From a virus: a stretch of DNA of 64,000 bases. The notes under the pieces were generated by a model, which saw only the letters and a list, made by a program, of their open reading frames with translations, had not been told where the DNA came from and did not search any database. The DNA is taken from the IMG/VR virus record IMGVR_UViG_3300024265_000031; one strand, written 5' to 3'. Numbering within the stretch: the stretch's first letter is position 1; each line of letters begins with the position of its first letter. A program made the translations under genes and the position numbers. Shown piece after piece: positions 1 through 64,000 of the stretch.

Positions 1-548
1 TGAAAAGGTGGTTATTTGGCAGTATTGTTGAAAAGAAGTTGCAAATTTTGCAATGCGATATTGATGAAGTTTATTTTAACGGAATTTTGACCAACGTTAA
101 AGATATATATGTGGGCAACATTCATCAAGGATTTTCTTGTACGATGAGTTGTGATTCACCCTGGGGTTGGACGTTTCCAAAAACAATAACAAGACCATAT
201 GGTGGAGGAATTGCAAACGATACGTTTACATTCTATAATGATACTGATGATGCGGATTATCTTTATCCAGCCATAACATTTACTTTAAATGCAATTGGAG
301 ATTCTTTTGGTTTGGTAAATACTACGGATGATAGTAGGGCTTTTACCTTTACTGATATATCTGCGTTAGAGGTAATGACCGTAGACAATAGTAGACAAAT
401 AGTAAGTTCAAGTACAGGATTAAACAGGCTTGGAAAATTTAATAAAAATTGGCTTAGATTATTGCCAGGGAATAATAGTCTTACACTCACAGGAGGGGTA
501 AGCGAGTTTACTATGACTTACCAGTTTGCAAGAAAAATTGGAGGGTAA
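1..548 (+). CDS. Distal tail (Dit)-like / siphovirus tail component, 5' truncated
   Basis: C-terminus WLRLLPGNNSLTLTG is typical of Dit-like proteins; lies directly upstream of the large tail-tip gene. Confidence 0.6.
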   Translation, partial: KRWLFGSIVEKKLQILQCDIDEVYFNGILTNVKDIYVGNIHQGFSCTMSCDSPWGWTFPKTITRPYGGGIANDTFTFYNDTDDADYLYPAITFTLNAIGDSFGLVNTTDDSRAFTFTDISALEVMTVDNSRQIVSSSTGLNRLGKFNKNWLRLLPGNNSLTLTGGVSEFTMTYQFARKIGG

Positions 549-550
549 TA

Positions 551-3500
551 ATGCAACAAAACTTTGACTTTTATGATCAGTTTGAGCAACCTCAAATAAC
601 TTTGCTAAATCCTGATAGAACTGAGCTATATTCTTTGGGAACCATTGAAGGCGGACAGCTTGAATGGCGATATAATGCGCTATCTCGTTTTCGTTTTACG
701 GCCTACAAGACTATTGATGAAGTAGACAATGAATATTATGATTTTTTACAACATAGAAGATTGATATCCGTAGAGAATATAGGATATTTTATAATAACTG
801 ATATTACTGAAGGTAGTGATGGAATTACTGAATTTAAGGAAATAGTTGTTGATTCTCAAGAAGCAGAATTTATCAATAAAAAGGTTACTGTTTTTAGTGG
901 TACATTTGAATTTTATGATCCTATAACTCCTGCTGGAACATTGGTTGGCACTCTTTTAGCATATGTACCTGGATGGTCTGTAGGCACTATTGATGCAGAT
1001 CTATGGGGTTTGTACAGGTCGTTTGATGTATCTGATACAACACTTTATGAATTCATGATGACAGAAGTTTCTCAAGCATATCAGGCAGTATTTTATTTTG
1101 ATACAATTAATAAAACAGTAAATGCAAGATATGTTCCTGATACTCCTACAGCAACAGATATATTTTTATCTTTTGATAATCTTATTGAAAAAACAGAGAT
1201 TAAGGAAATAACATCTGAATTAGTTACTGCACTTACAGTTTATGGTGGTGGTGACTTAGATATTTTAACTGTTAATCCTTTAGGCACGAATACCATTTAT
1301 AATTTTGAACATTTTGAAACAACAGATTGGATGAGTCAAGGATTAATAGATGCTCTTGATACTTGGGAAGCATTGATTGTATCCAATCAGATAACTTATG
1401 CCAATAAGCTTACACAATTAAAAGATGAAAATGAGAATTTACGTGCGTTGGAATCTGAATTGGCAGACCTTACAGCAGAACTTGTGGCTTTACAAGGTGT
1501 TCAAGGAGCTAGAATTCAACAGGGCTTAGATATTTCAAGTATAGCCTCACAAGTTTCTTCGAAAGAGGCTGAAATAGTTTCTAAAAATTCAGAAATTACT
1601 ACTTCTGAAGGATTAATTGCGGGATATATTGTAGACTTAACGGCAATTAATACAACTTTAAGTTTTGATTCAAATTTTAATGATGCTCAATTATTGGAAC
1701 TGAATCCACTTATTATAGGTTCAACATATCAGAACCCTAACTTTATTCAAACAGACATTATGACAAATGCCGAGATACAAGACATGTCACAAAACTTATA
1801 TGACCAAGCAATTATAGTTTTAAATAAAATTGCGGTTCCAAGATATGAATTCAATATAAGTGCTGTAAACTTTATTTTCTTAAAAGAGTATGAAGAATTT
1901 ATCAGTCAAGTTACATTGGGATCAACCATAACTTTAGAACTTACTGATGGCACATACATTTCTCCTGTGTTATTGGGAATAGATTTAGATTATGATGATC
2001 CTAAGAATTTTCAAATGATTTTTGGAAATAAGTTTAGATTGGGAAGTAGTTCATATGAATTTTCTGATTTATTTGGAGACAGCTCTAATTCTTCTATAAA
2101 AACAAGTTTTAATTCAGAACAATGGGGAAACTGGTCAACAAGTCATAAATCTGAAGTAACCACTTTTATTGATAGTGCTCTAAACGCATCTTTAAATAAA
2201 CTTATAAGTTCTACAAACGAAGAAATCACAATAAGTGAAATTGGTTTAAGGGCTAGAACGTATCGTCCTACCACAGACGATTATGATCCCAAGCAATTAT
2301 GGTTAACAAGTAATACGCTTGCATTTAGTAGGGATGGTTTTCAAACAGCCAGTTTAGCGTTAGGTCAAATTGCTGGCCCTAGTGGTTCTGCTTTTGGTCT
2401 AGTTGGAGAAGTAATTGTTGGGCATATTATTGCAGGAAATGAATTAACAATTCAAAATGAAAATAATACATTTGTTGTGGATGGGGCTGGTGCAAGGTTA
2501 ACTAATGCTACATTTACTCTTACGGCAAATGCGAACAGAAATAAAATTCTTTTAGATCCACAGAATGGAATAAAAATTCAAAAATTAATTGGATCTTCTT
2601 ATGTTGATCAATTTTATGTAGATAGTTCTGGAAATGTAATTTTCAAAGGAAATTTATCTGCGGCTACGGGAGATTTTACAGGTACTATTGCTGCCGCCTC
2701 TGGTAATATTGGTGGTTGGCAAATCAAGCCAACTGGACTATTTGATTCTCGCGGAAACTATATTAAAAGTACTGGAGATATTCGACTTGGAAAGTTATCC
2801 ATACATGGCCGCACAGCAATTTTTAGTGGTGATATTTATGCTGATAATTTGCAAGGATTCATCATGGGGCCGCAGATTGGGTTGAATCAAATAATACCAG
2901 AACATATTGATTATTTAGATGCAACTAAAATTACTGCTGGCGAGATGTTGGCGGATAGAATTTTTGGTGGAACTATCAGATGGCCTGGAGCTCAATTGGG
3001 AGTGTCAAAATCTGGATATCCAGAACTTGTGGCGCAGAGCAACATTTCTTTAAGAGTGCTTGATGCTAATGGTCTTCCAAAAATAACATTATCTCGATTG
3101 GGATTGGTAGTAAGAGGAAATGCTAAGTTTATCAATGATGTTTCTTTTGGTGGAGCGATCATTGCTGATTCATTTTATCCAGAAACGACAAAGGGTAAAA
3201 CAAAAGATGTTAAACTTGGTGAAAGAATACTCAATTTTAAAAAAGGTATCTTGATTGGTCTTAATTTTGATAATGTTGACGATCCTTCGCCAGAACAAGC
3301 CCCACTAGTAAGTTATGCAGGAAAAGACATTCCAAATTCAGACTTCACGGATCCTGGTATTTTTAATGGCGCAATTTTTGCTGGAGCCAATGTGCGATAT
3401 AGCGATTTTGAAGACGCTTCTCTATATGGGGTAAATTTTTCTGTAGTTGATGCTAGGGACACCAACTTTGATGGTGCTTATTTTGGTGGAGCAAATCTTG

Positions 3501-3883
3501 CGGTCAGCAATTTTAGTGACGCAAATTTTTTTAATACGTCTTTTAATGGTGGTGATCTTAGTCATGCACGTTTTGATGATACGAATATAGGAGCGATGGA
3601 TTGTTGGGGAGTTACCATGTTGGAAGTTCATATTGATGACTGTATAGGAAACCCAACGGCATTTACATCTTGTACGATGAATGGAGCATTTTTTAGAGAT
3701 GTAGATTTATCAGGGACTACTTTTGATGGTAGCAATTTATCTGATGGCGATATTCGTACTTGCAATATTGCCGGTGCATCGTTTAGAGATTGCAATTTAA
3801 CAGGGGTTAACTTTACTGGATCAACTGGTTCAGGAACGGCAAATTTTACAAATGCTCTTATGACTGGCGTTATTGGTTTATAA
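551..3883 (+). CDS. Tail spike/tip protein (prophage tail endopeptidase-like N-terminus, coiled coil, C-terminal pentapeptide repeats)
   Basis: 1110 aa; LVTALTVYGG motif, central heptad region, C-terminal xxFxx/xxLxx 5-residue periodicity. Confidence 0.7.
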   Translation: MQQNFDFYDQFEQPQITLLNPDRTELYSLGTIEGGQLEWRYNALSRFRFTAYKTIDEVDNEYYDFLQHRRLISVENIGYFIITDITEGSDGITEFKEIVVDSQEAEFINKKVTVFSGTFEFYDPITPAGTLVGTLLAYVPGWSVGTIDADLWGLYRSFDVSDTTLYEFMMTEVSQAYQAVFYFDTINKTVNARYVPDTPTATDIFLSFDNLIEKTEIKEITSELVTALTVYGGGDLDILTVNPLGTNTIYNFEHFETTDWMSQGLIDALDTWEALIVSNQITYANKLTQLKDENENLRALESELADLTAELVALQGVQGARIQQGLDISSIASQVSSKEAEIVSKNSEITTSEGLIAGYIVDLTAINTTLSFDSNFNDAQLLELNPLIIGSTYQNPNFIQTDIMTNAEIQDMSQNLYDQAIIVLNKIAVPRYEFNISAVNFIFLKEYEEFISQVTLGSTITLELTDGTYISPVLLGIDLDYDDPKNFQMIFGNKFRLGSSSYEFSDLFGDSSNSSIKTSFNSEQWGNWSTSHKSEVTTFIDSALNASLNKLISSTNEEITISEIGLRARTYRPTTDDYDPKQLWLTSNTLAFSRDGFQTASLALGQIAGPSGSAFGLVGEVIVGHIIAGNELTIQNENNTFVVDGAGARLTNATFTLTANANRNKILLDPQNGIKIQKLIGSSYVDQFYVDSSGNVIFKGNLSAATGDFTGTIAAASGNIGGWQIKPTGLFDSRGNYIKSTGDIRLGKLSIHGRTAIFSGDIYADNLQGFIMGPQIGLNQIIPEHIDYLDATKITAGEMLADRIFGGTIRWPGAQLGVSKSGYPELVAQSNISLRVLDANGLPKITLSRLGLVVRGNAKFINDVSFGGAIIADSFYPETTKGKTKDVKLGERILNFKKGILIGLNFDNVDDPSPEQAPLVSYAGKDIPNSDFTDPGIFNGAIFAGANVRYSDFEDASLYGVNFSVVDARDTNFDGAYFGGANLAVSNFSDANFFNTSFNGGDLSHARFDDTNIGAMDCWGVTMLEVHIDDCIGNPTAFTSCTMNGAFFRDVDLSGTTFDGSNLSDGDIRTCNIAGASFRDCNLTGVNFTGSTGSGTANFTNALMTGVIGL

Positions 3884-3894
3884 AGGATGAAAAT

Positions 3895-4080
3895 ATGAAC
3901 AAAAATTTCAAAAAACAAATTGAAGAAATTTATGGTCTTTTAGACAGATTGGAATTTAGGGGAATAAATAACGTTATAATAATGTCAAATGTCTTCCAGC
4001 ATTTGGAAGCAATTATACAAGAATTCCAAAAGGATGACATAAATATTAAAAAAATTCCAGAAAAGAAGGAGGAAAAATGA
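3895..4080 (+). CDS. Small hypothetical tail-module protein
   Basis: 61 aa ORF overlapping the next start codon. Confidence 0.5.
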   Translation: MNKNFKKQIEEIYGLLDRLEFRGINNVIIMSNVFQHLEAIIQEFQKDDINIKKIPEKKEEK

Positions 4081-4427
4081 CATTTCCTGTATATGCAACT
4101 ATTAATGACTTGTCAGAAACAACTTTTATTGCTGGAACAGAACAAGTTTATACTTTTAATGTTTATAATAGTGCGAGTGCTCCAATCAACATTGCTTCGG
4201 GCAGTACGTCTTGGAGATTGAGTAAATATGGCGACCCCACTGTTTTAGTTACAAAAACTGGCTCTCCATCTGGCAGTGCTTCTAGTCAATTTTCTGTAAC
4301 ACTAGAGGGAAGTGATACGATTGATTTAAGCGGTAAATATTTGCATCAACCTTTATTTATTGATGCTGATGGATCGCCGTTTCGTCCAAGCCAGGGCATA
4401 TTAAATATTACAAGTGCAATTCAATAA
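4077..4427 (+). CDS. Baseplate upper protein (BppU N-terminal-like)
   Basis: 116 aa beta-rich; VTLEGSDTIDLSGKY resembles the BppU_N pattern; AGGAGG RBS. Confidence 0.45.
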   Translation: MTFPVYATINDLSETTFIAGTEQVYTFNVYNSASAPINIASGSTSWRLSKYGDPTVLVTKTGSPSGSASSQFSVTLEGSDTIDLSGKYLHQPLFIDADGSPFRPSQGILNITSAIQ

Positions 4428-4439
4428 AGGAGGAAATAA

Positions 4440-4850
4440 ATGGCTATTACAATTTATGCAAGCAATAAGTGGCTTGATAAGGGATTTGGGGCTACTAACT
4501 ATACGCCTCCTGGAACTATGTATCTAGGCTTATCTACTACGACTATTAGCGCAAGTGGCACTAATTCAACTGAACCTGGAAGTGGTTCATATGTGAGAAA
4601 ATCTGTAACTAATGATAAAAATGAATTTAGTACCGCTGCTGGTGGAGCACTAACTAACAAAAATGACATTGAGTTCCAAGAAAGTTCTGGATCGTGGGGA
4701 ACGATTACGGATGTTGCCTTCTGGGATCATGCAGAGTCAGGTAGCGGAAATGTTTGGTATTTTCAACAGTTGTCTTCGTCTAAAGTTGTACAAGCACAAA
4801 CTACAGTAACGTTTTCTGCTAGTTCGCTTAATATAACAATGACAAATTAA
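4440..4850 (+). CDS. Phage tail-fibre-associated structural protein
   Basis: YLGLSTT..EP..YVR..N..I.F..SGSWGTIT pattern common in phage tail modules. Confidence 0.6.
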   Translation: MAITIYASNKWLDKGFGATNYTPPGTMYLGLSTTTISASGTNSTEPGSGSYVRKSVTNDKNEFSTAAGGALTNKNDIEFQESSGSWGTITDVAFWDHAESGSGNVWYFQQLSSSKVVQAQTTVTFSASSLNITMTN

Positions 4851-4897
4851 GTTTAAATAAAAAACTGCATTTTATTTGGGAATAAAAGGAGGAAATT

Positions 4898-5686
4898 ATG
4901 GCTTCATTATATCCAGGACAAATTGATTCTTATACGCCAGCAGTTGACGATTCAATTGCATTCGCATCTCAAATGAATGTGGCTTATGACGGAATTGTGG
5001 CAACTCAGACGGCATTGGGAACTAATCTTTCTAACGTATTTAAATCTGATGGAGAAGCGATATTAACAGGATCGGCACTTGATATTTCTGGTTCAACAAC
5101 GCCAACCCTCTCCACAACACACCAGACTGTGCTGGAGCTGCATAGGGATACGAAAGTCCAAGCAGATACACTTGAGCTTTTATTTCAAGCTGATGACACT
5201 AATGACACTGTTCAAACTTATTCCAAGATAGATGTGTATTTGTCTGACACAACAGCAGGAAGCAAAGATGCTGTGATGAGATTTTATACGATGAGAGGCA
5301 ACAATTTCAGTGTTGGTATGCAAGTGGCGGAATCAAGAGTAAGAATTAATCCCAATGCTGCAGATTATGATTTTCAAATATATAGTGATGATGACTCGCC
5401 ATTAGTTCATGTTGATGGCAATAACAATGCCGCCACCTTTGGTAATACAACATATGGAGGCAAGGTATTAATTGACCAAAATGATAATACAGGTGCAATA
5501 CCTGTGCTTGGTCTTGATCAAGCAGACATATCAGAAGAATTTATCAATTTTGTATCAACTAGTGCATCAAGTGTAGCGAATCCTATTAGTGAATGGACAA
5601 GTGGCAATTCAATTCAAGGGTTTCTTAGAATGGCTATTAATAATAGTTTTGTATGGGTTCCATACTATGATGCCCCAAGTAGTTAA
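4898..5686 (+). CDS. Putative tail fibre / structural protein
   Basis: 262 aa beta-rich, strong RBS, tail module context. Confidence 0.5.
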   Translation: MASLYPGQIDSYTPAVDDSIAFASQMNVAYDGIVATQTALGTNLSNVFKSDGEAILTGSALDISGSTTPTLSTTHQTVLELHRDTKVQADTLELLFQADDTNDTVQTYSKIDVYLSDTTAGSKDAVMRFYTMRGNNFSVGMQVAESRVRINPNAADYDFQIYSDDDSPLVHVDGNNNAATFGNTTYGGKVLIDQNDNTGAIPVLGLDQADISEEFINFVSTSASSVANPISEWTSGNSIQGFLRMAINNSFVWVPYYDAPSS

Positions 5687-5697
5687 GGAGATATTTC

Positions 5698-5919
5698 ATG
5701 ACACAAAAAATTAATTTATCAGTAGATGATGTGGCAGATGTAAATTTTATAAATGATTTTTGTGATTCGCAGTCATATGATAGTAATGTAGATGGAACAA
5801 AAACAGAATTTATTAAGGCAGAAATTATACGGTTTCTTGCAGGAAAAGTAAATAACCATCGAGAGCGATTGGCACACGAAGCAGCAGACTGGACAGATGC
5901 AATAGGTTCAATATCATAG
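5698..5919 (+). CDS. Hypothetical protein
   Basis: 73 aa, AGGAG RBS, co-oriented. Confidence 0.55.
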   Translation: MTQKINLSVDDVADVNFINDFCDSQSYDSNVDGTKTEFIKAEIIRFLAGKVNNHRERLAHEAADWTDAIGSIS

Positions 5920-5926
5920 GAGATAA

Positions 5927-6121
5927 ATGACAACAAAAAAAGAAGATAAAATATTGACTCCGCAAGAACGCTCGGACAAATGTGATATATTAGTTAAGGC
6001 TGCGTTAAAAAAAACCAATTGTCAATTAATTAGTGAGCCCGTTGTAGTTAGAATACCGTTAGGCAAACAATGGATTTATGGATTAGATTCAATACCTAAA
6101 ATTGTACCAAATCCAGAATAG
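5927..6121 (+). CDS. Hypothetical protein
   Basis: 64 aa, AGGAG RBS. Confidence 0.55.
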   Translation: MTTKKEDKILTPQERSDKCDILVKAALKKTNCQLISEPVVVRIPLGKQWIYGLDSIPKIVPNPE

Positions 6122-6146
6122 TTGTAAGTAAAAAAGGAGACAACCG

Positions 6147-6752
6147 ATGAAATGGGGTTTTGGTATTTGGGGTAGAGATAAATGGGGGGCAGAAGCTAAT
6201 AAGATTTTTGATTCTTATATTGCTGGTACAAAAACTTTTAATATATATATCAACACTGCCGGAACATCTTTTGATTCCTATATTACTTCAGCAAAATCAT
6301 TTTCAGTTGAACTTTTTGGATATCAAGTAACTGCCTCATGGAATATAAATTTTATTCAACATTTGAATATTTTGGTTACACAATTTTTACAAACTTTAAG
6401 ATTGTTCCAAGATATTGATATTCCCGCCACTATAATTACTTTCACTGCAGGTATGTTAAAGTTGGGGGAACGATTATTCGTAGATTGGGATATTCCTGAG
6501 CCTGTTTTTGACATTGTATTCAAACAGAATTTAAAAGTATTAAATACAGTAGTAACTATACCAGTATCCACACTTGCAATATTGGTTAGAGTAGGTGTAA
6601 AAATTCCCAACGTATCAATGGCAATTCCGCCAACAGTTTTCGCTGCAAGTGCGGTTGTACAACAATATTATCATTTATATGATTACGATCCAGATGCTTT
6701 ACATACGATGGACAGTACAGCATTAGAAGATTTAGATTTTCAGACAATATAG
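6147..6752 (+). CDS. Hypothetical structural protein
   Basis: 201 aa, AGGAG RBS, WG repeats at the N-terminus. Confidence 0.55.
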   Translation: MKWGFGIWGRDKWGAEANKIFDSYIAGTKTFNIYINTAGTSFDSYITSAKSFSVELFGYQVTASWNINFIQHLNILVTQFLQTLRLFQDIDIPATIITFTAGMLKLGERLFVDWDIPEPVFDIVFKQNLKVLNTVVTIPVSTLAILVRVGVKIPNVSMAIPPTVFAASAVVQQYYHLYDYDPDALHTMDSTALEDLDFQTI

Positions 6753-6764
6753 GAGGAGGCATTT

Positions 6765-7886
6765 ATGAGTATTTCGCCCTATTTAGGATTAACTTTGTAT
6801 GATGCAATTACAGATGCCTCTGCTTTATTTTCAACATACAGAGATGATCAAGCGGGAACGGGTGGCAGTTCCAATATGTCCATAGTTGATAGGTTTGCCA
6901 ATGATACGGCTGGATCTATTGTTACACTTCAGGGGTCGCCTCAAATAATAAGAGTGGATGGAGTTGAAATATCTACTAATTATTATGAAGCAACCGTTGC
7001 CGCAATTGATACATATATTACAGACATGTTCATTTCTTTAAATTTAGATGTAACTGTTACGGGCAATACAACATTAAAGATTAATGCGCTATCTGTAATT
7101 ACATTGAAAAAAATTAATGTTGCTGGAAATAAAACCAATATTGCTAGTGGTGAATTAAATATCAATAAAGAATATCTTTTTAGATATGATGGAACTAATT
7201 GGATGTGGGTTACTCCCAATGTTGCCAATCAGATATTTGTTTCTGGAACAACTGGGAATTTTACTGCTATTAGTTCTGATGGATATTTAGAAGATAGTGG
7301 AATAGCACCTTATCTTGGCATTTCTCCAATTTCTATTTCTGGCAGTCAAGTTTCACATGTTGTTAGTGGGGTGGGAGCCGCTGCCTATACAAATGCAAGT
7401 GTTACTGTCAATGCAAAGGGACACATTACTGCCGCTGCATCTGGTGATAGCGGATCTACAATAATATCTGGTTCAGATGTAATGTCAGACAGTAGTGGAT
7501 CCGTTGCTAAACACAATGTAAGCGGTATTGCTCTTGGAACTTATAATAAAGTTGATGTGAATACAACAGGGCACAATACAAGTGGCAGTCTTGTGGCATA
7601 TTTGACAGATGCGGTTATATCTGGTTCTGATGTGATGTCAGATACAAGTGGGTGCGTTGCAAAGCATAATGTAAGTGGTGTTGCCTCTGGATCATATAAC
7701 TCAATTGGAGTTAATACGACTGGGCACGTTACAAGTGGAAGCACATTTAGTTATTTAACTATTGTTGGTATTCCTGCAAGCGGAAGTGCAGCGGGCGTTG
7801 CTGGACAATTTGCATATAGCGGAAGTTATATATATATATGTACACAAGCTAATACATGGACAAGAGCGGCAATTGCAACATGGTAA
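6765..7886 (+). CDS. Tail fibre protein with internal repeats
   Basis: Fibre-type repeats VTVNAKGHIT, VDVNTTGHNT, IGVNTTGHVT; C-terminal YIYICTQANTWTRAAIATW; Ser/Gly rich. Confidence 0.7.
   Translation: MSISPYLGLTLYDAITDASALFSTYRDDQAGTGGSSNMSIVDRFANDTAGSIVTLQGSPQIIRVDGVEISTNYYEATVAAIDTYITDMFISLNLDVTVTGNTTLKINALSVITLKKINVAGNKTNIASGELNINKEYLFRYDGTNWMWVTPNVANQIFVSGTTGNFTAISSDGYLEDSGIAPYLGISPISISGSQVSHVVSGVGAAAYTNASVTVNAKGHITAAASGDSGSTIISGSDVMSDSSGSVAKHNVSGIALGTYNKVDVNTTGHNTSGSLVAYLTDAVISGSDVMSDTSGCVAKHNVSGVASGSYNSIGVNTTGHVTSGSTFSYLTIVGIPASGSAAGVAGQFAYSGSYIYICTQANTWTRAAIATW
7464..7760 (+). repeat. Imperfect 153-bp (51 aa) tandem duplication in tail fibre gene
   Basis: ISGSDVMSD..G.VAKHNVSG units start at 7464 and 7617. 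Confidence 0.85.
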
Positions 7887-7918
7887 CATAAAATCTTTAT
7901 TTTATTAGGAGGAGGGAG

Positions 7919-8251
7919 ATGCCATATGATTTAACTTCTGGATTTTTATTTCTGGGAATTTTACAACTGCTATGTTTTTCTTTTGCAATTGTTTTATTAG
8001 TAATGAAATTAAAAATATCTAAATGCTCTAAATATAAGAAAATTTATCAAATACCTTGGATTGTTTGGACAATCCATTTTATTATTTTTTATGGTGTTTA
8101 CTTTGTTGATTGGACTTTTGGTTTGGGACTTCGCAATATGATAGAGCCAGATTTCTTTACAATATGGTCAGTGATACTAAGGCTACACCTGTTAGGAACT
8201 TTTCTTTCCTATTCATCAATACAAAAACCATTTTATAAGGGAGGTAAGTAA
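7919..8251 (+). CDS. Three-TM membrane protein (holin-like candidate)
   Basis: Three hydrophobic segments; end of tail module. Confidence 0.4.
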   Translation: MPYDLTSGFLFLGILQLLCFSFAIVLLVMKLKISKCSKYKKIYQIPWIVWTIHFIIFYGVYFVDWTFGLGLRNMIEPDFFTIWSVILRLHLLGTFLSYSSIQKPFYKGGK

Positions 8252-8661
8252 TGACAGTACCGCTTTGGATAATTATTGTTGGCACTATTATAATACCTTT
8301 AATAATATGTTTGCCTAGTTATTGGATTTTATGGCAAAATAGAAAAAAACGAGATATAGATGAAAGAAGAGATTTGTCTGATGATGCACTTGAACTTTAT
8401 GATAGAATGAAAGTTAAGGCAGAAGAAGTAGAAGAAGAGCTAGAAAATTTAAGAGCATCTTCTAAAGATGTAACTGAACTACAAAATACAATTGCAGAAT
8501 TAAAAAATATAGTAAAAGAAATGAGAAAAGAAATTGAAACATTAGCCACTTCACTTGAAGAGGCAATTTCAATTGGTTGGATGTTGCATGATCAATTGGT
8601 GGAAAATAAAATTGAACCAACAATAAAACCAAAAGCAAGAAGAAGAAGTGACAAGAAATAA
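8251..8661 (+). CDS. N-terminal TM plus coiled-coil protein (lysis-associated candidate)
   Basis: One TM helix, heptad-rich body, basic tail. Confidence 0.4.
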   Translation: MTVPLWIIIVGTIIIPLIICLPSYWILWQNRKKRDIDERRDLSDDALELYDRMKVKAEEVEEELENLRASSKDVTELQNTIAELKNIVKEMRKEIETLATSLEEAISIGWMLHDQLVENKIEPTIKPKARRRSDKK

Positions 8662-8691
8662 AAATAGCCCCATATTGGGGCTAATTTTTTT
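8662..8691. terminator. Bidirectional intrinsic terminator between convergent modules
   Basis: aaatagcccca-tat-tggggctaattttttt hairpin flanked by A- and T-runs at the strand switch. Confidence 0.85.
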
Positions 8692-8699
8692 GCCAATTT

Positions 8700-9062
8700 T
8701 TAGTATCCTAATTCTTCCAAGATTTTTCTTTCTTTTTTGAGATCTCTATTAAGAGCGTGTTGTTCTGTAAATTTATCAGGATATCTAGATTTCAATTTAT
8801 CTATGTTGTTTTGAAGGATGTTTTCTAGGTCAAAATTGTTTATATTGCAAAAATTTATTAAATAAAACATCGCGTCTCCAATTTCTTCTTGAACATTTAT
8901 CCAATCTATTTTTTTACCATATGCCATGTTAGTTTTAAAAATATTGGCTAATTCTGCAACTTCTGTGACCATGCCCAACACCATATGTAAATTATCCATT
9001 TTTTTGGATGGAAGTTTGGCGTTTGTACGTTTTGCTTCTTGAGCGTATTTTTTGAGATTCAT
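8700..9062 (-). CDS. MazG-like NTP pyrophosphohydrolase
   Basis: TEVAEL...EEIGDAMFY acidic motif. Confidence 0.85.
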   Translation of the reverse strand: MNLKKYAQEAKRTNAKLPSKKMDNLHMVLGMVTEVAELANIFKTNMAYGKKIDWINVQEEIGDAMFYLINFCNINNFDLENILQNNIDKLKSRYPDKFTEQHALNRDLKKERKILEELGY

Positions 9063-10732
9063 TTAATAGTTTTAACCTTCAACATACATTCCGTACATTC
9101 CTTATTTCCATTAAGGGATATCAATTCTTTGTTGCAAGTGGGGCATTTATCTCTTTTGATATTTTTTGGGGAAAGCACTTCATTTTTACGAGAACCATTT
9201 CTATACATAGCCACCCCTTTACAACCTTCTTTCCATGCTATCATTATTGCTTTACGCATTGTTTTTTTATGAGTTTTGGTAGGGAAATTAATTGTTTTAC
9301 TAATGCTCGAATCTATATGCTTTTGTCCCGCAGCCAATATTGCAATGTGCTCTTGCCAAGTTACTTCGTTTGACTCATTTGAGGAAACAGCGCATCTGAA
9401 GTATGGTTCCGATGAGAGATTATTGCTAAAAGTATAGACCCCTGTCTTGTCATTTCTTATGGTAATCTCGCTAAAAATGGGTTCTAAGCCACTGGAGCAT
9501 CCAGCAATTAAACTAACTGTCCCAGTGGGAGGTGCGGTTAATACCGTAATATTTCTTCTGGGGGTTGGCAACTTTTTACACATTTTAGGAACACCCAATT
9601 CATACCCCATTATCTCTGATTCTTTATACGCTTCTCTTTTCATAAAAGATAAAATATTTTCAAGTTCGCCAATTGATTCTTTAGATCCATATGCGATTTC
9701 TTTCATCAGGCAATAGTCTGCAAATCCCATTATTCCCAACCCTACACTTCTATTTTCTTGAGCCCACTTTTCTATTGAAGGAGTGGGGTAGGAAGATTTG
9801 CTAATTGTAGAATCTAAAAATCTTATTCCTAATTTTACTGCAATACCTAATTTTTCATAATTCATTTCTTGAGATGATACAAATTTAGACAAATCAAGAG
9901 AACCAAGTGTGCAGATTCCATTTATGGGCAATGGTAATTCTGAACACACGTTGACACAAAATATTTCTTGACCTGTGTGTTTATATGGAGAATCATTTAT
10001 GCGATCCATGAAGAGAATTCCTGGTTCACCGTTTTTCCATGCGCCTTCAACAATCAACCTAAAAACATCTCTTGCCTTATATTTGTCATATTTTTTACCA
10101 TCAAATTCTGTCCAATAATCCTCATTGTTGTCAACGGCATTCATAAACTCATCGTCTACCATAACAGATATATTCGCATTGGTAAGTTTCCCTTCTTCTG
10201 ATTTAGAAACTATAAACTTTATTATATCTGGATGCGAAACTTTTTGTGCGAACATAATCGCCATTTCGCGAAACCCTGCCCCTTGCGAGAGGACAGTCAT
10301 GTCGTGAGATATTGTATTGGCAAATTTTATTCCTCCTCCTGCGTATCCATGAGTACTTCCCGCAACTGGATCTCCTTCTGGGCGAAGCTTGGCTAAGGAC
10401 GTTCCACATCCCCCTCCTTTTCTTGCAATCAATGCAAAATCAAGTTTAGTTTTATATATACCCCTAATATCATCTGGAAAATCAACTACAAAACAGGCAC
10501 TTAATCCAGCGTCTTTTTTTCCAGCATTTACTAAACAAGGAGAATTGGGAATGAAATATCTATTTTTTATCATTTGTCTTGTTAATTCTTTATCTTTCTT
10601 TTTAAACTCAGGAATCACATTGTCCACAACTCTATCAACAAGTTGGTTCCATGTTGTTTCCCCCTCCATAAAATATCTTTTCTTCAAGATATTCATTGCT
10701 GTCTTACTAATTTTTCTCTTTGGTGTGAACAT
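9059..10732 (-). CDS. nrdJ: Class II (adenosylcobalamin-dependent) ribonucleotide reductase
   Basis: PNSP, SACFV, GEPG, NVCSE, PTGT and SISKTIN motifs; C-terminal CPTC..CTEC; no adjacent beta subunit. Confidence 0.85.
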   Translation of the reverse strand: MFTPKRKISKTAMNILKKRYFMEGETTWNQLVDRVVDNVIPEFKKKDKELTRQMIKNRYFIPNSPCLVNAGKKDAGLSACFVVDFPDDIRGIYKTKLDFALIARKGGGCGTSLAKLRPEGDPVAGSTHGYAGGGIKFANTISHDMTVLSQGAGFREMAIMFAQKVSHPDIIKFIVSKSEEGKLTNANISVMVDDEFMNAVDNNEDYWTEFDGKKYDKYKARDVFRLIVEGAWKNGEPGILFMDRINDSPYKHTGQEIFCVNVCSELPLPINGICTLGSLDLSKFVSSQEMNYEKLGIAVKLGIRFLDSTISKSSYPTPSIEKWAQENRSVGLGIMGFADYCLMKEIAYGSKESIGELENILSFMKREAYKESEIMGYELGVPKMCKKLPTPRRNITVLTAPPTGTVSLIAGCSSGLEPIFSEITIRNDKTGVYTFSNNLSSEPYFRCAVSSNESNEVTWQEHIAILAAGQKHIDSSISKTINFPTKTHKKTMRKAIMIAWKEGCKGVAMYRNGSRKNEVLSPKNIKRDKCPTCNKELISLNGNKECTECMLKVKTIK

Positions 10733-10838
10733 TGTTCAATGATTTCTCCTTTATTTTGTAATTTTTAACCTTTTTAAATAAAATGCACATTTTATCTGAT
10801 TTTTGTTATAGTTAGTGATTGTATTTTTAAAGACTATT

Positions 10839-11060
10839 TTATCCATTTTTTTGTGAATAATCTATATTAACTCCTGTCTCTAAAACAACCCTGCATTTTT
10901 TAGGATTGCTATCATCAATGGCAAGCCTTACATTCAATTTTGCATTATGCCCTTTAATTTCCTCAAAAATTCTTTCACCCATTCTTTGATAAGCATTTGC
11001 TATAGCTATTTTTTTTGCCATAAATCCAAATCCATATTCTTCTTCTTCTCTATATATCAT
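10839..11060 (-). CDS. Hypothetical protein
   Basis: 73 aa, coupled to the upstream gene. Confidence 0.5.
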   Translation of the reverse strand: MIYREEEEYGFGFMAKKIAIANAYQRMGERIFEEIKGHNAKLNVRLAIDDSNPKKCRVVLETGVNIDYSQKNG

Positions 11061-11389
11061 TTTCTATCCTTTGGCAATGTTCTATTATCTATTGAATTAT
11101 TTAAACTTTTCCATATATTTATGTTTTGACGATTGCAAAATTCAAATAAATTAAACAATAAATCTCCAACAGAATCAGATAGTTCATTGGTGTCAGATAA
11201 ATCTTTCTCATATCTAACATCCTCTGCTAAAAATCGTGCAACAAGCTCTCCTAATTCTTCAGTACAAGCTAACAATATTAATTCTGTTGGTGTTTGTGTC
11301 CATCCATTATGTATATAAACATTTCTAATTTTATCTTGCAAGTTTAATTCAAATTTTTTATTTGTTTCTTTTTTAAATTTTATGCACAT
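11057..11389 (-). CDS. MazG-like protein
   Basis: TEELGEL...ELSDSVGDLLF. Confidence 0.7.
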   Translation of the reverse strand: MCIKFKKETNKKFELNLQDKIRNVYIHNGWTQTPTELILLACTEELGELVARFLAEDVRYEKDLSDTNELSDSVGDLLFNLFEFCNRQNINIWKSLNNSIDNRTLPKDRK

Positions 11390-11407
11390 GTTTTCTCCAG
11401 ATAAAAT

Positions 11408-11617
11408 CTACCTTTTATTCCTGTCTAATTTCAAGCTAAATCCATTTTCACATTTGATTATTCCACATACACAATTCCTACATAGGTATATGGGTTTTTC
11501 CTTATATCTGGGATATGCAAGAATTTTTATATCTTTCCATTGGGCGTGAATAACTCCAGTCATACAATCTTTTTTGCGTATTGATTCTCCACATATCTGA
11601 CATATTTTTTTATTCAT
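11408..11617 (-). CDS. Small CxxC protein
   Basis: CQIC...CRNC; overlaps the dnaE stop. Confidence 0.5.
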   Translation of the reverse strand: MNKKICQICGESIRKKDCMTGVIHAQWKDIKILAYPRYKEKPIYLCRNCVCGIIKCENGFSLKLDRNKR

Positions 11618-14600
11618 TTACAATCCTATCAAACTCTTCTGGTTCAACAACGCTACAGGTATCAATCCACCATTCAGTTTTTCCACTTTCATCTTTTATA
11701 AATTTTCCATCTTCAAATCTTACAACTGGTTTTTTCTTATATGATCCAACCCATAATATGTCTCCTCCTAAAAATACGTTGCGATCATAAAGTGCTTTTT
11801 GAATCTTGATTGAACCTTGATTGCCATTATTCAGACAGTATGCTTGTAATCTTGGTGAAAATTTAGTCTGTAGTGACAGCACAAAAATAAATCTTTTATC
11901 TATGTTGGGAAATATAGATTGGACATAGCCCAAGATATCTCTATCGAATTCTATTTGTGCAGTTATAGAGAATTTTTCATCAGGAATTTCTTCCCATATT
12001 TTATATAGTGCCTCAATCCGTTTATTCTTAGTCTTCTCTTTATATTTGCGTGAATATCTGGACTTACCCTCCAAGAATTCCTTGTAAAACATAAACAACT
12101 TTTTGTTTCCACCAAAACATTCAAAGTAATTTATTTTGATTAAATCATAAAACTTTTTAGATGTCTTGCCTAATTCCTCTGTGGCAATTAGAAAGTCAAC
12201 AAATGTGTTGTGTTTTAATAATCCTAATTCATATAAGCCTTCGCCCATGACATGTCTGAATCCTTTGATGCTGCCCAGGCTAGAAGTTATTTCATTCTTT
12301 TCTTTATTGGCAACAATATCTCTGTTGTCTTGTCTAAATCTGAATGGTGGAAATTTTATGCCGTAGGCTTCAATGGCTTCTTGTTTAGCTCTGGTTAGAC
12401 GTTTTTTATGTCCGGCTTTTTCAAGAACTTTTAAAAATACTTCATAAAATTCAAGAGTATAATTTGATTTTAAATATGCTCCATATAATGAATCACCAGC
12501 AACACTTAGAGAATGGGATGCATTAAACCCGTACGCGGAATTGTCATGAACAATTTGCCAAGTCATAAGAGCAATTTGATGGGCATCGCTTTCTTCCATG
12601 CTCTCTGATTGCATTATTTTTCTAGTTATACCTAAAATAAATTCTTTCTCATATTTTAAGACTTTTCCCACACGTTTCTTAGCAATGTTTTTAACAACGT
12701 CATATGTTTCTGATGTTGGTATCCCTGCGTATTCAAGGACTTGCATTACGTTTTCTTGATACAAAAGATATGAATGAGGAAATTGAGGTGTTTGAATAAG
12801 AGAATCTAGGGACGGAATGCCATATGAAAACGGCTCCCTTGCTTCAAATTGCCTATAATTAGATTGAAACCCTGGTCGTATAGCAGCTACAAATGCAGAA
12901 AGTTCTGCTGGATTTTGCGGTGCATATGCGGCTGCTCGGCCACTTGTATTGGGTTGTTCAAATTGATTGATACCCATTGTCCAAGCATTTTTATAAATTT
13001 CCCAAACCTTATCGTCATTTTTACATATGTCTATAAGATCTGCAAATTCATGCGGCGCAACATTTATTCTATCATATGTCCCATATATAATACCAACAAT
13101 GGCAACTTTTAATAAATCGTTTTTTAAGAATGAATATGTTTCGGCCCATAATCCATCCATAATGCAACATAGGTTTTCTTTGATTTTTATCAGTCCAATT
13201 TCTTCTGAAATATTACCACTATGCAAGAGAAACGCACAATTATGTATTTTTCCAGTTGCCACAATCCCCAAATATTTTTTACTTTCGATTACAAGATCTT
13301 GGTATTCATTATCAATATAGTCAAGTAAATCTATATTATCTTTGTCTTCGTCATCAGCATAATATAGCGATTTTTGATAGTCTCCTATTTGGCCAGATAT
13401 CTTATTGGCAGTATTGGGATTTATATTTCGGGCCCTGGAAAACATTTTCCATGCAGCTTTTGGTTGCATAGTATCAAATGATAGCATAGGATAAGAATGA
13501 TCTTCACCCAGAGTTTCAACTTGGGCTTGAGCAAACATTTCTTGATTTTCAATGTTGAAATCAATATCTGGCAAACTACCCGCGTCAAGAATTCTTTCTT
13601 TAGTCATAAATCTTTCTGGAAACAATTTAATGGGAGCACTAATTCGATCTATAGTTGTAAAGTCAAGCAATTTGCAAATGTAAAAGCTTGGGGCTGATCC
13701 TCTTCCGCTCAAAGTAATATTTCCCCCTAATTCCTTTCCTCTTTTTATAACCTCATAATCCAACAAAAAATAGTCTGCCATATTTGTTTCAATAACAATA
13801 TCCATTTCTTTTTGAATTTCGCTAACATATTTTTCCCACAATTGCTGAGGAACTTTTTCCTTTTCTTCTTTCCACCTTTTAGATATAATCTCCCACAGCA
13901 AATCATTTTTTTCTTCTTGTGTTTTACCAGGGTAAATGGAAGGTAATTTTATATTCTTTGAGAATACAGCAGACTTATATTCTTCTACATCAAGAAATGT
14001 ATTTGTGTTATCAATGGTTTCTTTAATCTGAGCTTTAGAGAGCACATTTTGTTTCTCAAATCTATAGATTACCTCTTCTCCGTTAGGATAATCCATATAC
14101 CATCCAACTTCATCCTCATATTCAATATGTTTAGATAATAAATAATCGTCTCTATCTTTATCTTGATCAGGATATATGAAATGCGAATCGCATCCAAAAA
14201 TAATTTTTATATTATTTTGATTGGCAAGATTTATTATTTTACTATTGATAGCTTTTTGTGCAAAAGTGTTGTGACTTTGAACCTCTAGAAAAAAACTATT
14301 GCCAAAATGTTCAAACATTTGTAGCACAAGTTCATCAGCATCTTCGTATTTCCATATACCAGAAACACATGCACTCGTAATCCATACATCATCTTTTGGC
14401 AAAGAATACAACAAATCAAAATCAATACGAGCCCTATAATAGAATCCAGTTACATTAGCTTCAGAAATAATCTTGTTGATTTTTCGTCTGCCGTTTTCAT
14501 TTTTAGCCAACAAGATTATGTGGGCATTGGTTCTATCTTTTTCAAAACGATCTTTTACAATGTAGGCTTCTGTACCAAACAAGAATTTCAAATTGTATTC

Positions 14601-14774
14601 TTGAGCCAGTTCATAATATTCAATATATCTAGAACACCAGCCATGATTAACAGAAGATATAATTCCATGATCTAAAGTGACTGCTCTCTGAGCGTATGCC
14701 TCTGGAGAAACGGGGGAATCAGGTGTGATTATATTGCTGAAGTAGTCGTGCTTGTGGAAATTCTGGTAGATCAT
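11610..14774 (-). CDS. dnaE: DNA polymerase III alpha subunit (family C)
   Basis: PHP domain (HKHD, DSH), GRGSA, PDIDF, LKNDLL, YGFNASHS. Confidence 0.93.
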   Translation of the reverse strand: MIYQNFHKHDYFSNIITPDSPVSPEAYAQRAVTLDHGIISSVNHGWCSRYIEYYELAQEYNLKFLFGTEAYIVKDRFEKDRTNAHIILLAKNENGRRKINKIISEANVTGFYYRARIDFDLLYSLPKDDVWITSACVSGIWKYEDADELVLQMFEHFGNSFFLEVQSHNTFAQKAINSKIINLANQNNIKIIFGCDSHFIYPDQDKDRDDYLLSKHIEYEDEVGWYMDYPNGEEVIYRFEKQNVLSKAQIKETIDNTNTFLDVEEYKSAVFSKNIKLPSIYPGKTQEEKNDLLWEIISKRWKEEKEKVPQQLWEKYVSEIQKEMDIVIETNMADYFLLDYEVIKRGKELGGNITLSGRGSAPSFYICKLLDFTTIDRISAPIKLFPERFMTKERILDAGSLPDIDFNIENQEMFAQAQVETLGEDHSYPMLSFDTMQPKAAWKMFSRARNINPNTANKISGQIGDYQKSLYYADDEDKDNIDLLDYIDNEYQDLVIESKKYLGIVATGKIHNCAFLLHSGNISEEIGLIKIKENLCCIMDGLWAETYSFLKNDLLKVAIVGIIYGTYDRINVAPHEFADLIDICKNDDKVWEIYKNAWTMGINQFEQPNTSGRAAAYAPQNPAELSAFVAAIRPGFQSNYRQFEAREPFSYGIPSLDSLIQTPQFPHSYLLYQENVMQVLEYAGIPTSETYDVVKNIAKKRVGKVLKYEKEFILGITRKIMQSESMEESDAHQIALMTWQIVHDNSAYGFNASHSLSVAGDSLYGAYLKSNYTLEFYEVFLKVLEKAGHKKRLTRAKQEAIEAYGIKFPPFRFRQDNRDIVANKEKNEITSSLGSIKGFRHVMGEGLYELGLLKHNTFVDFLIATEELGKTSKKFYDLIKINYFECFGGNKKLFMFYKEFLEGKSRYSRKYKEKTKNKRIEALYKIWEEIPDEKFSITAQIEFDRDILGYVQSIFPNIDKRFIFVLSLQTKFSPRLQAYCLNNGNQGSIKIQKALYDRNVFLGGDILWVGSYKKKPVVRFEDGKFIKDESGKTEWWIDTCSVVEPEEFDRIVNE

Positions 14775-14776
14775 TT

Positions 14777-15553
14777 TTATTCGTATGCATCACAAGAGTT
14801 GCGAACCCCGCACAGCATCTCGCAGAAATACTTATTACTTTTGTCCGTATTTCCCTCCCACTCTTTCTCTTCCTTTATTTTTGCAATCGTTCCTGTAAAC
14901 CAATCAATTGTTTTTTGCATTTCGATTGGATCCACATCAACATCCAAAACATAACCTTCGTTCCTTATGAACCACACTTTAATTTTTGTTATATTATAAT
15001 TTTTACTCTTATTTAAGAAATAAACGTACAAATAAAATTGCCTCATATATCCAGCAATCTTTTTTTCATCGTATTTATTTAGTTTCAGTTTGGATGTTTT
15101 ATAATCCACCAATGTACATTTACCAGTTTCTTTTTCTTTTAAAACCAAGTCTGGTTTTATTACAAGGTTGACTCCATCAATTTCAGCATCAATCATTTCT
15201 TCAATGCTAATAACATCATATGCACTTAAATCAAAATCAAAGTTAGAAAAGAAATCTAATCCATTTTGTTCATATGTGTCTTTCATTCCTTTGGGGTATG
15301 GTGGTGGAGGTGTTGCTACTTTTTCTCCAAAGTTATCATCAAAGTATTCTTCTAAATCCCAAAGTTCAAGTTCACCACTAAAATACTTTTCTAGTATTTC
15401 GTGACAAAATAATCCAAAATCAGAAAAGAAATTTGGAACTCTTGGTTCTCTGTCTATATAGGACAAATAAAACATCTTTGGACATGTTTCAAATCCATTC
15501 ACACTGGAATGTGAAAATTTCATGTCGTCTAAAATAAAATCATATTCGCTCAT
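14777..15553 (-). CDS. PD-(D/E)XK nuclease, Cas4/AddB-like
   Basis: SHSS..F..CP, G..H, PDLV, VDYKT, Q..LY, C-terminal C..C..C. Confidence 0.85.
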   Translation of the reverse strand: MSEYDFILDDMKFSHSSVNGFETCPKMFYLSYIDREPRVPNFFSDFGLFCHEILEKYFSGELELWDLEEYFDDNFGEKVATPPPPYPKGMKDTYEQNGLDFFSNFDFDLSAYDVISIEEMIDAEIDGVNLVIKPDLVLKEKETGKCTLVDYKTSKLKLNKYDEKKIAGYMRQFYLYVYFLNKSKNYNITKIKVWFIRNEGYVLDVDVDPIEMQKTIDWFTGTIAKIKEEKEWEGNTDKSNKYFCEMLCGVRNSCDAYE

Positions 15554-15565
15554 TAATTCTCCATA

Positions 15566-17488
15566 TTAGTTCATAAAATCAGGTAATTCTTCAGTTAGTC
15601 TAGGATTATGTGTGGGCAGTGGCGAACTATCTTTGTTCCATTTATATCTCTTCCATAGTTCTTCTGCGGTATGAAAAAATCTATAAGTTTGCGGACAAAA
15701 ATACAATTGAACTTCATCATTATATCCCGTATATCTATTCTTAAGAACCTCTAATGCCATATCATATTCAATTGGTTCTTTCCCAGGTTTGTAATCATTG
15801 CTATTGTACTTTAACTCCCCTTCTTTTTCTTTTTTAGTATATCTGTGTGCAGCTAAAATATAATGAGCCCTATTTCCCAGATCAGAACTACCAGCAATAT
15901 CATCAGATACTATTCTTCTGCCAAATTCCGCTATCTTTTTGGGATGGGTTACTAGTATAATTAGTACACCATATAATTCCGCAAGATTTGCCAATTTGAC
16001 AATAAATTCTTTTTGTAAATCCCACTTGCTTATATTTCCCTCTTGTCCTAAATGAAGTGCCATAAGATTATCAATTACCCAAACCTTGACGCCAAATCTT
16101 TTTGTAACTGCAATGGCTCTATTTAAAATAATATCAATATCATTTTCCATTCCATCAAAATTCCATATTCTTCCCTGATACCAATCTCTCATTGATTTTC
16201 TGGCTTCTGGATTTATAACACGAACAAACTTATTTTTCATCTTAATGTTTTCTCTTCCAGACATAGTGGTTTCAATCCAATTTCTTATAACTGGATTACT
16301 CATTTCTCCTGAAAAGAAAAATACATCATATCCTTGTTCTAGCGCTTCGCAAATAAAGATTTGATTTAAAATAGTTGACTTGCCTGATGATTTCAGTCCC
16401 GTAAATAGTATTACACTTCCAAAAAGAAATTTATAAATAATATTGTCTAACCCCTTTATACCAGAATATAATCCTGGTGCTGATTCAATATCAAAATCAT
16501 CAACATCTGCCAAATCAACTATATTTTGAATTGGAACTTCTTGTGCGTTTTCAATGCATTTTATAACTTCTAACTTCCCAAATAGATGTAGAACTTCATT
16601 AATGTCATTTGGTTTAATAATTTTTCCGTCTATCTCTTTTTCTAGATTTTCTGGTATTTCTACAGAAAGAGCTTCGAGTCTTGGGCAAACCTCTTTTCGC
16701 ATCTTGATTCCAGATTTATCATTATCTGCCCATACAATAATTTTATTATTTTTATTGAATTGTTTCAAAAATCCCCAACATTCTTCTATCCAATCATAGG
16801 AATTAGCTCCATGAGGAACTGATACTACATTTTTAAATCCAGCTTCTATGGCAGCCAATCTGTCTGGTGGCCCTTCGCAAATAAGTAGCGGTTGGGAAGG
16901 ATCCACTTGGTTGATTCCATATAATAGTGGCATTTTATCGCTTGCTGCTTGCCACCAAAACTTAGGTGTTTTTTCATCTTTTTTTATTTTGCGTGATGGT
17001 CTATATTTTACCATACATAAAACATCATCCAGGTTATAAAAATGAAAGGCCGTATTACCATTAGAATCAGATTGTACATTAGCATAATCTAATGTTTTTT
17101 TAGAAATCCCTCTTGTTTTCCAATAATTTTCAACACTTATTCTATCATGACCTTTTTCTTCATGAGGATATATGTATTCTCTTTGTATATTTTGATTGTC
17201 GTAAAAACGATGTTCAATATTTGTTTCATTAAATAATCTTTTTATTGATTTTAAAAATGTTAATTTATAGTATTCTTTATAGTGATCAATAATTCCATAT
17301 ACAATACCACAACCAAAACATTTATAGGCATTGTCTTTATAATTCCACTTAAAACTGGCAGTATCTTCATCGTGAAATGGACAGTGCGAATCTAATGGAT
17401 CATTCAATCCCAAATCTTCAGCAATAATTTTTGTAGCTCTTTCCCCCATTTTTTCTTTAGCTTCTAGAATCTTTTCTATTGGAATCAT
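15566..17488 (-). CDS. Primase-helicase (T7 gp4/Twinkle-like)
   Basis: Zn finger CPFH..CFGC, TOPRIM CEG..D and DND, Walker A GLKSSGKS, IDNL, HPKK, KNR. Confidence 0.9.
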   Translation of the reverse strand: MIPIEKILEAKEKMGERATKIIAEDLGLNDPLDSHCPFHDEDTASFKWNYKDNAYKCFGCGIVYGIIDHYKEYYKLTFLKSIKRLFNETNIEHRFYDNQNIQREYIYPHEEKGHDRISVENYWKTRGISKKTLDYANVQSDSNGNTAFHFYNLDDVLCMVKYRPSRKIKKDEKTPKFWWQAASDKMPLLYGINQVDPSQPLLICEGPPDRLAAIEAGFKNVVSVPHGANSYDWIEECWGFLKQFNKNNKIIVWADNDKSGIKMRKEVCPRLEALSVEIPENLEKEIDGKIIKPNDINEVLHLFGKLEVIKCIENAQEVPIQNIVDLADVDDFDIESAPGLYSGIKGLDNIIYKFLFGSVILFTGLKSSGKSTILNQIFICEALEQGYDVFFFSGEMSNPVIRNWIETTMSGRENIKMKNKFVRVINPEARKSMRDWYQGRIWNFDGMENDIDIILNRAIAVTKRFGVKVWVIDNLMALHLGQEGNISKWDLQKEFIVKLANLAELYGVLIILVTHPKKIAEFGRRIVSDDIAGSSDLGNRAHYILAAHRYTKKEKEGELKYNSNDYKPGKEPIEYDMALEVLKNRYTGYNDEVQLYFCPQTYRFFHTAEELWKRYKWNKDSSPLPTHNPRLTEELPDFMN

Positions 17489-17503
17489 TCATTCTCCCGT
17501 ATA

Positions 17504-17543
17504 GAAAACGGCTGGATATTATCCAAACTATCCAGCCATTTTC
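17504..17543 (-). terminator. Intrinsic terminator-like hairpin after ssb
   Basis: ggctggata...tatccagcc stem followed by a T-run on the minus strand. Confidence 0.65.
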
Positions 17544-17568
17544 AGTTGTTAAAGTTTATTGAGTGATC

Positions 17569-17973
17569 CTAGAAAGGCAAATCGTCATCATCTCCCTCTA
17601 CTTGCGGAGGGGTGTCCATTCCACTAGCAGAACCGTCATTATAAGATTCTGCAAATTCCCAGTTGAACACCATTAGTTGTGGTTGCTTAGGCCAAGCGCG
17701 TTCACCCTCTTTTGTTTCGTATTCTTCCCTGCTTATACCTCCCTTGATTACAACTCTTACCATGTTTTTATCGCTTGACGCTAATGCCTCTACAAGATCA
17801 TCTATTTTTTTATAGGCATCTCCAAGCCATCGCGTATAAGTCCAAGATGTGTTCTTATATTTTCCATCTCGTTTATCTTTTCGCGATGTTGTAAAACGAA
17901 CAAGAGCAACATTACCGTTATCTTCTTGTACTTCCCAAACTGTTGCAAATTGTCGATCCTGAAATCCAATCAT
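17569..17973 (-). CDS. ssb: Single-stranded DNA-binding protein
   Basis: OB-fold size, acidic DDDLPF tail, replication context. Confidence 0.85.
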   Translation of the reverse strand: MIGFQDRQFATVWEVQEDNGNVALVRFTTSRKDKRDGKYKNTSWTYTRWLGDAYKKIDDLVEALASSDKNMVRVVIKGGISREEYETKEGERAWPKQPQLMVFNWEFAESYNDGSASGMDTPPQVEGDDDDLPF

Positions 17974-18930
17974 TTATTTTGACTCCTTTAAGGGTTTTAC
18001 ATCTTTTAACTCACCAAGAAGACTTTTCAATACTGCGAGATCTTTAATGTTTTTTGGATTACGAAGATATCCCTTTTTCTTTTGGTCTAATACTGCTACA
18101 ACCGCTTCATTCTTTGAGCCGCCTAACTCTTTACAGCGATCAATTACTTCATTTGCTAAAGTCTTTACCATTTCTTTTTCAGTAGGAGGATCATCACGAA
18201 CTACAGGAATATAAACTGCATCTCCGCTGTTAGCCCATTCAATAATTTGCACTCCATGTTTATCATCAAACAATATGTTTCCAAGATCTTCAAAAATGTG
18301 TGTATTGTCCTTTTGATAAAGAGCCATATTGTCACTTTGATCAAGTAAAAATGAACAAGTGAATTCGTACTCAACACCTTCGCGCTGTTTAGGCCCTATC
18401 CCAACTTTTCTGATAGAGGTTTTTCCACCAGTAGTTTTTTCTACTTCATATTGATCTTTACCGCGCATTGTTGCAATGATATGAATGGGGCTATCTGCTA
18501 TTGCATAAAGAAATTCATTATGTCTTGGCGTTACTTTAGCCCATGCCGCCCAAGTGCCTCCAGCCTGATTGTGAAGATCTAAACAACCTCCTTTTCCTTC
18601 CCATTCGTGCGAAGTAGAGTCGATGATAAGAATTTTATAGTCTTCATCTACAGCGAATTGAATTAATTCAACATATTTTTCTGGATTATGCGGTGCTGCA
18701 ATGTCCATAATATCATATTCAAATTCGTTAGCATAATATAATCCGCGAGTGCTCTCGTTGTTGGCCATAAGAATTCCTGTTTCTTGATCCAATTCTTTTA
18801 GCTTAGTTTGCATACCTCTTGCAACTTTTAATGCGCTATAAGTTTTCCCACTTCCAGACGGCCCAATAAGCGCGACTTTACACCATACCAGTTGTCTTAT
18901 AGCTTTTTGAATAATAAACTTGTCTGCCAT
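17974..18930 (-). CDS. Sak4-like / AAA_24 recombination ATPase
   Basis: GPSGSGKT, IIDSTSHEW, QREGVEYEF; adjacent to ssb. Confidence 0.8.
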   Translation of the reverse strand: MADKFIIQKAIRQLVWCKVALIGPSGSGKTYSALKVARGMQTKLKELDQETGILMANNESTRGLYYANEFEYDIMDIAAPHNPEKYVELIQFAVDEDYKILIIDSTSHEWEGKGGCLDLHNQAGGTWAAWAKVTPRHNEFLYAIADSPIHIIATMRGKDQYEVEKTTGGKTSIRKVGIGPKQREGVEYEFTCSFLLDQSDNMALYQKDNTHIFEDLGNILFDDKHGVQIIEWANSGDAVYIPVVRDDPPTEKEMVKTLANEVIDRCKELGGSKNEAVVAVLDQKKKGYLRNPKNIKDLAVLKSLLGELKDVKPLKESK

Positions 18931-18933
18931 ACT

Positions 18934-19434
18934 TTAATTTTCTCCTTCGTCTTTAGTTATAGTTTCTAATAAATTTAAAATATTTTTCTCATAATCAATA
19001 TTTATCATATTTAGTTCATAATCAAACTCTATCTCTCCTTGGGGCGCATCTTCATTGCCAACATATATATAAAAAGTATTTTGATATTCTTCTTTTAATA
19101 TTTCAATTAAATCTTCTCTAAGATTATGAATTATCATAATTTCAGGATCTCGCTTTGGACTGCCTTCTGGAATATAACAATTACGAAATCTTTTAAGCAT
19201 AAAAAAAACATGTTCTTCCTGATAGTTAAAATAACTGTTTGCAAGTTTTTCTAAATCGTCAACAAAATCATAATATCTTTTATCCTTTTGTTGATCCCAA
19301 TGTAATTTTCTTGCACAGAAAGACAACCTATTTCTATGATTGGTTGACCACAACCAATATTTAGTTTTGGTTGTTTCAGTAAAAATGTTTTTGCCTGCAC
19401 TAATCCCATCTAGGATTATAATGGCTTTTTTCAT
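18934..19434 (-). CDS. Hypothetical protein, degenerate P-loop kinase-like
   Basis: IIILDGISAGKN at the N-terminus. Confidence 0.4.
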   Translation of the reverse strand: MKKAIIILDGISAGKNIFTETTKTKYWLWSTNHRNRLSFCARKLHWDQQKDKRYYDFVDDLEKLANSYFNYQEEHVFFMLKRFRNCYIPEGSPKRDPEIMIIHNLREDLIEILKEEYQNTFYIYVGNEDAPQGEIEFDYELNMINIDYEKNILNLLETITKDEGEN

Positions 19435-19474
19435 TCTTGTTATTCCTTCCTTTGTGTAATTTATGCAATACTAT

Positions 19475-19503
19475 ATTCTATCATATAATTGTATTTTTGT
19501 CAA
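19475..19503 (-). promoter_or_regulatory. Sigma70-type promoter for the replication block
   Basis: TTGACA-17 bp-TAGAAT with extended -10 TG. Confidence 0.85.
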
Positions 19504-19530
19504 TGGGTGTATGGATTCTTTAACCTTAAA

Positions 19531-20529
19531 TTATCTACCTGGCAAGAACTCAAGGTTGGCTTCTAACAATCTTCTACTGGCTATATAGTCTGCAAGATGA
19601 ACAAATTTTTGAAATTTGGTTTGTGGTTTGGGAAGTATCTCAATATCGCTGTTCCACTTTGTATTCCATTGTCCCATATGAGAAGCAATACAGTCCATAA
19701 TAAGTTCAAATTTCTCAAGAGAAATAAATTGTTTATTTTTTACACTGCTTTTTTCAATAGCAAATCTAGCAATTGCTGGATGATCTGCTCTGGCAAATTT
19801 TTCTTGTGTTTTGCCATGTTTCCAGCCATCATGTAAAATCAATGCAGACAAGCAAAAGTCAATATCGTTTTCAGTGAATCCCCACCAACTTAATTTAGAC
19901 AGTTCTATGGCGACTCTAACAGCAACTTTTGTATGGCGCAAAAGACCACCTTTACCTTTGGCATATTCTGGATGATATTTTCCTGTTGAAGAGGCTCCCA
20001 CTTCAAAAAAATAATCAGGCATCAGCTTAATTGCTTCTTCTGTAAATTCACGAACTGCATCGTTCCTAATGTATTTCAATTCTTCTTTAAACGCTTCTAA
20101 TTTTTCTTCCATTGTACCTTCCTTATAATTGATTATAAATATTTTTAATTCAGATATTGTTGCAGATGAAATCATGTGTTGTGTGCCTCTTGATTTCCCA
20201 TCCCAAAAAGCAATCAGTATTCCGCTATCTTCTTTAGCATATGATGCCATTTCATGATTGCGAATATACCCTGCAGATTTTCCATTTGCTTCCCAATTTG
20301 GATGAAATCGTACAATTTTCATTCCAAATTTACTTGCAAACTTTTCCCCTAGTTGATCTACACCTTTTGCTGTACCAGAAACTATTTCTATTCCCTTTAT
20401 GTCCACAAACATATCCCCTGTTAGTCCCCATATTCCTTCATTAGTTAATTGGGTGAAACGGTTGAGACATACGCTTTCAAGTAAATCATAATCATTAAAC
20501 CCCCTAGATCCAGCAATAATTACTCTCAT
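19531..20529 (-). CDS. SLOG (YspA/DUF2493-like) domain fused to HD-domain phosphohydrolase
   Basis: IIAGSR, SGTAKGVD, AGYIRN, FWDGKSRGT; then ASSTGKYHP, GGL.RH, LHD, SHMG, LAD. Confidence 0.8.
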   Translation of the reverse strand: MRVIIAGSRGFNDYDLLESVCLNRFTQLTNEGIWGLTGDMFVDIKGIEIVSGTAKGVDQLGEKFASKFGMKIVRFHPNWEANGKSAGYIRNHEMASYAKEDSGILIAFWDGKSRGTQHMISSATISELKIFIINYKEGTMEEKLEAFKEELKYIRNDAVREFTEEAIKLMPDYFFEVGASSTGKYHPEYAKGKGGLLRHTKVAVRVAIELSKLSWWGFTENDIDFCLSALILHDGWKHGKTQEKFARADHPAIARFAIEKSSVKNKQFISLEKFELIMDCIASHMGQWNTKWNSDIEILPKPQTKFQKFVHLADYIASRRLLEANLEFLPGR

Positions 20530-20726
20530 TGGATTTTTTTAACATCCATAATAGTAAAATCATCTTCCTCAAGAAAAGAATAAATGCCATCCCATTCAAT
20601 TCTTTCTGTAACCATGTCTTTAAAACACATGTCTTCATCTATATTATAGTTGCTTTCACAAATATTTTCAATTACAAATTTGATTGTAACTTCTGCATCT
20701 ATTGTATGCTCTTTTGATTTTTCCAT
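20526..20726 (-). CDS. Hypothetical acidic protein
   Basis: 66 aa, coupled to neighbours. Confidence 0.5.
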   Translation of the reverse strand: MEKSKEHTIDAEVTIKFVIENICESNYNIDEDMCFKDMVTERIEWDGIYSFLEEDDFTIMDVKKIQ

Positions 20727-21605
20727 TCATGCTCCATTTAAAATTGATTTTTGGTTTGATAATGCACTATCCAGTGTTTTATTTTTTACATGAGTATAAA
20801 TCTGTGTTGCCTTTAATGAAGAATGACCCAAAGCAGCTTGAATAGTTCTTATATTTACATCATTGTCAACAAGATTGGTTGCAAATGTATGGCGTAAAAC
20901 ATGAGGAGCTACTTCTTCTATACGTTTTTCTGATATTCCGCCACGTCTAGCTATTTCATTAATTTTATAACGAATACCCGATCCAGTAAAAAGCTTCTTG
21001 CGCAAAGATATAAAAAGATATTCGCGACACTTGTATTTTTGCAGTCTCCATGTTCTATATTTTCGTAGAAGCTGACAGGTGTCTTCAGTAAGAGCCAATG
21101 TACGCTCTTTGGATCCCTTTCCTTCTACAGTAATATGACATTCTGTTATGTTTTCTAATTTGAGAGTTATCAGTTCATTACGGCGTAGCCCACATAATAC
21201 AAGAAGAGATATCATCAATTTTTCCATGTCATTTTTGCATCCCTTAACCATGGCAAGAATTTCTTCATCTGTTAGAAAATTCGGATTCTTTTTACCAGTT
21301 TTCAAAGCCTTTACCTTGTCAAATGGCGACCTTTCAGTGTATTCATTATCAATCAGCCAATTGTAAAATGCTTTTAGCGGCCTAGTATGGGAGTTTACGC
21401 TTGATCGAGCCAAGCCTTGTTCAAGTAATTTCGCCTGGAATTCCCTACAATCTTTGGGAGTTATCAATGTTATGTCAATAAATTCATTGATATCTAATAT
21501 ATCAATAAATTTCTTGAGAGATGCCTTGTAGCTACTGACAGTATGTTTAGACAATTCTAAACTGATTGCTTCAATATATTCTTGTATTTCATTTATTGTA
21601 TTCAT
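20727..21605 (-). CDS. XerC/XerD-like tyrosine recombinase
   Basis: Catalytic set GLRR, GKGSKER, HVLRH, LGH, TQIYTH; true start is MNTINE after AGGAG (the track start at 21662 is the -35 box). Confidence 0.92.
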   Translation of the reverse strand: MNTINEIQEYIEAISLELSKHTVSSYKASLKKFIDILDINEFIDITLITPKDCREFQAKLLEQGLARSSVNSHTRPLKAFYNWLIDNEYTERSPFDKVKALKTGKKNPNFLTDEEILAMVKGCKNDMEKLMISLLVLCGLRRNELITLKLENITECHITVEGKGSKERTLALTEDTCQLLRKYRTWRLQKYKCREYLFISLRKKLFTGSGIRYKINEIARRGGISEKRIEEVAPHVLRHTFATNLVDNDVNIRTIQAALGHSSLKATQIYTHVKNKTLDSALSNQKSILNGA

Positions 21606-21633
21606 TGTTTCTCCTAGTATTTTAGTATAACTA

Positions 21634-21662
21634 ATTCTATCATATTTTTTGTGTTTTGTCAA
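21634..21662 (-). promoter_or_regulatory. Sigma70-type promoter of the recombinase
   Basis: TTGACA-17 bp-TAGAAT with TG extension. Confidence 0.85.
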
Positions 21663-21668
21663 GGAGTT

Positions 21669-22214
21669 TTAAAGTTTTGGTGCTGGAACTTGTAAAAATT
21701 TTTCTCTCAATGTGTCAAGACTAACAGGAAAATGGTTCCAGCAATCTACTCCCACGTCTGTAGAGCGTCCAAAATCTGATAGTTGACAGTGGGAGTGTCC
21801 ATATAAGTGATATGTTCCAAAATGGGATCTGCACCACTTTCGCATTGCGTAATGGCACAACACCCACATTTCAGGATATGGAGTATCGTTTTTAAATTCA
21901 AGAATATGTATAGGTTCTAAAACAACAAAACTTCTTTCAGTTGAATCTTTTGAAAATCCTTTCATCCATTGCCAATCATGGCTGCCTGGTATAATATGAA
22001 TTTTGCCTTTTAGCTGATTAATGAATTCAAGAAATGTGTTGTAGCTACCAAGAGTTACATCGCCAAGCATATAAATATCATCATTGTTATTAACAACACT
22101 GTTATGATTGCTAATAAGAGTAGCATTCATTTCAGCAATATTGCCAAACGGTCTATTGGCGTATTGTAAAATGTTACCATGATTCCAATGCTGATCTGCA
22201 GTTGCCCATATCAC
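21669..22214 (-). CDS. Calcineurin-like metallophosphoesterase
   Basis: DQHWNH, LGD, GSHD, GHSH. Confidence 0.85.
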   Translation of the reverse strand: MIWATADQHWNHGNILQYANRPFGNIAEMNATLISNHNSVVNNNDDIYMLGDVTLGSYNTFLEFINQLKGKIHIIPGSHDWQWMKGFSKDSTERSFVVLEPIHILEFKNDTPYPEMWVLCHYAMRKWCRSHFGTYHLYGHSHCQLSDFGRSTDVGVDCWNHFPVSLDTLREKFLQVPAPKL

Positions 22215-22330
22215 AATAAAATCACCATTTTATTTAATATATTTCTGTTCCATTATAAACATTATTACTACAACCGTAGTATATAAAATCAGAGGGAATA
22301 ATAAGCATAGCACAGATGATATCATTTTAT

Positions 22331-22675
22331 TTAAAAATAAATAATGTCTTCTTCAAAATTTATTGACATTGGTTTTATAACCAAATCAAGGAATTCTTGA
22401 TTAATATTTTTGTCTACATGTGCTTTTGAAAATCTATTTCCTCTTGACGATTCAAGTGCAGGGAGCGCTCTGTATCGCGTGCCATCCACCAAGGTTATTC
22501 GATGAAAACTTATATTTCTAAAATCTTCTTGTATGTCATTTTTTGGAATATCTTTGATTAAATCATCCATCTTGTCTTTGGCAACTTTCCAAGTTTCTCC
22601 AAAAACTAGAATTTGTTCGTATAGTGGTGACATTATAAATTTTCTAATCCTCCCATTTCTTATTGTCCAACTCAT
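22331..22675 (-). CDS. Hypothetical protein
   Basis: 114 aa, preceded by junction motif and GGAGG. Confidence 0.6.
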   Translation of the reverse strand: MSWTIRNGRIRKFIMSPLYEQILVFGETWKVAKDKMDDLIKDIPKNDIQEDFRNISFHRITLVDGTRYRALPALESSRGNRFSKAHVDKNINQEFLDLVIKPMSINFEEDIIYF

Positions 22676-22694
22676 ATTCCTCCAGATAAAAGTA

Positions 22695-22901
22695 TCATTT
22701 TATTTGTGTAAATTCTAAATTCATTCTAACAGCAATAATTTTGTCTAAATACGATGCTCTTTCTATTATACAATTAGCACATAACAATCCGTGAAACCCA
22801 TCAGGATAAATTGCCAACCATTGATCATTAGGCAATGTTGTATCAAGACCAAAATCACTATACGGTTTACTACAATCTTCACATCTAACTATTGAATTCA
22901 T
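22695..22901 (-). CDS. Small Zn-ribbon protein
   Basis: CEDC...CANC; bounded by two junction motifs. Confidence 0.6.
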   Translation of the reverse strand: MNSIVRCEDCSKPYSDFGLDTTLPNDQWLAIYPDGFHGLLCANCIIERASYLDKIIAVRMNLEFTQIK

Positions 22902-22928
22902 TGTTTGTTTCCAGATAAAAGAACTATT

Positions 22929-23171
22929 TTATGTTCGTAAGTTTTTATATTCAGGTGAAAGATATGCTTCTATATTTTCTAAAGCAACCATTTTTCTGTA
23001 TTCTATCACCAAGCGATTCCATTCATTAATGTGTGCAATTCCCTCAACGCGGTCTGTTGAATATGCAATAGCAAAACAACAAGCAAGTATTCCGCCTTTT
23101 TGACCAAGAACAACATCAATTTCTTGTGGAAGTTTTTTACAAATAGGGCATTTTAAAAATTTATTTTTCAT
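22929..23171 (-). CDS. Small CxxC protein (Lar-like)
   Basis: KCPIC...EWNR. Confidence 0.5.
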   Translation of the reverse strand: MKNKFLKCPICKKLPQEIDVVLGQKGGILACCFAIAYSTDRVEGIAHINEWNRLVIEYRKMVALENIEAYLSPEYKNLRT

Positions 23172-23183
23172 ATTACTCCTTAA

Positions 23184-23307
23184 TGGACTTGGCGGTAATC
23201 GAAACCGCGTCCATCCTACCAGCTTAATGATATCTTTCGTGGTCTTTTCTAAGTTGTTTTTCCACTACCGCATATCACTGATAAAATGTCGAAACCCTTT
23301 CAAGCCC
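23184..23307 (-). ncRNA. Miniature tmRNA-like RNA (tRNA-like domain and P2 only)
   Basis: 5' GGGCUUG-AAAGGGUUUCGAC, 3' GGAC-GCGGU-UUCGAUU-ACCGC-CAAGUCC-A, G3.U70 pair, long helix in place of the anticodon arm; 124 nt. Confidence 0.75.
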
Positions 23308-23395
23308 AAGTTTATTACAATGATACTATTATTGTAAAAATGCATATAATTGTTATTGTCATTATTAATATATCCATAGTTCCTCCAAATAAAAC

Positions 23396-23644
23396 CTATC
23401 TTTCATTTAAAAACTTATCTATGGCTTCTACAACAGGATCTAATGAATCTTCTGGATTCCATTCCCACACTTCAGTTAAAAGCGATGCCATATCTAAATT
23501 TTCTTGCATAATTTTTGTCATATTTTGATGGAGTATTTCTATATCTCTTTCTAGTTTTATGATAGCTTCAGCCATACCATAAGTATCAAGCGTTCCATCT
23601 TGTTCATCTGTGAATTCATGTAAAACACGTACTCTAGTTTTCAT
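23396..23644 (-). CDS. Hypothetical coiled-coil protein (paralog of 23899-24141)
   Basis: Shared N-terminus MK.R..VL.EFT...DGT.D.Y.MA.AIIKLER.IE. Confidence 0.65.
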   Translation of the reverse strand: MKTRVRVLHEFTDEQDGTLDTYGMAEAIIKLERDIEILHQNMTKIMQENLDMASLLTEVWEWNPEDSLDPVVEAIDKFLNER

Positions 23645-23898
23645 TATTTATACTTCCTAATTATATTCTTGAACTCTTCTTTCATAATTTCATCCCAACA
23701 ATCACAGTTTAGTACAGTAACACCATCAGGAGATAAAGGTCTGACAGTATTGCAATTACCGCATATCCACTCTGTAGGCTGTTGCATTTTTGATACATCT
23801 TTTATACCATAGGGAACTAAATCCTCGCCTTCTGTAGTAGTGCAATCATACCCCGACAGACCACCGTGTTCATGATTTATATTGAATAATTCAGGCAT

Positions 23899-24141
23899 TT
23901 AGTACTCCAACTTTTCATATTGTTGAACAAGGGCTGACGCTATGACAATTGCCGATAATGAATCGTCAAGCTGTAAAAGTTTTTTTAATGCTCTCAAATC
24001 CTTGAGTGTGGCAACTTGTTGTATTTTTAATCGTTCAATATTGCGCTCTAATTTTATAATGGCTCCTGCCATACTATAAGCATCAAACGTTCCATCTTCC
24101 TTGTTAGTAAACTCATACAAAACACTTGCTCTACTTTTCAT
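23899..24141 (-). CDS. Hypothetical coiled-coil protein (paralog of 23396-23644)
   Basis: Same shared N-terminus. Confidence 0.65.
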   Translation of the reverse strand: MKSRASVLYEFTNKEDGTFDAYSMAGAIIKLERNIERLKIQQVATLKDLRALKKLLQLDDSLSAIVIASALVQQYEKLEY

Positions 24142-26134
24142 AAATCTCCTCAGATAAAATCATCCTTTATTTAATTTTATACCATCTCGTCTATGTCTTT
24201 TTTCAAAAGCCATTTGATTACTGCATTCTTGTGAAATCTTTTTCAATAATTTATAAGATGATGGATCAAGATATTCAAGAATAACTTCTTTGCCAACAGT
24301 TTCAATAATCTCATCAAGAATTTGAGCCATAGATCCTGGTTGTGGCGCGTACATTATTTCTTTTAATTGCATAAATCACTCCAGATAAAAGTCATATTTT
24401 ATCTCGTAACTGTTGGATATATTTTTCTAACATGATTGAGTGTGGTTTACTGCAGTTATGACATATTGCATGAAAAACATCAACAACTAAATTGGTATCG
24501 TTTCTGTGCAGCGTCTTGCAATAATAACAACTCCAATGAAAAACTAATCTATCACAATCAGGAAATATTTTTATTGGCACATTTTTTAATTTAGTCATAA
24601 ATAAAATTCATCTTTTATCTAACTTTTAGAACAAAGACAATCTTGGTATTGTGTTGAAAGCATAAATATTTTTTCAAGATCTGCATACATGTTGTCTGCT
24701 CTGCTATTTAATATGTTTTGATTTATTATATTATTGCATTTTTTACAAAAAACTCCTACTCTTAATTTTTCTTGTTCATCTAACCCAAAAGCTATATAGG
24801 AATTTTCTTTTCTAAAATAAGGGGTGGCCAATACAAAATAATATCCAATTTGTAGCAATTCAAGTTCTAACATATTTAAAAAAGAATCACTAAAAAAGTT
24901 ATTCATTACCTTAAGTATTTTTCGCGTTCTTTTACCCTTGACATATTGTTTTTGTTCAACAACATCTTCTTTTATGGCCTTCAATATTTTGTTTTCTTTT
25001 TTAGTTAACATTTTTCTCCTTGTATTTAAATATAACAACACTTATTTTATGACAACCATCACACAGTATATGTTCTTGATCACCTGGGGGAAACTGAACA
25101 TATTCTTTGTGGTGATAGTGTTTGCAATGAGGGCATTCCCATTCAAAACAAGTTTCAGGGAATGCGGGTAATACAATTTGTGGTTTATTTATAATAGCCA
25201 TAATAAATTCATATTTTATTTAACAATTAAGTAAACCAAGAATCCGCACCATGCTATACTAAGAATGTATGATGCAGCAACAGTCCAGATTTCCAAAAAA
25301 ATATCATCAAATGCCCAACCAATAATATGAGCTGGCAAAATCATTGTGTGTATAATTATTCTAAATGGTAATGCCAATAAAAATATAAAAACTCTGACAG
25401 AGGCTTTTATGTGTTCTACGTACTTTTGTAACATCTCTTCTCCTTGTATAATAAAATGCGGATTTTATGTTTCCAAAATGATTTGTTTGTAACACAAATA
25501 ACATAAATTCTTTTTGTGTATTGTCGCATTACATCCTACAGAATGACATCTTAATGGATCATATTTTGTTCCAGAACAAATTCTATTTTCCCCATTCATT
25601 CTTTCATTGTAACATCCTTCATAACACAATACAAATCTATCAGTTTCATCCCCGTATTGAATTGGACATCCGTACATAATTTCTCCTTGTAGATAAAAAC
25701 GTGTTTTATTTGCAACCACAAGTACTACCGCAATATGGACAGAATTCAATTTCTGTTTCATCTGCCTCTACTCTTCCAAGAGGCTCTTTCTTAATTTTGG
25801 GCAAGTCAATTTCAAATAGAATATCTATTTTTCTTAAATCTGCACTAAACCACCCAACATCAAATTGCCAACCATACCATGATAAATTAGGTGTTGAAAT
25901 TCTCCACTGTCCATATGCATATAATAAATAATTTTTATCATTGCTTATTTCTTCATGTTTATGATTATTTCTATCCCCAGTAATATCAATCCTTTTTAAT
26001 TTTGCCTCTGAAAAATCTAGCAACAAATTAGCAAATACTTCTGATTCCTTTTGCCATCTTTTTAAATTTTCTTCGCATACTTCGTCATAATTCATTGTAT
26101 AAACTCCTAGATAAAATACGTGTTTTATTTTGAG

Positions 26135-26207
26135 TAGCAGAGATGGGATTTGAACCCATATTATGCCAACTTATGGGGCTGGTGTGTTACCTATACACTA
26201 CTCTGCG
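26135..26207 (-). tRNA. tRNA-Met(CAT), initiator-like 1:72 mismatch, atypical C33
   Basis: Cloverleaf; anticodon arm ccagc-cccataa-gttgg. Confidence 0.7.
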
Positions 26208-26211
26208 ATAA

Positions 26212-26284
26212 AGCCGAAAGCAGGGATCGAACCCGCGGCATCCTTCTTACAAGGAAGGCACTCTACCAACTGAGTTATTCCGGC
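26212..26284 (-). tRNA. tRNA-Thr(TGT)
   Basis: ccttc-cttgtaa-gaagg; GGTTCGATCC T-arm. Confidence 0.9.
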
Positions 26285-26285
26285 A

Positions 26286-26360
26286 TGCTCTTGGAAGGAT
26301 TTGAACCTACAACTCACTGCATATAAGACAGGCACTCTAACCAGATTGAGTTACAAGAGC
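26286..26360 (-). tRNA. tRNA-Ile(TAT)
   Basis: Cloverleaf; anticodon loop cttatat. Confidence 0.8.
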
Positions 26361-26363
26361 TTA

Positions 26364-26434
26364 TGGACAATGAGAGGATCAAACTCTCGCCTCATCCTTG
26401 CAAGGGATGCGTACTCTCGCTATACTAATCGCCC
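26364..26434 (-). tRNA. tRNA-Ala(TGC)
   Basis: catcc-cttgcaa-ggatg; G3.U70. Confidence 0.85.
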
Positions 26435-26438
26435 AAGG

Positions 26439-26510
26439 TGGATGTGGAGAGATTTGAACTCCCGACTTCTCCCTTATCAGAGGAGCGTTCTACCACTGAA
26501 CTACACATCC
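26439..26510 (-). tRNA. tRNA-Ile(GAT)
   Basis: ctcct-ctgataa-gggag. Confidence 0.9.
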
Positions 26511-26513
26511 CTA

Positions 26514-26588
26514 TGCACCTAGCTGGACTTGAACCAGCGGATCTCATCTTTGTAAAAGATGTGTTTTCACCAACTAAACTATAGGTGC
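26514..26588 (-). tRNA. tRNA-Val(TAC)
   Basis: catct-tttacaa-agatg. Confidence 0.9.
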
Positions 26589-26589
26589 A

Positions 26590-26669
26590 TGGCGCATCCG
26601 GTGAGATTTGAACTCACGACCTTCTGTTCTTCAAACAGACGCTTAACTACCAGACTGAGCTACAGATGC
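26590..26669 (-). tRNA. tRNA-Phe(GAA), CCA encoded
   Basis: tctgt-ttgaaga-acaga. Confidence 0.9.
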
Positions 26670-26689
26670 ATAAATTTTTAAGGTTCTAA

Positions 26690-26771
26690 TGCTGATGGTA
26701 GGGCTCGAACCTACACGCTCGAAAGCACCAGATTTTAAGTCTGGGTTGTCTGCCAATTCCAACACACCAGC
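26690..26771 (-). tRNA. tRNA-Leu(TAA)
   Basis: ccaga-cttaaaa-tctgg; long variable arm. Confidence 0.9.
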
Positions 26772-26774
26772 CTA

Positions 26775-26916
26775 TGTTGTAGTCCAGGTCGCTCAGTTTA
26801 GTTGGTAATACCTGCATTTACCATCAGGACGGTTGCTGTAAATCTTCAACTTTTTTAACTCGTTGAGCAATTGCCAACTTACGCCAATTTTACGAACTGC
26901 CCTCGATGCTACAACA
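26775..26916 (-). ncRNA. Unidentified structured RNA (142 nt) within tRNA array
   Basis: Terminal helix tgttgtag/ctacaaca plus nested helices; fills the gap between two tRNAs. Confidence 0.55.
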
Positions 26917-26917
26917 A

Positions 26918-27000
26918 TACTGAAGATAGGAGTCGAACCTACACACCCAAAGGGTACTTCCGTTTGAAGAAAGCGCGTCTGCCAATTTCGCCACTTCAGC
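26918..27000 (-). tRNA. tRNA-Leu(CAA)
   Basis: ctttc-ttcaaac-ggaag; long variable arm. Confidence 0.88.
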
Positions 27001-27004
27001 ATAA

Positions 27005-27087
27005 TACTGGAGAGAGGGGTCGAACCTCTACGCCCTGCGGCACGTAGTTCTAAGCCACGCATGTCTGCCAAATTTCATCACTCCAGC
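27005..27087 (-). tRNA. tRNA-Leu(TAG)
   Basis: cgtgg-cttagaa-ctacg; long variable arm. Confidence 0.9.
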
Positions 27088-27164
27088 AAATATGTGAGCA
27101 ATGTGTTGAAATTCTCTACAACCTCAGTGTAAAGCATTGCTCACAGGGTCTTAATCTACTTATA

Positions 27165-27193
27165 ATAATACCACAAACAATCAGATTTGTCAA
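27165..27193 (-). promoter_or_regulatory. Sigma70-type promoter of tRNA array 1
   Basis: TTGACA-17 bp-TATTAT with TG extension. Confidence 0.85.
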
Positions 27194-27463
27194 GGGGTAT
27201 TTACCAATAAAATCAGTATTTTATTTAATGATTAAATATGCGTAACTCATCTTCAATCTCATCTTTCATATCCATAATTAAAAATAATGGACTTTTAGGT
27301 ATGAAAGTCATATCAAGAGTGTTCTCAATATTTCTAATAGCATCTCGCATTTGACACCATGCTCTTTCTGCAATAATGCACTCTTTATACAGCCTCATTA
27401 GTTCATGTGGCTTAAGTTCTGATACAGGTATTGCCATTTATTTCTCCAGATAAAAGTCGCATT

Positions 27464-27661
27464 TTATTTATAGTCCTCTGGTCTTTTATTCCATTCATCC
27501 TCGCGTATTCCGCCATCTTCAGTTTTATATTGTAGCCATGCCAACTCACATTTTTTATTTATACATGCATAAAATTTTGTATTATTCCATTCATGTACAA
27601 TTTCAGGATGTTTGCCACAAAATGGACAACTCTTTGCTTTGTCATTCATTTGCAAGGCCAA
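27464..27661 (-). CDS. Lar-like (restriction alleviation) Zn-ribbon protein
   Basis: KSCPFCG...C....C...WNKR pattern. Confidence 0.55.
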   Translation of the reverse strand: MALQMNDKAKSCPFCGKHPEIVHEWNNTKFYACINKKCELAWLQYKTEDGGIREDEWNKRPEDYK

Positions 27662-28370
27662 GGAGCATTTTCTTGATCATCCTGCTTCTCAATAATTTTT
27701 TTAGGCCCTACCGTTCCAGCCTCGCAACCATATTCATTATTTTTTCCAATATAACATTGAAAATGAACAAGATCATCACCCATCATTCCATTTTCACTTC
27801 CCATTGATTTGCCACAAAGCACACAATTAGTCATATTTTTCTCCAATAAAACTTACATTTTATCTTGCCACATTGCCATACGCGGCAACCAATTTCAGAC
27901 TACCATATTTAAAAACCTTTCCCCATTTATATCCTTTACTTTGATATATAGAAAATGCTTCCTCCAATGTTTCTACCCAAACTGATTCGGTTAGTGGTCT
28001 TGGAAAGTTTTTTAATGTTGCTGGTTGAAATATCATTTTATAGTTTTTTACCATTTTTCTCCAAATAAAAGCTACGTTTTATTTAATAGGCTGAATACCG
28101 CTAACATTTCCAAACAGCTTTCTTCGCACTTTAGCTTTGCTTGTTTTTTCTGCATCAATTCTTTCTGCATTTTGCAAACTTAACAACCCTTCTCCAAACA
28201 GCATGCCCTCTGGATCTTCCCTATAATCCCACACCCCTCCAAGCTTTTCATCTCCTGTTTCATTATCAATAACAGTTTCTAAAGCGAGTCCTAGCAGGTG
28301 AAGAAATTGTCTATTCAGTTCTTGCAAATATCCTTGCGCCCTGAATTCTTTTATTGGCATTCTCTTTATT

Positions 28371-28712
28371 TCATTCATTATCTTTCTTCTCAGTCTCAGA
28401 ATCCCCTTCCTCTGTAGGTTCTTCTGGCTCATCAGTTCCAGCAATATGTGCTACAATAAGAGCATTTACAGTTCTCACTTGAGAAGTGTCTACTGCATCA
28501 ACAAGTGTTTCTAAAAGTTTCTCTTCAAATATAACTTCATATCCATTTGGAAAGATAACTCCCTGATCTTCTTTTGAGTCGCGATTAAAATTCAATCCGT
28601 TTAATGGATGTTTTGTCCAAGAAAAACTATAGCGATTGGTAGCGCTATATTTCCAAATGAAGTCAAGGCTTCCGTTGTTTGTGTTCTTAATTAGTGTTTC
28701 AATAAATTTCAT
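28371..28712 (-). CDS. Hypothetical protein with acidic tail
   Basis: 113 aa, GGAG RBS. Confidence 0.55.
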   Translation of the reverse strand: MKFIETLIKNTNNGSLDFIWKYSATNRYSFSWTKHPLNGLNFNRDSKEDQGVIFPNGYEVIFEEKLLETLVDAVDTSQVRTVNALIVAHIAGTDEPEEPTEEGDSETEKKDNE

Positions 28713-29188
28713 TTTATCTCTCCAATAAAATTTGGTTGTTTGTATGATATATAATTTTTGCCATTGTTTTCACTTTTTCCAAAAATTACAATAGCGCTAG
28801 GGAACGGTGCTCCAACAGACAAACCGCCAAACTTGATACGTTTTTCAACAAATCTAATTTCTGTGGCATGCATAAAATAACTATGCCAATATGCCGTATC
28901 AGTTCTTGAAGGAACAAGACAAACAACCACCGCGCCCTTTTCCCATTCTTCATATGATTTTTTAGCCCAATGTTTTATTTCTCGACCATATGGAGGATTC
29001 ATAAAAACAACGTCTTGGCTCCAGTCTTGTTTTAATCCATCATGCTCTTTGGTAAAATATTTTTAGCATTTTGCTGTCAGTTTTGTACAACATGGATCAA
29101 GAGTAAATCCAAATTCTTTATCCAAGTCGTCAAAAATATGTTGGGGTGTTGAATACTCATTGCTTTCCGATGAGAAATGCACATCCAT
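28709..29188 (-). pseudogene. Phage DNA N6-adenine methyltransferase (Dam-type) with in-frame TAA at codon 42
   Basis: MDVHFSS..EYSTPQ..F..LD.EFGFTLDPCC...AKC*KYFTKEHDGL.QDW...FMNPPY; stop at 29063-29065. Confidence 0.8.
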
Positions 29189-29299
29189 CAATACTTAATC
29201 CCCAACAATTTCAACATTTCAACAGGAAATGCAACCACCCAGTCTCTAGTGTCTATCCAATACATTTTCAAATTTTTAAGAAATTCCTTACTGTTTTCA

Positions 29300-29797
29300 T
29301 TACCCATTATTATTTTCCTCTTTTGTAATTTTTATATTCCTAAATATAACACATTTTCTCAATTGTTTTTCACGATCTTCAATACAATCATCAAGACATC
29401 TGGTTTCTTCAATCCCTTTTTTATAACAATAGTTTCCCATAGCTCTAAACAACCAACTATAAAGTTCTTCTATAAAATGATTTTCGCCATGGCATTCTAT
29501 AAACTTTTTTGCTGTTACGTCTGATTGTTGTTTCAAATGTTTAAGCCTGCTTTGTTTGTTTTCTTTTGTATAGAAGCAATGACAATATTCTTCACCATGA
29601 TACGAACTACTACGACTGGTACAATTTTCTTTGTGATGCTTGTCCCAATTATATTGTTCTAACCTCAACTCTTTAATCTCAGCAAGAAGTTGGGGAATAA
29701 CCTCAAATGCAAATTGGGATACTATATTATCATTCTTGAATTTTTTCCAACTAGCAAGTGAATTTTGCCACTCTTGTAATTTATCAGGTCTTATCAT
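29300..29797 (-). CDS. Hypothetical protein
   Basis: 165 aa ORF with RBS. Confidence 0.55.
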   Translation of the reverse strand: MIRPDKLQEWQNSLASWKKFKNDNIVSQFAFEVIPQLLAEIKELRLEQYNWDKHHKENCTSRSSSYHGEEYCHCFYTKENKQSRLKHLKQQSDVTAKKFIECHGENHFIEELYSWLFRAMGNYCYKKGIEETRCLDDCIEDREKQLRKCVIFRNIKITKEENNNG

Positions 29798-30271
29798 ACA
29801 AATCCTTCCAATATATGCAAATATTCCAATAGTTTATCGCAAATGTAAAAAAACAGCCATGTTTTTGTAAAAATATAAATGGGCGATTTATTGATCTGGC
29901 TTTGAATAATCTTATTTCAATCATTTATTATCTCAACCATAAACCATAGCCAATGAACAATAATTCCTTTTCTTTTACCATATCTATATTCATATTCTAT
30001 CCCCATGTCATATTCACCTGAAAATAATAATGGGATAAAAGTAAATTCGCCAATAGAAAAATTAATTTTCATTTCTCTGGCATCCAGTTGTTCACCATGG
30101 CTCCTACTACTCTCTCATATTTTTTTATTTTATTTCTTAAATTATTAATTTCTTCTGCCATACCAATAATTATTGTATAAGTTTGAATATCAAAAGAATC
30201 AGTATTTTCAATATCTTCTGCAAATTCTATTGCTGTTATTAAAATTTCATGATTTAATCTCATAATGTCTC

Positions 30272-30772
30272 CTAATTCCCAACAACCATAAAACGATATC
30301 CTAAAATTTTTGTATTCGTATAGTCTTCTGTTGTTATTATTCTTTTTTTAATATATTTTAATGTTAATACATCTTTGCTTTTATCGTTGCTCCATTTCAA
30401 CTTGTACGATTGATCAACGGCTTGAACATATTCTAATTTTTTTTTGCCCATAATTCCATTCTCAGAAAGATATATTATATCATGCGGCGTCAATTTAATT
30501 GCATCAAACGGTTCATTAGCCTTATTGTTGTGAAGATAATCTTTATCCCAACCTCTTTTAGGAAATGGAATAATACTATTGGCCATCCATAAATTGTTCA
30601 ATTCACCATTTTTAGGAATAGAAACCTTTCCAATCCCATCTTTAACTTCTGTATTGATACTAAAAACACTTCCATTGTCAATATCAATTGTACTTTGAAC
30701 AGTATAATTCAAAGAATCAAAATCAAAAGCCATTGCCTTTAGAATATGTATTACGGGAAAATATTTTTTCAT
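30272..30772 (-). CDS. Hypothetical protein
   Basis: Start moved to MKKYF, after the junction motif at 30789 and GGAG. Confidence 0.55.
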   Translation of the reverse strand: MKKYFPVIHILKAMAFDFDSLNYTVQSTIDIDNGSVFSINTEVKDGIGKVSIPKNGELNNLWMANSIIPFPKRGWDKDYLHNNKANEPFDAIKLTPHDIIYLSENGIMGKKKLEYVQAVDQSYKLKWSNDKSKDVLTLKYIKKRIITTEDYTNTKILGYRFMVVGN

Positions 30773-31411
30773 TGTACCAATCTCTCCAATAAAAGCCACA
30801 TTTTATTTCTGAATTTGTATGCCATAAAGTCTTCCAAATATTTTCATTTCAATATAAAATATTTGATATATTTTTTTGTACCCAACAGAGAAGTATATCC
30901 AGTCTGCAGAAGGATTTTTCTTTTTATAAAAATTTATTTCCATATTTATTTTTGTCTTTTTTATAATAATAATTAATCTCTTTCATAAAAGGTTTCATTA
31001 CCATTGGAAAATTTTACTCGTATTCTTTTAGGGAGTGGTTTATATTGTTCCCATACACAATACTTTATTGATACAATTTCCGTGTGGTAATTTTCACATG
31101 CCTTACAAAGTTTTTTTGACGAATGCTCTGTATGGCAATATTTACATACGTACCTTGTTACTTTTTTCATTTTTCTCCAATAAAATCTGCGTTTTATTTC
31201 TTGCGAATAATTATTTCGTTTCGTGCATAACCTGCTATAACTTCTAATTTTTCTCTTAATTTTTTATTTTCTCTTATTAGTCCAGATATTAAAATATCAT
31301 ATTCATAGCTTCTTTTGCAATCAGGACATTTGCTTCTGGTATATCCATGTCTATTTATAACAACCTTATATCTTTTTTTACAAGAACATACATGCCATGT
31401 TTTATGTTTTT

Positions 31412-31702
31412 TCATTTTTTATCTTCCTCATAATAATCACAATTCTTAACAAAAGAAGTTACATTGCGGTTGCGTTTGAAAGCCTTGTTTAAAAACTCGC
31501 AGGTGTTATCAACATATCTACATGAACGTCTTCCACTGGGATCTTCCCTATAAACTATTTCATGGGCGCAAGATATACAAGCCCTAGTTGCTGGATTGCG
31601 ATCACAGGTCTTTTCATGTTTCAAAATAACTTTCACATCAAAAGAACCAGCTTTTCTACAACCATAAAATTGACAGAGATAGAATATTTTTTCTTTAGGC
31701 AC
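31412..31702 (-). CDS. Cys-rich hypothetical protein
   Basis: HEKTCDRNPATRACISC. Confidence 0.55.
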   Translation of the reverse strand: MPKEKIFYLCQFYGCRKAGSFDVKVILKHEKTCDRNPATRACISCAHEIVYREDPSGRRSCRYVDNTCEFLNKAFKRNRNVTSFVKNCDYYEEDKK

Positions 31703-33117
31703 TATATCTCTCCTGCCGTATGAGAATTGCTTTCCCTGAATCCAGCACTGGTAATCTCTATAAATTCAGCCTTAGTAAGTTCTGGCACATTATACGCATT
31801 GCAATAACTCATTCCAGATTTCAAACCTCCAAGCAACTGATAAATTATATCATTCACAATTCCTTTATATGGTATGAAAGATTCTACTCCTTCTGGTACG
31901 ATGGTATTAAGTGCTCCCTTATCTGTCCTATCAGCGTTTGCCAAAAAAGAAGCTGAACCCCTATGGGCCTTATACTTTTTATTCTTTCTCGTAATTACTT
32001 CGCCAGGACTTTCAGTGGTTCCAGCAAATAATCCTCCCAACATTACTGTAGAGGCTCCTGCGGCTAAAGCTTTAGTTATATCGCCAGAATATCTTATACC
32101 CCCATCAGCAATTATGTGCTTATTCAATCTTGTAGCAGCCTTTGAACATTTCATAACTGCTGTTAACTGAGGCACTCCTACACCAGCCACAATTCTTGTC
32201 GTACAGGAAGCCCCAGGGCCAATTCCAACTTTTACTGTGTCTGCTCCCGCGTCTAATAAATCATTTACTCCACTGGCTGTAGCAACATTTCCACCAACAA
32301 TATCCACATGTGGAAATTTTGTTCTAATCTGTCTTATTGTTTTCAGAACAATTTCATTATGACCATGTGCCACATCCACTACAATTGCATCAGCGCCAGC
32401 TTCTACAATGGCCTCTACTCTTGCCATATAGTCGCCAATTACACCAACAGATGCACCAACTTTGTATCTTTCATGTTCATCAACAGTAGAATTAGGATAT
32501 TTTTCAGAATTCTCTAAAGACTTTGCCGTAATAAGTTTTATAAATTTATAATACATTTGCCTTTCACTTATTATGGGTAATTTTTCAACTTTATGCATTT
32601 TGAAAAATTCTTTTGCCTCATCTTTGGTTGGAATGTCCGTCAAATAAAAAATGTTTGACATTGGTGTCATTAGTTCAAGCGCAGTCTTAGACAAATCTGT
32701 TTCATAAACATAATCTCTTTTAGAAACAATACCCAAAAAACTATTTTGTGTGTCTACAACAACAAATCCCGTCTTATCAGAATAGCTAATTAATTCCTTC
32801 ATTTCTGCAAGAGTAACTAAAGGCAAAATCTTTTGTGGATCCTCAATCGTATGTCCAGCATAATTTTTCACTCTTTTAATATGCCAGACCTCTTCTTCAA
32901 TAGACATAAACCTGTGAATAAATCCAATGCCACCAGTCTGAGCCATAGCAATAGCCATGTTTGACTCTGTTACAGTTGCCATATTTGCAGAAATCAATGG
33001 TATATTCAAAACTATTTTTTCTGTAAGATTTGTAGCCAGGGATACATTAGATCTACTATCAATAAATGATCGTTTAGGAACTAGAAGCACATCGTCAAAT
33101 GTCAAACCTTTTATCAT
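31702..33117 (-). CDS. guaB: IMP dehydrogenase with CBS domains
   Basis: [40 protein letters not shown]. Confidence 0.92.
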
Positions 33118-34188
33118 TTAGATAAACCTTGCAAGATTTTTCTCAATAGTTTCCCAATCAATGATTCCACCAGTTCTGTCAATGATGGAATCGTAAGATT
33201 TGCCCGTATTCAATATTGTAATTGGTAGATTAGTTAACATTTCAATCTTATCAATTAGATGGTGTATCTTGGGCGTAATTTGATTGGCATTTGTAGTATT
33301 ATTTATATTGATATCATAGTGCTCACAAAATGTAAGTGCAATTTGTGTTGCGCCATTAACTTCAACCGCATACAACAACTGTTCAAAATCAATCCCAGAT
33401 GCCTTACGCCTGGTTTTGCCATAAATTGAACTAGGTTCTGCAAAGCCCATAGAATCCAATTGATCATATTGAAGCTCTGGTACATCTCCCATATTGCCAG
33501 CACCCTCCCTGGATGGCAATGCCTTTACCACCAAAACAACTTCTTTCAAATTTTGCCAATTCAAAAGCACATCATCTGCCGCAGCCATAGCTGTAACATT
33601 GTCTGAGGTTACGTTAGGGTAGTCACCTATAGACAGCGAAAGAAATGTTCCTTGAGAGGATTCAATCATTACAACACCTTCTTTAGAACCTTGATTGATT
33701 TCTCCGCTAACCTCAGTCAAAAATTCCTGAAGCACTTCAATATCTTTAGCTTGTTGAACTTTACGAAGAGCAAGATCAGCCCTACAATATCCAGTTCCAC
33801 TCATTGTGGATCCAATATTGTTCATATCTTTACTGTCATATTCTGCTTGAATGTGTTCTGGGGTAATGATTGGACAATGCCTGTCTATTTTTACACGTTC
33901 TCTTAGGTTATACCTATCCATTTCGGCAAACAATTTTACAGGATCTACAGCAACACCACTGCCGATTCTAATTTGTGTTTCAGGATTGAATATCCATCCT
34001 AAAGGAAGTTGGTTTGCTTTGAGATAGGTTGTTTCATTTTGCATAAAGATGCCATGCTCTGCATTAGCGCCAGTTCCAGCACGACATACCAATTTAGAAT
34101 TTTCTCTTACACTGAGATATGCATCAATCAACCCCTTTCCCTCATCTCCCCACTGCGCCCCAACGACAATCCATGCTCCTCTATTCAA
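33118..34188 (-). CDS. purA: Adenylosuccinate synthetase-like protein (short, divergent)
   Basis: GAQWGDEGKG, IGSTMSGTG, QGTFL, YPNVTS. Confidence 0.78.
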   Translation of the reverse strand: MNRGAWIVVGAQWGDEGKGLIDAYLSVRENSKLVCRAGTGANAEHGIFMQNETTYLKANQLPLGWIFNPETQIRIGSGVAVDPVKLFAEMDRYNLRERVKIDRHCPIITPEHIQAEYDSKDMNNIGSTMSGTGYCRADLALRKVQQAKDIEVLQEFLTEVSGEINQGSKEGVVMIESSQGTFLSLSIGDYPNVTSDNVTAMAAADDVLLNWQNLKEVVLVVKALPSREGAGNMGDVPELQYDQLDSMGFAEPSSIYGKTRRKASGIDFEQLLYAVEVNGATQIALTFCEHYDININNTTNANQITPKIHHLIDKIEMLTNLPITILNTGKSYDSIIDRTGGIIDWETIEKNLARFI

Positions 34189-34240
34189 TACTGTTCTCCT
34201 TTTTGTTTTTTATTTTCTCAGATAAAACATCTATTTTATC

Positions 34241-35221
34241 TTAGATTCGATATAATGGGCATTCTCTATTATTACTCCAAAGCCTATTTCGCCATTCTTT
34301 CATCTCTGAAGATAACCAAATATTGTTCAAGAAATCAATATCTCCTAAAAGATTTAGTTTGAATGTATTGTTTTCAGTAAATGAACAAGGGGAAACGTAT
34401 GCATCAACATTGATATAGATAGAAAACAATCCAGACTCGCAAGGTTCTGCATATATTTGAGCCATTGCTTCATGCTGTGTTCCCCTTACTGCATTCATAT
34501 ATTTATGAGCAGAACAAGAATCGAATCCCAGTGGAATATCCCATATTGCAGCCTTTTCAATAAGATTGTTGAATTCTTTTTGATTAAGTTGTGTATATTT
34601 ACTACCCCTTCCACATTTTTTCAAAGACAATAAAACAATTGCATTTATTTTTTTCTTTCTGCTATCTTCTATTTGTAGAAAATCATAGAGATTACTCAGC
34701 GTTTCTTTTGCAAGCATATAATGTACGTTCACTTGATTCAATCCCGCATCAGACAACATTTCAACAGCATTCAAACATACTGTATGATCATAATTGCTTA
34801 CAGCAATAGCTCCACAAAGATTAGCAAGATCTTTCGCTATCTTTGGCACTATCTGATATCCGTTGATAGTCAAATTAGGAACAACATTGTTCTCCCTGCA
34901 GTAATTAAAAATTTTTAACATATCTGGATTGCTATCAAGATCTCCTATTCCAAAAGCAATTTGAGTTATGGTGTCTGGCAATTTGACAAACACTTTTTGA
35001 AAAGTTTCTAGTGTCATATATCTGCCATATATTGTATTTGATTTATAACAGAATGAACATCCTTTATGACATATAGTAGAGATTTCAATATCTGCTATCT
35101 CTGGCCCTAACTCACACCATTGAGGATCTTCTTCTAATGTTTTACCCCATCGTGCCATAAACCCAGTTATTGGATTGAATATCATATTGTAATTTTTCGT
35201 GTGTATTTGTTTTGTTTTCAT
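34241..35221 (-). CDS. Radical SAM enzyme with SPASM/twitch-like C-terminus
   Basis: CHKGCSFC (CxxxCxxC); PCESGLFSIYINVD..VSPCSF...ECP. Confidence 0.9.
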   Translation of the reverse strand: MKTKQIHTKNYNMIFNPITGFMARWGKTLEEDPQWCELGPEIADIEISTICHKGCSFCYKSNTIYGRYMTLETFQKVFVKLPDTITQIAFGIGDLDSNPDMLKIFNYCRENNVVPNLTINGYQIVPKIAKDLANLCGAIAVSNYDHTVCLNAVEMLSDAGLNQVNVHYMLAKETLSNLYDFLQIEDSRKKKINAIVLLSLKKCGRGSKYTQLNQKEFNNLIEKAAIWDIPLGFDSCSAHKYMNAVRGTQHEAMAQIYAEPCESGLFSIYINVDAYVSPCSFTENNTFKLNLLGDIDFLNNIWLSSEMKEWRNRLWSNNRECPLYRI

Positions 35222-35226
35222 TTGTA

Positions 35227-35637
35227 TTATTCGCCCACGATTATATTGAATGTTTCCTCATTGTTCATGACGTTTAGAAAATTAATAAATGATTCATCAT
35301 GATAATCTATGTCTGCTTGCAAAATAATAAATCCTTCTTCTATTTTGGACTTGCATTTTTTATATGTCTTTCTATAATATTCTTCATCATCCAATATTTT
35401 TTCTAGGGTGTCAAACTTTCCCCAACAATGCTCATCAACAAAATATTTGTCTAGCTCTTTGACAGTTTTAATTTGTTCCATTTGATTAGACAATGCACTT
35501 AAGAATGTATCAGTAAAGGTCTTTAAAAATGGATATTTTTCTAGGGTTTCTTTATCAAATATCTCTGAAGATATTTTGGATGCAATCATGTAAGAGGAGG
35601 TAGAACTATTACTTACAAATCCTTGTCTAATTTTCAT
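35227..35637 (-). CDS. MKIRxGFVSNSS-motif protein 4
   Basis: Starts MKIRQGFVSNSSTSSY. Confidence 0.85.
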   Translation of the reverse strand: MKIRQGFVSNSSTSSYMIASKISSEIFDKETLEKYPFLKTFTDTFLSALSNQMEQIKTVKELDKYFVDEHCWGKFDTLEKILDDEEYYRKTYKKCKSKIEEGFIILQADIDYHDESFINFLNVMNNEETFNIIVGE

Positions 35638-36107
35638 CCATCCCTCCAGCCCTCTTCATAATATGAAACATCTGAAACATCAAAATCTATATTGAATTGT
35701 TTTTTAATTTCTTCAACAACAATTTGGGGAATTTCTGAAATCTTTCTGTCTGGATATTCTTTTAAAAATGTTTCTGGCATAATGCCAACAAATCTTTCAT
35801 AGTCCCACGGCCCACCCTCTGTCAGATTACCTTTATTTTTTACTTCTTCATCGAATTCATTTTGAGCATATTCAATCTTTTCATCATTTGTTTCACATTG
35901 TTTTAATTCTGCGATATATTCTGGAAATCTTTTTTGCACATAGTCATTGTCAATTTCTTTGGATAATCTTTCTTCATATTCGCTTAATGCATCTTGAAAA
36001 ATTTTTAACCATACATTATCACTGATTTCTATTCTCTCAGATGAAACACCCCATGCCGCAAAACTACTTGTGCTACTGTTGGATACAAATCCATTTCGTA
36101 TTTTCAT
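35634..36107 (-). CDS. MKIRxGFVSNSS-motif protein 3
   Basis: Starts MKIRNGFVSNSSTSSF (start corrected from track). Confidence 0.85.
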   Translation of the reverse strand: MKIRNGFVSNSSTSSFAAWGVSSERIEISDNVWLKIFQDALSEYEERLSKEIDNDYVQKRFPEYIAELKQCETNDEKIEYAQNEFDEEVKNKGNLTEGGPWDYERFVGIMPETFLKEYPDRKISEIPQIVVEEIKKQFNIDFDVSDVSYYEEGWRDG

Positions 36108-36108
36108 T

Positions 36109-36408
36109 TTATGAACTCCATTCCACACAATCCATATTGACACCTATTTTTTCTAAAAATAATTCCATATTGAAATTATCCATGAACACATTGCCCTCAA
36201 TCTTTCTAGAGGTTTCAGAAATATTCCAATTAAAATTGAGATTTCGATAATCGACATCGGGGTGAATTCCACATTCCGACCCAAATAATAAATCATCAAT
36301 TTCAATATGTTTTCTTATGAGTTGTAATTGAATATCAGTAAGCTTATTCTTACTAAGAACAAAACTTGAACTACTACTGTTACTTACAAAACCATTTCTA
36401 ATTTTCAT
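36109..36408 (-). CDS. MKIRxGFVSNSS-motif protein 2
   Basis: Starts MKIRNGFVSNSSSSSF. Confidence 0.85.
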   Translation of the reverse strand: MKIRNGFVSNSSSSSFVLSKNKLTDIQLQLIRKHIEIDDLLFGSECGIHPDVDYRNLNFNWNISETSRKIEGNVFMDNFNMELFLEKIGVNMDCVEWSS

Positions 36409-36417
36409 TTTATTTTC

Positions 36418-36918
36418 CTAATGTTTGCTTATTCTTATGTGTGGCAAATTTCTGAATATATTTCCATGTTCAAGAAAGCATTCATATTGTCCACCATTAT
36501 CACTATACTCAAATAGAGATATGAAACAACCATTATTATCTTGTACAAATTTTCTAAAAAATTCGGAATTTTTAATGGCTTCTAAAGTTGCTTTGTTATA
36601 CCCTTCCCAATCGTAGTCTCCATCTTCAACAAAGTCTTCATAGTCTGGAAGTTCGCCATCAATTTCATAAACAGTTCCACAGCTTAGTTCTTTAATAATT
36701 TCCGATTCACTTATTGAGATTTTTGATATATCCATAAAGATTTTTTCTGAAATTTCTTCTGTAGTATAAGAAGATGTGTCTACATAAGGATGATTTAACC
36801 TTTCTTCTCCATCATACATAAGCTCTTTTGTTTTCTCAACCGACAATGGCTTATTAGGAAAGGCTACTACAAAACTGCTACTTGAACTATTGCTTACAAA
36901 TCCGTTTCTAATTTTCAT
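36418..36918 (-). CDS. MKIRxGFVSNSS-motif protein 1
   Basis: Starts MKIRNGFVSNSSSSSF after AAGGAG (start corrected from track). Confidence 0.85.
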   Translation of the reverse strand: MKIRNGFVSNSSSSSFVVAFPNKPLSVEKTKELMYDGEERLNHPYVDTSSYTTEEISEKIFMDISKISISESEIIKELSCGTVYEIDGELPDYEDFVEDGDYDWEGYNKATLEAIKNSEFFRKFVQDNNGCFISLFEYSDNGGQYECFLEHGNIFRNLPHIRISKH

Positions 36919-36936
36919 GTATTCTCCTTGTATAAT

Positions 36937-36965
36937 ATCATACCATACTTTTTCAGTCTTGTCAA
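36937..36965 (-). promoter_or_regulatory. Sigma70-type promoter of the motif-protein/radical SAM operon
   Basis: TTGACA-17 bp-TATGAT with TG extension. Confidence 0.85.
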
Positions 36966-37224
36966 GATAAAACCTAGATTTTATATTATAAATGGTGGGA
37001 TTTCTAACCACCAAACATCATTGTATTTATTATAATCGATATCTTTGAGATCATATCCAAATGTAGAACTTCCAGACCATGCCTTTTCCATTACATATAT
37101 CATTCCATCAAGTTCTCTACAAGCGTATTTGCCCATCAACAATCTAATGATTGTACGAATTAAAAATGGTTTCTCTAAATACGCCCTTACAAAATCAGTG
37201 GCCCATCCTGAAAGAACAATACAT

Positions 37225-38124
37225 TCACTTATCATGCGGGTTTTTAGTAAAAGTCCTTTCCAATGTGGGAACCCCACAAATTTTTTCCCAAACACCAGGA
37301 CTGAATGGGTATTTGTTGCTAGATTCCTCTTTGAAACGCCTTTCTATTCCATATGCCTTATGCTCTTCATATCCATGTCCCCTACCAATGTCTGCAGGAT
37401 TATTTATAATGTACAACAATCCTTTGGTTTTTAGCAATCTTGCAAACTCGTCTACGTAGAAGTCAAACGATGGCTTTGTCATTTCTTGGAACGAATGTAG
37501 ATTTATTCCAAGATCAAAAGATTCTTTTTTGAGTTTCCCAATATTCCAAGCTGGTAATGATACAAAATTGTAATCATTAAAATTGGTTGTCTTATTCAAT
37601 ATACCAGCCACCTTTAGATTAGGGAATGCTTGTTTCATAACTTGTGGTGCAAATGTAAGAGATGAAGGCACATAGTCCACAGAAACATAGTGACACTTCT
37701 TACCAAAAAACTTTAGGAAGAACATTGCCATACGTCCGTAGCCACCACCAACTTCAACCACTCTAATACTTTTCATATTTTCAAAATTAATCTTTTGTGA
37801 TTTGAAAAACTTTTCAATTTTGTAGAATTGATAAAGTCCTGTTTGAACATCCAAAGTGTCTACATTTCTAAAATGTTCTGCCATACTGTGCTTATCAATT
37901 TGGTTAGATTTTTCTTTAGTCTTTTCAGGATATCCATTTCCTAGCCAAGAAAGTGATTCAAACTTTCCTCCGTTATTTATAACAGATTTAAGATTCAGTT
38001 TTGAATCTTTTTCCCAATGATGATGCAATTTACACCCGTCATTATTCTGCCAATTTTTTGCAACAAGTTTTTCCACCCTATTGAATTGTTTTGGATCTAA
38101 TTTAATTTTTGAAAAATCTATCAT
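37225..38124 (-). CDS. SAM-dependent methyltransferase (putative sugar O-methyltransferase)
   Basis: VVEVGGGYGR, FDLGINLHSFQEM. Confidence 0.75.
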   Translation of the reverse strand: MIDFSKIKLDPKQFNRVEKLVAKNWQNNDGCKLHHHWEKDSKLNLKSVINNGGKFESLSWLGNGYPEKTKEKSNQIDKHSMAEHFRNVDTLDVQTGLYQFYKIEKFFKSQKINFENMKSIRVVEVGGGYGRMAMFFLKFFGKKCHYVSVDYVPSSLTFAPQVMKQAFPNLKVAGILNKTTNFNDYNFVSLPAWNIGKLKKESFDLGINLHSFQEMTKPSFDFYVDEFARLLKTKGLLYIINNPADIGRGHGYEEHKAYGIERRFKEESSNKYPFSPGVWEKICGVPTLERTFTKNPHDK

Positions 38125-38291
38125 ACTTCTTATTCCTCCTTTTTATTTCCAACCATAGATTGTGCCATTTTTGCAAAAAGCTCTCGCTTCTTTCTCAATT
38201 GTTGTGCTTTTTGTTTGAGTTGTTCGCCTTCCAACCCATATGTTTTTCTTACATATCTGGTGAACTCATCTTCTTTATTATTCATAAAATC

Positions 38292-38837
38292 CTATTTTAT
38301 TACCTTTTCATATATAATATCATTTGGAAAATTTAATCCAAATGTAAACCATGCAGTATCAAACCATGCACCTTTTGTTTGTATACCATCTACTATAAAA
38401 CTTATACGCTTATCTAATAATACTAGTTGTAACCAATTGTCTTGAAATATCTTTTGTCTCTTGGCTGTAGATAATGAGGATAGATTCATAAGGAAACAAA
38501 ATGGTTTTCCAAAACTTGCTGCTCTTTCTAAGAATTCAGTTTTCAAAGAGAATGGAGGATTGGTCACAATAATATCCCAATGAAATTCTGGTTTTATTTC
38601 GAAAAAATCTTGTTCCCATTTATAACAGATATCTGTTCCTATGGCTTGATATCCCATATTCCTAGCACAAGATATAATTTTTAACTCTCCGCATCCAGGA
38701 TCCCAAATCACCCAATCTTTAGGAATGTATTTCAAGATTATATTTGTAGCATAATCTGGAGTTTGATAATTATCTTGTTTCAGTTTTTTTGCGTTTGTTT
38801 TTCTGTTCAACCTACTGTATTCATTGTGTTCATTCAT
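38292..38837 (-). CDS. DNA amino-methyltransferase (N6-adenine type)
   Basis: YQTP, IWDPGCG, IVTNPPFS. Confidence 0.8.
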   Translation of the reverse strand: MNEHNEYSRLNRKTNAKKLKQDNYQTPDYATNIILKYIPKDWVIWDPGCGELKIISCARNMGYQAIGTDICYKWEQDFFEIKPEFHWDIIVTNPPFSLKTEFLERAASFGKPFCFLMNLSSLSTAKRQKIFQDNWLQLVLLDKRISFIVDGIQTKGAWFDTAWFTFGLNFPNDIIYEKVIK

Positions 38838-38850
38838 AGTTTTCTCCTTG

Positions 38851-38924
38851 AAGCAGGTAAAAGATTCGAACTTTTTACTAGTGGTTCAAAGCCACTTATG
38901 TTAAGCCAATTACACCAACCTGCC
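38851..38924 (-). tRNA. tRNA-Gln(TTG)
   Basis: agtgg-ctttgaa-ccact. Confidence 0.85.
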
Positions 38925-38928
38925 ACAA

Positions 38929-39000
38929 TACTCCCACAGAGAATTGAACTCTGATCTGGACATTGAAAGTGTCCAATCCTGACCATTAGACGATGGGAGT
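38929..39000 (-). tRNA. tRNA-Glu(TTC)
   Basis: ggaca-ctttcaa-tgtcc. Confidence 0.9.
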
Positions 39001-39028
39001 ATTTTATCAACACTATATTGTTACTAAA

Positions 39029-39103
39029 TCTGGATGGGAAGATTTGAACTTCCGATTTCGCGCGTCCAAGGCGCGTATCTTAGCCTGACTCGATTACATC
39101 CAG
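39029..39103 (-). tRNA. tRNA-Pro(TGG)
   Basis: cgcgc-cttggac-gcgcg. Confidence 0.88.
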
Positions 39104-39110
39104 TTATTCT

Positions 39111-39298
39111 GGCTTTCCACCAGATTGACAGTGTTATCATGAATTACTGTTTGTTGTCTTTTTCCAACTGTCAGGTTTAGTCAACAACTTTCCTTTGTCA
39201 CAGGCTCCTACATTTTTACTCAGGGACATATTATTGTTTGAGATTTACTGTCGATTTCATCTGTGTGTTTACCAAGCGAGACAAATACTTGGTCAGCC
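39111..39298 (-). ncRNA. Unidentified structured RNA (about 188 nt) within tRNA array 2
   Basis: Closing GGCU/AGCC, hairpin ACCAAG/CUUGGU, nested CAGAU/AUCUG and GACAGU/ACUGUC; no ORF in the track. Confidence 0.5.
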
Positions 39299-39301
39299 TT
39301 G

Positions 39302-39383
39302 TGGATGCGAAAGGGCTCGAACCTATAATGCTTTACGCGCCTGATTTACAGTCAGGTTCCTTATCCATTTTGGATACACATCC
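39302..39383 (-). tRNA. tRNA-Tyr(GTA)
   Basis: cctga-ctgtaaa-tcagg; long variable arm. Confidence 0.9.
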
Positions 39384-39390
39384 ATATCTG

Positions 39391-39477
39391 CGGAGAATGC
39401 TAGGATCGAACTAGCGCACCCAATTACGGATGACCTCAATTTAGCAAATTGGTGCTTTGCCACTCAGCCAATTCTCC
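39391..39477 (-). tRNA. tRNA-Ser(GCT)
   Basis: Loop ttgctaa; long variable arm; G73. Confidence 0.88.
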
Positions 39478-39478
39478 A

Positions 39479-39565
39479 AGGAAGGTGGTGGGATTGAACC
39501 ACCGCACCCCGTTAAGGATGTCATCAGTTTTCAAGACTGCAGCATTACCACTCTGCCAACCTTCC
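39479..39565 (-). tRNA. tRNA-Ser(TGA)
   Basis: Loop cttgaaa; long variable arm. Confidence 0.88.
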
Positions 39566-39782
39566 AATAAATTGTTAAGGTGCTTTTCTAAATGTTATAA
39601 AAAATAAAAAATTTATACCCCAATATGTTTCCATGTGATGCCGTCTTGATGGGCTTATTGCAAATGAAAACAAAGAATGTTTTCCTAGTCTTAGAATATA
39701 TATTCGAAAAACTCCATATTCATAATTTATACTAAATAAATCAAAATTAAATGTTTTCAAATAAAATCTCCGTTTTATTCAA

Positions 39783-40031
39783 TCACCAAGATATTTCTAT
39801 TGTTTCCATACTTTTTTTATATGATTCCTTAATAGCGGCTTGATATCCATGGTAAGCTAACCATTTAAGAATATCAATGGCATGCTTTTCATTCACAAGA
39901 ATATCAATACCACAATTTCCATTCTGGCATTTTTTTGTTATCTCTTGTGTAATCCTGTGTTTATATTTTTTTAAAACATCTTCAGATTCAATAATCTCGC
40001 GTGCTTCTTTTGCCATAATTAAATTATTCAT
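39783..40031 (-). CDS. Hypothetical protein (ISW-ending paralog family)
   Basis: AKEAREI..CQNG..IEISW. Confidence 0.6.
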   Translation of the reverse strand: MNNLIMAKEAREIIESEDVLKKYKHRITQEITKKCQNGNCGIDILVNEKHAIDILKWLAYHGYQAAIKESYKKSMETIEISW

Positions 40032-40573
40032 ATATTTTCTCCAGATAAAAATTCGTTTTATTCAAAACAATGGGCGGTGCAGGTATTATAATTTTACCAC
40101 ATCCCATACACCTTATAGCCACAGCAACAACCATAAACATAAATCCTTCTACTGTATGTCCACTATCTTTATTGCAATGGCGGCAAACAATAGGTGTTGA
40201 TTTTGATTGATATCCATATTGATTTTTATTGATTTGTAATTCCATTTTATTCTCCAGATAAAATATTCGTTTTATTCTGTTTTTATTTGATCTATTGCAC
40301 TACATAATTTCACAAACATATCACGAATCTCATAAATATCTTCAATACTATTTATAGCAAAAAGACAATCATTAAATTCTGATAATATTAAGTTTTCGCG
40401 TAAACGCAATTCTTTATTTTGTGTAACTTCAATATCTCCTCGAAGAGCAAATACTCGATTCCAATGATCACTAATAATATTCACATGTTTTATATGTACA
40501 TCTGTTATATTCAAAACATCAAGATCTATTTTTTCCATTTTATATTTTCCTTATTTCCAAATAAAAATTTGTT

Positions 40574-41008
40574 TTATTCGTAATACCAGCTTATTTGTAG
40601 TTTAATGGCATTACTTTCACAAGACACACTTCCACAATCTCTAGCACCATATTTTAACTTAACAAGATGCGATAAAATTCTTGAAACATTTTTTTGATGA
40701 ACACAAACATCAATTGAATATTCTCCATTTTGACAAGCTGTTGTAATAGCAGAGCTAACAATATTGAAATCTTTTTGAAAATCTTCATTTATTGCTGTAG
40801 CAATTTCTTGTGCTTGTTTTGCATTTATCATTTTTGTTTCCTTTATTTCTCTTTGGTGTTGTATAACTTGATCAAGAACTATTGTAGTAATAAGTTCGGG
40901 ATTTCTTTTTCCTAAATTTATAGCAGCACCAAGCCTTCTTGGTTCAAATACATCGATATGTAACCAATAAAAATCTTCTTGATCTCTGGAAATTTTTAAT
41001 TTATCCAT
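40574..41008 (-). CDS. Hypothetical protein; C-terminal half is an ISW-family paralog
   Basis: Start corrected to MDKL; internal MINAKQAQEI..CQNG..LQISW. Confidence 0.55.
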   Translation of the reverse strand: MDKLKISRDQEDFYWLHIDVFEPRRLGAAINLGKRNPELITTIVLDQVIQHQREIKETKMINAKQAQEIATAINEDFQKDFNIVSSAITTACQNGEYSIDVCVHQKNVSRILSHLVKLKYGARDCGSVSCESNAIKLQISWYYE

Positions 41009-41042
41009 TTTTTCTCCAAGATAAAACCTTCGTTTCATTTGA

Positions 41043-41119
41043 TGGGGTGACTGAGGAGATTTGAACTCCCAACTTCTGCATTCACAGTGCAGCGTTCCGC
41101 CAATTGAACTACAGCCACC
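41043..41119 (-). tRNA. tRNA-His(GTG), G-1 and CCA encoded
   Basis: ctgca-ctgtgaa-tgcag. Confidence 0.92.
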
Positions 41120-41168
41120 AGGCGATGGTTGGTATCGAATCTAGATTCGTCACCATGCCATCATCTTT

Positions 41169-41197
41169 ATCTTACCACAAATATCATTGTTTGTCAA
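41169..41197 (-). promoter_or_regulatory. Sigma70-type promoter upstream of tRNA-His
   Basis: TTGACA-17 bp-TAAGAT with TG extension. Confidence 0.8.
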
Positions 41198-42553
41198 GTC
41201 ATTCCCAAGAAATCATAATGTCATATGTACCATGGTGACATTTATCTATAGAAACTTCCCAACCCATCATGGCACAATATGATTTAATTTGACATATTGT
41301 ATTGTCAGACATATAGACATCAAATAACCCGTAGTGGAATTTATCTTTGTTGGTTTGATATTCCATGATGCAACAAAGGGCATCGCCAATAAATTCCCTA
41401 TCTATAGATAAAATTTTCATTTCATCTACCAATCGTCACCTTGTTTTATCTCATTCAGCGCAACATTGGCCACTAACACAGCAAACTCTTGATCACTCAT
41501 TTCTTTAGCGATACAGATCAAATCTTTAATTGTAATATTATCTAAAACGTTATCGTTATACCAAAACCCCACTCCATAATTTTCACCCATTGCTAAAGGA
41601 TAAGGATATTTGGCAACTTCTATTTTTATTCCCAATGATAACGCTCTTAATATAATGCTGGCCCTGTGTATTAAAAGTTTAGTTGATTTTTCAGTCATTG
41701 TATTCCTTGTTTATATTACAAGTCTTGCATGCATCCATACAACAATCAGATCCATTGTACAAACATAAATCATTTTGATGATCCCAATCAAAAAAATTTG
41801 GAGCACAATAAAACCTACAAACTTTTATTGGTTGAGAAAAACTTTGCATGTTGAAAGATCCAGTAATTTCATAACAATACATTCCAACGGGCACATATTT
41901 CTTAGCGTTAAGCATTATTCTTGGATGAAAAATCATCCAAATCAACCTATAAATCCATCTATGAATCAAATAAAATCGGTATTTCATTTCAAACATTTTA
42001 TTTTTTTTCTTAAAATATAATTAAAATTTTCAATATGAACACCAACTATTTTCCGATCTTTTGATCTTCGAAGCCATGCCAATTCACCTTTTCCAAAATA
42101 AGATACTATAGTTTCTTCATATTTATTTGTCAAAAAAATTCGAAGAATGTCAGCATGTTTATCATATTGAATATGTTTTTTTATCCAATTCATGATTTTA
42201 TATGGCATTTATTTATTCTCTCCTTTTATAAAATTGTGGATGACTAGATGGATGTTCATGTAATCTAATTTTTTTTTCTCTAATTATAAATTTTCCCTTA
42301 ATGGTTTGCTTTTTTTTAGGTAGTCTAGACGGCGGAATATTTAATTCCATTTTATTATTTTCTTTAAAAATAAGATCCCAAAAAAATTCAAATACAAATA
42401 GAACTATATGAAAAGAAACATAATAAATAAAAGCAATTGCAAGGAATATGATAAGATATATGTCACCTAGATGTTTACGAATCTTTATCAATTTTTCTTA
42501 TTCCTTTTGTTTTCTCATTAATGACCCAAATAAAATGGTTCTTTTATTTAAAT

Positions 42554-43804
42554 TCATTGTGTTGTCAATATTTCTGTTCTAATCTTATCTAATATTTCTT
42601 CAATGTCCATATTCATCAATACCATATTTTGTATCTCTGCAATTGTAATATCTTCTCTTATATTAAATTCAATTTTAATTTCTTTATCAAAAAATTTGCT
42701 CAAAAAATCTTGTACCATTTCTCTAGTAGCATAACCAATTTCTACCTTCAAATCTATTCGACCTGGTCTAATAAGGGCAGAATCTAATTTTTCAACATGG
42801 TTAGTTGTAGATACTAAAATTCTTCCATGAGAAGAAAAAAATCCATCAATAGAATTCAAAATTCCAGATAAACCAATTTTATTTATATCATCAAACAAAC
42901 TATCTATTTCTTCTATTTCATTCTTGCCATTCTTTTTATTTGTTTTTTTCTTACGACTTTTTGTAAGATTGCTGGAATCAATGTCTTCGATAACAAGAAT
43001 AGCCCTATCAGGTAACTCGCTCACCGCACTTTCTATTTTCATTAAGCTTTGAGCCCCCAAATAAAAAATAGGATAGTTTAAATATGTTGCAATTGCTTTA
43101 ATCATGCTCGTTTTGCCAGTGCCAGGATGACCATGCAATAATATTCCCAATTGATAAGGTATTCCCATATCTATATACCAATCTTCTTTTTCAATAAATC
43201 TATCTAAACTATCAAATATTATTTTTTTCTTATTGCTCTCTAAAAAAACACTTTCGGGATTCCTTGAAGAAATATTTTTAACATAAGACCAATAAGAATG
43301 ATCCATTTTATATATTTCGATTCCCTCCTTTTGTGAAATCGAATCTGCATTTTTTACAAAACTTTTTAGAATATTTGAATTTCTTCCTAAACATGTTAGC
43401 TTCAAACTGTCTTTTTCATATTCAGTATTATTTGCGCTTTCTTTATCAATACGAACAATAATTATTCGTTTTTCATAAAGAATAAAATGAGTTCCATAAC
43501 CCATAGAAATAGTAATAGCTTTATCACCGCCATATCTTCCACTTGTAACTTTCAATCTTCTAAAATTTTTATCTCCATAATTATCTTGCAAAGTTTTTAA
43601 AATTTTATAATAAACAATATTGGCATTTGACATTTCAATATCGGTTGTAAAAAATCTTTTTATATTATTGATTATTGATAATGGAAGATCTTTAATCCAA
43701 AAAGTTATTATGCCAGCACCACTTAAACCAATAAGAGTTGTTAACAGTTGATTTTCCTCAATTTTTGCAATAATTGTTTCAATGATTTTTATAATGTCGT
43801 CCAA
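42554..43804 (-). CDS. BCS1-like AAA+ ATPase with N-terminal TM segment
   Basis: WY...GIPYQLGILLHGHPGTGKTS, IEDID, LSGILNSIDG, TTNH.EKLD.ALIRPGRID. Confidence 0.85.
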   Translation of the reverse strand: MDDIIKIIETIIAKIEENQLLTTLIGLSGAGIITFWIKDLPLSIINNIKRFFTTDIEMSNANIVYYKILKTLQDNYGDKNFRRLKVTSGRYGGDKAITISMGYGTHFILYEKRIIIVRIDKESANNTEYEKDSLKLTCLGRNSNILKSFVKNADSISQKEGIEIYKMDHSYWSYVKNISSRNPESVFLESNKKKIIFDSLDRFIEKEDWYIDMGIPYQLGILLHGHPGTGKTSMIKAIATYLNYPIFYLGAQSLMKIESAVSELPDRAILVIEDIDSSNLTKSRKKKTNKKNGKNEIEEIDSLFDDINKIGLSGILNSIDGFFSSHGRILVSTTNHVEKLDSALIRPGRIDLKVEIGYATREMVQDFLSKFFDKEIKIEFNIREDITIAEIQNMVLMNMDIEEILDKIRTEILTTQ

Positions 43805-44958
43805 AAAAATCTCCTATTGTCTCCAATAAAACTCTCTTTTATCTAATAATGTGTTACATATGTGGAGCTTAAACAAAAGGGACAATCGTAATATTTTTTA
43901 TCAAAGTGTTTTTTACAAGCGCCACAATAGCGATGGCTCTTGTGTTTCTTGCGATACTTTTTTATTTTTTTCCATATTTCCTTATCAGTTCTAGGTTGTT
44001 TCATTTTTCTCCAATAAAATCTCTCTTTTATCTATCCTATCTTGTTTACCCATTCATTGTATATCTCTAATGCAAAAAGATTGGTAGCGTCCTTCAAAAG
44101 AAATTCTAGTTCCATAATATCCTCTTCTAATTGATCAATTTTTTCTTTAAGTTTTTTGTTTTCATCCCATAAACGTTCATAGTCTTTATCTGAACACATT
44201 ATCTTTCTCCAACAAAACACACTTTTATCTAAAGGACTTCTGATACCACTTTAAACTTATAGCCACAAAAACACTTTATATGTCCATATTCTATTCGTGT
44301 TGAGCAAAGGTTTTCACCAATACTTTCACATTCAGGGCACACATAATACCATTTATTAACATTGGCATAATATTTACATATGCTTGCTTTTACTATTTTC
44401 ATTTTCTCCAAGATAAAACCTATGTTTTATCTTCTTAATTTTGCAAATCTTATTTCAAAAGAATCTTTATCTGTTGGCATAATTTTTTCTATCATCATAC
44501 CAAGAAGTCCTTTTCTTTTTATTAGAACAACGTGATCTAAAACTAAATCCTCCTCATTGTCATATCCACTAATATTTCCGTTGTTCCAAAGTTCGCCCAA
44601 TATTCCATCTTTTACCATATTCGCAAAATCTTGAATATCTTCTGTTGTATATTGATATATTTGCATTTTCATTTTTTCTCCATTGTATTTTTACACAATT
44701 CACAACTACAAATTGGTTGCCATCCTTCCATATCGCCAAATCTTTGAGCCATAGTTTCAAAAGTAATGGGTACATCATCAATGCTTTTATCCCTATAGGG
44801 CATCATATCTATCCAATCATCAATTTCCCAAGACCACGCTTTCCACATCATTGATTTTGCCTGAGTTGCATTTTTACCATGTACATGATCTCCCCATTCT
44901 TTATCAGGGTTGGCATATACAAAATATCCTTTATGTTTTGTCATATAAAATTCTTGTT

Positions 44959-45666
44959 TTATTTGTTCCCTATAAAATTTTTAAGTGTTCTAACTAATTG
45001 TTGTTTTGTATTGTTACTAATATTGAATTGATCATAGTCTTCATCCCATTCTGCAGGTTCTATTTCTTCAATGTCTTTTATCCATGTGCCAAATGTATCT
45101 GTACTTTTTTCATAGTTTTCATCAAGTGTCATATATACAATTTGAACTTCTTCATTTCTCCCATGTTCTAATTGTATTTTGCCTCTCAATGATGTAGTGC
45201 TACAAACTGTACCATCTTTAAAAAATACAGATATAGCACTTTTAACAATTTTTGAAGGTCTTCCGCACCCATCAGATAACCAAATTTTTTCTGTAACAGT
45301 ACGATAAAAATCCGTTCCTTTTTTATTTTTTGGCTTAGGAGCGCCACAAGCCCAACAACATCCTCTTTTAGTTGTAGCAGAATTGCTATCACACCATTCA
45401 CAATGAGTCCTGACTATTCCCTCTGATTGAATATAGTTTTCTTCTAGTCGCTGCAGTCTTTCTTCGATGGCATATCGCCAATCCTCAAATGACATATGTT
45501 TTGGGTATGGACTCGCTGATCCAAATACACATTGTAGATCTTCTGAACTAATAAATGATCCAACCAATGCATTTCCTGAAAGAACAAATGATCCAGCAGA
45601 TGACCCAGATGGTATATAATTTGCCATATCTTTTTCTATTGCCTCAGCTATGTTAGCCATTACCAT
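44959..45666 (-). CDS. Hypothetical protein with Zn ribbon
   Basis: CEWC...CWACGAP. Confidence 0.6.
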   Translation of the reverse strand: MVMANIAEAIEKDMANYIPSGSSAGSFVLSGNALVGSFISSEDLQCVFGSASPYPKHMSFEDWRYAIEERLQRLEENYIQSEGIVRTHCEWCDSNSATTKRGCCWACGAPKPKNKKGTDFYRTVTEKIWLSDGCGRPSKIVKSAISVFFKDGTVCSTTSLRGKIQLEHGRNEEVQIVYMTLDENYEKSTDTFGTWIKDIEEIEPAEWDEDYDQFNISNNTKQQLVRTLKNFIGNK

Positions 45667-45693
45667 TATTTCGCCTCAGATAAAAGACTTGTT

Positions 45694-47010
45694 TTATTGG
45701 TTCCAAATTTTTGCTAATTGTTTCGTATATTGTTTGTCATTAATGCAACGCCCAACTGGAATATAATTAATTCTAAGTTTATTAGATAATTCTTGGTCAA
45801 GAATTCGCCAAAAATCTATTACTGTAGTGTTTGGTAAAAAATCTTCTACAGTAAGAGATTTAAATACTGGATCTGGATTAGTAATTAACACAATGTTTGC
45901 TCGTTTTAAACAATATTTGAGCGAATTATATCCTTCCACCAAAGGATCATATCCAACAACCCGCACATCAATTCTATTTAATGCTTGCAACAAACTCATT
46001 GCTTGAGATTCTTCTGTTACTTGTGAATGTGGTTTATAAGCAAGTCCTAAAATAGCCACTGTTGTTTCTTTTGTTATCATAGGCATTAATTGATGAACAA
46101 TGCGACTAGGCAATAACCGATTCATTTGATCTGTTACTTCCGCTATTCCAGATTCAGAACCAATTGCATTTGCAAAATAACCCAACGCAAGATTGTCTCT
46201 TGGAAAACAAGGGCCACCATAGCCTAAAGCACCTTTCAAATATTTATTGCCAATACGCGTGTCAGCCCCTAGCGCATCAGTTACTATATCTACATTGCCC
46301 CCAGGAATACGTTCACATAAATCAGCTAACATATTTGCATAAGTTATTTTAGTAGTAACATAAGTATTCAAAGCCACTTTAGTTAGCTCTGCATTTTCCA
46401 AACTCATACGTTTACAGGGTGAATTGTTTTCCATAATTTCTGAATAAAATTTTTCAAGGTATCCACCGCAGCGTTTATCAAATTCTCCAATAAGGGTAAA
46501 ATCAGGATTGAGAAAATCTTGAATAATACTCCCCAAAGCAATAAATTCAGGGCTGTAACATAAGCCAAAGTGATTGCCGCATTTTTTACTTGATACTTTT
46601 TCTAAAATGGGTAACAGCCCAAACCGTGTTGCGCCAGGGAGAACCGTACTCGCCAATACAATATTGTGATATTCATTTTTATTTTTAAGAACTTCACCTA
46701 TTTGATAAAAAACTTCAGATACATATTCTAACGAAAAGGATCCGTTTGGATTACTGGGTGTGGGAACTATTACGAATGACAGATCTGAATTCATAATGGC
46801 ATCCGTATAGTCCTTGGTCGCCCTAATGCGAAGACTATTATCCGCTACAGTCTCTTCTAAGTTAGTCTCTTGTACGGGCGCATGTCCTGCATTAACTAAA
46901 TCTATTGTTTGTTGATTGTTATCAACGCCTATAACATTGAAACCTTTGCTTGCAATGGCTGCTGTCATGCTTGCCCCCAATTTTCCTAATCCGATGATTG
47001 ATATTGTCAT
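45694..47010 (-). CDS. UDP-glucose/GDP-mannose dehydrogenase family protein
   Basis: GLGKLG, VPTP, STV.PG, PEF, AELTK, GYGGPCFPRD. Confidence 0.9.
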   Translation of the reverse strand: MTISIIGLGKLGASMTAAIASKGFNVIGVDNNQQTIDLVNAGHAPVQETNLEETVADNSLRIRATKDYTDAIMNSDLSFVIVPTPSNPNGSFSLEYVSEVFYQIGEVLKNKNEYHNIVLASTVLPGATRFGLLPILEKVSSKKCGNHFGLCYSPEFIALGSIIQDFLNPDFTLIGEFDKRCGGYLEKFYSEIMENNSPCKRMSLENAELTKVALNTYVTTKITYANMLADLCERIPGGNVDIVTDALGADTRIGNKYLKGALGYGGPCFPRDNLALGYFANAIGSESGIAEVTDQMNRLLPSRIVHQLMPMITKETTVAILGLAYKPHSQVTEESQAMSLLQALNRIDVRVVGYDPLVEGYNSLKYCLKRANIVLITNPDPVFKSLTVEDFLPNTTVIDFWRILDQELSNKLRINYIPVGRCINDKQYTKQLAKIWNQ

Positions 47011-47026
47011 TTGTTTAATCTCCTAG

Positions 47027-47099
47027 AGAGGGTGGTGAGATTCGGACTCACGGCTTCCAATTTGGAAGAATGGCACTCTACCAACTGAGTTACACCCTC
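47027..47099 (-). tRNA. tRNA-Gly(TCC)
   Basis: Loop cttccaa; U73. Confidence 0.82.
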
Positions 47100-47102
47100 G
47101 CA

Positions 47103-47175
47103 CTCCCACGCCTTGATTCGAACAAGGAACTTCAGTGTTAACAGCACCGTACTCTGCCAGTTGAGTTACATGGGA
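47103..47175 (-). tRNA. tRNA-Asn(GTT)
   Basis: cggtg-ctgttaa-cactg. Confidence 0.9.
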
Positions 47176-47202
47176 TCTACCTATAACTATACCATTAATT
47201 CA

Positions 47203-48180
47203 TCATTCTGTCAAGGATAATTGATTAACTTGTTCCTCAATCCATGTATAAGTTCTTGTCAATCCATCTTCAAGAGATATTTGTGGCTCCCATCCAAGCA
47301 CTTCTTTTAGTCTAGTGTTATCTGAATTACGCCCTCTTACTCCTTGTGGCCCAGATATGTGTTCGTACTCCGCTTCAACATTGGCAATTTTACAAATAAT
47401 ATCCGCCAATCTATTAATACTTATTATGCGATCTTGTCCTAAATTGAGAGGAGGGTGATAGTTTGACATCATTAATTTATATATGCCTTCTATACAATCA
47501 TCAATATAGCAAAAAGAACGAGTTTGTTCACCATCTCCCCAGATTTGTATTGTGTAGTCGTTTCTTCGTTTTGCTAAAGCTACCTTGCGACATAGTGCAG
47601 CGGGTACTTTTTCTCGCCCGCCTCTCCAAGTTCCCATTGTTCCAAAAATATTGTGAAAACGAACAATCCGTGTTTCAAAACCATAATCAGAACGATAGCG
47701 CAAACACATTTGTTCACTTATTAATTTTTCCCATCCATAAGCATCTTGTGGTTGGGCTGGATACGCGTCATCTTCTTTAAGAGGAACAACCTCTTCGCTT
47801 TCTTGAAGATATTCTGGATATATACAGGCTGAAGATGTATAAAGATATCGTTCTACACCATTCAAGTATGCAGCATGAAGTGTGTGTGTATTGATAAGGC
47901 TGTTGTTGTGCAAAATTTGTGCATGATTACCAGAAATAAATCCCATGCCGCCCATATCGGCCGCTAAAGCATAAACATGGTCAACATTTCTAGTAGCTTG
48001 TAGACAATTATCCCACTTCCTTAAATCAAGTATTTCAAATATATCTGCTTTAGTGGTTTCAAACTTTGGATAATGAAGATCCACACCTCTTACCCAATAT
48101 CCCTTTGACTTGAGATCGTTAACGAGATGATGACCAATAAATCCACCAGCGCCAGTAACAAGAATATTTTTATTTTGCAT
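47203..48180 (-). CDS. NAD-dependent epimerase, GDP-mannose 3,5-epimerase-like
   Basis: GAGGFIG, AADMGGMGFI, SSACIYP, PQDAYGWEK, GGREKVPAALCRK. Confidence 0.88.
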   Translation of the reverse strand: MQNKNILVTGAGGFIGHHLVNDLKSKGYWVRGVDLHYPKFETTKADIFEILDLRKWDNCLQATRNVDHVYALAADMGGMGFISGNHAQILHNNSLINTHTLHAAYLNGVERYLYTSSACIYPEYLQESEEVVPLKEDDAYPAQPQDAYGWEKLISEQMCLRYRSDYGFETRIVRFHNIFGTMGTWRGGREKVPAALCRKVALAKRRNDYTIQIWGDGEQTRSFCYIDDCIEGIYKLMMSNYHPPLNLGQDRIISINRLADIICKIANVEAEYEHISGPQGVRGRNSDNTRLKEVLGWEPQISLEDGLTRTYTWIEEQVNQLSLTE

Positions 48181-48544
48181 ATGATTCCTTAATAAGCCAG
48201 TTTGCAGCCATAATGATTATATCACCATGGCAAGGTAGTGGAGCACAATAACAAACTAAAGCACTATATTTACCTTTGCCCATATTATCAAGCAATTGAA
48301 TAACTTCTTCGTTTTTATTTTTAATCATTTTCCAAAGATGATGACGATATTTTTCAATAGTCTCATATCGCTTTCCTACAAATGGATTATGAAGAATGGA
48401 TTCGGTTAGATTATATTTAGTACTTCTTCTCCCAATGTATAACCAATCATTGCCATAGTCTTTATTTATTTCATCAATAGAAATATGTTTGAGATTCAAT
48501 AAAATTAACATTTTATTCTTATTTCTATATAAAACCATAGCCAA
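48170..48544 (-). CDS. DUF4326-like protein
   Basis: YIGR..NPF..LVCYCAPLPCHGDII; true start probably MLILL. Confidence 0.75.
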   Translation of the reverse strand: MAMVLYRNKNKMLILLNLKHISIDEINKDYGNDWLYIGRRSTKYNLTESILHNPFVGKRYETIEKYRHHLWKMIKNKNEEVIQLLDNMGKGKYSALVCYCAPLPCHGDIIIMAANWLIKESYAK

Positions 48545-50707
48545 ATAAATATCATAAACTCTTGTTTGCCTTTCATTAATTGTCTTTTATATCTCCAAGG
48601 GATAATGAAAAATTGTAAGTGGGGAGACCTACCTATTTTAATTTTCATTTTTTAAATCCTCCAAATAAAACTAATCTTTTATTTACGATGGATAATGAAG
48701 TAAAACATCCTTTATACCATCATTCAAATCTTCCATATTTTTTAATTTTGTTTCAAGTTTTTCAATGTGTTCACTCATTCTACGAATAACTTTTGCAACA
48801 GCAAAATCATTTATCCATTTTTGAGTTTTAATATGTGTGAGTACAACTTCCTCAAGGCGATTCAAATCATAAAGCAATCCATCAACTGGTTGGTTGAAAA
48901 TCAAATCATTAATGTCCACAGCAATAAGTTCATTAGTTGCTAATAGAACAACTTTATTTTCCTTTGCTTTATCAAGTATAAAATTTTTCAGATTCTCTAT
49001 TTTTTCTTTTTCACTCATATTTCTCCAAATAAAACTAAAATTTTGTTTAGTATCCATCTACTATCTCTATCAAATATGGGCCACGATGTCCATGCCAAGA
49101 TAAAGTTATACAGTGCCCCTCCTCTTCCATGAATTCAAGTAAGTCTTCAATGCTGCCCATTTCAATTGTCCATCCATTTTGTTCAAAATCTCTACTTATT
49201 TCTCCGTGTTCAACGCGATGATTTTTTCCTTCGATCCACCATTCAGAATCATCTTTTTTATAACATGGAATTTTCTTAGGATCGTCTACGCTTCTTGTAT
49301 CAGTATAGATTACAATTTCCCTTATTGCATTTTTACACGGACTTCTATCATCATCCATGCGATAGGATCTTCTTTCACAAATAAATTTCATGTTGTATTC
49401 TCAATAAAATGCATCCTTTATTTAAAATATAGTTCCCTTACTCTTTCATATTCATTGTCAGCTTTTGTTCTACCCTTTAGATAGGCTATTTCATATTCTA
49501 TTGCTTCTTTATCATCATAAATATATGGAATCGAAAACGGAGGCAAAGGTTCGACATTCTTATTCTCACAACGTTTCAACAATTTGAAATACCATCCCCA
49601 AACATTTTCTACTGTATATTTTTTTCTTTTCCAAAACATTATATTTTTTCTCCAATAAAATGAGTCTTTTATTTAAGCAAAAGAACAAATGCAAATCCCC
49701 ACCATACAAATAAAGTCACAGCAATAAATGGAGCACAAATTGGGTTTGGGTTCCCATCTTCATCTGTAAATGCCCACCAAATAATTATTGAAGGCCATAT
49801 AACAGGTAAAAATGGTAGCCATATTAATATTCGTAGTGCTTTTTTTATAATTTCCACAATAAAATCAGCCTTTTATCTCGTCAATAATGCCTTGTATCTG
49901 TCTCTGCGGGAATTGATTAGTATATTCACTGCCGCCACCTATTCGTTCTACAAAATGCAATATTGCATCAATTGTTTTTCTCAATCTTTCAATTTCCTTT
50001 TGCATTGCAGCAATGGATCCTCTTAGCTCCCCGTCTGGCGCTATGGTTTCTGTTTCCATAAATGCATTGGATAAATAATCGCTTTCAGATTTTAATTTCT
50101 TAATCTCTGCTTCAAGTTCGTCAATATACTTGCCAACAGCTTTCAAATCATTTCTGTTTATTATTCGTATCATTCATATCTCCAAGTAAAAACATTTTTT
50201 ATCTAGTAAACCTTGCTCTCTCTTGTTATATCCAAATACCAATGGTTTTCTTTAACCCATTCTTTTAATTTTTTGTTATCTGGTTCTATCAATTGCAGGA
50301 GAATTATCATAGTGTTGTTACAAACAATATTCCATTCTACATTGTGCAATTCATTGATTGCATCCCATGCTTTACATGCCTCTTTACTGTCAAGGCTTTT
50401 ACGCAGAGATTTATGTAACGTATAACCCAAAGTGCTTGATAAATCTTCTATCCTTTTTTCTATGTCATTCATAATTTCTCCAAATAAAACACATTTTTTA
50501 TCTAGTATGATTTAATATACCCAATTCTTAAACCAACCATTGGGAAAAATCCAATATAAACACACTGATCAGAAATATACATTCCAATCCAAATATCATA
50601 CCATTTAAAATATGGTTCAAAGAACCATATATAAGTCCACTCCTTTTTCTTGCTTTTCCAAGTAAAAAAATTTGTTTTCATACATTGCTCCAAATAAAAC
50701 GTGTCTT

Positions 50708-51229
50708 TTATCTTACAAAATCATGATACAACAATTGATCATACATAGCAACAATAAAATCTTGCCATTCTTGTAATTTATGACCCTTGCGTTGAGAAAT
50801 CATATGTCTCAATGCTTTATAATTAGTACAAACAATTCTTCTTTGAAGAAATGATTCGGGTAAAAGACTTTTAGCTTTTTTCAATTTGTTAATACTTATT
50901 AATTTATTTAAAATAATAAGTATGGATCCTGGTATTGTATTCGCAAAATCATTTTGATCTAATTGTCTTTTCATAAGCGTATGCATTGTACTCTCAGATT
51001 GCTTTGTTACGCCAACCCTGTAAGTATCAAACTCTTGCCACCAATACCTGGGAGCTACAATATCAATCCATACAACAATACTTTCTAAGAATTTATTATG
51101 TCCCCCATCTTTCATTGCAAGTTTTTTTGCAATTGCTCTGGCCCGTACAACTGTTTGATTGTAAGACAAAGAAATTCCCAACATTGCTTCATCACAACCA
51201 GCCTCTCGCAAAACAGTAAAAGTTGCCAT
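50708..51229 (-). CDS. ThyX-related phage protein
   Basis: GHNKFLE...APRYWWQEFDTYR...SESTMH, LPESFLQ.R...NY..LR. Confidence 0.6.
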   Translation of the reverse strand: MATFTVLREAGCDEAMLGISLSYNQTVVRARAIAKKLAMKDGGHNKFLESIVVWIDIVAPRYWWQEFDTYRVGVTKQSESTMHTLMKRQLDQNDFANTIPGSILIILNKLISINKLKKAKSLLPESFLQRRIVCTNYKALRHMISQRKGHKLQEWQDFIVAMYDQLLYHDFVR

Positions 51230-51407
51230 TATTTATCTAACACGTTCTTTTTAGCAATTTCAAAAATTTCTTTAAGCGAATCTCTCATTTCACTAATACT
51301 ATCATTATCAACCCATTGACATATATCATAAATCTCATCCCAGTTTTCTTCCATAATTTTTATATAATCTTTTAGTACTTCTAAATCTTCCTGCAATTCT
51401 TTAATAT

Positions 51408-51884
51408 TCATGCTCTTCTCCTTGCATAGGAAATTAAATAAGTTTTAGCCCATTTTTTCACTGCATTATCTGACACACCATATTTTTTACCCATTGCTAC
51501 CCAAGACATTCTTGATATGTCCTTTTGCAATTGTAGTTTGCTTGGTCTTCTAACTTTTCTACTGCCCCAAGCACGACATTTTTCACAACAATATTTTTTG
51601 TTATAAGTTTTAACATCGCATATGGCACAAACCCTGGGCGGCATCTTGTTTGGCTTCAATAAATGATGCCTATGATGTTCACCAGCATTCATTAATTCCA
51701 AATTATCTATAGAATTGTTTAATTTATTTCCATCTATATGATGAACATGTTCATTAGATTCTAAAATCCTTCCAAGTTTTTCATACATAATTAAACGATG
51801 TTTATATATTCTGCCTGTTGAATCTGCCATGGGATGATTTTTTATATGTACAGCTTCGTATCCATGACTTTTATCTATCCACAT
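51408..51884 (-). CDS. HNH endonuclease with C-terminal HTH (homing-type)
   Basis: HRLIM...HVHHIDGNKLNNSIDNL; GKKYGVSDNAVKKW. Confidence 0.85.
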   Translation of the reverse strand: MWIDKSHGYEAVHIKNHPMADSTGRIYKHRLIMYEKLGRILESNEHVHHIDGNKLNNSIDNLELMNAGEHHRHHLLKPNKMPPRVCAICDVKTYNKKYCCEKCRAWGSRKVRRPSKLQLQKDISRMSWVAMGKKYGVSDNAVKKWAKTYLISYARRRA

Positions 51885-51905
51885 TTTTTCTCCTTTTTAT
51901 TTCTA

Positions 51906-51980
51906 CAGGACGTAAGGGAATCGAACCCAAGATTGCCTACTGTTTTGGAGACAGTTATGCTACCATTACACCAACGTCCT
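51906..51980 (-). tRNA. tRNA-Trp(CCA)
   Basis: actgt-ctccaaa-acagt. Confidence 0.9.
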
Positions 51981-52000
51981 AGATAAAATGATGCTTTTAT

Positions 52001-52219
52001 TTAAGGTGCTATTCCAACGTTCCACTCATAGCCACCATCACAATAACCGTCATCAATATGGGGATTGCACCCACACTGTTCATATTCTTTGATAAATTTA
52101 TCATACTGATCTTGAAGCAACACCCTAATCATTTGATCAATGACCCACATTTTATGATGCCCTCCGTCAATTTGTGCGTATTGATATGCCACTTGGATTG
52201 CCTCGTCTATTTTGCTCAT
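52001..52219 (-). CDS. Phage hypothetical protein
   Basis: QIDGGHHKMWVIDQM...WNVGIAP; bounded by junction motifs. Confidence 0.65.
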   Translation of the reverse strand: MSKIDEAIQVAYQYAQIDGGHHKMWVIDQMIRVLLQDQYDKFIKEYEQCGCNPHIDDGYCDGGYEWNVGIAP

Positions 52220-54068
52220 TTTTCTCCATATAAAAGATGTTTTTATTTAACTTCTTCGTAATTTATTTCAATCCATTCATTAGCCCAATGCTCTGCCTCT
52301 TTCCATTTTTCATCAGGAGACAACTCTTTCCATTCCTCTTCTGAATATCCTAAATCCTCCACGTCAAACACATCTATTTGGTCGTTCATAAATCCAATTC
52401 CTACCGTAAATTTTACTTTCATATTTCTCTCCAGATAAAATGGCGCTTTTATCTACTCACCTAAATCCCATTCTTCATACTCATCACAAACTGTATCTTC
52501 TTCTATTGAAAACTTTGATTCTTTCAACCTAATACAATAGTATTCCTCATGATCAAATTCTACAAGACAATGTGTGCAATAATTACAACATGGTACAGTT
52601 CTAAAATTAATTGATTCTTTGAATTTGGTTAATTCTTTATTATCCATAGTTTTCCTTACATAAAACAACGATTTTATCTAGTTTTGAATGCATCACAACA
52701 ATTATTTCCTTCCGTATAAAGAATTATTTCATCTCCCAATTTTGTGTATCCAATTTTTAAACATTTGTAATCTTCATCATAATATAGCATCTCGGAATAT
52801 TCACAATTTTGACAACATTTAGATTCACTAAAATTATTTTCTTTCTTGAATTGAGAAATTTTATTATCTATTTCAATTTGCCTTTTCTCTAATTCTATAT
52901 TCTTAGCAATAATTTTACATCTATCACATGATTTTGGTTCAATGTTCCTTGATCTTACTTGGGTTGTGCCACACTCAACACATTCAAAATAATATTTCTT
53001 TTTTGTTTTTGCTTTCTTATAGGACATAATTTTCTCCAAATAAAACCATCATTTTATTCTGGTTTAAGATCGCCTAATTTTTTTCCGCAAAATGGACAAT
53101 AACGCATCATCATACTGTCGTCATGTAATGATGGTCTAATAAAAAGATTGTAAACAGAATTGATTCCGAAATAATTTTTATAAATAGCAACACTTATTTC
53201 TTCACAGCAAGCATTTGCGGTTTCATGCCTTGTTACATCTTTTATTTTCATTTGTTTTGGACTAATTACTTTGTTCACAATAAAACCCTTTTTTCATCTT
53301 GAATTTTTAATTCTTTTATTTTCATTATTTTACGTTAATAAACAAGATATTTTCATTTGAAAAATAGTAATATAAGATTTATAAATATAGGTATAGGTTT
53401 GAATGTAACTAATACAAGATTTTGCTTCATAGTAATCTATTAAAAATATAATACATATAAGAAAAAAAATAGAAGTTGCCACCACAGAACGAAATATAAT
53501 CTTTTTGTGTATTTTATTCATATTTCTCAAGATGTTTTTTTAGTTTATCAACCATTTCTTTTTCAATAGGACTATTTTCTAAAGTAGGATCTTTATCGAC
53601 ATAATACCAGCCACTTTGCTCTAAATCTTTTTCAAAACAAATCCCAATTCTAAAATCATTGCTCACAAACTCAATCGCCAAGCTTCCATCATCACATTCA
53701 TAATAATCTAAAGAAACTTTACTCACAATAAAATCTCATTCCATCTCGTCATAAATTAAATATTCTTCATCACATGAAAAACATTTTTCTTTTGTCATCT
53801 TGTTTTCCAAATTGTCTTTAAAAATAACATTGCAACTATAGTAACACTTAGGACATTCCCATCTAAAAACAGTTTCGCTTTTAGCTTTTATCTTTTTCAA
53901 TAAATCTCCGTATATAAATTTTCATTATCATTTTCTAGTTTTTTAATTTCATTTTTTAATTCTTTATTTTCTTTTATAAGACAAGCGATTTTTTTATTCA
54001 AACTCTTTAATTTTTTCCCACACTTTTTACAACGTTTCATATAAGCATACCACACTTTACTCACAATG

Positions 54069-54857
54069 TCAAGCGATTCTGGATAATCCCCTTTTCTCTA
54101 AAATACTATTTTGTGCTTTCATAGTTTCTAAAGTTGCGAACTCTTTATAACGATCATAAATAGTTGGTAACAGCGTATTGAATTCTGATCGGCTACTTGA
54201 CATTGTGCTACCATCTTGCCTCCAAGTATACTCACAAGTAGCAACCCTCATATGATGAAAATCATGATCTCTTGATATTCGAATCCACAAATCCCAATCC
54301 TCATATGCCTTAAAATCTTCATCGAATAAACCAGCCTTTTCAAGACAGTCTTTTCTATGCATTACACACAATACTGGTGTTATATTTTGAATCAATAAAA
54401 GATCTTTAGAAAAATCTACATCATATGCCATGTGTCTACCAATTGTTGTATAAAATCCATTGGGCTGTATCGTTTGCATATTTTGAATAGCATTACTATA
54501 TATAACATGAATATCATTGGCTTCCATTTTCTCTACAAGCAATCTAACATGTTCTGGGAAATACCAATCATCATCATCCAAATAGCAAATATATTTTCCC
54601 GAAGAATTTTTAATTCCTGTGTTTCTAGCCGCACCAAGTCCTTTATTTTTTTCATGGTTAAAGTATTTGATTCTACAATCATTCAATGTATCTACTACAA
54701 TTTGAGCATCTTCACCGTAATCATTTATTACAATAATTTCTAAATTTTTATAGGTTTGATTTAAAACACTTTCAATCGTTTTAGATAACATATTTAAACG
54801 ATTGAACGTTGGAACAACTATACTAACTAAAGGTGCTTCATTCATTATCTTTTTCAC
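54069..54857 (-). CDS. GT2 glycosyltransferase
   Basis: VSIVVPTFNR, AARN.G, YLDDDD, EDWDLW. Confidence 0.92.
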   Translation of the reverse strand: MKKIMNEAPLVSIVVPTFNRLNMLSKTIESVLNQTYKNLEIIVINDYGEDAQIVVDTLNDCRIKYFNHEKNKGLGAARNTGIKNSSGKYICYLDDDDWYFPEHVRLLVEKMEANDIHVIYSNAIQNMQTIQPNGFYTTIGRHMAYDVDFSKDLLLIQNITPVLCVMHRKDCLEKAGLFDEDFKAYEDWDLWIRISRDHDFHHMRVATCEYTWRQDGSTMSSSRSEFNTLLPTIYDRYKEFATLETMKAQNSILEKRGLSRIA

Positions 54858-55620
54858 TAAATTCCATTATGGGAAATCTATTCTCTATTTTTGTAGATAT
54901 TGCCAAATAATTTGAGTGTAGATAATTTTCCATTTCATCTATCCATTCCGACATATGTAAAAGCCCACTAGGAACTATCCTAAACAACGCATAATTATTT
55001 TTTAATAAACCAACAGTTTCTTTTAGTGTAGTTCTTGCATCTATAAAGCAACCACCATATTCAAACTGGATATAATCAATGGTCTGCTTTTCCATCATTT
55101 CTTTAGCTCCATCGATTACACGAAACTCAGCGCCCTCTACATCTATTTTTAGATAGTCAATATGCTTTATTTTTCTTTCTTTACAAAAATAATCAATTGT
55201 AATTCCATCAACATATATTATTTCTTTTTCAATACTGTTAGCTGCTTCAACATTGGGTCTACCAAAAAGATTACTCATTTCTGCAAGCTGCGGGTTATTT
55301 TTATACCAGTAAAAAGCAGTTTTACCACATTCATTTCCAATGATGTTATTTAATACTTCAACATTATTTCGTAGTGCAAAGAGTTGATAAGCTGCCAAGA
55401 ATGCGTCTGGAACTGGCTCAAAACAGTAAATAAACTTTGGAACCATAATACATAATGCAATCTGTGTCCATCTACCAGAGCTTGCTCCAACATCAAATAT
55501 AACACTGTCTCTTTGTAAAAATCCATGAAGAACATGATATTCACCATTGCTATATATATTGTCGTCTCCTATGCCTAGCCCCTTCGTTTGTTCTGTATAC
55601 GGATAAACCTGGTATTCCAT
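54838..55620 (-). CDS. FkbM-family methyltransferase
   Basis: FDVGA..G, FEP, LKIDVEGAE, IQFEY. Confidence 0.9.
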   Translation of the reverse strand: MEYQVYPYTEQTKGLGIGDDNIYSNGEYHVLHGFLQRDSVIFDVGASSGRWTQIALCIMVPKFIYCFEPVPDAFLAAYQLFALRNNVEVLNNIIGNECGKTAFYWYKNNPQLAEMSNLFGRPNVEAANSIEKEIIYVDGITIDYFCKERKIKHIDYLKIDVEGAEFRVIDGAKEMMEKQTIDYIQFEYGGCFIDARTTLKETVGLLKNNYALFRIVPSGLLHMSEWIDEMENYLHSNYLAISTKIENRFPIMEFSEKDNE

Positions 55621-55627
55621 TATTTTT

Positions 55628-56416
55628 TTACTCCTTTATTATTATGTTTAAATTATGCTTTTTACCCTCAAGCAAATCACGATAGCGCTCTATTATAATT
55701 TTTACATTTTTTGTTGTAGATGCCACCCAAATATCATGGCTTACTGGATTGTTTCTAGTTTTACCCCATGAGGCAGGAGAATCATAATTGATTACATATG
55801 CGCCCACTAGCCAACCTTTCTTTTTATAAGCCCTAAATCCTATGTCCTTATCATCACAGTCGATAGGAGCAAACTCTTCATCAAGATAATCCAATGTCTC
55901 TAGTTTTTGATGGTCAAACAATATTGGTGTTCTTACTATGATATCCCTTATTCCCAATGTGTTTCTAGGGCTATCAACATCTTTTCCAAACACATCAAAA
56001 CAATGAATTGTTTCATCAACTATTTTTTCATTCTGTGCATTTCTTCCAGTAACACCTAAAAGATCGGACACTTGTAAAAATGGTTTTAACATTCTTTTAT
56101 CAAAATCTTTTTCTAAAATTTGACAATCATCTTGCACTGTCATAATGTATGGATAAGAGGCTGCCCTAAATGTTAAATTATTGGCAATAACTTCATTTAC
56201 ATTGCCAGCATATAAAAATTTTGTTGGTATTTTACATGTGTTACCAACAATCCCTTTTACTATCTCTTCTGTTGTATCTATACATCCATCAAAAAGAATA
56301 ATAAGTTCTTTTACATTAGCAGACATATTTTGAATAATGCCATTCATTACCCTTGCAGCCAATCGCTCCTGATTGTACATAGATATACAAAGTGAAATTG
56401 AAAAATCTTTATTTAT
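55628..56416 (-). CDS. GT2-like glycosyltransferase (possible ATA start; first ATG at 56380)
   Basis: FDGC.D, VQDD, DDKD; paralog of 56413-57204. Confidence 0.8.
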   Translation of the reverse strand: MNKDFSISLCISMYNQERLAARVMNGIIQNMSANVKELIILFDGCIDTTEEIVKGIVGNTCKIPTKFLYAGNVNEVIANNLTFRAASYPYIMTVQDDCQILEKDFDKRMLKPFLQVSDLLGVTGRNAQNEKIVDETIHCFDVFGKDVDSPRNTLGIRDIIVRTPILFDHQKLETLDYLDEEFAPIDCDDKDIGFRAYKKKGWLVGAYVINYDSPASWGKTRNNPVSHDIWVASTTKNVKIIIERYRDLLEGKKHNLNIIIKE

Positions 56417-57204
56417 AAAGACTCCTTGATTATAATGTCTTGTGTATGTTTTTCCCCATTAATTAAATCTGCATGTCTTTCTATAATCATTTTTATATTT
56501 TTTATTCTAGATTTGTCCCAGATTGCATTTCGTATTGGCCTAGACTGTCTTGTTTTGCCCCACAACAAAGGAGAATCGTAACCAACCATAAACGCCCCAA
56601 CTATCCATCCATGTTCCCTATGAGCCCTAAAACTAATATCATGGTCATCGCCATATGTTGGCGCAAATTCTTCGTCAAGATAATTCATTGCTTCCAGTTT
56701 CTGATGGTCATACATAATAGGGCCCCTTATTATAATTTCGCGAACTCCTAAAATATCTCTAGGACTATCAACATCATGCCCAAAAAGATTATAAAAACTC
56801 AATTCACCATTTTCAATACGTTGATCTTGAGCGTTTCTAGCACTTACTCCTAAAAGATTTTCAACTTTAAAAAAGGGAAGCATTATTCTCTTATCAAAAT
56901 CTTTTTCCAACAATAACATATCGTCTTGAATAGTTAATATGTATGGACATGTTGCATTCTTAAATGTTAAATTATTAGCCTTAACTTCCCAAATATCATC
57001 TGCATAAATATATTGTGTTGGAACTTTACAACCATTCATTATGCTTTTCACAATGGTATCAGATCCATCATCACATCCATCAAAAACAAATATAATTTCT
57101 TTTACATTTTTGGATATATTTTTTATAATGCCATTAACTATACTTGTTATTATTGGTGCTTGATTATGTATAGACATACAAACCGAAACTGAACAATCTT
57201 TCAT
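56413..57204 (-). CDS. GT2-like glycosyltransferase
   Basis: FDGCDDGS, IQDD, DDHD. Confidence 0.85.
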   Translation of the reverse strand: MKDCSVSVCMSIHNQAPIITSIVNGIIKNISKNVKEIIFVFDGCDDGSDTIVKSIMNGCKVPTQYIYADDIWEVKANNLTFKNATCPYILTIQDDMLLLEKDFDKRIMLPFFKVENLLGVSARNAQDQRIENGELSFYNLFGHDVDSPRDILGVREIIIRGPIMYDHQKLEAMNYLDEEFAPTYGDDHDISFRAHREHGWIVGAFMVGYDSPLLWGKTRQSRPIRNAIWDKSRIKNIKMIIERHADLINGEKHTQDIIIKESL

Positions 57205-57851
57205 TTATCTTTCCAATAAATATTGTTTACAAAATCACTATAAATCCTTTCATAGTTATTTCTTGCAAAGTATTTATTTATTTCGTTTGCAAATCTTCCC
57301 AATGGTTTAATAGGGTGATTTTCATGAGCCTCAATAATAACCATTTTTGGTTTCCACAAACCAATATTGAATTGTTGCATAATTGCAAGTTCTGTACCTT
57401 CTGTATCTATGGATAATAAATCAAATCCAAAAGGCACGTTGATGCATTGCTCAAGCAAATCATTTAAAGGTAAACTATCCATTTCAGTATATTGTATATA
57501 TTGATTAATCCAATCACATTCCTTATAATATCTAATTTGTTCTGCTGAGGTGGTTGAAAGAGTTGCATTCATTGAAATCATGACTATACCCCTCTCCCCA
57601 ATGGCTGCTCTTATGCATGTTACTTGATGTTTTTTATCTTTATATGTTTTAAGTAATTCCTTAAAATTGAGTGGGTTTGGCTCAACACATATGCCCGACC
57701 ACCCCACATCTACCAATCCTGAAACATTGCTAAAATCGTATCCATTATAGGCACCAATCTCAACAAAAAATCCATCTGTTTTATTATCAAAATATTTTTC
57801 ATATATTTCTGCCAGCCCTTTTATATCGCAATTATCAGCTATTTTATACAT
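57201..57851 (-). CDS. FkbM-family methyltransferase
   Basis: FFVEIGAYNG..SN, VEPN, LSIDTEG.E. Confidence 0.9.
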   Translation of the reverse strand: MYKIADNCDIKGLAEIYEKYFDNKTDGFFVEIGAYNGYDFSNVSGLVDVGWSGICVEPNPLNFKELLKTYKDKKHQVTCIRAAIGERGIVMISMNATLSTTSAEQIRYYKECDWINQYIQYTEMDSLPLNDLLEQCINVPFGFDLLSIDTEGTELAIMQQFNIGLWKPKMVIIEAHENHPIKPLGRFANEINKYFARNNYERIYSDFVNNIYWKDK

Positions 57852-57852
57852 T

Positions 57853-58572
57853 TTATTCTCCTCGTTCTATAAGATGAATTCCGTCCCGTTCATGCACAAT
57901 ATGAAATGGATATAGGTAATACGGTAGGTTATATTTTTCTCTGAGTATTGAGAATATACTTTGCTCATGTCTATGATCATCAAATCTAGGCAAATTTTCC
58001 ATTTCGTTTTTAATCATTGTATCATAATCTACAGCAAAATTTACCCATTCTTGTACAAAATTTATTGTAAAATCTGTTCTATAAAACACCATAATGTTTA
58101 CTTGCATCTGGGGGGCATCCCAATACCTTGACTCATCACAGTTCATTTTAACAAACATATCTTTATGGGTAAAATTTTTATTATAATATACAATATTATG
58201 ATGTTCATGACAAAATATGTTGTTGGTGGTGGCAATATCTATTAGTGATCTGGGATTAGCCATAATAACATGATTAGAGTCGCACCACATAAGCACATCT
58301 TTATCTTCTATCTTGTTTAAAGCATCTTGAATAACTATAGGTTTAAAGCACCAACCATAGCTATCTTCTTTTAATACCCAAGGATTATTTTTGCAATATG
58401 AAGAGTTTTCAAACCAGTCATTATCATAATAAAAGCAATCATCAAAGTAAGGCTTGGCAGATTCAAAAAGCCTATGAACTTCTGACGTATAATCTCGATG
58501 AATTCCATATGATTCGTTATGGCGATTTTTTCCACGTTCCAAGCCTCCAAAAGATACAATATATTTTTTCAT
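57853..58572 (-). CDS. Putative glycosyltransferase (GT-A-like)
   Basis: WCFKP, WCDS, HRHEQSIFS; glycan cluster context. Confidence 0.6.
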   Translation of the reverse strand: MKKYIVSFGGLERGKNRHNESYGIHRDYTSEVHRLFESAKPYFDDCFYYDNDWFENSSYCKNNPWVLKEDSYGWCFKPIVIQDALNKIEDKDVLMWCDSNHVIMANPRSLIDIATTNNIFCHEHHNIVYYNKNFTHKDMFVKMNCDESRYWDAPQMQVNIMVFYRTDFTINFVQEWVNFAVDYDTMIKNEMENLPRFDDHRHEQSIFSILREKYNLPYYLYPFHIVHERDGIHLIERGE

Positions 58573-59231
58573 ATCAATTCTGCTAAATAATTATGTATTT
58601 CTTCGTCTTGAACCCCCCACCCCTTGGGCAAAATGTCCAAAGATCCATTATAAACCCTATAGCCCCTTGATTGCAACCATAATACAATATCTCCCGCCGT
58701 ATAACCACTATATTTATTGCAATCACCAGATTCAAATTGAATATATTTTATTTGTTTACTATTTATCATAGTCTGAGCACTTTTTAATACTGACATTTCA
58801 CTGCCTTCAGTGTCTATTTTAAGATAGGTAATTTTATTAGGCAATGCAACCAAATCCAAAGCAACAAAATCAACAATAACTTCAGCCATAACACGCGGCT
58901 TTTTAAAAAAATCTTCACGATAATAAAGACTAGAACATCCTGTTTCTGGTTTCATTTGATAAAAAAGTTTTTTAGTCAAGAATGCATTTATTATACCCAA
59001 ATTAAACAATTGCACTCTTTCATCTTCTTTATATTTCTCTAACCCTATATTATATGCATCTCTATTTGGCTCAAATCCAAAAACTTTTGATTTTACAAAC
59101 CTATCTAAAAATTCTTGGGTAAACACTCCAACATTAAATCCTACATCAATCAATATGGCATCTTGGTTTTCAGGAATTTTTCTCCTAACATGATCAAGAT
59201 AAAGACCTTCTTCTGGCATAATACTACTCAT
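58569..59231 (-). CDS. FkbM-family methyltransferase
   Basis: IDVGFNVG, FEPN, LKIDTEGSE, IQFE. Confidence 0.9.
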   Translation of the reverse strand: MSSIMPEEGLYLDHVRRKIPENQDAILIDVGFNVGVFTQEFLDRFVKSKVFGFEPNRDAYNIGLEKYKEDERVQLFNLGIINAFLTKKLFYQMKPETGCSSLYYREDFFKKPRVMAEVIVDFVALDLVALPNKITYLKIDTEGSEMSVLKSAQTMINSKQIKYIQFESGDCNKYSGYTAGDIVLWLQSRGYRVYNGSLDILPKGWGVQDEEIHNYLAELI

Positions 59232-59233
59232 AG

Positions 59234-60028
59234 TTATTCCATCTCTCTTAAAAATTTCTCTTGTTGTTGTGGGTTCATAGACATAAAATTATGTGGATAA
59301 TTGAGCAACATATCTTTTGCATTTTGTTGCCACTGATAAGGAAATAAGTTTGGTAATTGCGAAATAATGTATGATCTATATACTACTTCTAATTTTTTTC
59401 TGCGTTCAGATTGAAAGGACGAATCCTCTCTTACTCTATAATAAAAAAGATCTGATGCAATATGTTTGCCATACCAACCCTTTGCCCCAAGTCTCAAATA
59501 TAATTGGTAGTCTTCTAGGTAGCAGAAATTATTCAAATCATATCCACCAATATCCACATATGCTGCTTTTCTAAATAGCGAACAGTAACTTATAAAATTA
59601 CTTTGTATGAGTTGAAAAAGAGAATATTCTAGAGAAGGCGTTCTGTTAAATAACTGTTGTGCAAAATACACTGTATCAACATAAGCGAATCCAACATTTG
59701 GGCATTTTTCTAATGTTATTAATGTCGTATCTAAAAACACTGATTGAATTTTATCATCTGGATCAAGAGGCATATAAAAATCATTATTTGATTTCATTAT
59801 TCCTAAATGTCTAGCTTTTGTGGCTCCAATATTGTTTGTTCTTATTACATCTATAGAATAATCAGAATATTTTTCACATACTTCCTTTATTGGTTTATTT
59901 AAGTCATTATTAGAACTATCGTTAATTATTATTATATCCCAGTATTTAAATGTTTGATCAATAACGCTTTTAATTGCTTCTTCTAAATAATCTGCTTTAT
60001 TATAGCAAGGAATAATTACACTAATCAT
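59234..60028 (-). CDS. GT2 glycosyltransferase
   Basis: ISVIIPCYN, LDPDD, GGYD, EDY. Confidence 0.9.
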   Translation of the reverse strand: MISVIIPCYNKADYLEEAIKSVIDQTFKYWDIIIINDSSNNDLNKPIKEVCEKYSDYSIDVIRTNNIGATKARHLGIMKSNNDFYMPLDPDDKIQSVFLDTTLITLEKCPNVGFAYVDTVYFAQQLFNRTPSLEYSLFQLIQSNFISYCSLFRKAAYVDIGGYDLNNFCYLEDYQLYLRLGAKGWYGKHIASDLFYYRVREDSSFQSERRKKLEVVYRSYIISQLPNLFPYQWQQNAKDMLLNYPHNFMSMNPQQQEKFLREME

Positions 60029-60876
60029 ACTAAATCTACTTCCATATGTACAGAATTGGATATGAGTCCATCAAATTTTTTAGGATCAATTCTAATACCA
60101 TTATTATAAAACCATAAAAGATTTCTTGCAGAATGGTTTACTTTATTTCCAGATCTGTTGTCTGGAGCAACATCCTGCACCTTATTACATGGATTACAAA
60201 AGGCTACAGACTGTTCATAGCAAGATAAAGTTGGCATTTTATTTAAAAATGTATTCTTGTCCGAATCCATATATACATTGGCTATACTATTCATTAAAGA
60301 TTCTAGCTCATTAGGATTTTTAAAATCATACATTTTTAATGGCTCAATGAAATTTTTCACTCTATATACAGAACTAGATACCTCTGCAGGATATCCAAAA
60401 TCTCCATCTGCATTTGTCCAATTATATCCTAACATACTACTAGTAACTTCTGCTACAAATGGAGTATCTTGTATTCTATCAAGAGTATAACAATAATTTG
60501 TATTCTTTCCTAACCTTAAAGAAAATCCAACTGTGTTCTTGCGACTATCTAAAACATGAACAATCTTTTTTAAACTAAAATCATGAGTAAAAATACAATC
60601 ATCCACCAGAAATAAAACGTGCGTTTTATCTTTGAGAAGATTCAACACATCTTGTTTGAAATTAATTTCTTTAACTAAATGTGTATAATCTCCCCATTCA
60701 ATGTCTAATTGACTATATGCGTCTTGATATTCTGGATCGCAAGTATAAATAGTTGTTATATCCATCTCTTTCCAAAAATTATATGAAGAAACATCTGAAT
60801 GGCGATGAAAAGATGATAAACAAAGGTCAAGTTGCAAGGGGCGATTGCGACTGAATACAATAACTGCCATGTTCAT
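60025..60876 (-). CDS. Putative glycosyltransferase (GT-A fold)
   Basis: FSRNRPLQL, FLVDD, SLRLG. Confidence 0.6.
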   Translation of the reverse strand: MNMAVIVFSRNRPLQLDLCLSSFHRHSDVSSYNFWKEMDITTIYTCDPEYQDAYSQLDIEWGDYTHLVKEINFKQDVLNLLKDKTHVLFLVDDCIFTHDFSLKKIVHVLDSRKNTVGFSLRLGKNTNYCYTLDRIQDTPFVAEVTSSMLGYNWTNADGDFGYPAEVSSSVYRVKNFIEPLKMYDFKNPNELESLMNSIANVYMDSDKNTFLNKMPTLSCYEQSVAFCNPCNKVQDVAPDNRSGNKVNHSARNLLWFYNNGIRIDPKKFDGLISNSVHMEVDLV

Positions 60877-61571
60877 ATAGTATATCCTGATTTTTGTGCA
60901 GCATCATAAAACATTTTGACTGTTTCTAAAGAAAAATCATTCAAGTTTTTTCCTAACAATGGAATTTTATCTATCAGGGATTTTGGCATTGTTATAATAT
61001 GACAATTGCTTTTATCTGCCAATACTACATCATATACTTGTCTTGGAGAAGCCCACAATAATTGCTGGTTTTCATATTTGGAACGCATCCATGCAGCCAT
61101 ATCAGCCATAATAGGAAAGGGGGCTACTCCTGCATCTGCTATTCTACCAGCAAACACAGAAACAATTCCTTTGTTTTCTCCAATAGCTAACATAGCATCT
61201 TTGGCTTGAGGTGTAGTAAAAACAGCAGTGACATTTACTTTGATTTTTTGAAGACATAAATGATTGATCTTACCAACTGTAAATTCGCCTCTTGTATTGG
61301 TTATAGGAATTTTTACATATACGTTTTTTCCCCAAGATGCTATTTCTTTTGCTTGTTCTTCCATCTCATCTAAATTATCAGAGAAAACTTCAAATGAAAT
61401 TGACTTTTTTACAATATGTCTCAGTGCACTTTGAGCAAATTGTTTATAATCTGTAATGCCAGCTTTTGCCAATATGGAGGGATTTGTAGTAAACCCTGAC
61501 ACAATTGGATTTTCATTCAACTCAATCATTTCTTTCAAATCAGCCCCATCAGCAAAAATTTTAGCTCTCAT
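60873..61571 (-). CDS. tal: Transaldolase (TalC/FSA-size)
   Basis: IFAD, TTNPS, VKIP, VNVT, SVFAGRI.D, LWASPR. Confidence 0.9.
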   Translation of the reverse strand: MRAKIFADGADLKEMIELNENPIVSGFTTNPSILAKAGITDYKQFAQSALRHIVKKSISFEVFSDNLDEMEEQAKEIASWGKNVYVKIPITNTRGEFTVGKINHLCLQKIKVNVTAVFTTPQAKDAMLAIGENKGIVSVFAGRIADAGVAPFPIMADMAAWMRSKYENQQLLWASPRQVYDVVLADKSNCHIITMPKSLIDKIPLLGKNLNDFSLETVKMFYDAAQKSGYTI

Positions 61572-62104
61572 TTATACTCCTTCATTATCAATGGAAAAAT
61601 TTCTTTCACACTTGAAACTGTATGTGTTTGTTTTGAAGGTCGTAATTCATCTCCATATTGATAGTCTATAAATATTGTTTGGCATCTTGCTCTGTATCCG
61701 GCTTCAATATCTTTCCATCTATCACCAACCATCCAAGATTGACGCAAACTTATATTAAATATTTCTGCGGCCAAAAAAAGAAATCCAGGCATTGGCTTTC
61801 TACAATTACAAAGATCATCATCGTCATGTGGGCATACAAAAATTGATCTTATATATGGCGACCAACTAGCAATTTTGGCATTGAGTTTACCTGCTTCATC
61901 TTGGGTAATTTTACCTCTTGCAATATCTGGCTGATTGGTTATGCCAATTATAGTAAAATCATCTTTCCATAAGTCAGTTATGACAGACAATATTCCATCA
62001 ACTGGAACAGCTTCTTCAATAGTTAGTGGAGAGGCTGGTAATCCATCTTTCACAATTGCCTTATTAATAATGCCATCCCTATCTAAAAATACAGCCTTAT
62101 TCAT
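61568..62104 (-). CDS. gmhB: Heptose 1,7-bisphosphate phosphatase
   Basis: FLDRDG, TNQ, CPH....CNCRKP, MVGD; start corrected to MNKAVF. Confidence 0.9.
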   Translation of the reverse strand: MNKAVFLDRDGIINKAIVKDGLPASPLTIEEAVPVDGILSVITDLWKDDFTIIGITNQPDIARGKITQDEAGKLNAKIASWSPYIRSIFVCPHDDDDLCNCRKPMPGFLFLAAEIFNISLRQSWMVGDRWKDIEAGYRARCQTIFIDYQYGDELRPSKQTHTVSSVKEIFPLIMKEYK

Positions 62105-62687
62105 CCATTGACTCCCATTTAGTTTGTGATCTTTGTAATTTGGGATGGGATACAAGTAAGTGAAGAACAACAGATTGAAAAGCTTCTGTATGAGGAGTAA
62201 TCCTATCCTCATGAACAATAGAAACAACAACGCATGCCTGAGCATTTTGTTTAGTGTAGCCACCGTCTCTACCAACAACACCCAGAACTCTAGCCCCCAC
62301 TGTTGTAGCACAATCTATTGCCTTGACCAAGTTAGAACTTATTCCAGTCGCCCCACCTCCAACAGAAAAAATAAGAATTGCATCGTTTGAATTGATTTTA
62401 CTTGTTCTTAGCCATGATGAAAACACACACTCAAACCCACTATCATTCGTTCTTGCGGTTAATTCTGCCACATTGTCTGTAGGAGCATACGACTCTATAC
62501 CACAAATTTTTCTAAAATCATTTACAGCATGGCTAGAAATTGAAGAGCCACCACCATTCCCAAGAATAAACAACCTGCCTTTCGCCTTGCGCACATGATA
62601 CAAAATTTCAACCATAGATTCTATTTCTTCATGATCAAAATTATTAATAATAAACCTTGATTCTTCTAAATATTTTCTAGCAAACAT
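62097..62687 (-). CDS. gmhA: Phosphoheptose isomerase (SIS domain)
   Basis: GNGGGS...SH, TARTND, SVGGG, HTE. Confidence 0.82.
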   Translation of the reverse strand: MFARKYLEESRFIINNFDHEEIESMVEILYHVRKAKGRLFILGNGGGSSISSHAVNDFRKICGIESYAPTDNVAELTARTNDSGFECVFSSWLRTSKINSNDAILIFSVGGGATGISSNLVKAIDCATTVGARVLGVVGRDGGYTKQNAQACVVVSIVHEDRITPHTEAFQSVVLHLLVSHPKLQRSQTKWESMDE

Positions 62688-63389
62688 TTAATTTCCTTTA
62701 GTTTTTGTTATATACTCCTCAAAATCTTTCAATCCTTCTGGAGATCCTATCTCATAAAATCTGGATTTCATTTCATATCCCATAATTCTATTGTGTTGAT
62801 GGTTATAAACTTCACTCAAGTCATATTTGATATTAGGTTTTAACACATCAAATGCTTCTTTATTAAAAACAGATAATCCATAATCAATGTGTTCCATTTC
62901 AGTTGTGCTGCTTTTCTTGCCATATTTTATAATTCGTCCATCCCTATATAAAACATTGCTCTTATCATATTTGTTTTGATTTTTATAAACCGTCATCATG
63001 CCCGATTTGTTCCAACATAGCTGTACAAAAGCATATCCAACTTCAACAAAGTCTACTGGCAAATAACTATCACCATACATTACAAAAAAACATTCTCCCA
63101 GTAGTGGAAGCGCTTTTTTTATTGCTCCTGCAGTTCCCAATGGCGTCCGTTCAATTGAATAAGATATTTTTAATCCGAATCTTTGTGTCCCTACAACATC
63201 AATTATTTTATTTGCTAAATGCCCTACACACAATACGACATTTTTAAATCCATTTTTGCTCAATAATTCTAACTGGTAAAAAATAAATGGCTTGTTGGCA
63301 ATTGTTATCAATGATTTAGGAACATTATTTCCTTGTTCTATTCGTGTTCCCAAGCCACCACAAAGAATTGTTATTGTTGGAAGTTTCAT
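62688..63389 (-). CDS. hddC: Heptose-1-phosphate guanylyltransferase-like nucleotidyltransferase
   Basis: LCGGLGTR, PK, PLGTAGA, YGDS; heptose cluster context. Confidence 0.75.
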   Translation of the reverse strand: MKLPTITILCGGLGTRIEQGNNVPKSLITIANKPFIFYQLELLSKNGFKNVVLCVGHLANKIIDVVGTQRFGLKISYSIERTPLGTAGAIKKALPLLGECFFVMYGDSYLPVDFVEVGYAFVQLCWNKSGMMTVYKNQNKYDKSNVLYRDGRIIKYGKKSSTTEMEHIDYGLSVFNKEAFDVLKPNIKYDLSEVYNHQHNRIMGYEMKSRFYEIGSPEGLKDFEEYITKTKGN

Positions 63390-64000
63390 ACTATTCGTTG
63401 ACTACCCTCAAAATCAAATGAAAAAACTAGCTCTTGCAAGCTATTTTTTTTCATATATTGTTTTAGTTTCCTTTTGTTTTCTATATAGCCAAGCAAAAAT
63501 CCACCATTGCCAGATCCAACCAATTTCATTCCTATTGCGCCATTATTTAAAGCATCATTTCTAATTTGCTCTATTTTGGGAGAGGTGTTGGTTCGCTCTT
63601 TTTTATTGTCCCATTGTACATTAAGCATTTCAGCAAATTCTTGCATCTTTCCTTTCTCAAGAAGTTTTTTTGATAATATTCCTATTTCTTTCAAATTCAT
63701 AAGATTAGATAACATTGCCTTATCATTATTTTTCGTAGCCTTGTCTTGAAAATACAATACGTTGTTGGTATTATGTTCAATATTTGTATAAAACAACATT
63801 AGATTCTCTTGAAGTTTTTCCAATGTGTCATGTGAAATATTGAGTGGAACATGTTTGACATTTCCGTTCTTCTGAAATTCTAAACACATAATTCCGCCTA
63901 ACGAAGATATATATTCATCTTGTTTGCCCTGTATCATACCCAATTTATCAATATTAATATTGCAAGCTAGTTCAGCAATTTCATGTGGCAATGTTGCTAT
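63386..64000 (-). CDS. hddA: Heptose-7-phosphate kinase (GHMP family), 5' truncated
   Basis: GKQDEY...GG, GAIGMKLVGSGNGGF; cluster context. Confidence 0.78.
   Translation of the reverse strand: MATLPHEIAELACNINIDKLGMIQGKQDEYISSLGGIMCLEFQKNGNVKHVPLNISHDTLEKLQENLMLFYTNIEHNTNNVLYFQDKATKNNDKAMLSNLMNLKEIGILSKKLLEKGKMQEFAEMLNVQWDNKKERTNTSPKIEQIRNDALNNGAIGMKLVGSGNGGFLLGYIENKRKLKQYMKKNSLQELVFSFDFEGSQRIV

Follow-up and report, generated by a model that had tools for sequence, protein, structure and literature searches.

A phage palindrome, ATAAAA-N6-TTTTAT, that looks like a built-in gene-exchange site

In the Xer geometry, inverted arms flank a 6-bp crossover region, while in attC sites extrahelical bases determine the choice of strand. 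In heterospecific lox sites, as used in engineered cassette exchange, the spacer serves as an address. Among phages, the PeSLs of T4-like phages are thought to work as passive linkers (PMC2839356, PMC4122927), the SAS/ESAS elements of Cluster K mycobacteriophages are the nearest positional analogue of the sites described here (PMC3203893), and in SPbeta the protein MrpR, which has a tyrosine-recombinase fold, represses via a repeated element (PMC10516654). The integration enzyme of SPbeta is the serine recombinase SprA. SPbeta also carries two genes annotated as 'site-specific integrase', yopP and yomM, for which no stated role was found, the SPbeta literature having been checked for yopP only; there, yopP is merely a core gene active in lysogeny.

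The window analysed here, a stretch of viral DNA of 64,000 nt, contains 36 perfect copies of ATAAAA-N6-TTTTAT by motif scan, where 100 dinucleotide-preserving shuffles averaged 0.13 and never exceeded 1, in agreement with the preliminary description, which had expected fewer than one copy by chance. Together with six copies of an N5 variant (0.11 expected) and approximately ten near-copies, the 18-base palindrome marks about 45 gene junctions of this phage, and its reality is confirmed. The 33 perfect and six N5 copies located previously are all placed correctly. The list of perfect copies was nevertheless incomplete (10778, 48499 and 60612 had been missed), as was that of imperfect copies, in which 23389, 41021, 49029, 49404 and 53280 were rightly included but an N7 copy at 4857 and the junction copies at 8219, 24154, 41408, 44212 and 50186 were absent. 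The features are the following.

4857..4875, N7 copy 5' of the SD of a plus-strand gene
7888..7905, N6 site where two plus-strand genes meet
8219..8236, one-mismatch copy (ATACAA) 5' of the SD of a plus-strand gene
10778..10795, N6 site lying 45 nt 5' of the RNR large-subunit gene
11401..11418, N6 site immediately downstream of dnaE
20727..21662, minus strand, Xer-like tyrosine recombinase, candidate enzyme (PF00589 and catalytic residues)
22216..22233, N6 site upstream of a phosphoesterase gene; opens the dense run
22686..22703, N6 junction site
22915..22932, N6 junction site
23389..23406, one-mismatch junction copy with ATGAAA as its left arm on the coding strand
24154..24170, one-mismatch N5 junction copy
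24385..24402, N6 junction site
24601..24618, N6 junction site
25451..25468, N6 junction site
25693..25709, N5 junction site
26111..26128, N6 site 5 nt past tRNA-Met (last tRNA of the array), 5' of the next ORF's SD
27207..27224, N6 site past a stop codon, immediately 5' of the strong promoter driving the tRNA array
27450..27467, N6 junction site
27846..27863, N6 junction site
28065..28082, N6 junction site
30789..30806, N6 junction site
31180..31197, N6 junction site
34222..34239, N6 site at the boundary of radical-SAM and PurA-like genes
36967..36984, N6 site adjoining the -35 of a TTGACA-N17-TATGAT promoter
38284..38300, N5 junction site
39761..39778, N6 site 5' of the region with the tRNA-Ser/Tyr cluster
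40045..40061, N5 junction site
40258..40275, N6 junction site
40561..40577, N5 junction site
41021..41038, one-mismatch copy 4 nt past tRNA-His, 5' of the next ORF's SD
41408..41425, one-mismatch junction copy immediately past a stop codon
42530..42547, N6 site past a BCS1-like AAA ATPase gene
43826..43842, N5 junction site
44014..44031, N6 junction site
44212..44228, one-mismatch N5 junction copy
44413..44430, N6 junction site
44945..44962, N6 junction site; right arm directly abuts the next ATG
45680..45697, N6 site past a UDP-glucose dehydrogenase gene
48499..48516, N6 site
48665..48682, N6 junction site
49029..49046, one-mismatch junction copy
49404..49421, one-mismatch junction copy
49655..49672, N6 junction site
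49859..49876, N6 junction site
50186..50202, one-mismatch N5 junction copy
50484..50501, N6 junction site
50694..50711, N6 junction site
51983..52000, N6 site that follows a stop codon and precedes tRNA-Trp by 2 nt
52230..52246, N5 junction site
52435..52452, N6 junction site
52660..52677, N6 junction site
53040..53057, N6 junction site
53280..53297, one-mismatch copy; coding-strand ATG is a possible start codon
60612..60629, N6 site within an open frame of the glycan cluster

As described earlier, the scan of the window found no copy from the end of dnaE to the recombinase (11,610-21,662); the glycan cluster, also said to be free of copies, is nearly so, containing the single one at 60612. 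The coding-strand unit of stop codon, palindrome, Shine-Dalgarno (SD) sequence and ATG holds as well, and can be written as [stop]-palindrome-(Y)T-GGAG-~7 nt-ATG. In the window and a 10 kb extension, the upstream stop is supplied by the left-arm TAA in 24 of 45 sites, lies immediately 5' of that arm in 9 and falls within the spacer in 7; nearly all copies in the window overlap the upstream stop codon. In 33 of 49 sites, the GGAG-like SD begins 1-3 nt past the right arm. Five tandem palindromes, 1-5 nt apart, were also seen, an arrangement that a recombinase-site model does not predict.

The palindrome is not private to the window phage: it is common to SPbeta-like phages and distant metagenomic relatives. 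Namely, ATAAAA-N6-TTTTAT is the top-ranking 6-N6-6 palindrome in the window phage, G002, G003 and G004, and it likewise leads the 6-N-6 palindromes of SPbeta, a cultured Bacillus phage, with 13 copies against approximately 0.2 expected. There are 14 copies in phi3T, 12 in SPR, 18 in Goe13 and 16 in Goe11, and 56, 22, 15 and 12 in the metagenomic genomes G007, G006, G010 and G011, respectively. The 12 arm bases are exact across genomes of 28-41% GC that have hardly any proteins in common. What looks like a built-in gene-exchange site is now open to laboratory testing, and the same palindrome is present in the model phage SPbeta and its relatives.

How is the site constrained? At orthologous sites of the SPbeta group, the mismatch rate is 1.0% in the arms, 3.6% in the spacers and 4.9% in the flanks, making the arms about 5 times more conserved than the flanks (p = 1e-15), while spacers and flanks do not differ significantly (p = 0.15). 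The right arm is as conserved as the left, and the conserved arm length is 6-8 bp. Because arm mismatches are this rare, and neither compensatory double variants of the arms nor covariation in the flanks were found, the arms are read as sequence. The spacer, by comparison, is fixed in length (43 N6, six N5 and one N7) and free in sequence. In particular, Watson-Crick complementarity between N1 and N6 is depleted in a set of 167 sites (42 observed versus 63.3 +/- 5.1). For N2-N5 the depletion is weak in a 135-site set (25 versus 34.4) and not significant in the 167 sites (36 versus 40.8), and for N3-N4 there is none. Such a gradient would be expected if wrongly oriented matching of the spacer ends had to be avoided. 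T/G combinations at the spacer ends are not depleted (18 against approximately 14.5 by simple arithmetic on the 135-site table), and the asymmetry points to a constraint at the level of DNA and against one at the level of RNA.

The palindromes are also places where genomes part company. In SPbeta-like phages, one-sided homology ends at a palindrome in 104 of 224 informative comparisons (46%) and at control intergenic sites in 199 of 1062 (19%), an odds ratio of 3.8 with p = 5e-17, although p-values from comparisons among the five related genomes are inflated, since these comparisons are not independent. The end points cluster at the outer edges of the palindrome, with zero at positions 5-14, whereas those of controls are evenly spread; a site-specific crossover inside an identical 18-mer and short homologous recombination fit this equally well. 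One and the same spacer-barcoded site, with CTAATA, TGATAA and TTCTAA as examples, can retain the left flank in some genome pairs and the right flank in others. In close metagenomic relatives, single-gene gains, losses and replacements are bounded by palindromes, as the preliminary description had anticipated for gene gain and loss, and one indel runs exactly from arm to arm of two sites that agree at 4 of 6 spacer bases. Finally, sites flank 53 of 103 ORFan genes and 7 of 34 genes with homologues (p = 0.0025). In other words, the palindromes associate with accessory and not with core genes, and the evidence supports their being non-random boundaries of exchangeable genes.

We tentatively favour, with a little less than even confidence, the reading that the palindromes are core sites, barcoded by their spacers, at which modules are exchanged in register, probably via the phage's Xer-like recombinase. 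Each is a dyad-symmetric DNA site that acts as a fixed hinge, the modules on either side being exchanged between related genomes, and each would be a minimal tyrosine recombinase core with the Xer geometry, its 6-8 bp arms inverted about 6 bp in which crossover would occur. The site family, its constraints in DNA and its behaviour as a hinge are demonstrated by the data. The arms of dif, lox and FRT are longer, at 11-13 bp. We infer that the recombinase is the catalyst and the spacer the address, the latter because spacers differ among the sites of one genome and match at the orthologous site of a relative, as in heterospecific lox. Sites of the same genome would then not recombine with one another, and two co-infecting or resident relatives could swap the segment that a pair of shared sites encloses without loss of register or orientation. 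In the window phage, the sites have increased in number until each small accessory gene has one, packed into the gap from the upstream stop, often the left-arm TAA, to the next ribosome-binding site. All spacers in the window are distinct, as reported (36 of 36), which is uninformative alone, because 36 hexamers drawn at random are free of repeats in about 85% of draws (simple arithmetic). The further claim that unique spacers require homology-independent chemistry falls, since orthologous sites in related phages carry the same spacer and exchange between genomes would use identical sites. Spacers nonetheless drift, and G007 has no shared spacer at the sole junction kept in common with the window phage.

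The candidate enzyme is, as first described, an intact Xer-like tyrosine recombinase: 311 aa from the called TTG start, it has the R..HxxR..H..Y catalytic set, a PF00589 match (2e-34) and a SAM-like N-terminal domain. The XerC, XerD and XerA models give 187-197 bits, under their equivalog cut-offs; its closest solved relatives are XerA and XerD, and its orthologues in L248 and G006 are 39-40% identical. In the suggested check of co-occurrence, every motif-bearing genome tested encodes a tyrosine recombinase. That said, besides the short arms, the tandem palindromes and spacers no better conserved than flanks, further findings count against the favoured reading. Namely, the recombinases of motif-bearing phages are very divergent (23-40% identity to that of the window, and no blastp match for that of G011) although the arms are identical; G001 (45% DnaE identity) has a tyrosine recombinase and no palindrome in a genome only 66% complete; and the gene shifts position, the reported adjacency of dense run and recombinase holding in the window and not in G006, G007 or L248.

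It is somewhat unlikely, in our estimate, that the sites are instead regulatory operators, at each of which a dimeric DNA-binding protein of phage or host would control accessory or early genes by silencing or by blocking transcription, as at the stoperators of L5 or in the SPBRE/MrpR pair of SPbeta; mosaic junctions would coincide with them because acquired modules bring or need a site. Dimer operators typically combine invariant dyad arms with a spacer that is free in sequence and fixed in length, and the sites are concentrated in an accessory, early-looking region, the replication and glycan operons being free of them save for 60612. Two sites adjoin the -35 of strong promoters, one in G004 overlaps a consensus -10, and MrpR provides a precedent (PMC10516654), its known site appearing distinct from the palindrome, since an aimR-promoter oligonucleotide from an SPBRE-carrying fragment of SPbeta lacks the motif. 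However, one site per cistron exceeds what a transcriptional block needs, the position relative to promoters is inconsistent, and orthologous genes do not retain the site on the same side. Neither the Watson-Crick asymmetry of the spacer ends nor the 3.8-fold excess of mosaic junctions would be explained, Pfam reveals no HTH-type regulator among 67 array ORFs, and no small protein common to all motif-bearing genomes was found.

Unlikely, too, is a passive linker or moron end, that is, a portable intercistronic element that combines an AT palindrome with a strong SD and stops in two reading frames, and which would travel with acquired genes with no dedicated site-specific enzyme, like the PeSLs of T4-like phages (PMC2839356, PMC4122927). 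Short-homology or illegitimate recombination at the linker would be helped by the AAA_24 (Sak4-like) annealase and PD-(D/E)XK nuclease that the phage encodes. Consistent with this, the conserved unit, ...TAAATAAAA-N6-TTTTATYTGGAGAAAA, is longer than the palindrome, and metagenomic break points have no single fixed position, lying 5 and 18 nt beyond the right arm, or to the left of the left arm or within it. Similarly, tandem palindromes resemble two modules that each retained their own end, and in L241 a small gene arrives with its own 3' palindrome. Yet a palindrome, a spacer fixed at 6 bp and asymmetric spacer ends are superfluous both for homologous recombination and for stop and SD function; in such a model the right arm, conserved like the left, has no role; and the 12 exact arm bases would be hard to maintain over this range of GC content if nothing read them.

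Very doubtful is the proposal that an RNA hairpin, AUAAAA-loop-UUUUAU, possibly bound by a phage protein, punctuates polycistronic RNA between ORFs and tRNAs as a processing, stability or translation signal. There is indeed a site per cistron, just 5' of the SD and adjoining tRNAs (26111, 41021, 51983), a placement resembling that of SAS/ESAS (PMC3203893). However, the hairpin alone is weak (mean dG -0.5 kcal/mol; arm-pairing probability 0.48 in context), neither compensatory changes in the arms nor covariation in the flanks were found, and G.U is not enriched among one-mismatch variants (3 of 15 versus 17% expected). A conserved stem with a free loop is the reverse of most RNA-protein recognition, a loop-closing U.G is tolerated where Watson-Crick pairs are avoided, approximately half of the 167 sites lack an SD within 6 nt, and in SPbeta sites also separate convergent and divergent genes.

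Least probable of all is a strict version of the integron-like system in the preliminary description, with RBS+ORF cassettes inserted singly at attC-type single-strand hairpin sites by an adjacent recombinase needing no spacer homology: single genes are gained and lost at sites, the dense run begins one gene from the recombinase in the window and the N1-N6 depletion indicates that selection 'sees' intrastrand or orientation pairing, but the integron analogy fails. The arms are perfect, with 18 bp in total and none of the extrahelical bases of attC, and polarity is not fixed, the palindrome going with the downstream gene in 33 comparisons and with the upstream one in 20. The score with the integron-integrase model, 109, is far below the cut-off of 265, neither a common promoter nor an attI-like primary site was observed, the arrays are scattered over the genome and their adjacency to the recombinase is not conserved in relatives.

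Among the imperfect copies, the frequent variant ATGAAA is explained by the TGA stop codon that it contains.

The palindrome ATAAAA-N6-TTTTAT is probably a dyad-symmetric site that acts at the level of DNA, is read by a protein and marks points at which modules are exchanged. A pattern scan of the window yields 36 perfect copies, as against a mean of 0.13 in shuffled sequence, together with six copies with a five-base spacer (N5), one with a seven-base spacer (N7) and approximately 10 one-mismatch copies at gene junctions. All 33 coordinates and all six N5 copies listed in the preliminary description were found where it had placed them, but three further perfect copies, at 10778, 48499 and 60612, had been overlooked. 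The window lies inside the 150-kb metagenomic contig JGI Ga0114923_10000023, and a Logan contig of SRR5210996 is 99.99% identical across the overlap. Extending the window by 10 kb (coordinates followed to 74,278) gives 43 N6, 6 N5 and 1 N7 sites across 74 kb; in other words, the spacer is held at six bases, with the N5 form at 12%. Up to about 8.7 kb the genes are on the plus strand, beyond that point on the minus strand; the coding-strand unit consists of a stop codon, ATAAAA-N6-TTTTAT, (Y)T, GGAG, about 7 nt and ATG. In particular, over the window plus 10 kb the upstream stop is the TAA of the left arm at 24 of 45 sites, lies just 5' of the arm at 9 and falls within the spacer at 7, and a GGAG-type Shine-Dalgarno (SD) sequence starts 1-3 nt past the right arm at 33 of 49. 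Boundaries between an ORF and a tRNA also carry a site (26111, 41021 and 51983).

Copies elsewhere may be built into other signals. In the related genome G004 (contig L056, 175-240), the palindrome overlaps the -10 element (TATAAT) of a consensus TTGACA-N17-TATAAT promoter, unlike every site of the window, so that transcription would start within the site. Upstream of the NT5C orthologue of G007 (contig L363, 19098-19115), the SD sequence (GGAAAA) lies in the spacer and the right arm runs into the start codon (TTTTATG); the site tolerates a place within a translation start.

The spread of the palindrome was surveyed by pattern scans of IMG/VR and metagenomes with the reversed pattern as a control: many contigs strongly enriched in the palindrome were recovered, and the control pattern was not enriched.

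Perfect N6 copies of the palindrome in individual genomes and contigs
G002, related phage genome: 6
G003, related phage genome: 20
G004, related phage genome: 8
G006, related phage genome: 22
G007, related phage genome, 91% complete: 56
G010, related phage genome: 15
G011, related phage genome, complete: 12
Three proviruses in isolate genomes: 8-16
19 short metagenomic contigs (1-12 kb): 2-8 each
SPbeta: 13 (about 0.2 expected), each one between genes or on a stop codon
phi3T: 14
SPR: 12
Goe13: 18
Goe11: 16

The motif-bearing genomes have 28-41% GC and few proteins in common with the window. Distant links between the window and SPbeta comprise a tail protein, YorL (DnaE) and YorS (5'-3'-deoxyribonucleotidase, NT5C-like), and the Sak4-like YorG is matched in the window by function only; the terminase links SPbeta to G003, G004, G007 and G011, not to the window. 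In SPbeta, ATAAAA-N6-TTTTAT is the most frequent palindrome of the 6-N-6 form, and a limited search of the SPbeta literature found no mention of it. The related genome G001 (45% DnaE identity, 66% complete) has zero copies and no other enriched palindrome. INPHARED gave no near match to the window phage, three sequences (G003, L315 and L332) had no match among named phages or plasmids, and a search of genome collections for the motif plus SD sequence returned scattered singletons only, the matches in Aquimarina being a different repeat. Yersinia phage phiR1-37 gave the top BLAST match to one junction, yet it has zero copies of the palindrome and the match is therefore attributed to chance.

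Do genes actually change at these sites? Closely related metagenomic contigs show one-gene differences at the palindromes; of 53 break points counted across the contigs compared, 20 fall no more than 25 nt from a palindrome, as against 7.8% of random positions. One gene together with its palindrome is common to four contigs (L213, L215, L245 and L273) whose neighbourhoods differ, L241 has an additional gene of about 40 codons carrying its own 3' palindrome, and two units of one gene each distinguish L228 from L301, one of them running exactly from arm to arm between sites whose spacers are alike at 4 of 6 bases. In the five cultured Bacillus phages of the SPbeta-like set (SPbeta, phi3T, SPR, Goe11 and Goe13), a megablast break point lies 30 nt or less from 43 of the 73 palindromes. 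What is more, when 80-nt flanks were compared among these genomes, similarity was one-sided and ended at the palindrome in 104 comparisons and ran through it in 120, the corresponding numbers for control intergenic sites being 199 and 863 (odds ratio 3.8, p = 5e-17, for pairs that are non-independent). The end points of homology gather at the outer edges of the 18-mer, with zero at positions 5-14, whereas those of the controls are evenly spread. The whole palindrome, spacer included, is kept with the flank of the downstream gene in 33 cases and with that of the upstream gene in 20, and one and the same barcoded site can keep its left flank in some pairs and its right flank in others; the palindrome is therefore a hinge and not a cassette tail. 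In the window, sites flank 53 of 103 ORFans and 7 of 34 genes with homologues in relatives (p = 0.0025), and orthologous genes do not retain their site at the same end. Duplications within a genome that end at palindromes yielded no informative case.

Two side observations belong here. The small metallophosphoesterase gene beside the recombinase (21669-22214) encodes a protein 42% identical to one of G011 (108009-108509), a genome that otherwise has in common with the window only a 24%-identical DnaE; flanked by a palindrome in both, this gene may be a module exchanged between distant lineages. In addition, palindromes stand in tandem, 1-5 nt apart, in five cases, which resemble empty slots; in L301 a whole gene separates one such pair, and no current model accounts for them.

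Tandem palindromes in metagenomic contigs
L190: 315-355
L228: 398-436
L238: 1567-1605
L241: 1238-1278
L241: 2204-2241

At orthologous sites of the SPbeta-like phages, the arms mismatch at 1.0%, the spacers at 3.6% and the flanks at 4.9% (arms versus flanks, p = 1e-15; spacer versus flanks, not significant). Neither compensatory double variants of the arms nor flank covariation were found, and it is the sequence of the arms that is conserved: an invariant 6 bp, with a bias (AR/YT) at 2 more, the TAA stop and the SD sequence accounting in part for the AA/YT bias of the flanks. The base composition of the spacer is mirror-symmetric on the coding strand, and its outermost bases tend not to be Watson-Crick complementary. 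Namely, Watson-Crick pairs between N1 and N6 are depleted both in a set of 135 sites (26 versus 43.9 +/- 4.9 expected) and in one of 167 (42 versus 63.3 +/- 5.1), the combination of T at N1 and G at N6 shows no such depletion, depletion at N2-N5 is weaker and confined to some site sets, and N3-N4 shows none. Such asymmetry with T/G allowed is not expected of a double-strand operator or an RNA stem; it is expected if the ends of the spacer must not match when two sites are aligned the wrong way round, and selection against an extended palindrome in the DNA would be consistent with it as well. An apparent spacer inversion between SPbeta and phi3T (TGATAA to TTATCA) was set aside as ambiguous, the two strings differing at two bases only.

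One mechanism would cover most of these features at once, and we favour it tentatively: an Xer-like recombinase would exchange modules between orthologous, spacer-identical sites of two related genomes, and the site-specific spacer would block recombination between different sites within one genome. We lean towards it because of the Xer geometry, the invariant arms, the free but asymmetric spacers, the association with accessory genes, the tyrosine recombinases that are always present, the hinge behaviour and the break points hidden within the 18-mer. The palindrome has the core layout of Xer/dif sites, two inverted arms around a 6-bp centre, although Xer/dif-type arms, recognised by proteins of the XerC/XerD class, measure about 11 bp. 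Engineered heterospecific lox and FRT sites likewise have the same arms and different spacers, and only partners with the same spacer recombine, exchanging a segment in register; the phage sites, with a candidate for their enzyme, would resemble them, and we know of no natural phage cassette-exchange system of this type. Somewhat more speculatively, SPbeta-like phages could possess just such a system, with tens to more than 100 heterospecific core sites, alike in their arms and each with a 6-bp barcode of its own, and a phage Xer-like recombinase, for which YopP or YomM would be the SPbeta candidates. Co-infecting or resident relatives could then swap blocks between two shared sites, in register and with gene order unscrambled. 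The preliminary description had held that unique spacers would call for homology-independent chemistry, a requirement that our comparisons do not support. A natural parallel to exchange by a recombinase comes from the pdif sites of Acinetobacter plasmids, 28 bp long with distinct XerC and XerD arms, where Xer-type recombination by the host XerCD is presumed (PMC6449649). A pdif module is bounded by two such sites in inverted XerC-XerD / XerD-XerC order. As with pdif modules, accessory genes are bracketed in differing contexts by many Xer-type sites with inverted arms and a 6-bp centre; in the phages, however, the conserved arms are 6-8 bp and identical, so that the orientation of a site is readable from its spacer alone, the candidate recombinase is phage-encoded, and the sites occupy a phage genome at up to one per gene.

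Tyrosine-recombinase-fold genes of the window and of SPbeta (NC_001884)
Window, 20727-21662, minus strand: intact Xer-like tyrosine recombinase
SPbeta, 40301-41302: yomM, annotated site-specific integrase
SPbeta, 78691-79767: yopP, annotated site-specific integrase
SPbeta, 81280-82257: yopR/mrpR, repressor

Which enzyme might this be? The recombinase of the window retains the catalytic residues; it most resembles XerA, XerC and XerD, though its scores stay under the equivalog cut-offs. Orthologues are 39-40% identical in L248 and G006 and 29% in G007, no close relative was found in IMG/VR, and nothing convincing in the way of a dif-like site was found near the gene. At least one PF00589 gene is present in every motif-bearing genome tested and also in the motif-less G001; the tyrosine recombinase of G011 has no blast similarity to that of the window. 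SPbeta integrates by means of the serine recombinase SprA, and mrpR is the only one of its three tyrosine-recombinase-fold genes with a known role; no stated role was found for yomM or yopP, the limited SPbeta literature check having covered yopP alone, which is named a core gene active in lysogeny. The presence of yopP and yomM fits a recombinase reader and proves nothing.

In Cluster K mycobacteriophages, the SAS/ESAS elements (17-bp imperfect arms, 4-13 bp spacer, 11-19 copies) are kept with gene families (PMC3203893). Like them, our palindromes are inverted repeats with a variable spacer that directly precede a conserved, SD-containing sequence at some of the genes; unlike them, they are not kept with orthologous genes. 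A regulatory operator is a less likely reading. Repeated intergenic phage sites bound by a single phage protein are known from the L5 stoperators and from SPBRE, a 15-bp motif at about 10 SPbeta promoters that is bound by MrpR, a protein with the tyrosine-recombinase fold (PMC10516654). The palindrome appears to be different from SPBRE, the aimR-promoter oligonucleotide (from an SPBRE-carrying fragment) having no palindrome, and would thus be a second, apparently undescribed repeat in SPbeta. Stoperators are asymmetric and orientation-dependent, unlike our perfect palindrome with its mirror-symmetric spacer composition. Strong sigma-A-type promoters stand immediately downstream of sites 27207 and 36967; of 42 sites, just 2 border on a strong promoter, and promoter-like and canonical terminator-like sites are not in excess in the window. 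As for a regulator, Pfam finds no HTH protein among 67 array ORFs, all-against-all comparison finds no small protein common to the motif-bearing genomes, and these genomes have no homologue of the SPbeta RNA polymerase YonO.

Still somewhat less probable is a passive linker that recombines through its short homology, as do the promoter-early stem-loops (PeSLs) of T4-type phages, composites of a sigma-70 promoter and a terminator stem-loop that recombine via sequence homology (Arbiol et al. 2010, PMC2839356; Comeau et al. 2014, PMC4122927). Like PeSLs, the palindromes are short, conserved and repeated between genes; they populate the hyperplastic accessory part of a large phage genome and coincide with break points of indels and replacements. 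Unlike them, they do not form a promoter-terminator composite: most have no promoter, the hairpin is too weak to terminate, and each has the strict 6-N6-6 layout and a site-specific spacer.

An RNA hairpin is very improbable: its mean dG is -0.5 kcal/mol, the arm-pair probability in context is 0.48, and a stable fold joined to covariation was not seen. A G.U wobble asymmetry, suggested at first by six TTTCAT variants, was dropped, since only three proved real junctions and the one-mismatch variants of a larger set show no G.U enrichment; the commonest variant, ATGAAA (coding strand), keeps a stop, TGA for TAA. Least probable of all, to the point of near-dismissal, is a true integron-like system, which shares with the phages one-gene units bounded by palindromic sites and a tyrosine recombinase in the same element, but whose attC sites are imperfect palindromes of 57-141 bp with extrahelical bases that recombine as folded single strands and stay with the upstream gene, in one array beside intI with attI and a common promoter, whereas ours measure 18 bp, have perfect, bulge-free 6-bp arms and no fixed polarity (single sites showing both associations), and lie in several arrays across more than 74 kb with several internal promoters, no attI and a recombinase whose position relative to the arrays differs among relatives and which scores 109 bits over two stretches only against the integron integrase model TIGR02249 (cut-off 265), below the XerC, XerD and XerA models. 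The core of the preliminary proposal, gene-shuffling sites with a recombinase candidate, finds partial support, and its integron analogy finds none.

Mosaicism is a central fact of phage genome evolution, and it is debated whether it arises by rare illegitimate recombination followed by selection or by recombination at conserved linkers; to our knowledge, such linkers have seldom been found. Here a sharply defined 18-bp linker recurs across a supergroup of large phages, at module boundaries well beyond the effect of intergenic position, with copy numbers of 12-18 in the cultured set (SPbeta, phi3T, SPR and the Goe phages) and of over 100 at the upper end in relatives that are uncultivated (the highest tabulated being the 56 of G007). 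As the same element occurs in SPbeta of Bacillus subtilis 168, the question is directly testable by existing genetics. If a recombinase reads the sites, they would represent a new natural mode of gene exchange, a dedicated mechanism of mosaicism and a multi-site toolkit for cassette exchange that is ready for use; should a regulator do so, they would constitute an undescribed layer of global control in a 50-year-old model phage.

Finally, the other genes of the window include those for a polymerase of the DnaE type, a primase-helicase, a nuclease of the PD-(D/E)XK family, an AAA_24 (Sak4-like) protein and an RNR, along with 20 tRNA genes, genes of purine metabolism and a large cluster for glycans.

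Further features of the window
26134-27088, 38850-39565, 41043-41118, 47026-47175 and 51905-51981: five clusters holding the 20 tRNA genes
31702-33117: IMP dehydrogenase, in the purine-metabolism block 31702-35221
33118-34188: short PurA-like adenylosuccinate synthetase, same block
34241-35221: radical SAM/SPASM enzyme
35603, 36073, 36374 and 36884 (region to 37014): repeats of a near-identical N-terminal segment in four tandem genes
42554-43804: BCS1-like AAA ATPase (BCS1_N and AAA domains)
54000-64000, continuing in L064 to about 68,700: glycan-synthesis cluster of overlapping genes, about 14 kb

Three tRNA clusters lie directly behind near-consensus TTGACA-N17-TAxxxT promoters with an extended -10 (27193, 41197 and 47214). 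Guanylate kinase and NT5C genes follow further along, in L064. The PurA-like protein matches Pyrococcus-type PurA at 1e-66 and PurZ of 2-aminoadenine phages at just 1e-8; an identity as PurZ was therefore rejected, and a Z-genome is not indicated. No metagenome relative of this protein was found. The radical SAM/SPASM enzyme, coming after the four tandem genes, has the look of a RiPP-type maturase carried by a phage, the four genes resembling those of its precursors, and the BCS1-like ATPase, unusual in a phage, sits amid small accessory genes. The glycan cluster includes glycosyltransferases, Methyltransf_21, an NTP-transferase, a GHMP kinase, epimerases and a transaldolase-like gene, with an HNH_3 endonuclease gene inserted; a rearranged form of the cluster occurs in G006, where the recombinase lies in the midst of it. 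Within this cluster, the perfect palindrome at 60612-60629 falls inside an open frame of 283 codons (60025-60876), being either a rare intragenic site or the trace of a fusion of two former genes.

Follow-up and report, generated by a model that had tools for sequence, protein, structure and literature searches.

The DNA analysed here, which we call the window, is a stretch of 64,000 nt from the IMG/VR virus record IMGVR_UViG_3300024265_000031. It belongs to an uncultured phage with a genome of about 150 kb (the contig on record for its IMPDH has 150,297 nt) and was found in one DNA sequencing run, that of a subsurface metagenome, which is probably its source, with no RNA run listed. The phage traits of the window include tail proteins, a Pol III alpha subunit, a primase-helicase of the DnaG-DnaB type and the large subunit of RNR, and there are also genes for IMPDH, adenylosuccinate synthetase, sugar-nucleotide enzymes and glycosyltransferases. 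Within a run of small minus-strand genes lies the subject of this work, a 124-nt gene for a tmRNA homologue without a coding part, hereafter the mini-tmRNA. Its segments and neighbours are collected in Table 1.

Table 1. Segments of the mini-tmRNA and features of its surroundings in the window
Feature	Position	Strand	Remarks
Whole mini-tmRNA	23184..23307	-	G1 = 23307; A73-equivalent discriminator = 23184; CCA not encoded
Acceptor stem 5' strand, RNA 1-7	23301..23307	-	7/7 pairs with 23185-23191; G3 of G3.U70 = 23305
Stemless D-loop analogue (13 nt), RNA 8-20	23288..23300	-	ends with tmRNA-specific UUCGAC; aligns with RF00023 positions 8-20 at high posterior probability
Helix 2a 5' strand, RNA 21-30	23278..23287	-	10-11 consecutive pairs with 23213-23222
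Helix 2b 5' strand, RNA 31-36	23272..23277	-	6 bp with 23228-23233
Apical part, RNA 37-69	23239..23271	-	6-nt internal loop with GUAG; 4-bp stem; 19-nt A-rich loop
19-nt A-rich apical loop	23243-23261	-	contains one UAG (fold)
GAAAG internal loop, helix 2b 3' strand and 5-nt A/U-rich 3' bulge, RNA 70-85	23223..23238	-	fold
Helix 2a 3' strand and GGAC linker, RNA 86-99	23209..23222	-	RF00023 alignment, pair count
T arm, RNA 100-116	23192..23208	-	5-bp stem with unusual U-A closing pair; 7-nt loop UUCGAUU
Acceptor stem 3' strand and discriminator A	23184..23191	-	U70 = 23188
Possible 20-codon micro-ORF, strongly hydrophobic	23315..23377	-	GGAGG ribosome-binding site; ends 7 nt before G1
Downstream gene, 80 aa, no family	22929..23181	-	AAGGAG ribosome-binding site starts 3 nt past discriminator
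20 tRNA genes in five clusters	26134-27088, 38850-39565, 41043-41118, 47026-47175, 51905-51981	-	ARAGORN
Tyrosine integrase/Xer-like recombinase gene	20727-21662		1.5 kb and four ORFs away from mini-tmRNA

The possible hydrophobic micro-ORF lies immediately upstream of the mini-tmRNA, in a gap of 88 nt, and an inverted repeat with 7-bp arms (about 23313-23335) overlaps its end. The small proteins encoded on either side of the mini-tmRNA match no Pfam or PHROG family. Neither a terminator-like site nor a promoter above chance was found in 22600-23900. Since the ribosome-binding site of the downstream gene follows the discriminator so closely and no terminator or promoter lies nearby, the RNA would have to be excised from a polycistronic transcript in the manner of a tRNA. 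The gene junctions in this region carry palindromes of the form ATAAAA-N6-TTTTAT, ten of which lie between 22216 and 27450 (at 22216, 22686, 22915, 24385, 24601, 25451, 25693 with an N5 spacer, 26111, 27207 and 27450); none of the ten directly flanks the mini-tmRNA.

The tRNA set of the phage comprises, among others, a tRNA-Ile(UAU), three tRNA-Leu and one tRNA-Ala(UGC). Most of the 20 tRNA genes, just as the mini-tmRNA, have no encoded CCA, and the tRNA-Ala(UGC) shares with the mini-tmRNA the pairs G1-C72, G2-C71, G3.U70 and C4-G69 as well as A73. Weak Rfam matches to 'Plastid-ycf2' at 26438-26588 on the plus strand lie antisense to two of the tRNA genes and are almost certainly artefacts of tRNA complementarity.

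The identity of the gene was examined with the Rfam tmRNA model, RF00023. The model matched 23181-23307 of the minus strand with 54.1 bits, above its gathering score of 47 (E 1.9e-18 for the whole window), and this was the sole match reported at the site, lower-scoring overlaps of the same clan being suppressed in the output. The alignment spans model positions 1-374, so that both ends of the model are matched, and 294 interior model positions are replaced by 48 nt. In the minimum free energy (MFE) fold (-35.6 kcal/mol, z = -3.0 against 200 dinucleotide shuffles) the helices of Table 1 were recovered. The original prediction, made from the letters alone, had described a tmRNA-like RNA lacking the mRNA-like domain, and its sequence, coordinates, strand and segment parse all proved exact on re-reading. 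The alanine acceptor stem it proposed, with G3.U70 and A73, is complete, the pairs being in order G-C, G-C, G.U, C-G, U-A, U-A and G-C, followed by A. The stemless D-loop ending in UUCGAC, the linker, the T arm and the P2-like helix are likewise seen in both the RF00023 alignment and the fold, as predicted. The pairing and sequence features of a tmRNA, from the acceptor stem to helix 2, are thus all present, and the observation is far beyond chance: the mini-tmRNA is the tRNA-like domain (TLD) of a tmRNA together with helix 2, without the mRNA-like domain. ARAGORN, which the original prediction had named as one means of checking, called 20 tRNAs, each of them on the minus strand of the window, and no tmRNA or tag, leaving the mini-tmRNA uncalled; standard phage annotation would therefore overlook such an element.

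In the RF00023 alignment the apical part stands in the place of PK1-MLD-PK2-4 of full-length tmRNA. We found no canonical resume signal in the mini-tmRNA sequence and no frame ending in Ala-Ala-stop, which agrees with the predicted absence of a tag ORF, and the interior folds as a single hairpin with no stable pseudoknot seen in the MFE fold, again as predicted. A pseudoknot joining the apical loop to the 3' bulge was considered and rejected; the 5-nt complementarity is within chance and is absent from the look-alikes described below. Several micro-ORF frames in or near the RNA were judged within chance as well. A tRNA-Ala identity was also dismissed: there is no D stem or anticodon arm, and ARAGORN called no tRNA here.

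To place the element among bacterial tmRNAs, we followed a 22-mer that begins with the GGAC linker, takes in the whole T arm with its unusual U-A closing pair and ends at the first acceptor base. At least 120 bacterial genomes contain an identical 22-mer; in 109 of them it is part of a normal ssrA gene, about 340-380 nt long and most often about 345 nt. These genes come mainly from Clostridia (Acutalibacteraceae, Oscillospiraceae, Ruminococcaceae and Eubacterium). Six of these ssrA genes were put through ARAGORN and carry normal tags, for example DNNTVLKAA. The likeness to these canonical one-piece tmRNAs extends beyond the 22 identical nucleotides: the acceptor stem with G3.U70, the D-loop and the GAC/GGAC linkers are of the same make, the D-loop differs by 1 nt from that of about 100 full-length Clostridia tmRNAs, and helices 2a and 2b are homologous, recognisably so in the inner part of helix 2a and the entry to helix 2b. 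Unlike the canonical tmRNA, the mini-tmRNA has no PK1-PK4, no resume codon and no tag frame. Moreover, acceptor pairs 4:69 (G-C to C-G) and 5:68 (A-U to U-A) are changed on both sides relative to Clostridia ssrA, and helix 2a still forms 10-11 pairs from a largely different sequence. The flipped pairs that are still paired, the retained G3.U70 and the re-paired helix 2a together indicate selection on structure.

The 22-mer also occurs in two Saccharibacteria genomes (L126/L233, G006:C2:28191-28264; L137, G007:C26:1464-1537). We examined these matches as possible tmRNAs or mini-tmRNAs and found them to be ordinary tRNA-Ala(CGC) genes, in which the 22-mer makes up the variable loop and the T arm; the true tmRNAs of the two genomes have another T arm. 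RF00023 gives these tRNA-Ala(CGC) genes weak full-span matches of 26-32 bits, which is a trap for searches of this kind.

For a census of similar elements, IMG/VR was scanned three times and the JGI metagenomes once with narrow patterns, and hits were kept if they had an in-register acceptor stem of 7 bp together with a T stem of 5 bp. This strict filter left 25 distinct elements besides that of the window, 16 of them short and 9 long, with lengths of 77-137 nt, and two more, with T loops of 6 instead of 7 nt (L021:8828-8935 and L025:2669-2791), were added by eye and RF00023, giving about 27. The pairs G1-C72, G2-C71 and G3.U70 are invariant in all 16 short forms and in the 8 long viral look-alikes examined, in which a script tallied the acceptor and helix pairs relative to fixed landmarks. 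The short forms also show double-sided changes at acceptor pairs 4-7 and at two T-stem pairs, that is, covariation. No close relatives of the phage were found in GenBank phages, in IMG/VR or in the one scan of JGI metagenomes, which yielded only L228, from a different phage, and the covariation evidence therefore holds at the level of the class.

Four independent elements of 122-124 nt (L228, L052, L025 and L005), with RF00023 scores of 41-71 bits, have nearly the layout of the window element: a helix 2a of 9-11 bp and an A/U-rich 3' bulge come first, helix 2b follows, the 5' side then carries GUAG and the 3' side GAAA, and the apex is variable. Helix 2a recurs with different sequences in L228, L005 and L025 and in bacterial tmRNAs; L228, L052, L025 and Clostridia tmRNAs also have the GAAA and the 3' bulge. 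L228 adjoins five tRNA genes. The class appears to be widespread in uncultivated phages. One and the same 112-nt mini-tmRNA, whose apical hairpin is long and GC-rich, was seen in a separate group of four IMG/VR contigs of 106-140 kb from different samples (L033, L046, L061 and L065); one of the four, with terminal repeats, is a complete genome of 139.8 kb that lacks SmpB.

When the whole 64 kb were scanned with Rfam at a permissive E <= 1, no second tmRNA appeared, and in the output, from which same-clan overlaps are suppressed, no match was listed for the two-piece (permuted) or mitochondrial tmRNA families (RF01849-51, RF02544), readings that we accordingly set aside. No SmpB family is among the Pfam matches listed for the 68 window ORFs of at least 90 aa. 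The smpB gene or separate coding piece for which the original prediction had proposed a search was thus not found among these matches in the window, and both SmpB and a full-length tmRNA are absent from five viral records with long forms, including the complete one. Host factors would therefore have to be used.

A phage RNA of this kind is not without precedent. The tmRNA Website lists mycobacteriophage DS6A as having a 'TLD only' tmRNA (tmID 11587; PMC4131195), and a similar molecule, chargeable or not, strongly inhibited the endogenous tmRNA of E. coli, perhaps by titrating SmpB (Mao et al. 2009, cited by both PMC4131195 and PMC11915505). In the DS6A record, the element lies at about 28478-28560. 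Like the mini-tmRNA, it is phage-encoded, has a complete TLD with G3.U70 but neither a tag frame nor pseudoknots nor an SmpB of its phage, and gives a full-span RF00023 match with the interior deleted. The differences are of size and setting: about 80 nt in DS6A against about 124 nt here, and 43.2 bits, below the Rfam cut-off, against 54.1 bits, above it. Unlike the DS6A element, the mini-tmRNA keeps helices 2a and 2b and the 3' bulge and has an extra hairpin with the 19-nt A-rich loop; DS6A is an actinophage, whereas the window comes from a tRNA-rich phage of about 150 kb from a subsurface metagenome.

Tag-less tmRNAs were said in the original prediction to be known from some protist mitochondria. 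This is correct but too narrow, as they are also known from phage DS6A, plastids and a few bacteria. According to the 2025 update of the tmRNA database (PMC11915505), RefSeq viruses hold 79 phage tmRNAs and only 9 'Standard, no CDS' sequences; CDS-less tmRNAs occur in plastids and mitochondria, tags of 2 aa occur in some bacteria, and the organellar CDS-less tmRNAs are conserved together with SmpB, so that the authors of the database think them still helpful with incomplete mRNAs. The mitochondrial (jakobid/oomycete, RF02544) and plastid molecules resemble the mini-tmRNA in the loss of the mRNA-like domain, in keeping the alanine-accepting TLD and in having SmpB encoded elsewhere (PMC11915505), but their genes are mostly permuted and in two pieces, whereas the phage gene is standard and unpermuted. 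Full-length tmRNAs, for their part, are known from huge phages, where they were found with ARAGORN and are sometimes accompanied by SmpB (PMC7162821; phage G, PMC12484599). With its complete TLD, its lack of a tag frame and its place in a phage genome, the mini-tmRNA is a CDS-less/TLD-only phage tmRNA. It is not new in kind, since DS6A precedes it, and represents here a larger sort that retains helix 2.

As to its function, the two roles suggested in the original prediction, an SmpB decoy and a rescue RNA without a tag, are the appropriate candidates. We incline on balance to the reading that the mini-tmRNA is a functional CDS-less tmRNA of the phage that competes with host tmRNA for SmpB and stalled ribosomes, and we consider this somewhat probable. 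The idea of a decoy is itself not new, its precedent being DS6A and the inhibition result in E. coli. For expression, processing, charging, SmpB binding and an inhibitory effect we infer the following course. The RNA would be transcribed together with the neighbouring small minus-strand genes; RNase P would cut its 5' end, and a 3' nuclease and the host CCA-adding enzyme would finish its 3' end, as for the CCA-less tRNAs of the phage. Host AlaRS would then charge it through G3.U70 and A73, and the surface made of the D-loop, GAC and T arm, which is common to bacterial tmRNAs, may bind host SmpB (and EF-Tu). In this form, with SmpB and EF-Tu, the alanylated RNA could enter stalled ribosomes. 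Having no resume codon, tag frame or pseudoknot ring, the mini-tmRNA cannot complete trans-translation, and the net effect would be that it competes with host tmRNA for SmpB and stalled ribosomes, with less degradation-tagging and less of the linked mRNA decay during infection. We favour competition because it requires nothing beyond the parts present and because it has the only experimental precedent. Two points speak against it. The long helix 2 and the 19-nt loop are superfluous for a pure SmpB sponge, as RNAs of the DS6A type manage with about 80 nt, and the benefit of blocking trans-translation to a phage with 20 tRNAs is not obvious.

The main alternative, though a rather unlikely one, is rescue without a tag, in which the alanylated mini-tmRNA with SmpB would accept the nascent chain, and the ribosome would be freed by drop-off and peptidyl-tRNA hydrolase or by an ArfB-like factor. 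The translation capacity of the phage would thereby be restored without marking for proteolysis, as proposed for the CDS-less mitochondrial tmRNAs. Judged by its sequence, the RNA appears to retain every feature for charging and A-site entry, including the full helix 2, which in the tmRNA-SmpB complex reportedly mimics a long variable arm. The heavy investment of the phage in translation and the conservation of the CDS-less organellar tmRNAs with SmpB point the same way. However, after transfer the A site would again be empty and there would be no message, so that a further rescue factor is needed, and no ArfB, Pth or RF-like factor is among the Pfam matches listed for the window. In addition, the sole experimental datum on a similar molecule, as the two tmRNA Website papers relate it, is one of inhibition.

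A bolder version concerns the helix-2-retaining forms of 122-124 nt as a whole (the window element, L228, L052, L025 and L005). It takes them for a distinct class that is not a mere set of SmpB sponges and that would give large tRNA-rich phages a complete rescue, tag-less or with a micro-tag, in which the apical loop (with a UAG in the window element) serves as a minimal template or release signal; we regard this as improbable.

Its template component may also be taken by itself: the 19-nt A-rich loop would be a tiny mRNA-like domain, on which two or three codons are read before release at UAG, leaving a short tag that is not a degron. We hold this to be very improbable. The apical loop does contain an in-frame AAA-ACA-ACU-UAG, five AU-rich long forms have stop triplets at RNA positions 56-63, the loop bears a vague likeness to the A-rich resume region in tmRNAs of Clostridia, and the 2-aa tags of some bacteria show how short a tag can be. 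Yet the U-A resume signal at -5/-4 is missing for this frame, and the frame that aligns with the bacterial tag has no stop. AU-rich loops hold stop triplets by chance, and the GC-rich long forms L021, L056 and L092 are without a stop in the apex. Furthermore, a loop on a 4-bp stem atop a helix of about 16 bp could probably hardly reach the decoding centre.

The opposing case named in the original prediction was that of a decayed full-length ssrA or an integration-site remnant. In the latter form it would be an attP/integration copy of the 3' end of a host tmRNA or tRNA-Ala, kept because of the nearby recombinase. The tyrosine integrase/Xer-like gene of Table 1 and the 27 of 29 nt at the 3' end that are identical to the 3' half of Saccharibacteria tRNA-Ala(CGC) would fit an integration site, for which tmRNA and tRNA genes are commonly used (PMC11915505). 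The structure argues otherwise: both halves of the molecule are present, all helices are intact in the MFE fold, and the 7-bp stem is perfect in spite of the two double compensatory changes against the nearest bacterial tmRNAs. Nor was an identical bacterial 3' end found in the genomes searched: the acceptor 3' strand is absent from the 120 genomes listed with the T-arm 22-mer, and in 400 sampled Patescibacteria nothing besides tRNA-Ala(CGC) matches the 3' 29-mer within 3 mismatches. Four ORFs separate the element from the recombinase, and the 122-124-nt layout recurs independently in other viral contigs. The remnant is thus not supported, and we give it very little credence.

The tRNA arrays of phages are in general regarded as a buffer against defences that target tRNAs. 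That the mini-tmRNA is a decoy for some other factor that binds tmRNA or tRNA-Ala, such as SmpB-like defence proteins (CoCoNuT CnuH), tRNA-cleaving defence nucleases or the recruitment of RNase R, rather than for trans-translation itself, is highly unlikely and purely speculative. SmpB-like domains do occur in predicted RNA-targeting defence systems (PMC10542128), but no system of these kinds is known to sense TLDs, and nothing in the window ties the mini-tmRNA to anti-defence genes.

If it is true that phage RNAs of this class block or re-route trans-translation, ribosome rescue would be a common target of phage takeover. The published basis of the class is one phage case and one heterologous inhibition experiment, and the class is invisible to standard annotation, ARAGORN missing the window element and DS6A falling below the Rfam cut-off. 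The long forms would, in addition, be natural minimal tmRNAs that could separate SmpB binding, A-site entry and template switching. The value of the work lies in this under-annotated class and natural minimal design; the single locus is a correct annotation and not a discovery.

With regard to relatives and host, blastn against GenBank phages gave no match for the mini-tmRNA, either alone or together with 3 kb of flanking DNA. IMG/VR contains no exact copy of the T-arm 29-mer and no relatives of the phosphoesterase that neighbours the mini-tmRNA. By sequence affinity, the T arm points to Clostridia tmRNAs or to CPR tRNA-Ala, so the host candidates would be CPR bacteria or Firmicutes. A host inference from the T arm was rejected, because the 22-mer occurs alike in Clostridia ssrA and in Saccharibacteria tRNA-Ala(CGC). 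The IMPDH of the phage is nearest to proteins of Candidatus Gottesmanbacteria and Roizmanbacteria (55-57% identity), weakly hinting at a CPR host. The identical IMPDH was found on one contig of 9.9 kb, which ends short of the mini-tmRNA. In the window, the genes for IMPDH and adenylosuccinate synthetase stand side by side at 31702-34188 on the minus strand.

What the first reader, a model, noticed from the sequence alone, without database searches (positions are those of the whole stretch)
34241..36965. Four proteins with a shared MKIRxGFVSNSS(S/T)SS N-terminus co-transcribed with a radical SAM/SPASM enzyme
Seen: promoter, then four 99-166 aa ORFs with nearly identical first 16 residues (with differing codons, so conserved at protein level) and dissimilar acidic bodies, then a CxxxCxxC enzyme with a SPASM/twitch-like tail. 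The unit is bounded by junction palindromes. Known: SPASM radical SAM enzymes typically modify peptides or proteins (RiPP maturases; anaerobic sulfatase maturases that oxidise Ser/Cys to formylglycine). Inference: a phage post-translational modification system in which the Ser-rich N-terminus is the recognition or modified segment, possibly creating a protein-derived cofactor; alternatively the motif is an assembly strand of a heteromeric complex.
Basis: partly seen in the sequence, partly recalled or inferred. Interest (0 to 1): 0.82.

Follow-up and report, generated by a model that had tools for sequence, protein, structure and literature searches.

The report
Phage radical-SAM enzyme with serine-tagged client proteins
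An uncultured phage has one radical-SAM enzyme co-transcribed with four otherwise unrelated acidic proteins that all start with the same 16-residue serine-rich tag; the pair recurs across very many phages and, as a sister form, in bacterial immune-type (Avs2-like) operons, so it is probably an undescribed protein-modification system of phage-host conflict.

Summary
On the minus strand a strong sigma-70-like promoter precedes four tightly packed ORFs (166, 99, 157 and 136 aa). All begin MKIR[N/Q]GFVSNSS[S/T]SS[F/Y], written with different codons. A 326-aa radical SAM enzyme follows them.

The link between tag and enzyme is strong:
- 61 of 77 IMG/VR phage records with the tag also hold the enzyme, 47 of them within 10 kb on the same strand.
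- 15 of the 16 records without it are fragments (45% complete or less).
- The one complete phage without it carries a single tagged gene whose start codon reads ACG and which has lost an invariant His.

A tag profile finds 24,130 protein clusters (50% identity). The tag sits at residue 1, on at least 87 body families, mostly unrelated and acidic.

The enzyme models confidently. Its closest solved folds are peptide-modifying radical SAM enzymes (SkfB, SuiB, CteB, EpeE, anSME). It keeps only four auxiliary cysteines, so it is twitch-like, and it has no RRE.

A bacterial sister clade with a full SPASM domain sits in a fixed cassette: Avs2-like STAND NTPase, a small protein, one tagged protein, then the enzyme.

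Best reading: the enzyme modifies the tag. The chemistry is unknown. I found no paper on it. This scan had already noted the same system on other DNA.

The parts
36937..36965 (-). sigma-70-like promoter of the operon (TTGACA, 17 nt, TATGAT, with TG before the -10)
   Evidence: 11 of 12 matches, the best site in 33900-37500. Sequence read. Function is not shown.
36418..36918 (-). M1, tagged client protein, 166 aa (phrog_7397 family)
   Evidence: 291 homologues. Invariant D140, E150, H151, H166 in addition to the tag. AF2 model pLDDT 93, with residues 1-10 of low confidence. No fold match in the PDB or BFVD.
36109..36408 (-). M2, tagged client protein, 99 aa
   Evidence: Belongs to the second commonest body family: 25 members in 24 loci.
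35634..36107 (-). M3, tagged client protein, 157 aa, net charge -16
   Evidence: A singleton body at the BLAST level among the loci fetched.
35227..35637 (-). M4, tagged client protein, 136 aa
   Evidence: Singleton body. Weak PADLOC ThsB/TIR-like hit, E 1e-4, 19.9 bits, not followed up.
34241..35221 (-). radical SAM enzyme with a reduced, twitch-like SPASM tail, 326 aa (phrog_7293)
   Evidence: Foldseek top hits SkfB, SuiB, CteB, TigE, EpeE and anSME.
34216..34245 (.). 12-nt inverted repeat overlapping the enzyme's stop codon; a possible end of the unit
   Evidence: I2, 92% complementary, 6 nt between the arms. It is AT-rich and was not called a terminator.
36993..37013 (-). 6-bp stem (tggtgg/ccacca) followed by T-rich sequence, upstream of the promoter, inside the 3' end of an 84-aa ORF
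   Evidence: read from the sequence; not tested further.

Best explanation
This is a phage protein-maturation system. One radical SAM enzyme has a partial-TIM-barrel core, a single auxiliary Fe-S cluster and a short N-terminal three-stranded sheet in place of an RRE. It recognises a shared, nearly invariant N-terminal tag, M-K-x-R-x-G-F-V-S-N-S-S-S-S-S-F, on several unrelated small acidic proteins. It then carries out a radical-mediated change in the flexible first dozen or so residues of that tag. I infer three candidate chemistries: a C-C or C-O cross-link involving Phe7 and Ser/Thr9 or Asn10; oxidation of a Ser to formylglycine; or, less likely, epimerisation. The clients are most likely host-takeover or anti-defence proteins. 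The tag probably stays frozen because many clients share one enzyme. What is shown: the anatomy, the co-occurrence, the enzyme's fold class, and the sister cassette next to an Avs2-like STAND NTPase. What is inferred: that the tag is the substrate, the chemistry, and the role of the clients.
For: Four clients and the enzyme form one operon. In 77 IMG/VR tag loci, arrays of 1 to 14 tagged ORFs lie on one strand. An enzyme homologue lies within 10 kb on the same strand in 47 of them. It lies elsewhere on the record in 14 more. Of the 16 records without it, 15 are at most 45% complete. The single complete one has a lone client with an ACG start and LEHG changed to MENG. The enzyme is the only gene besides the clients that is conserved across the loci. 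The tag profile finds 24,130 representative clusters at E<=0.001, and the tag sits at residue 1 in nearly all of the top 150. Internal copies are fusions of two neighbouring tagged genes. Bodies fall into 87 BLAST clusters; only 2 of 276 profile pairs reach 90% probability. The enzyme model has pLDDT 93. Its best PDB folds are peptide or protein maturases: SkfB 5e-11, SuiB, CteB, TigE, EpeE, anSME. The M1 model leaves residues 1-10 at low confidence, so they may be free to enter an enzyme. In the bacterial sister cassette a single tagged ORF lies directly upstream of the enzyme in 63 of 67 loci with room for one. An Avs2-like NTPase is present in 38 of 38 loci with at least 4 kb upstream.
Against: No chemical change has been observed, and no RNA or protein data exist for this locus. 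In T4-like phages such as KP27 the enzyme lies about 20 kb from the two tagged genes. The enzyme has no recognisable RRE. Tag residues 13-20 are predicted to be the first core strand of M1, so part of the tag is structural. M1 has its own invariant D/E/H/H set, which could mean the tag takes part in an active site. A distant enzyme relative (28.7% identity) in a 462-kb phage has no canonical tag in its genome.
Confidence: 0.6

Rival explanations
1. The tag is a docking handle and not a substrate. It adds a strand to the enzyme's small N-terminal sheet, and each variable body acts as an adaptor that brings a different target (a host protein, a nucleic acid or a small molecule) to the radical SAM active site.
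For: The same co-occurrence data fit this reading. The enzyme has a conserved 45-residue N-terminal three-stranded sheet in place of an RRE. The bodies are very diverse, as expected of target-binding modules.
Against: The bacterial cassette has exactly one tagged protein per enzyme, the usual maturase-substrate arrangement. The closest folds are all enzymes that act on the peptide they bind. A pure docking motif would be expected to drift together with its partner, whereas this one stays nearly invariant while the enzyme diverges to 30-50% identity.
Confidence: 0.2
2. The tag is a sorting signal, for packaging into the capsid and ejection, for export, or for controlled proteolysis. It would be analogous to the capsid-targeting sequence of the T4 internal proteins. 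On this reading the enzyme is only a co-inherited neighbour.
For: Tandem polymorphic small proteins that share only an N-terminal peptide resemble the T4 internal-protein locus (my own knowledge, not tested here). In T4-like phages the enzyme is not adjacent to the tagged genes.
Against: Near-obligate co-occurrence with the enzyme in complete records, and decay of the lone client where the enzyme is absent. The same tag and enzyme occur in a chromosomal bacterial cassette with no virion. The tag is invariant across phages of very different kinds, from 150 kb to over 500 kb, whose capsid scaffolds differ.
Confidence: 0.08
3. The tag is an intrinsic catalytic or phosphate-binding element (a strand followed by a Ser-rich loop) of a diverged enzyme superfamily. 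On this reading the radical SAM enzyme supplies a metabolite or cofactor and does not act on the proteins.
For: The M1 family has invariant D140, E150, H151 and a C-terminal H166 besides the tag. Ser-rich loops after a first strand bind phosphate in flavodoxin-like proteins such as NrdI (from memory, not tested). IMPDH/GMP-reductase-like genes are embedded in the arrays of 15 loci, and guaB plus a purA-like gene lie just downstream in this window.
Against: The bodies include unrelated families, among them Cys-rich zinc-ribbon-like ones, with no shared polar residues. AF2 does not place residues 1-10 in the M1 fold. No fold match to any nucleotide-binding protein was found.
Confidence: 0.07

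Closest known systems
RiPP radical SAM maturases with SPASM or twitch domains (SkfB, SuiB, CteB, TigE, EpeE)
   Same: Fold: Foldseek E from 5e-11 to 5e-8, TM 0.54-0.69. A profile hit to SkfB and BtrN. One radical SAM cluster plus auxiliary Fe-S. Encoded beside proteins that carry a conserved recognition sequence.
   Different: No PqqD-like RRE. The clients are proteins of about 100-280 aa, confidently modelled as folded for M1, and not short peptides. One enzyme serves up to 14 unrelated clients. The tag is at residue 1 and nearly invariant. No protease or exporter is conserved nearby. The tag has no Cys, so thioether chemistry is excluded.
Anaerobic sulfatase-maturating enzymes (AtsB/anSME) acting on sulfatases
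   Same: A radical SAM maturase without an RRE that acts on a Ser of a full-length protein. Structural similarity: 4k39, E 1.3e-7, TM 0.58.
   Different: anSME has two auxiliary clusters, while the phage clade has four auxiliary Cys only. The (C/S)xPxR motif is absent from the tag. anSME serves a single client family. No anSME model appears among the NCBIfam hits.
FxSxx-COOH / FxsB radical SAM-SPASM peptide systems of STAND- and vWA-MoxR-linked conflict operons (Kaur et al. 2020, PMC7159879; FxsB reported as a cyclophane former, PMC10114670)
   Same: A radical SAM/SPASM enzyme paired with a short conserved F-x-S motif, in operons with a STAND-type NTPase. The tag contains F-V-S/T.
   Different: That motif is C-terminal and released by a peptidase, whereas this one is N-terminal on whole proteins. 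No FxsB family hit appears in NCBIfam at E<=0.1. The relation is analogy only.
Avs2 (antiviral STAND type 2), for the NTPase of the bacterial sister cassette
   Same: PADLOC Avs2 models match the NTPase core at E 6.7e-30.
   Different: It is 874 aa against about 1400-1500 aa. Only profile positions 338-760 are matched. No known effector or sensor domain was found. It is always followed by p139, one tagged protein and the enzyme.
T4 internal proteins with their capsid-targeting sequence (own knowledge)
   Same: Tandem, polymorphic small proteins that share only a short N-terminal peptide.
   Different: The sequences differ. No partner enzyme is known for the capsid-targeting sequence. This tag is conserved far beyond T4-like phages and also occurs in bacterial chromosomes.

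Membership tests
Radical SAM superfamily (PF04055) | CxxxCxxC motif for the SAM-binding [4Fe-4S] cluster, and a Pfam score above the gathering cut-off | tested here: met
   C51/C55/C58, conserved in 94-97% of 35 homologues. Pfam score 37.1 bits against a cut-off of 29.5.
SPASM domain (PF13186 / TIGR04085) | The full seven-Cys pattern: Cx9-15Gx4C, a gap, Cx2Cx5Cx3C, a gap, C, binding two auxiliary clusters | tested here: not met
   The Pfam SPASM score passes (23.6 against 21.5). However, the phage clade conserves only C236, C261-x12-G/A274-x4-C279 and C321; the Cx2Cx5Cx3C block is absent. The bacterial sister clade has all eight auxiliary Cys.
Twitch-type radical SAM enzymes (one auxiliary cluster; BtrN, SkfB) | A shortened SPASM tail with about four Cys for a single auxiliary cluster | tested here: met
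   Four conserved auxiliary Cys. Profile hits to SkfB (E 0.0011) and to the C-terminal part of BtrN (E 0.007). SkfB is the best Foldseek match. Cluster binding itself is not testable here.
RRE-dependent RiPP maturases | A PqqD-like RiPP recognition element (winged helix plus three-stranded sheet) in the enzyme or in a partner protein | tested here: not met
   No PqqD/RRE Pfam hit at E<=1. The N-terminal extension is only about 45 residues and consists of three strands. No conserved partner gene is present.
Anaerobic sulfatase-maturating enzymes | A client with the (C/S)xPxR motif, and an enzyme matching the anSME family models | tested here: not met
   The tag lacks the motif. No anSME family appears among the NCBIfam hits at E<=0.1.
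Sactipeptide / ranthipeptide maturases | A Cys donor in the substrate for the thioether bond | tested here: not met
   The tag consensus has no Cys in positions 1-16.
Glycyl-radical enzyme and activase pairs | An RVxG[FYW] glycine loop in the client, and an activase without a SPASM domain | tested here: not met
   The tag reads R-x-G-F, one residue short. In most bacterial sister tags position 6 is Asp. The enzyme's best folds are SPASM/twitch maturases.
phrog_7397 / phrog_7293 (PHROGs families of unknown function) | An HMM match over the full length | tested here: met
   M1 against phrog_7397: E 1.7e-21 over 1-166. The enzyme against phrog_7293: E 1.7e-66. Both families are unannotated.

The most novel reading that the evidence does not exclude
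The tag-enzyme pair is a general switch for arming conflict proteins. The radical SAM enzyme would convert a residue of the invariant N-terminal peptide into a new chemical group, for example a Ser-derived aldehyde or a strained Phe-Ser/Thr cross-link. That group would be needed for the activity or survival of dozens of unrelated effectors. Phages would use it for offence, with arrays of up to 14 clients. Bacteria would use a sister version under the control of an Avs2-like STAND NTPase for defence. This would be a new class of enzyme-directed modification of whole proteins, with a portable 16-residue tag.
Probability: 0.2. Interest if true: 0.9.

Novelty: new variant of a known kind. Interest (0 to 1): 0.8.

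Why it matters
If the enzyme does modify the tag, this is one of the largest uncharacterised protein-modification systems in viruses. The profile search finds about 24,000 distinct client clusters, on dozens of unrelated folds, with a single invariant 16-residue handle. It could reveal new radical chemistry on whole proteins. It could also give biotechnology a short portable tag for enzyme-directed modification. The tie to an Avs2-like STAND cassette in bacteria points to an unexplored arm of phage-host conflict. Culturable carriers exist (Klebsiella phages KP27, KP15 and Miro; Citrobacter phage Miller), so the question can be tested directly.

Tried and rejected
- No whole genome is held for the window.
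- The search for related loci with the single enzyme found nothing in viral contigs. With alignment A3 it had no stretch conserved enough to search genome contigs.
- M1 fold: no match in the PDB by Foldseek. The best VIA Z was 3.8. Nothing significant in BFVD. The ESM Atlas gave only unnamed viral clusters.
- No Pfam or NCBIfam family matches any client. PADLOC gave only a weak ThsB-like hit for M4.
- Literature: motif strings occur in 0 papers. Searches combining radical SAM with phage, SPASM, STAND or maturase found no description of this system.
- No RNA holder is listed for the stretch. The only holder is the probable source metagenome.
- 400 genomes of the phylum of G434 held no sister enzyme.
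- M3, M4 and the bacterial client share nothing beyond the tag.
- Ideas rejected: thioether chemistry (no Cys in the tag), and a glycyl radical (spacing is wrong, and position 6 is Asp in most sister tags).
- A flavodoxin/NrdI-like or TIR-like first strand with a Ser loop was recalled from memory only and not tested.
- The direction of transfer between the phage and bacterial clades is not resolved. The quick tree, rooted at its midpoint, shows only two clades split by a branch with 99% support.
Full report
**1. What is in the window**

On the minus strand, 36965-34241, a sigma-70-like promoter precedes five tightly packed genes. The promoter is TTGACA-17-TATGAT with a TG before the -10, and it is the best site of the region. 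The genes are M1 36418-36918 (166 aa), M2 36109-36408 (99 aa), M3 35634-36107 (157 aa), M4 35227-35637 (136 aa) and a 326-aa enzyme at 34241-35221. Spacings run from a 4-nt overlap to 9 nt.

All four small proteins begin MKIR[N/Q]GFVSNSS[S/T]SS[F/Y]. A six-frame regex scan finds these four copies and no others in the 64 kb. The tag-coding DNA uses different Ser codons in each copy, so selection acts on the peptide.

With the tag removed, the four bodies have no detectable similarity to one another. They are acidic, with net charges of -15, -4, -16 and -8.

A 12-nt inverted repeat overlaps the enzyme's stop codon. Upstream there is only a 6-bp stem, inside the end of an 84-aa ORF. Flanking genes are two methyltransferases upstream and, downstream, a purA-like gene and guaB.

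**2. The enzyme**

- It passes the Pfam cut-offs for Radical_SAM and SPASM and matches phrog_7293, a family of unknown function.
- Across 35 phage homologues the conserved cysteines are C51/C55/C58 (the radical SAM cluster) and only four more: C236, C261, C279 and C321.
- The first half of the SPASM pattern, C-x12-G/A-x4-C, is present. The Cx2Cx5Cx3C block is missing. This suggests one auxiliary cluster, as in twitch enzymes.
- There is no RRE. The 45-residue N-terminal extension is conserved and is predicted to form three strands.
- The AF2 model is confident: pLDDT 93, pTM 0.90.
- The nearest solved structures are SkfB (E 5e-11), SuiB, CteB, TigE, EpeE and anSME. All of these act on peptides or proteins.
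- By sequence profile, only SkfB and BtrN give weak matches.

**3. The tag**

- In 308 unique tagged ORFs from 78 loci the consensus is M-K-(I/V/T)-R-x-G-F-V-S-N-S-S-S-S-S-F-(I/V)-(V/I). Positions outside the regex I used are still 83-98% conserved.
- A 30-column profile built from 113 diverse N-termini finds 24,130 representative clusters (50% identity) at E<=0.001 among 1.84 billion proteins.
- In nearly all of the top 150 the match starts at residue 1. The few internal matches are two neighbouring tagged genes fused into one call, each copy still starting with Met.
- Caveat: the score range of a 16-residue motif is narrow, so the count at E<=0.001 may include some degenerate or sister tags.

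**4. The clients**

- The bodies fall into 87 BLAST clusters, 59 of them singletons.
- Among 24 families, only 2 of 276 profile-profile pairs reach 90% probability.
- Some families carry Cys-rich zinc-ribbon-like motifs.
- 89% of the clients are net negative, with a mean charge of -8.5.
- M1 belongs to the commonest family (phrog_7397; 291 homologues). This family has invariant D140, E150, H151, F155 and a C-terminal H166.
- The M1 model is confident (pLDDT 93) except for residues 1-10. Tag residues 13-20 form its first strand.
- The M1 fold has no match in the PDB or BFVD.
- M2 belongs to the second commonest family. M3 and M4 are singletons among the loci fetched.

**5. Is the enzyme linked to the tag?**

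- In 77 IMG/VR loci fetched through the tag, arrays of 1-14 tagged ORFs lie on one strand. An enzyme homologue lies within 10 kb on the same strand in 47. It can sit upstream of the array, downstream of it, or inside it.
- The enzyme is the only non-client gene conserved across the loci.
- Of the 30 remaining records, 14 hold the enzyme elsewhere. These include all the T4-like genomes, where it lies about 20 kb away. In KP27 the enzyme is at 88947-89969 and the tagged genes are KP27_130 and KP27_124.
- Of the 16 records without the enzyme, 15 are at most 45% complete.
- The single complete one is a 225-kb record with terminal repeats. It has one M1-like gene whose start codon reads ACG behind a good ribosome-binding site, and whose LEHG motif reads MENG. 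That looks like decay after loss of the partner, but it is one case only.
- The same layout recurs in 14 contigs of genome bins assigned to very different taxa and in a 147-kb phage-like contig of a Bacteroidota assembly.
- The reversed DNA pattern used as a control gave 0 hits against 27 for the tag pattern.
- A limit: my loci were chosen through the tag, mostly through M1, so the reverse direction (enzyme without tag) is poorly sampled. One distant enzyme relative (28.7% identity) in a 462-kb phage has no canonical tag.

**6. The bacterial sister system**

- A Bacteroidota chromosome region, among the genes ffh, rpsP, trmD and rplS, holds a four-gene cassette. It consists of an 874-aa NTPase, a 139-aa protein, a 138-aa protein starting MKIRYDFVTNSSSTSF, and a 364-aa radical SAM/SPASM enzyme.
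- The NTPase core matches the PADLOC Avs2 models at E 6.7e-30.
- The enzyme is 30% identical to the window's enzyme over its full length, including the N-terminal extension (E 5e-50).
- This clade has over 1,300 homologues. Named members come from Chryseobacterium, Myroides, Chitinophaga, Odoribacter, Nostoc and Nitrospirae, some on chromosome-sized contigs.
- It keeps all eight auxiliary cysteines.
- In 80 metagenome loci, a single tagged ORF of 126-140 aa lies directly upstream of the enzyme in 63 of 67 loci with room for one. The Avs2-like NTPase is present in 38 of 38 loci with at least 4 kb upstream.
- Sister tags read MK(I/V)(R/K)x(D/G)F(V/I)(T/S)NSSSTSF. Across both clades the universal core is therefore F-x-(S/T)-N-S-S-S-x-S-F.
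- The sister client body is homologous to one phage body family (hhalign 96%), but not to M1-M4.
- A quick tree separates the phage and bacterial enzymes by a branch with 99% support. The two clades group together, apart from other Bacteroidota SPASM enzymes. The direction of transfer is not resolved.

**7. Mechanism**

The best-supported reading is that the enzyme acts on the tag (confidence 0.6). The chemistry can only be narrowed down:

- There is no Cys in the tag, so thioether formation is out.
- Asp at position 6 in most sister tags argues against a glycyl radical.
- All seven conserved Cys of the enzyme are plausibly cluster ligands, which leaves no obvious H-donor Cys for an epimerase like EpeE.
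- Two candidates remain. One is dehydrogenation of a Ser/Thr, as in anSME and BtrN. The other is a C-C or C-O cross-link between Phe7 and residue 9 or 10, as in the three-residue cyclophane formers. FxsB, which acts on FxS motifs, is reported to form cyclophanes (PMC10114670).

The invariance of the tag is explained by many clients depending on one enzyme. The rivals (docking handle, sorting signal, intrinsic catalytic loop) are given with their evidence in the fields above.

**8. Novelty**

- PHROGs lists both families as of unknown function.
- Pfam, NCBIfam and the ESM Atlas have no name for the clients.
- Full-text searches found no description of the system.
- The nearest published concept is the radical SAM-SPASM peptide module of STAND and vWA-MoxR conflict systems (PMC7159879). 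It differs in motif position, in processing, and in enzyme family.
- This scan had already noted the same system on other genomes. My results agree with those notes.
- New here: the count of client clusters, the loss of the second cluster motif in the phage clade, the M1 invariant set and its unmatched fold, the decayed lone client, and the quantified sister cassette.

Noticed in passing
L013, L015/16, L026/27, L028, L035, L036/37/40 and others; window 31702-34188: An IMPDH/GMP-reductase-like gene (289-376 aa) is embedded in or next to the tag arrays in 15 loci. In the window, guaB (471 aa) and a purA-like gene follow the enzyme directly. This may reflect shared ancestry of those phages or a link to nucleotide metabolism.
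   Followed up: partly
L010, L011, L042 (at the CxxxCxxC motif); L068, L044, L071, L093: The radical SAM gene is split by insertions in several phages. An intein-like insert starts right after the cluster motif and ends ...HN|C. Another insert carries a GIY-YIG-type ORF. The gene is a target for mobile introns and inteins.
   Followed up: partly
L002 (KP27 65509-69879): In T4-like Slopekvirus and Karamvirus phages, the two tagged genes flank a 738-aa protein with an N-terminal vWA-like DxSxS motif.
   Followed up: no
L061 9998-10672 (IMG/VR 225-kb record with terminal repeats): The only complete tag-bearing phage without the enzyme has one M1-like gene with ACG in place of ATG and an invariant His replaced by Asn.
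   Followed up: yes
L082 / G001 contig C10 (178,077 bp) in a Flagellimonas marina assembly: The contig has the size and the tag/enzyme layout of a T4-like enterobacterial phage genome. It is probably phage DNA in the assembly and not a Flagellimonas locus.
   Followed up: partly
window 36981-37235 (-): An 84-aa ORF whose ATG overlaps the stop of the upstream methyltransferase (ATGATAAGTGA). It ends just before the operon promoter and is not in any family searched.
   Followed up: no
window, 13 sites, e.g. 24148, 26105, 34216, 34234, 41015, 44407, 45674, 51977: The motif TTTTATCTNAGA (at most 1 mismatch) occurs 13 times against 4.9 expected, mostly on the minus strand. It may be a recurring intergenic signal of this phage.
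   Followed up: partly
window 35227-35637 (M4): Weak PADLOC hit of the M4 body to ThsB/TIR-like (E 1e-4, 19.9 bits). No Pfam support.
   Followed up: no
L188 (LR756500.1, 462-kb uncultured phage): A distant relative of the enzyme (28.7% identity) occurs in a genome with no canonical tag. It may serve a different substrate.
   Followed up: partly
L103 10799-11218 (p139 of the bacterial cassette): The untagged 139-aa protein begins with a tag-like MKLTYSF... that lacks the Ser run. It may be a degenerate paralogue of the tagged client.
   Followed up: no
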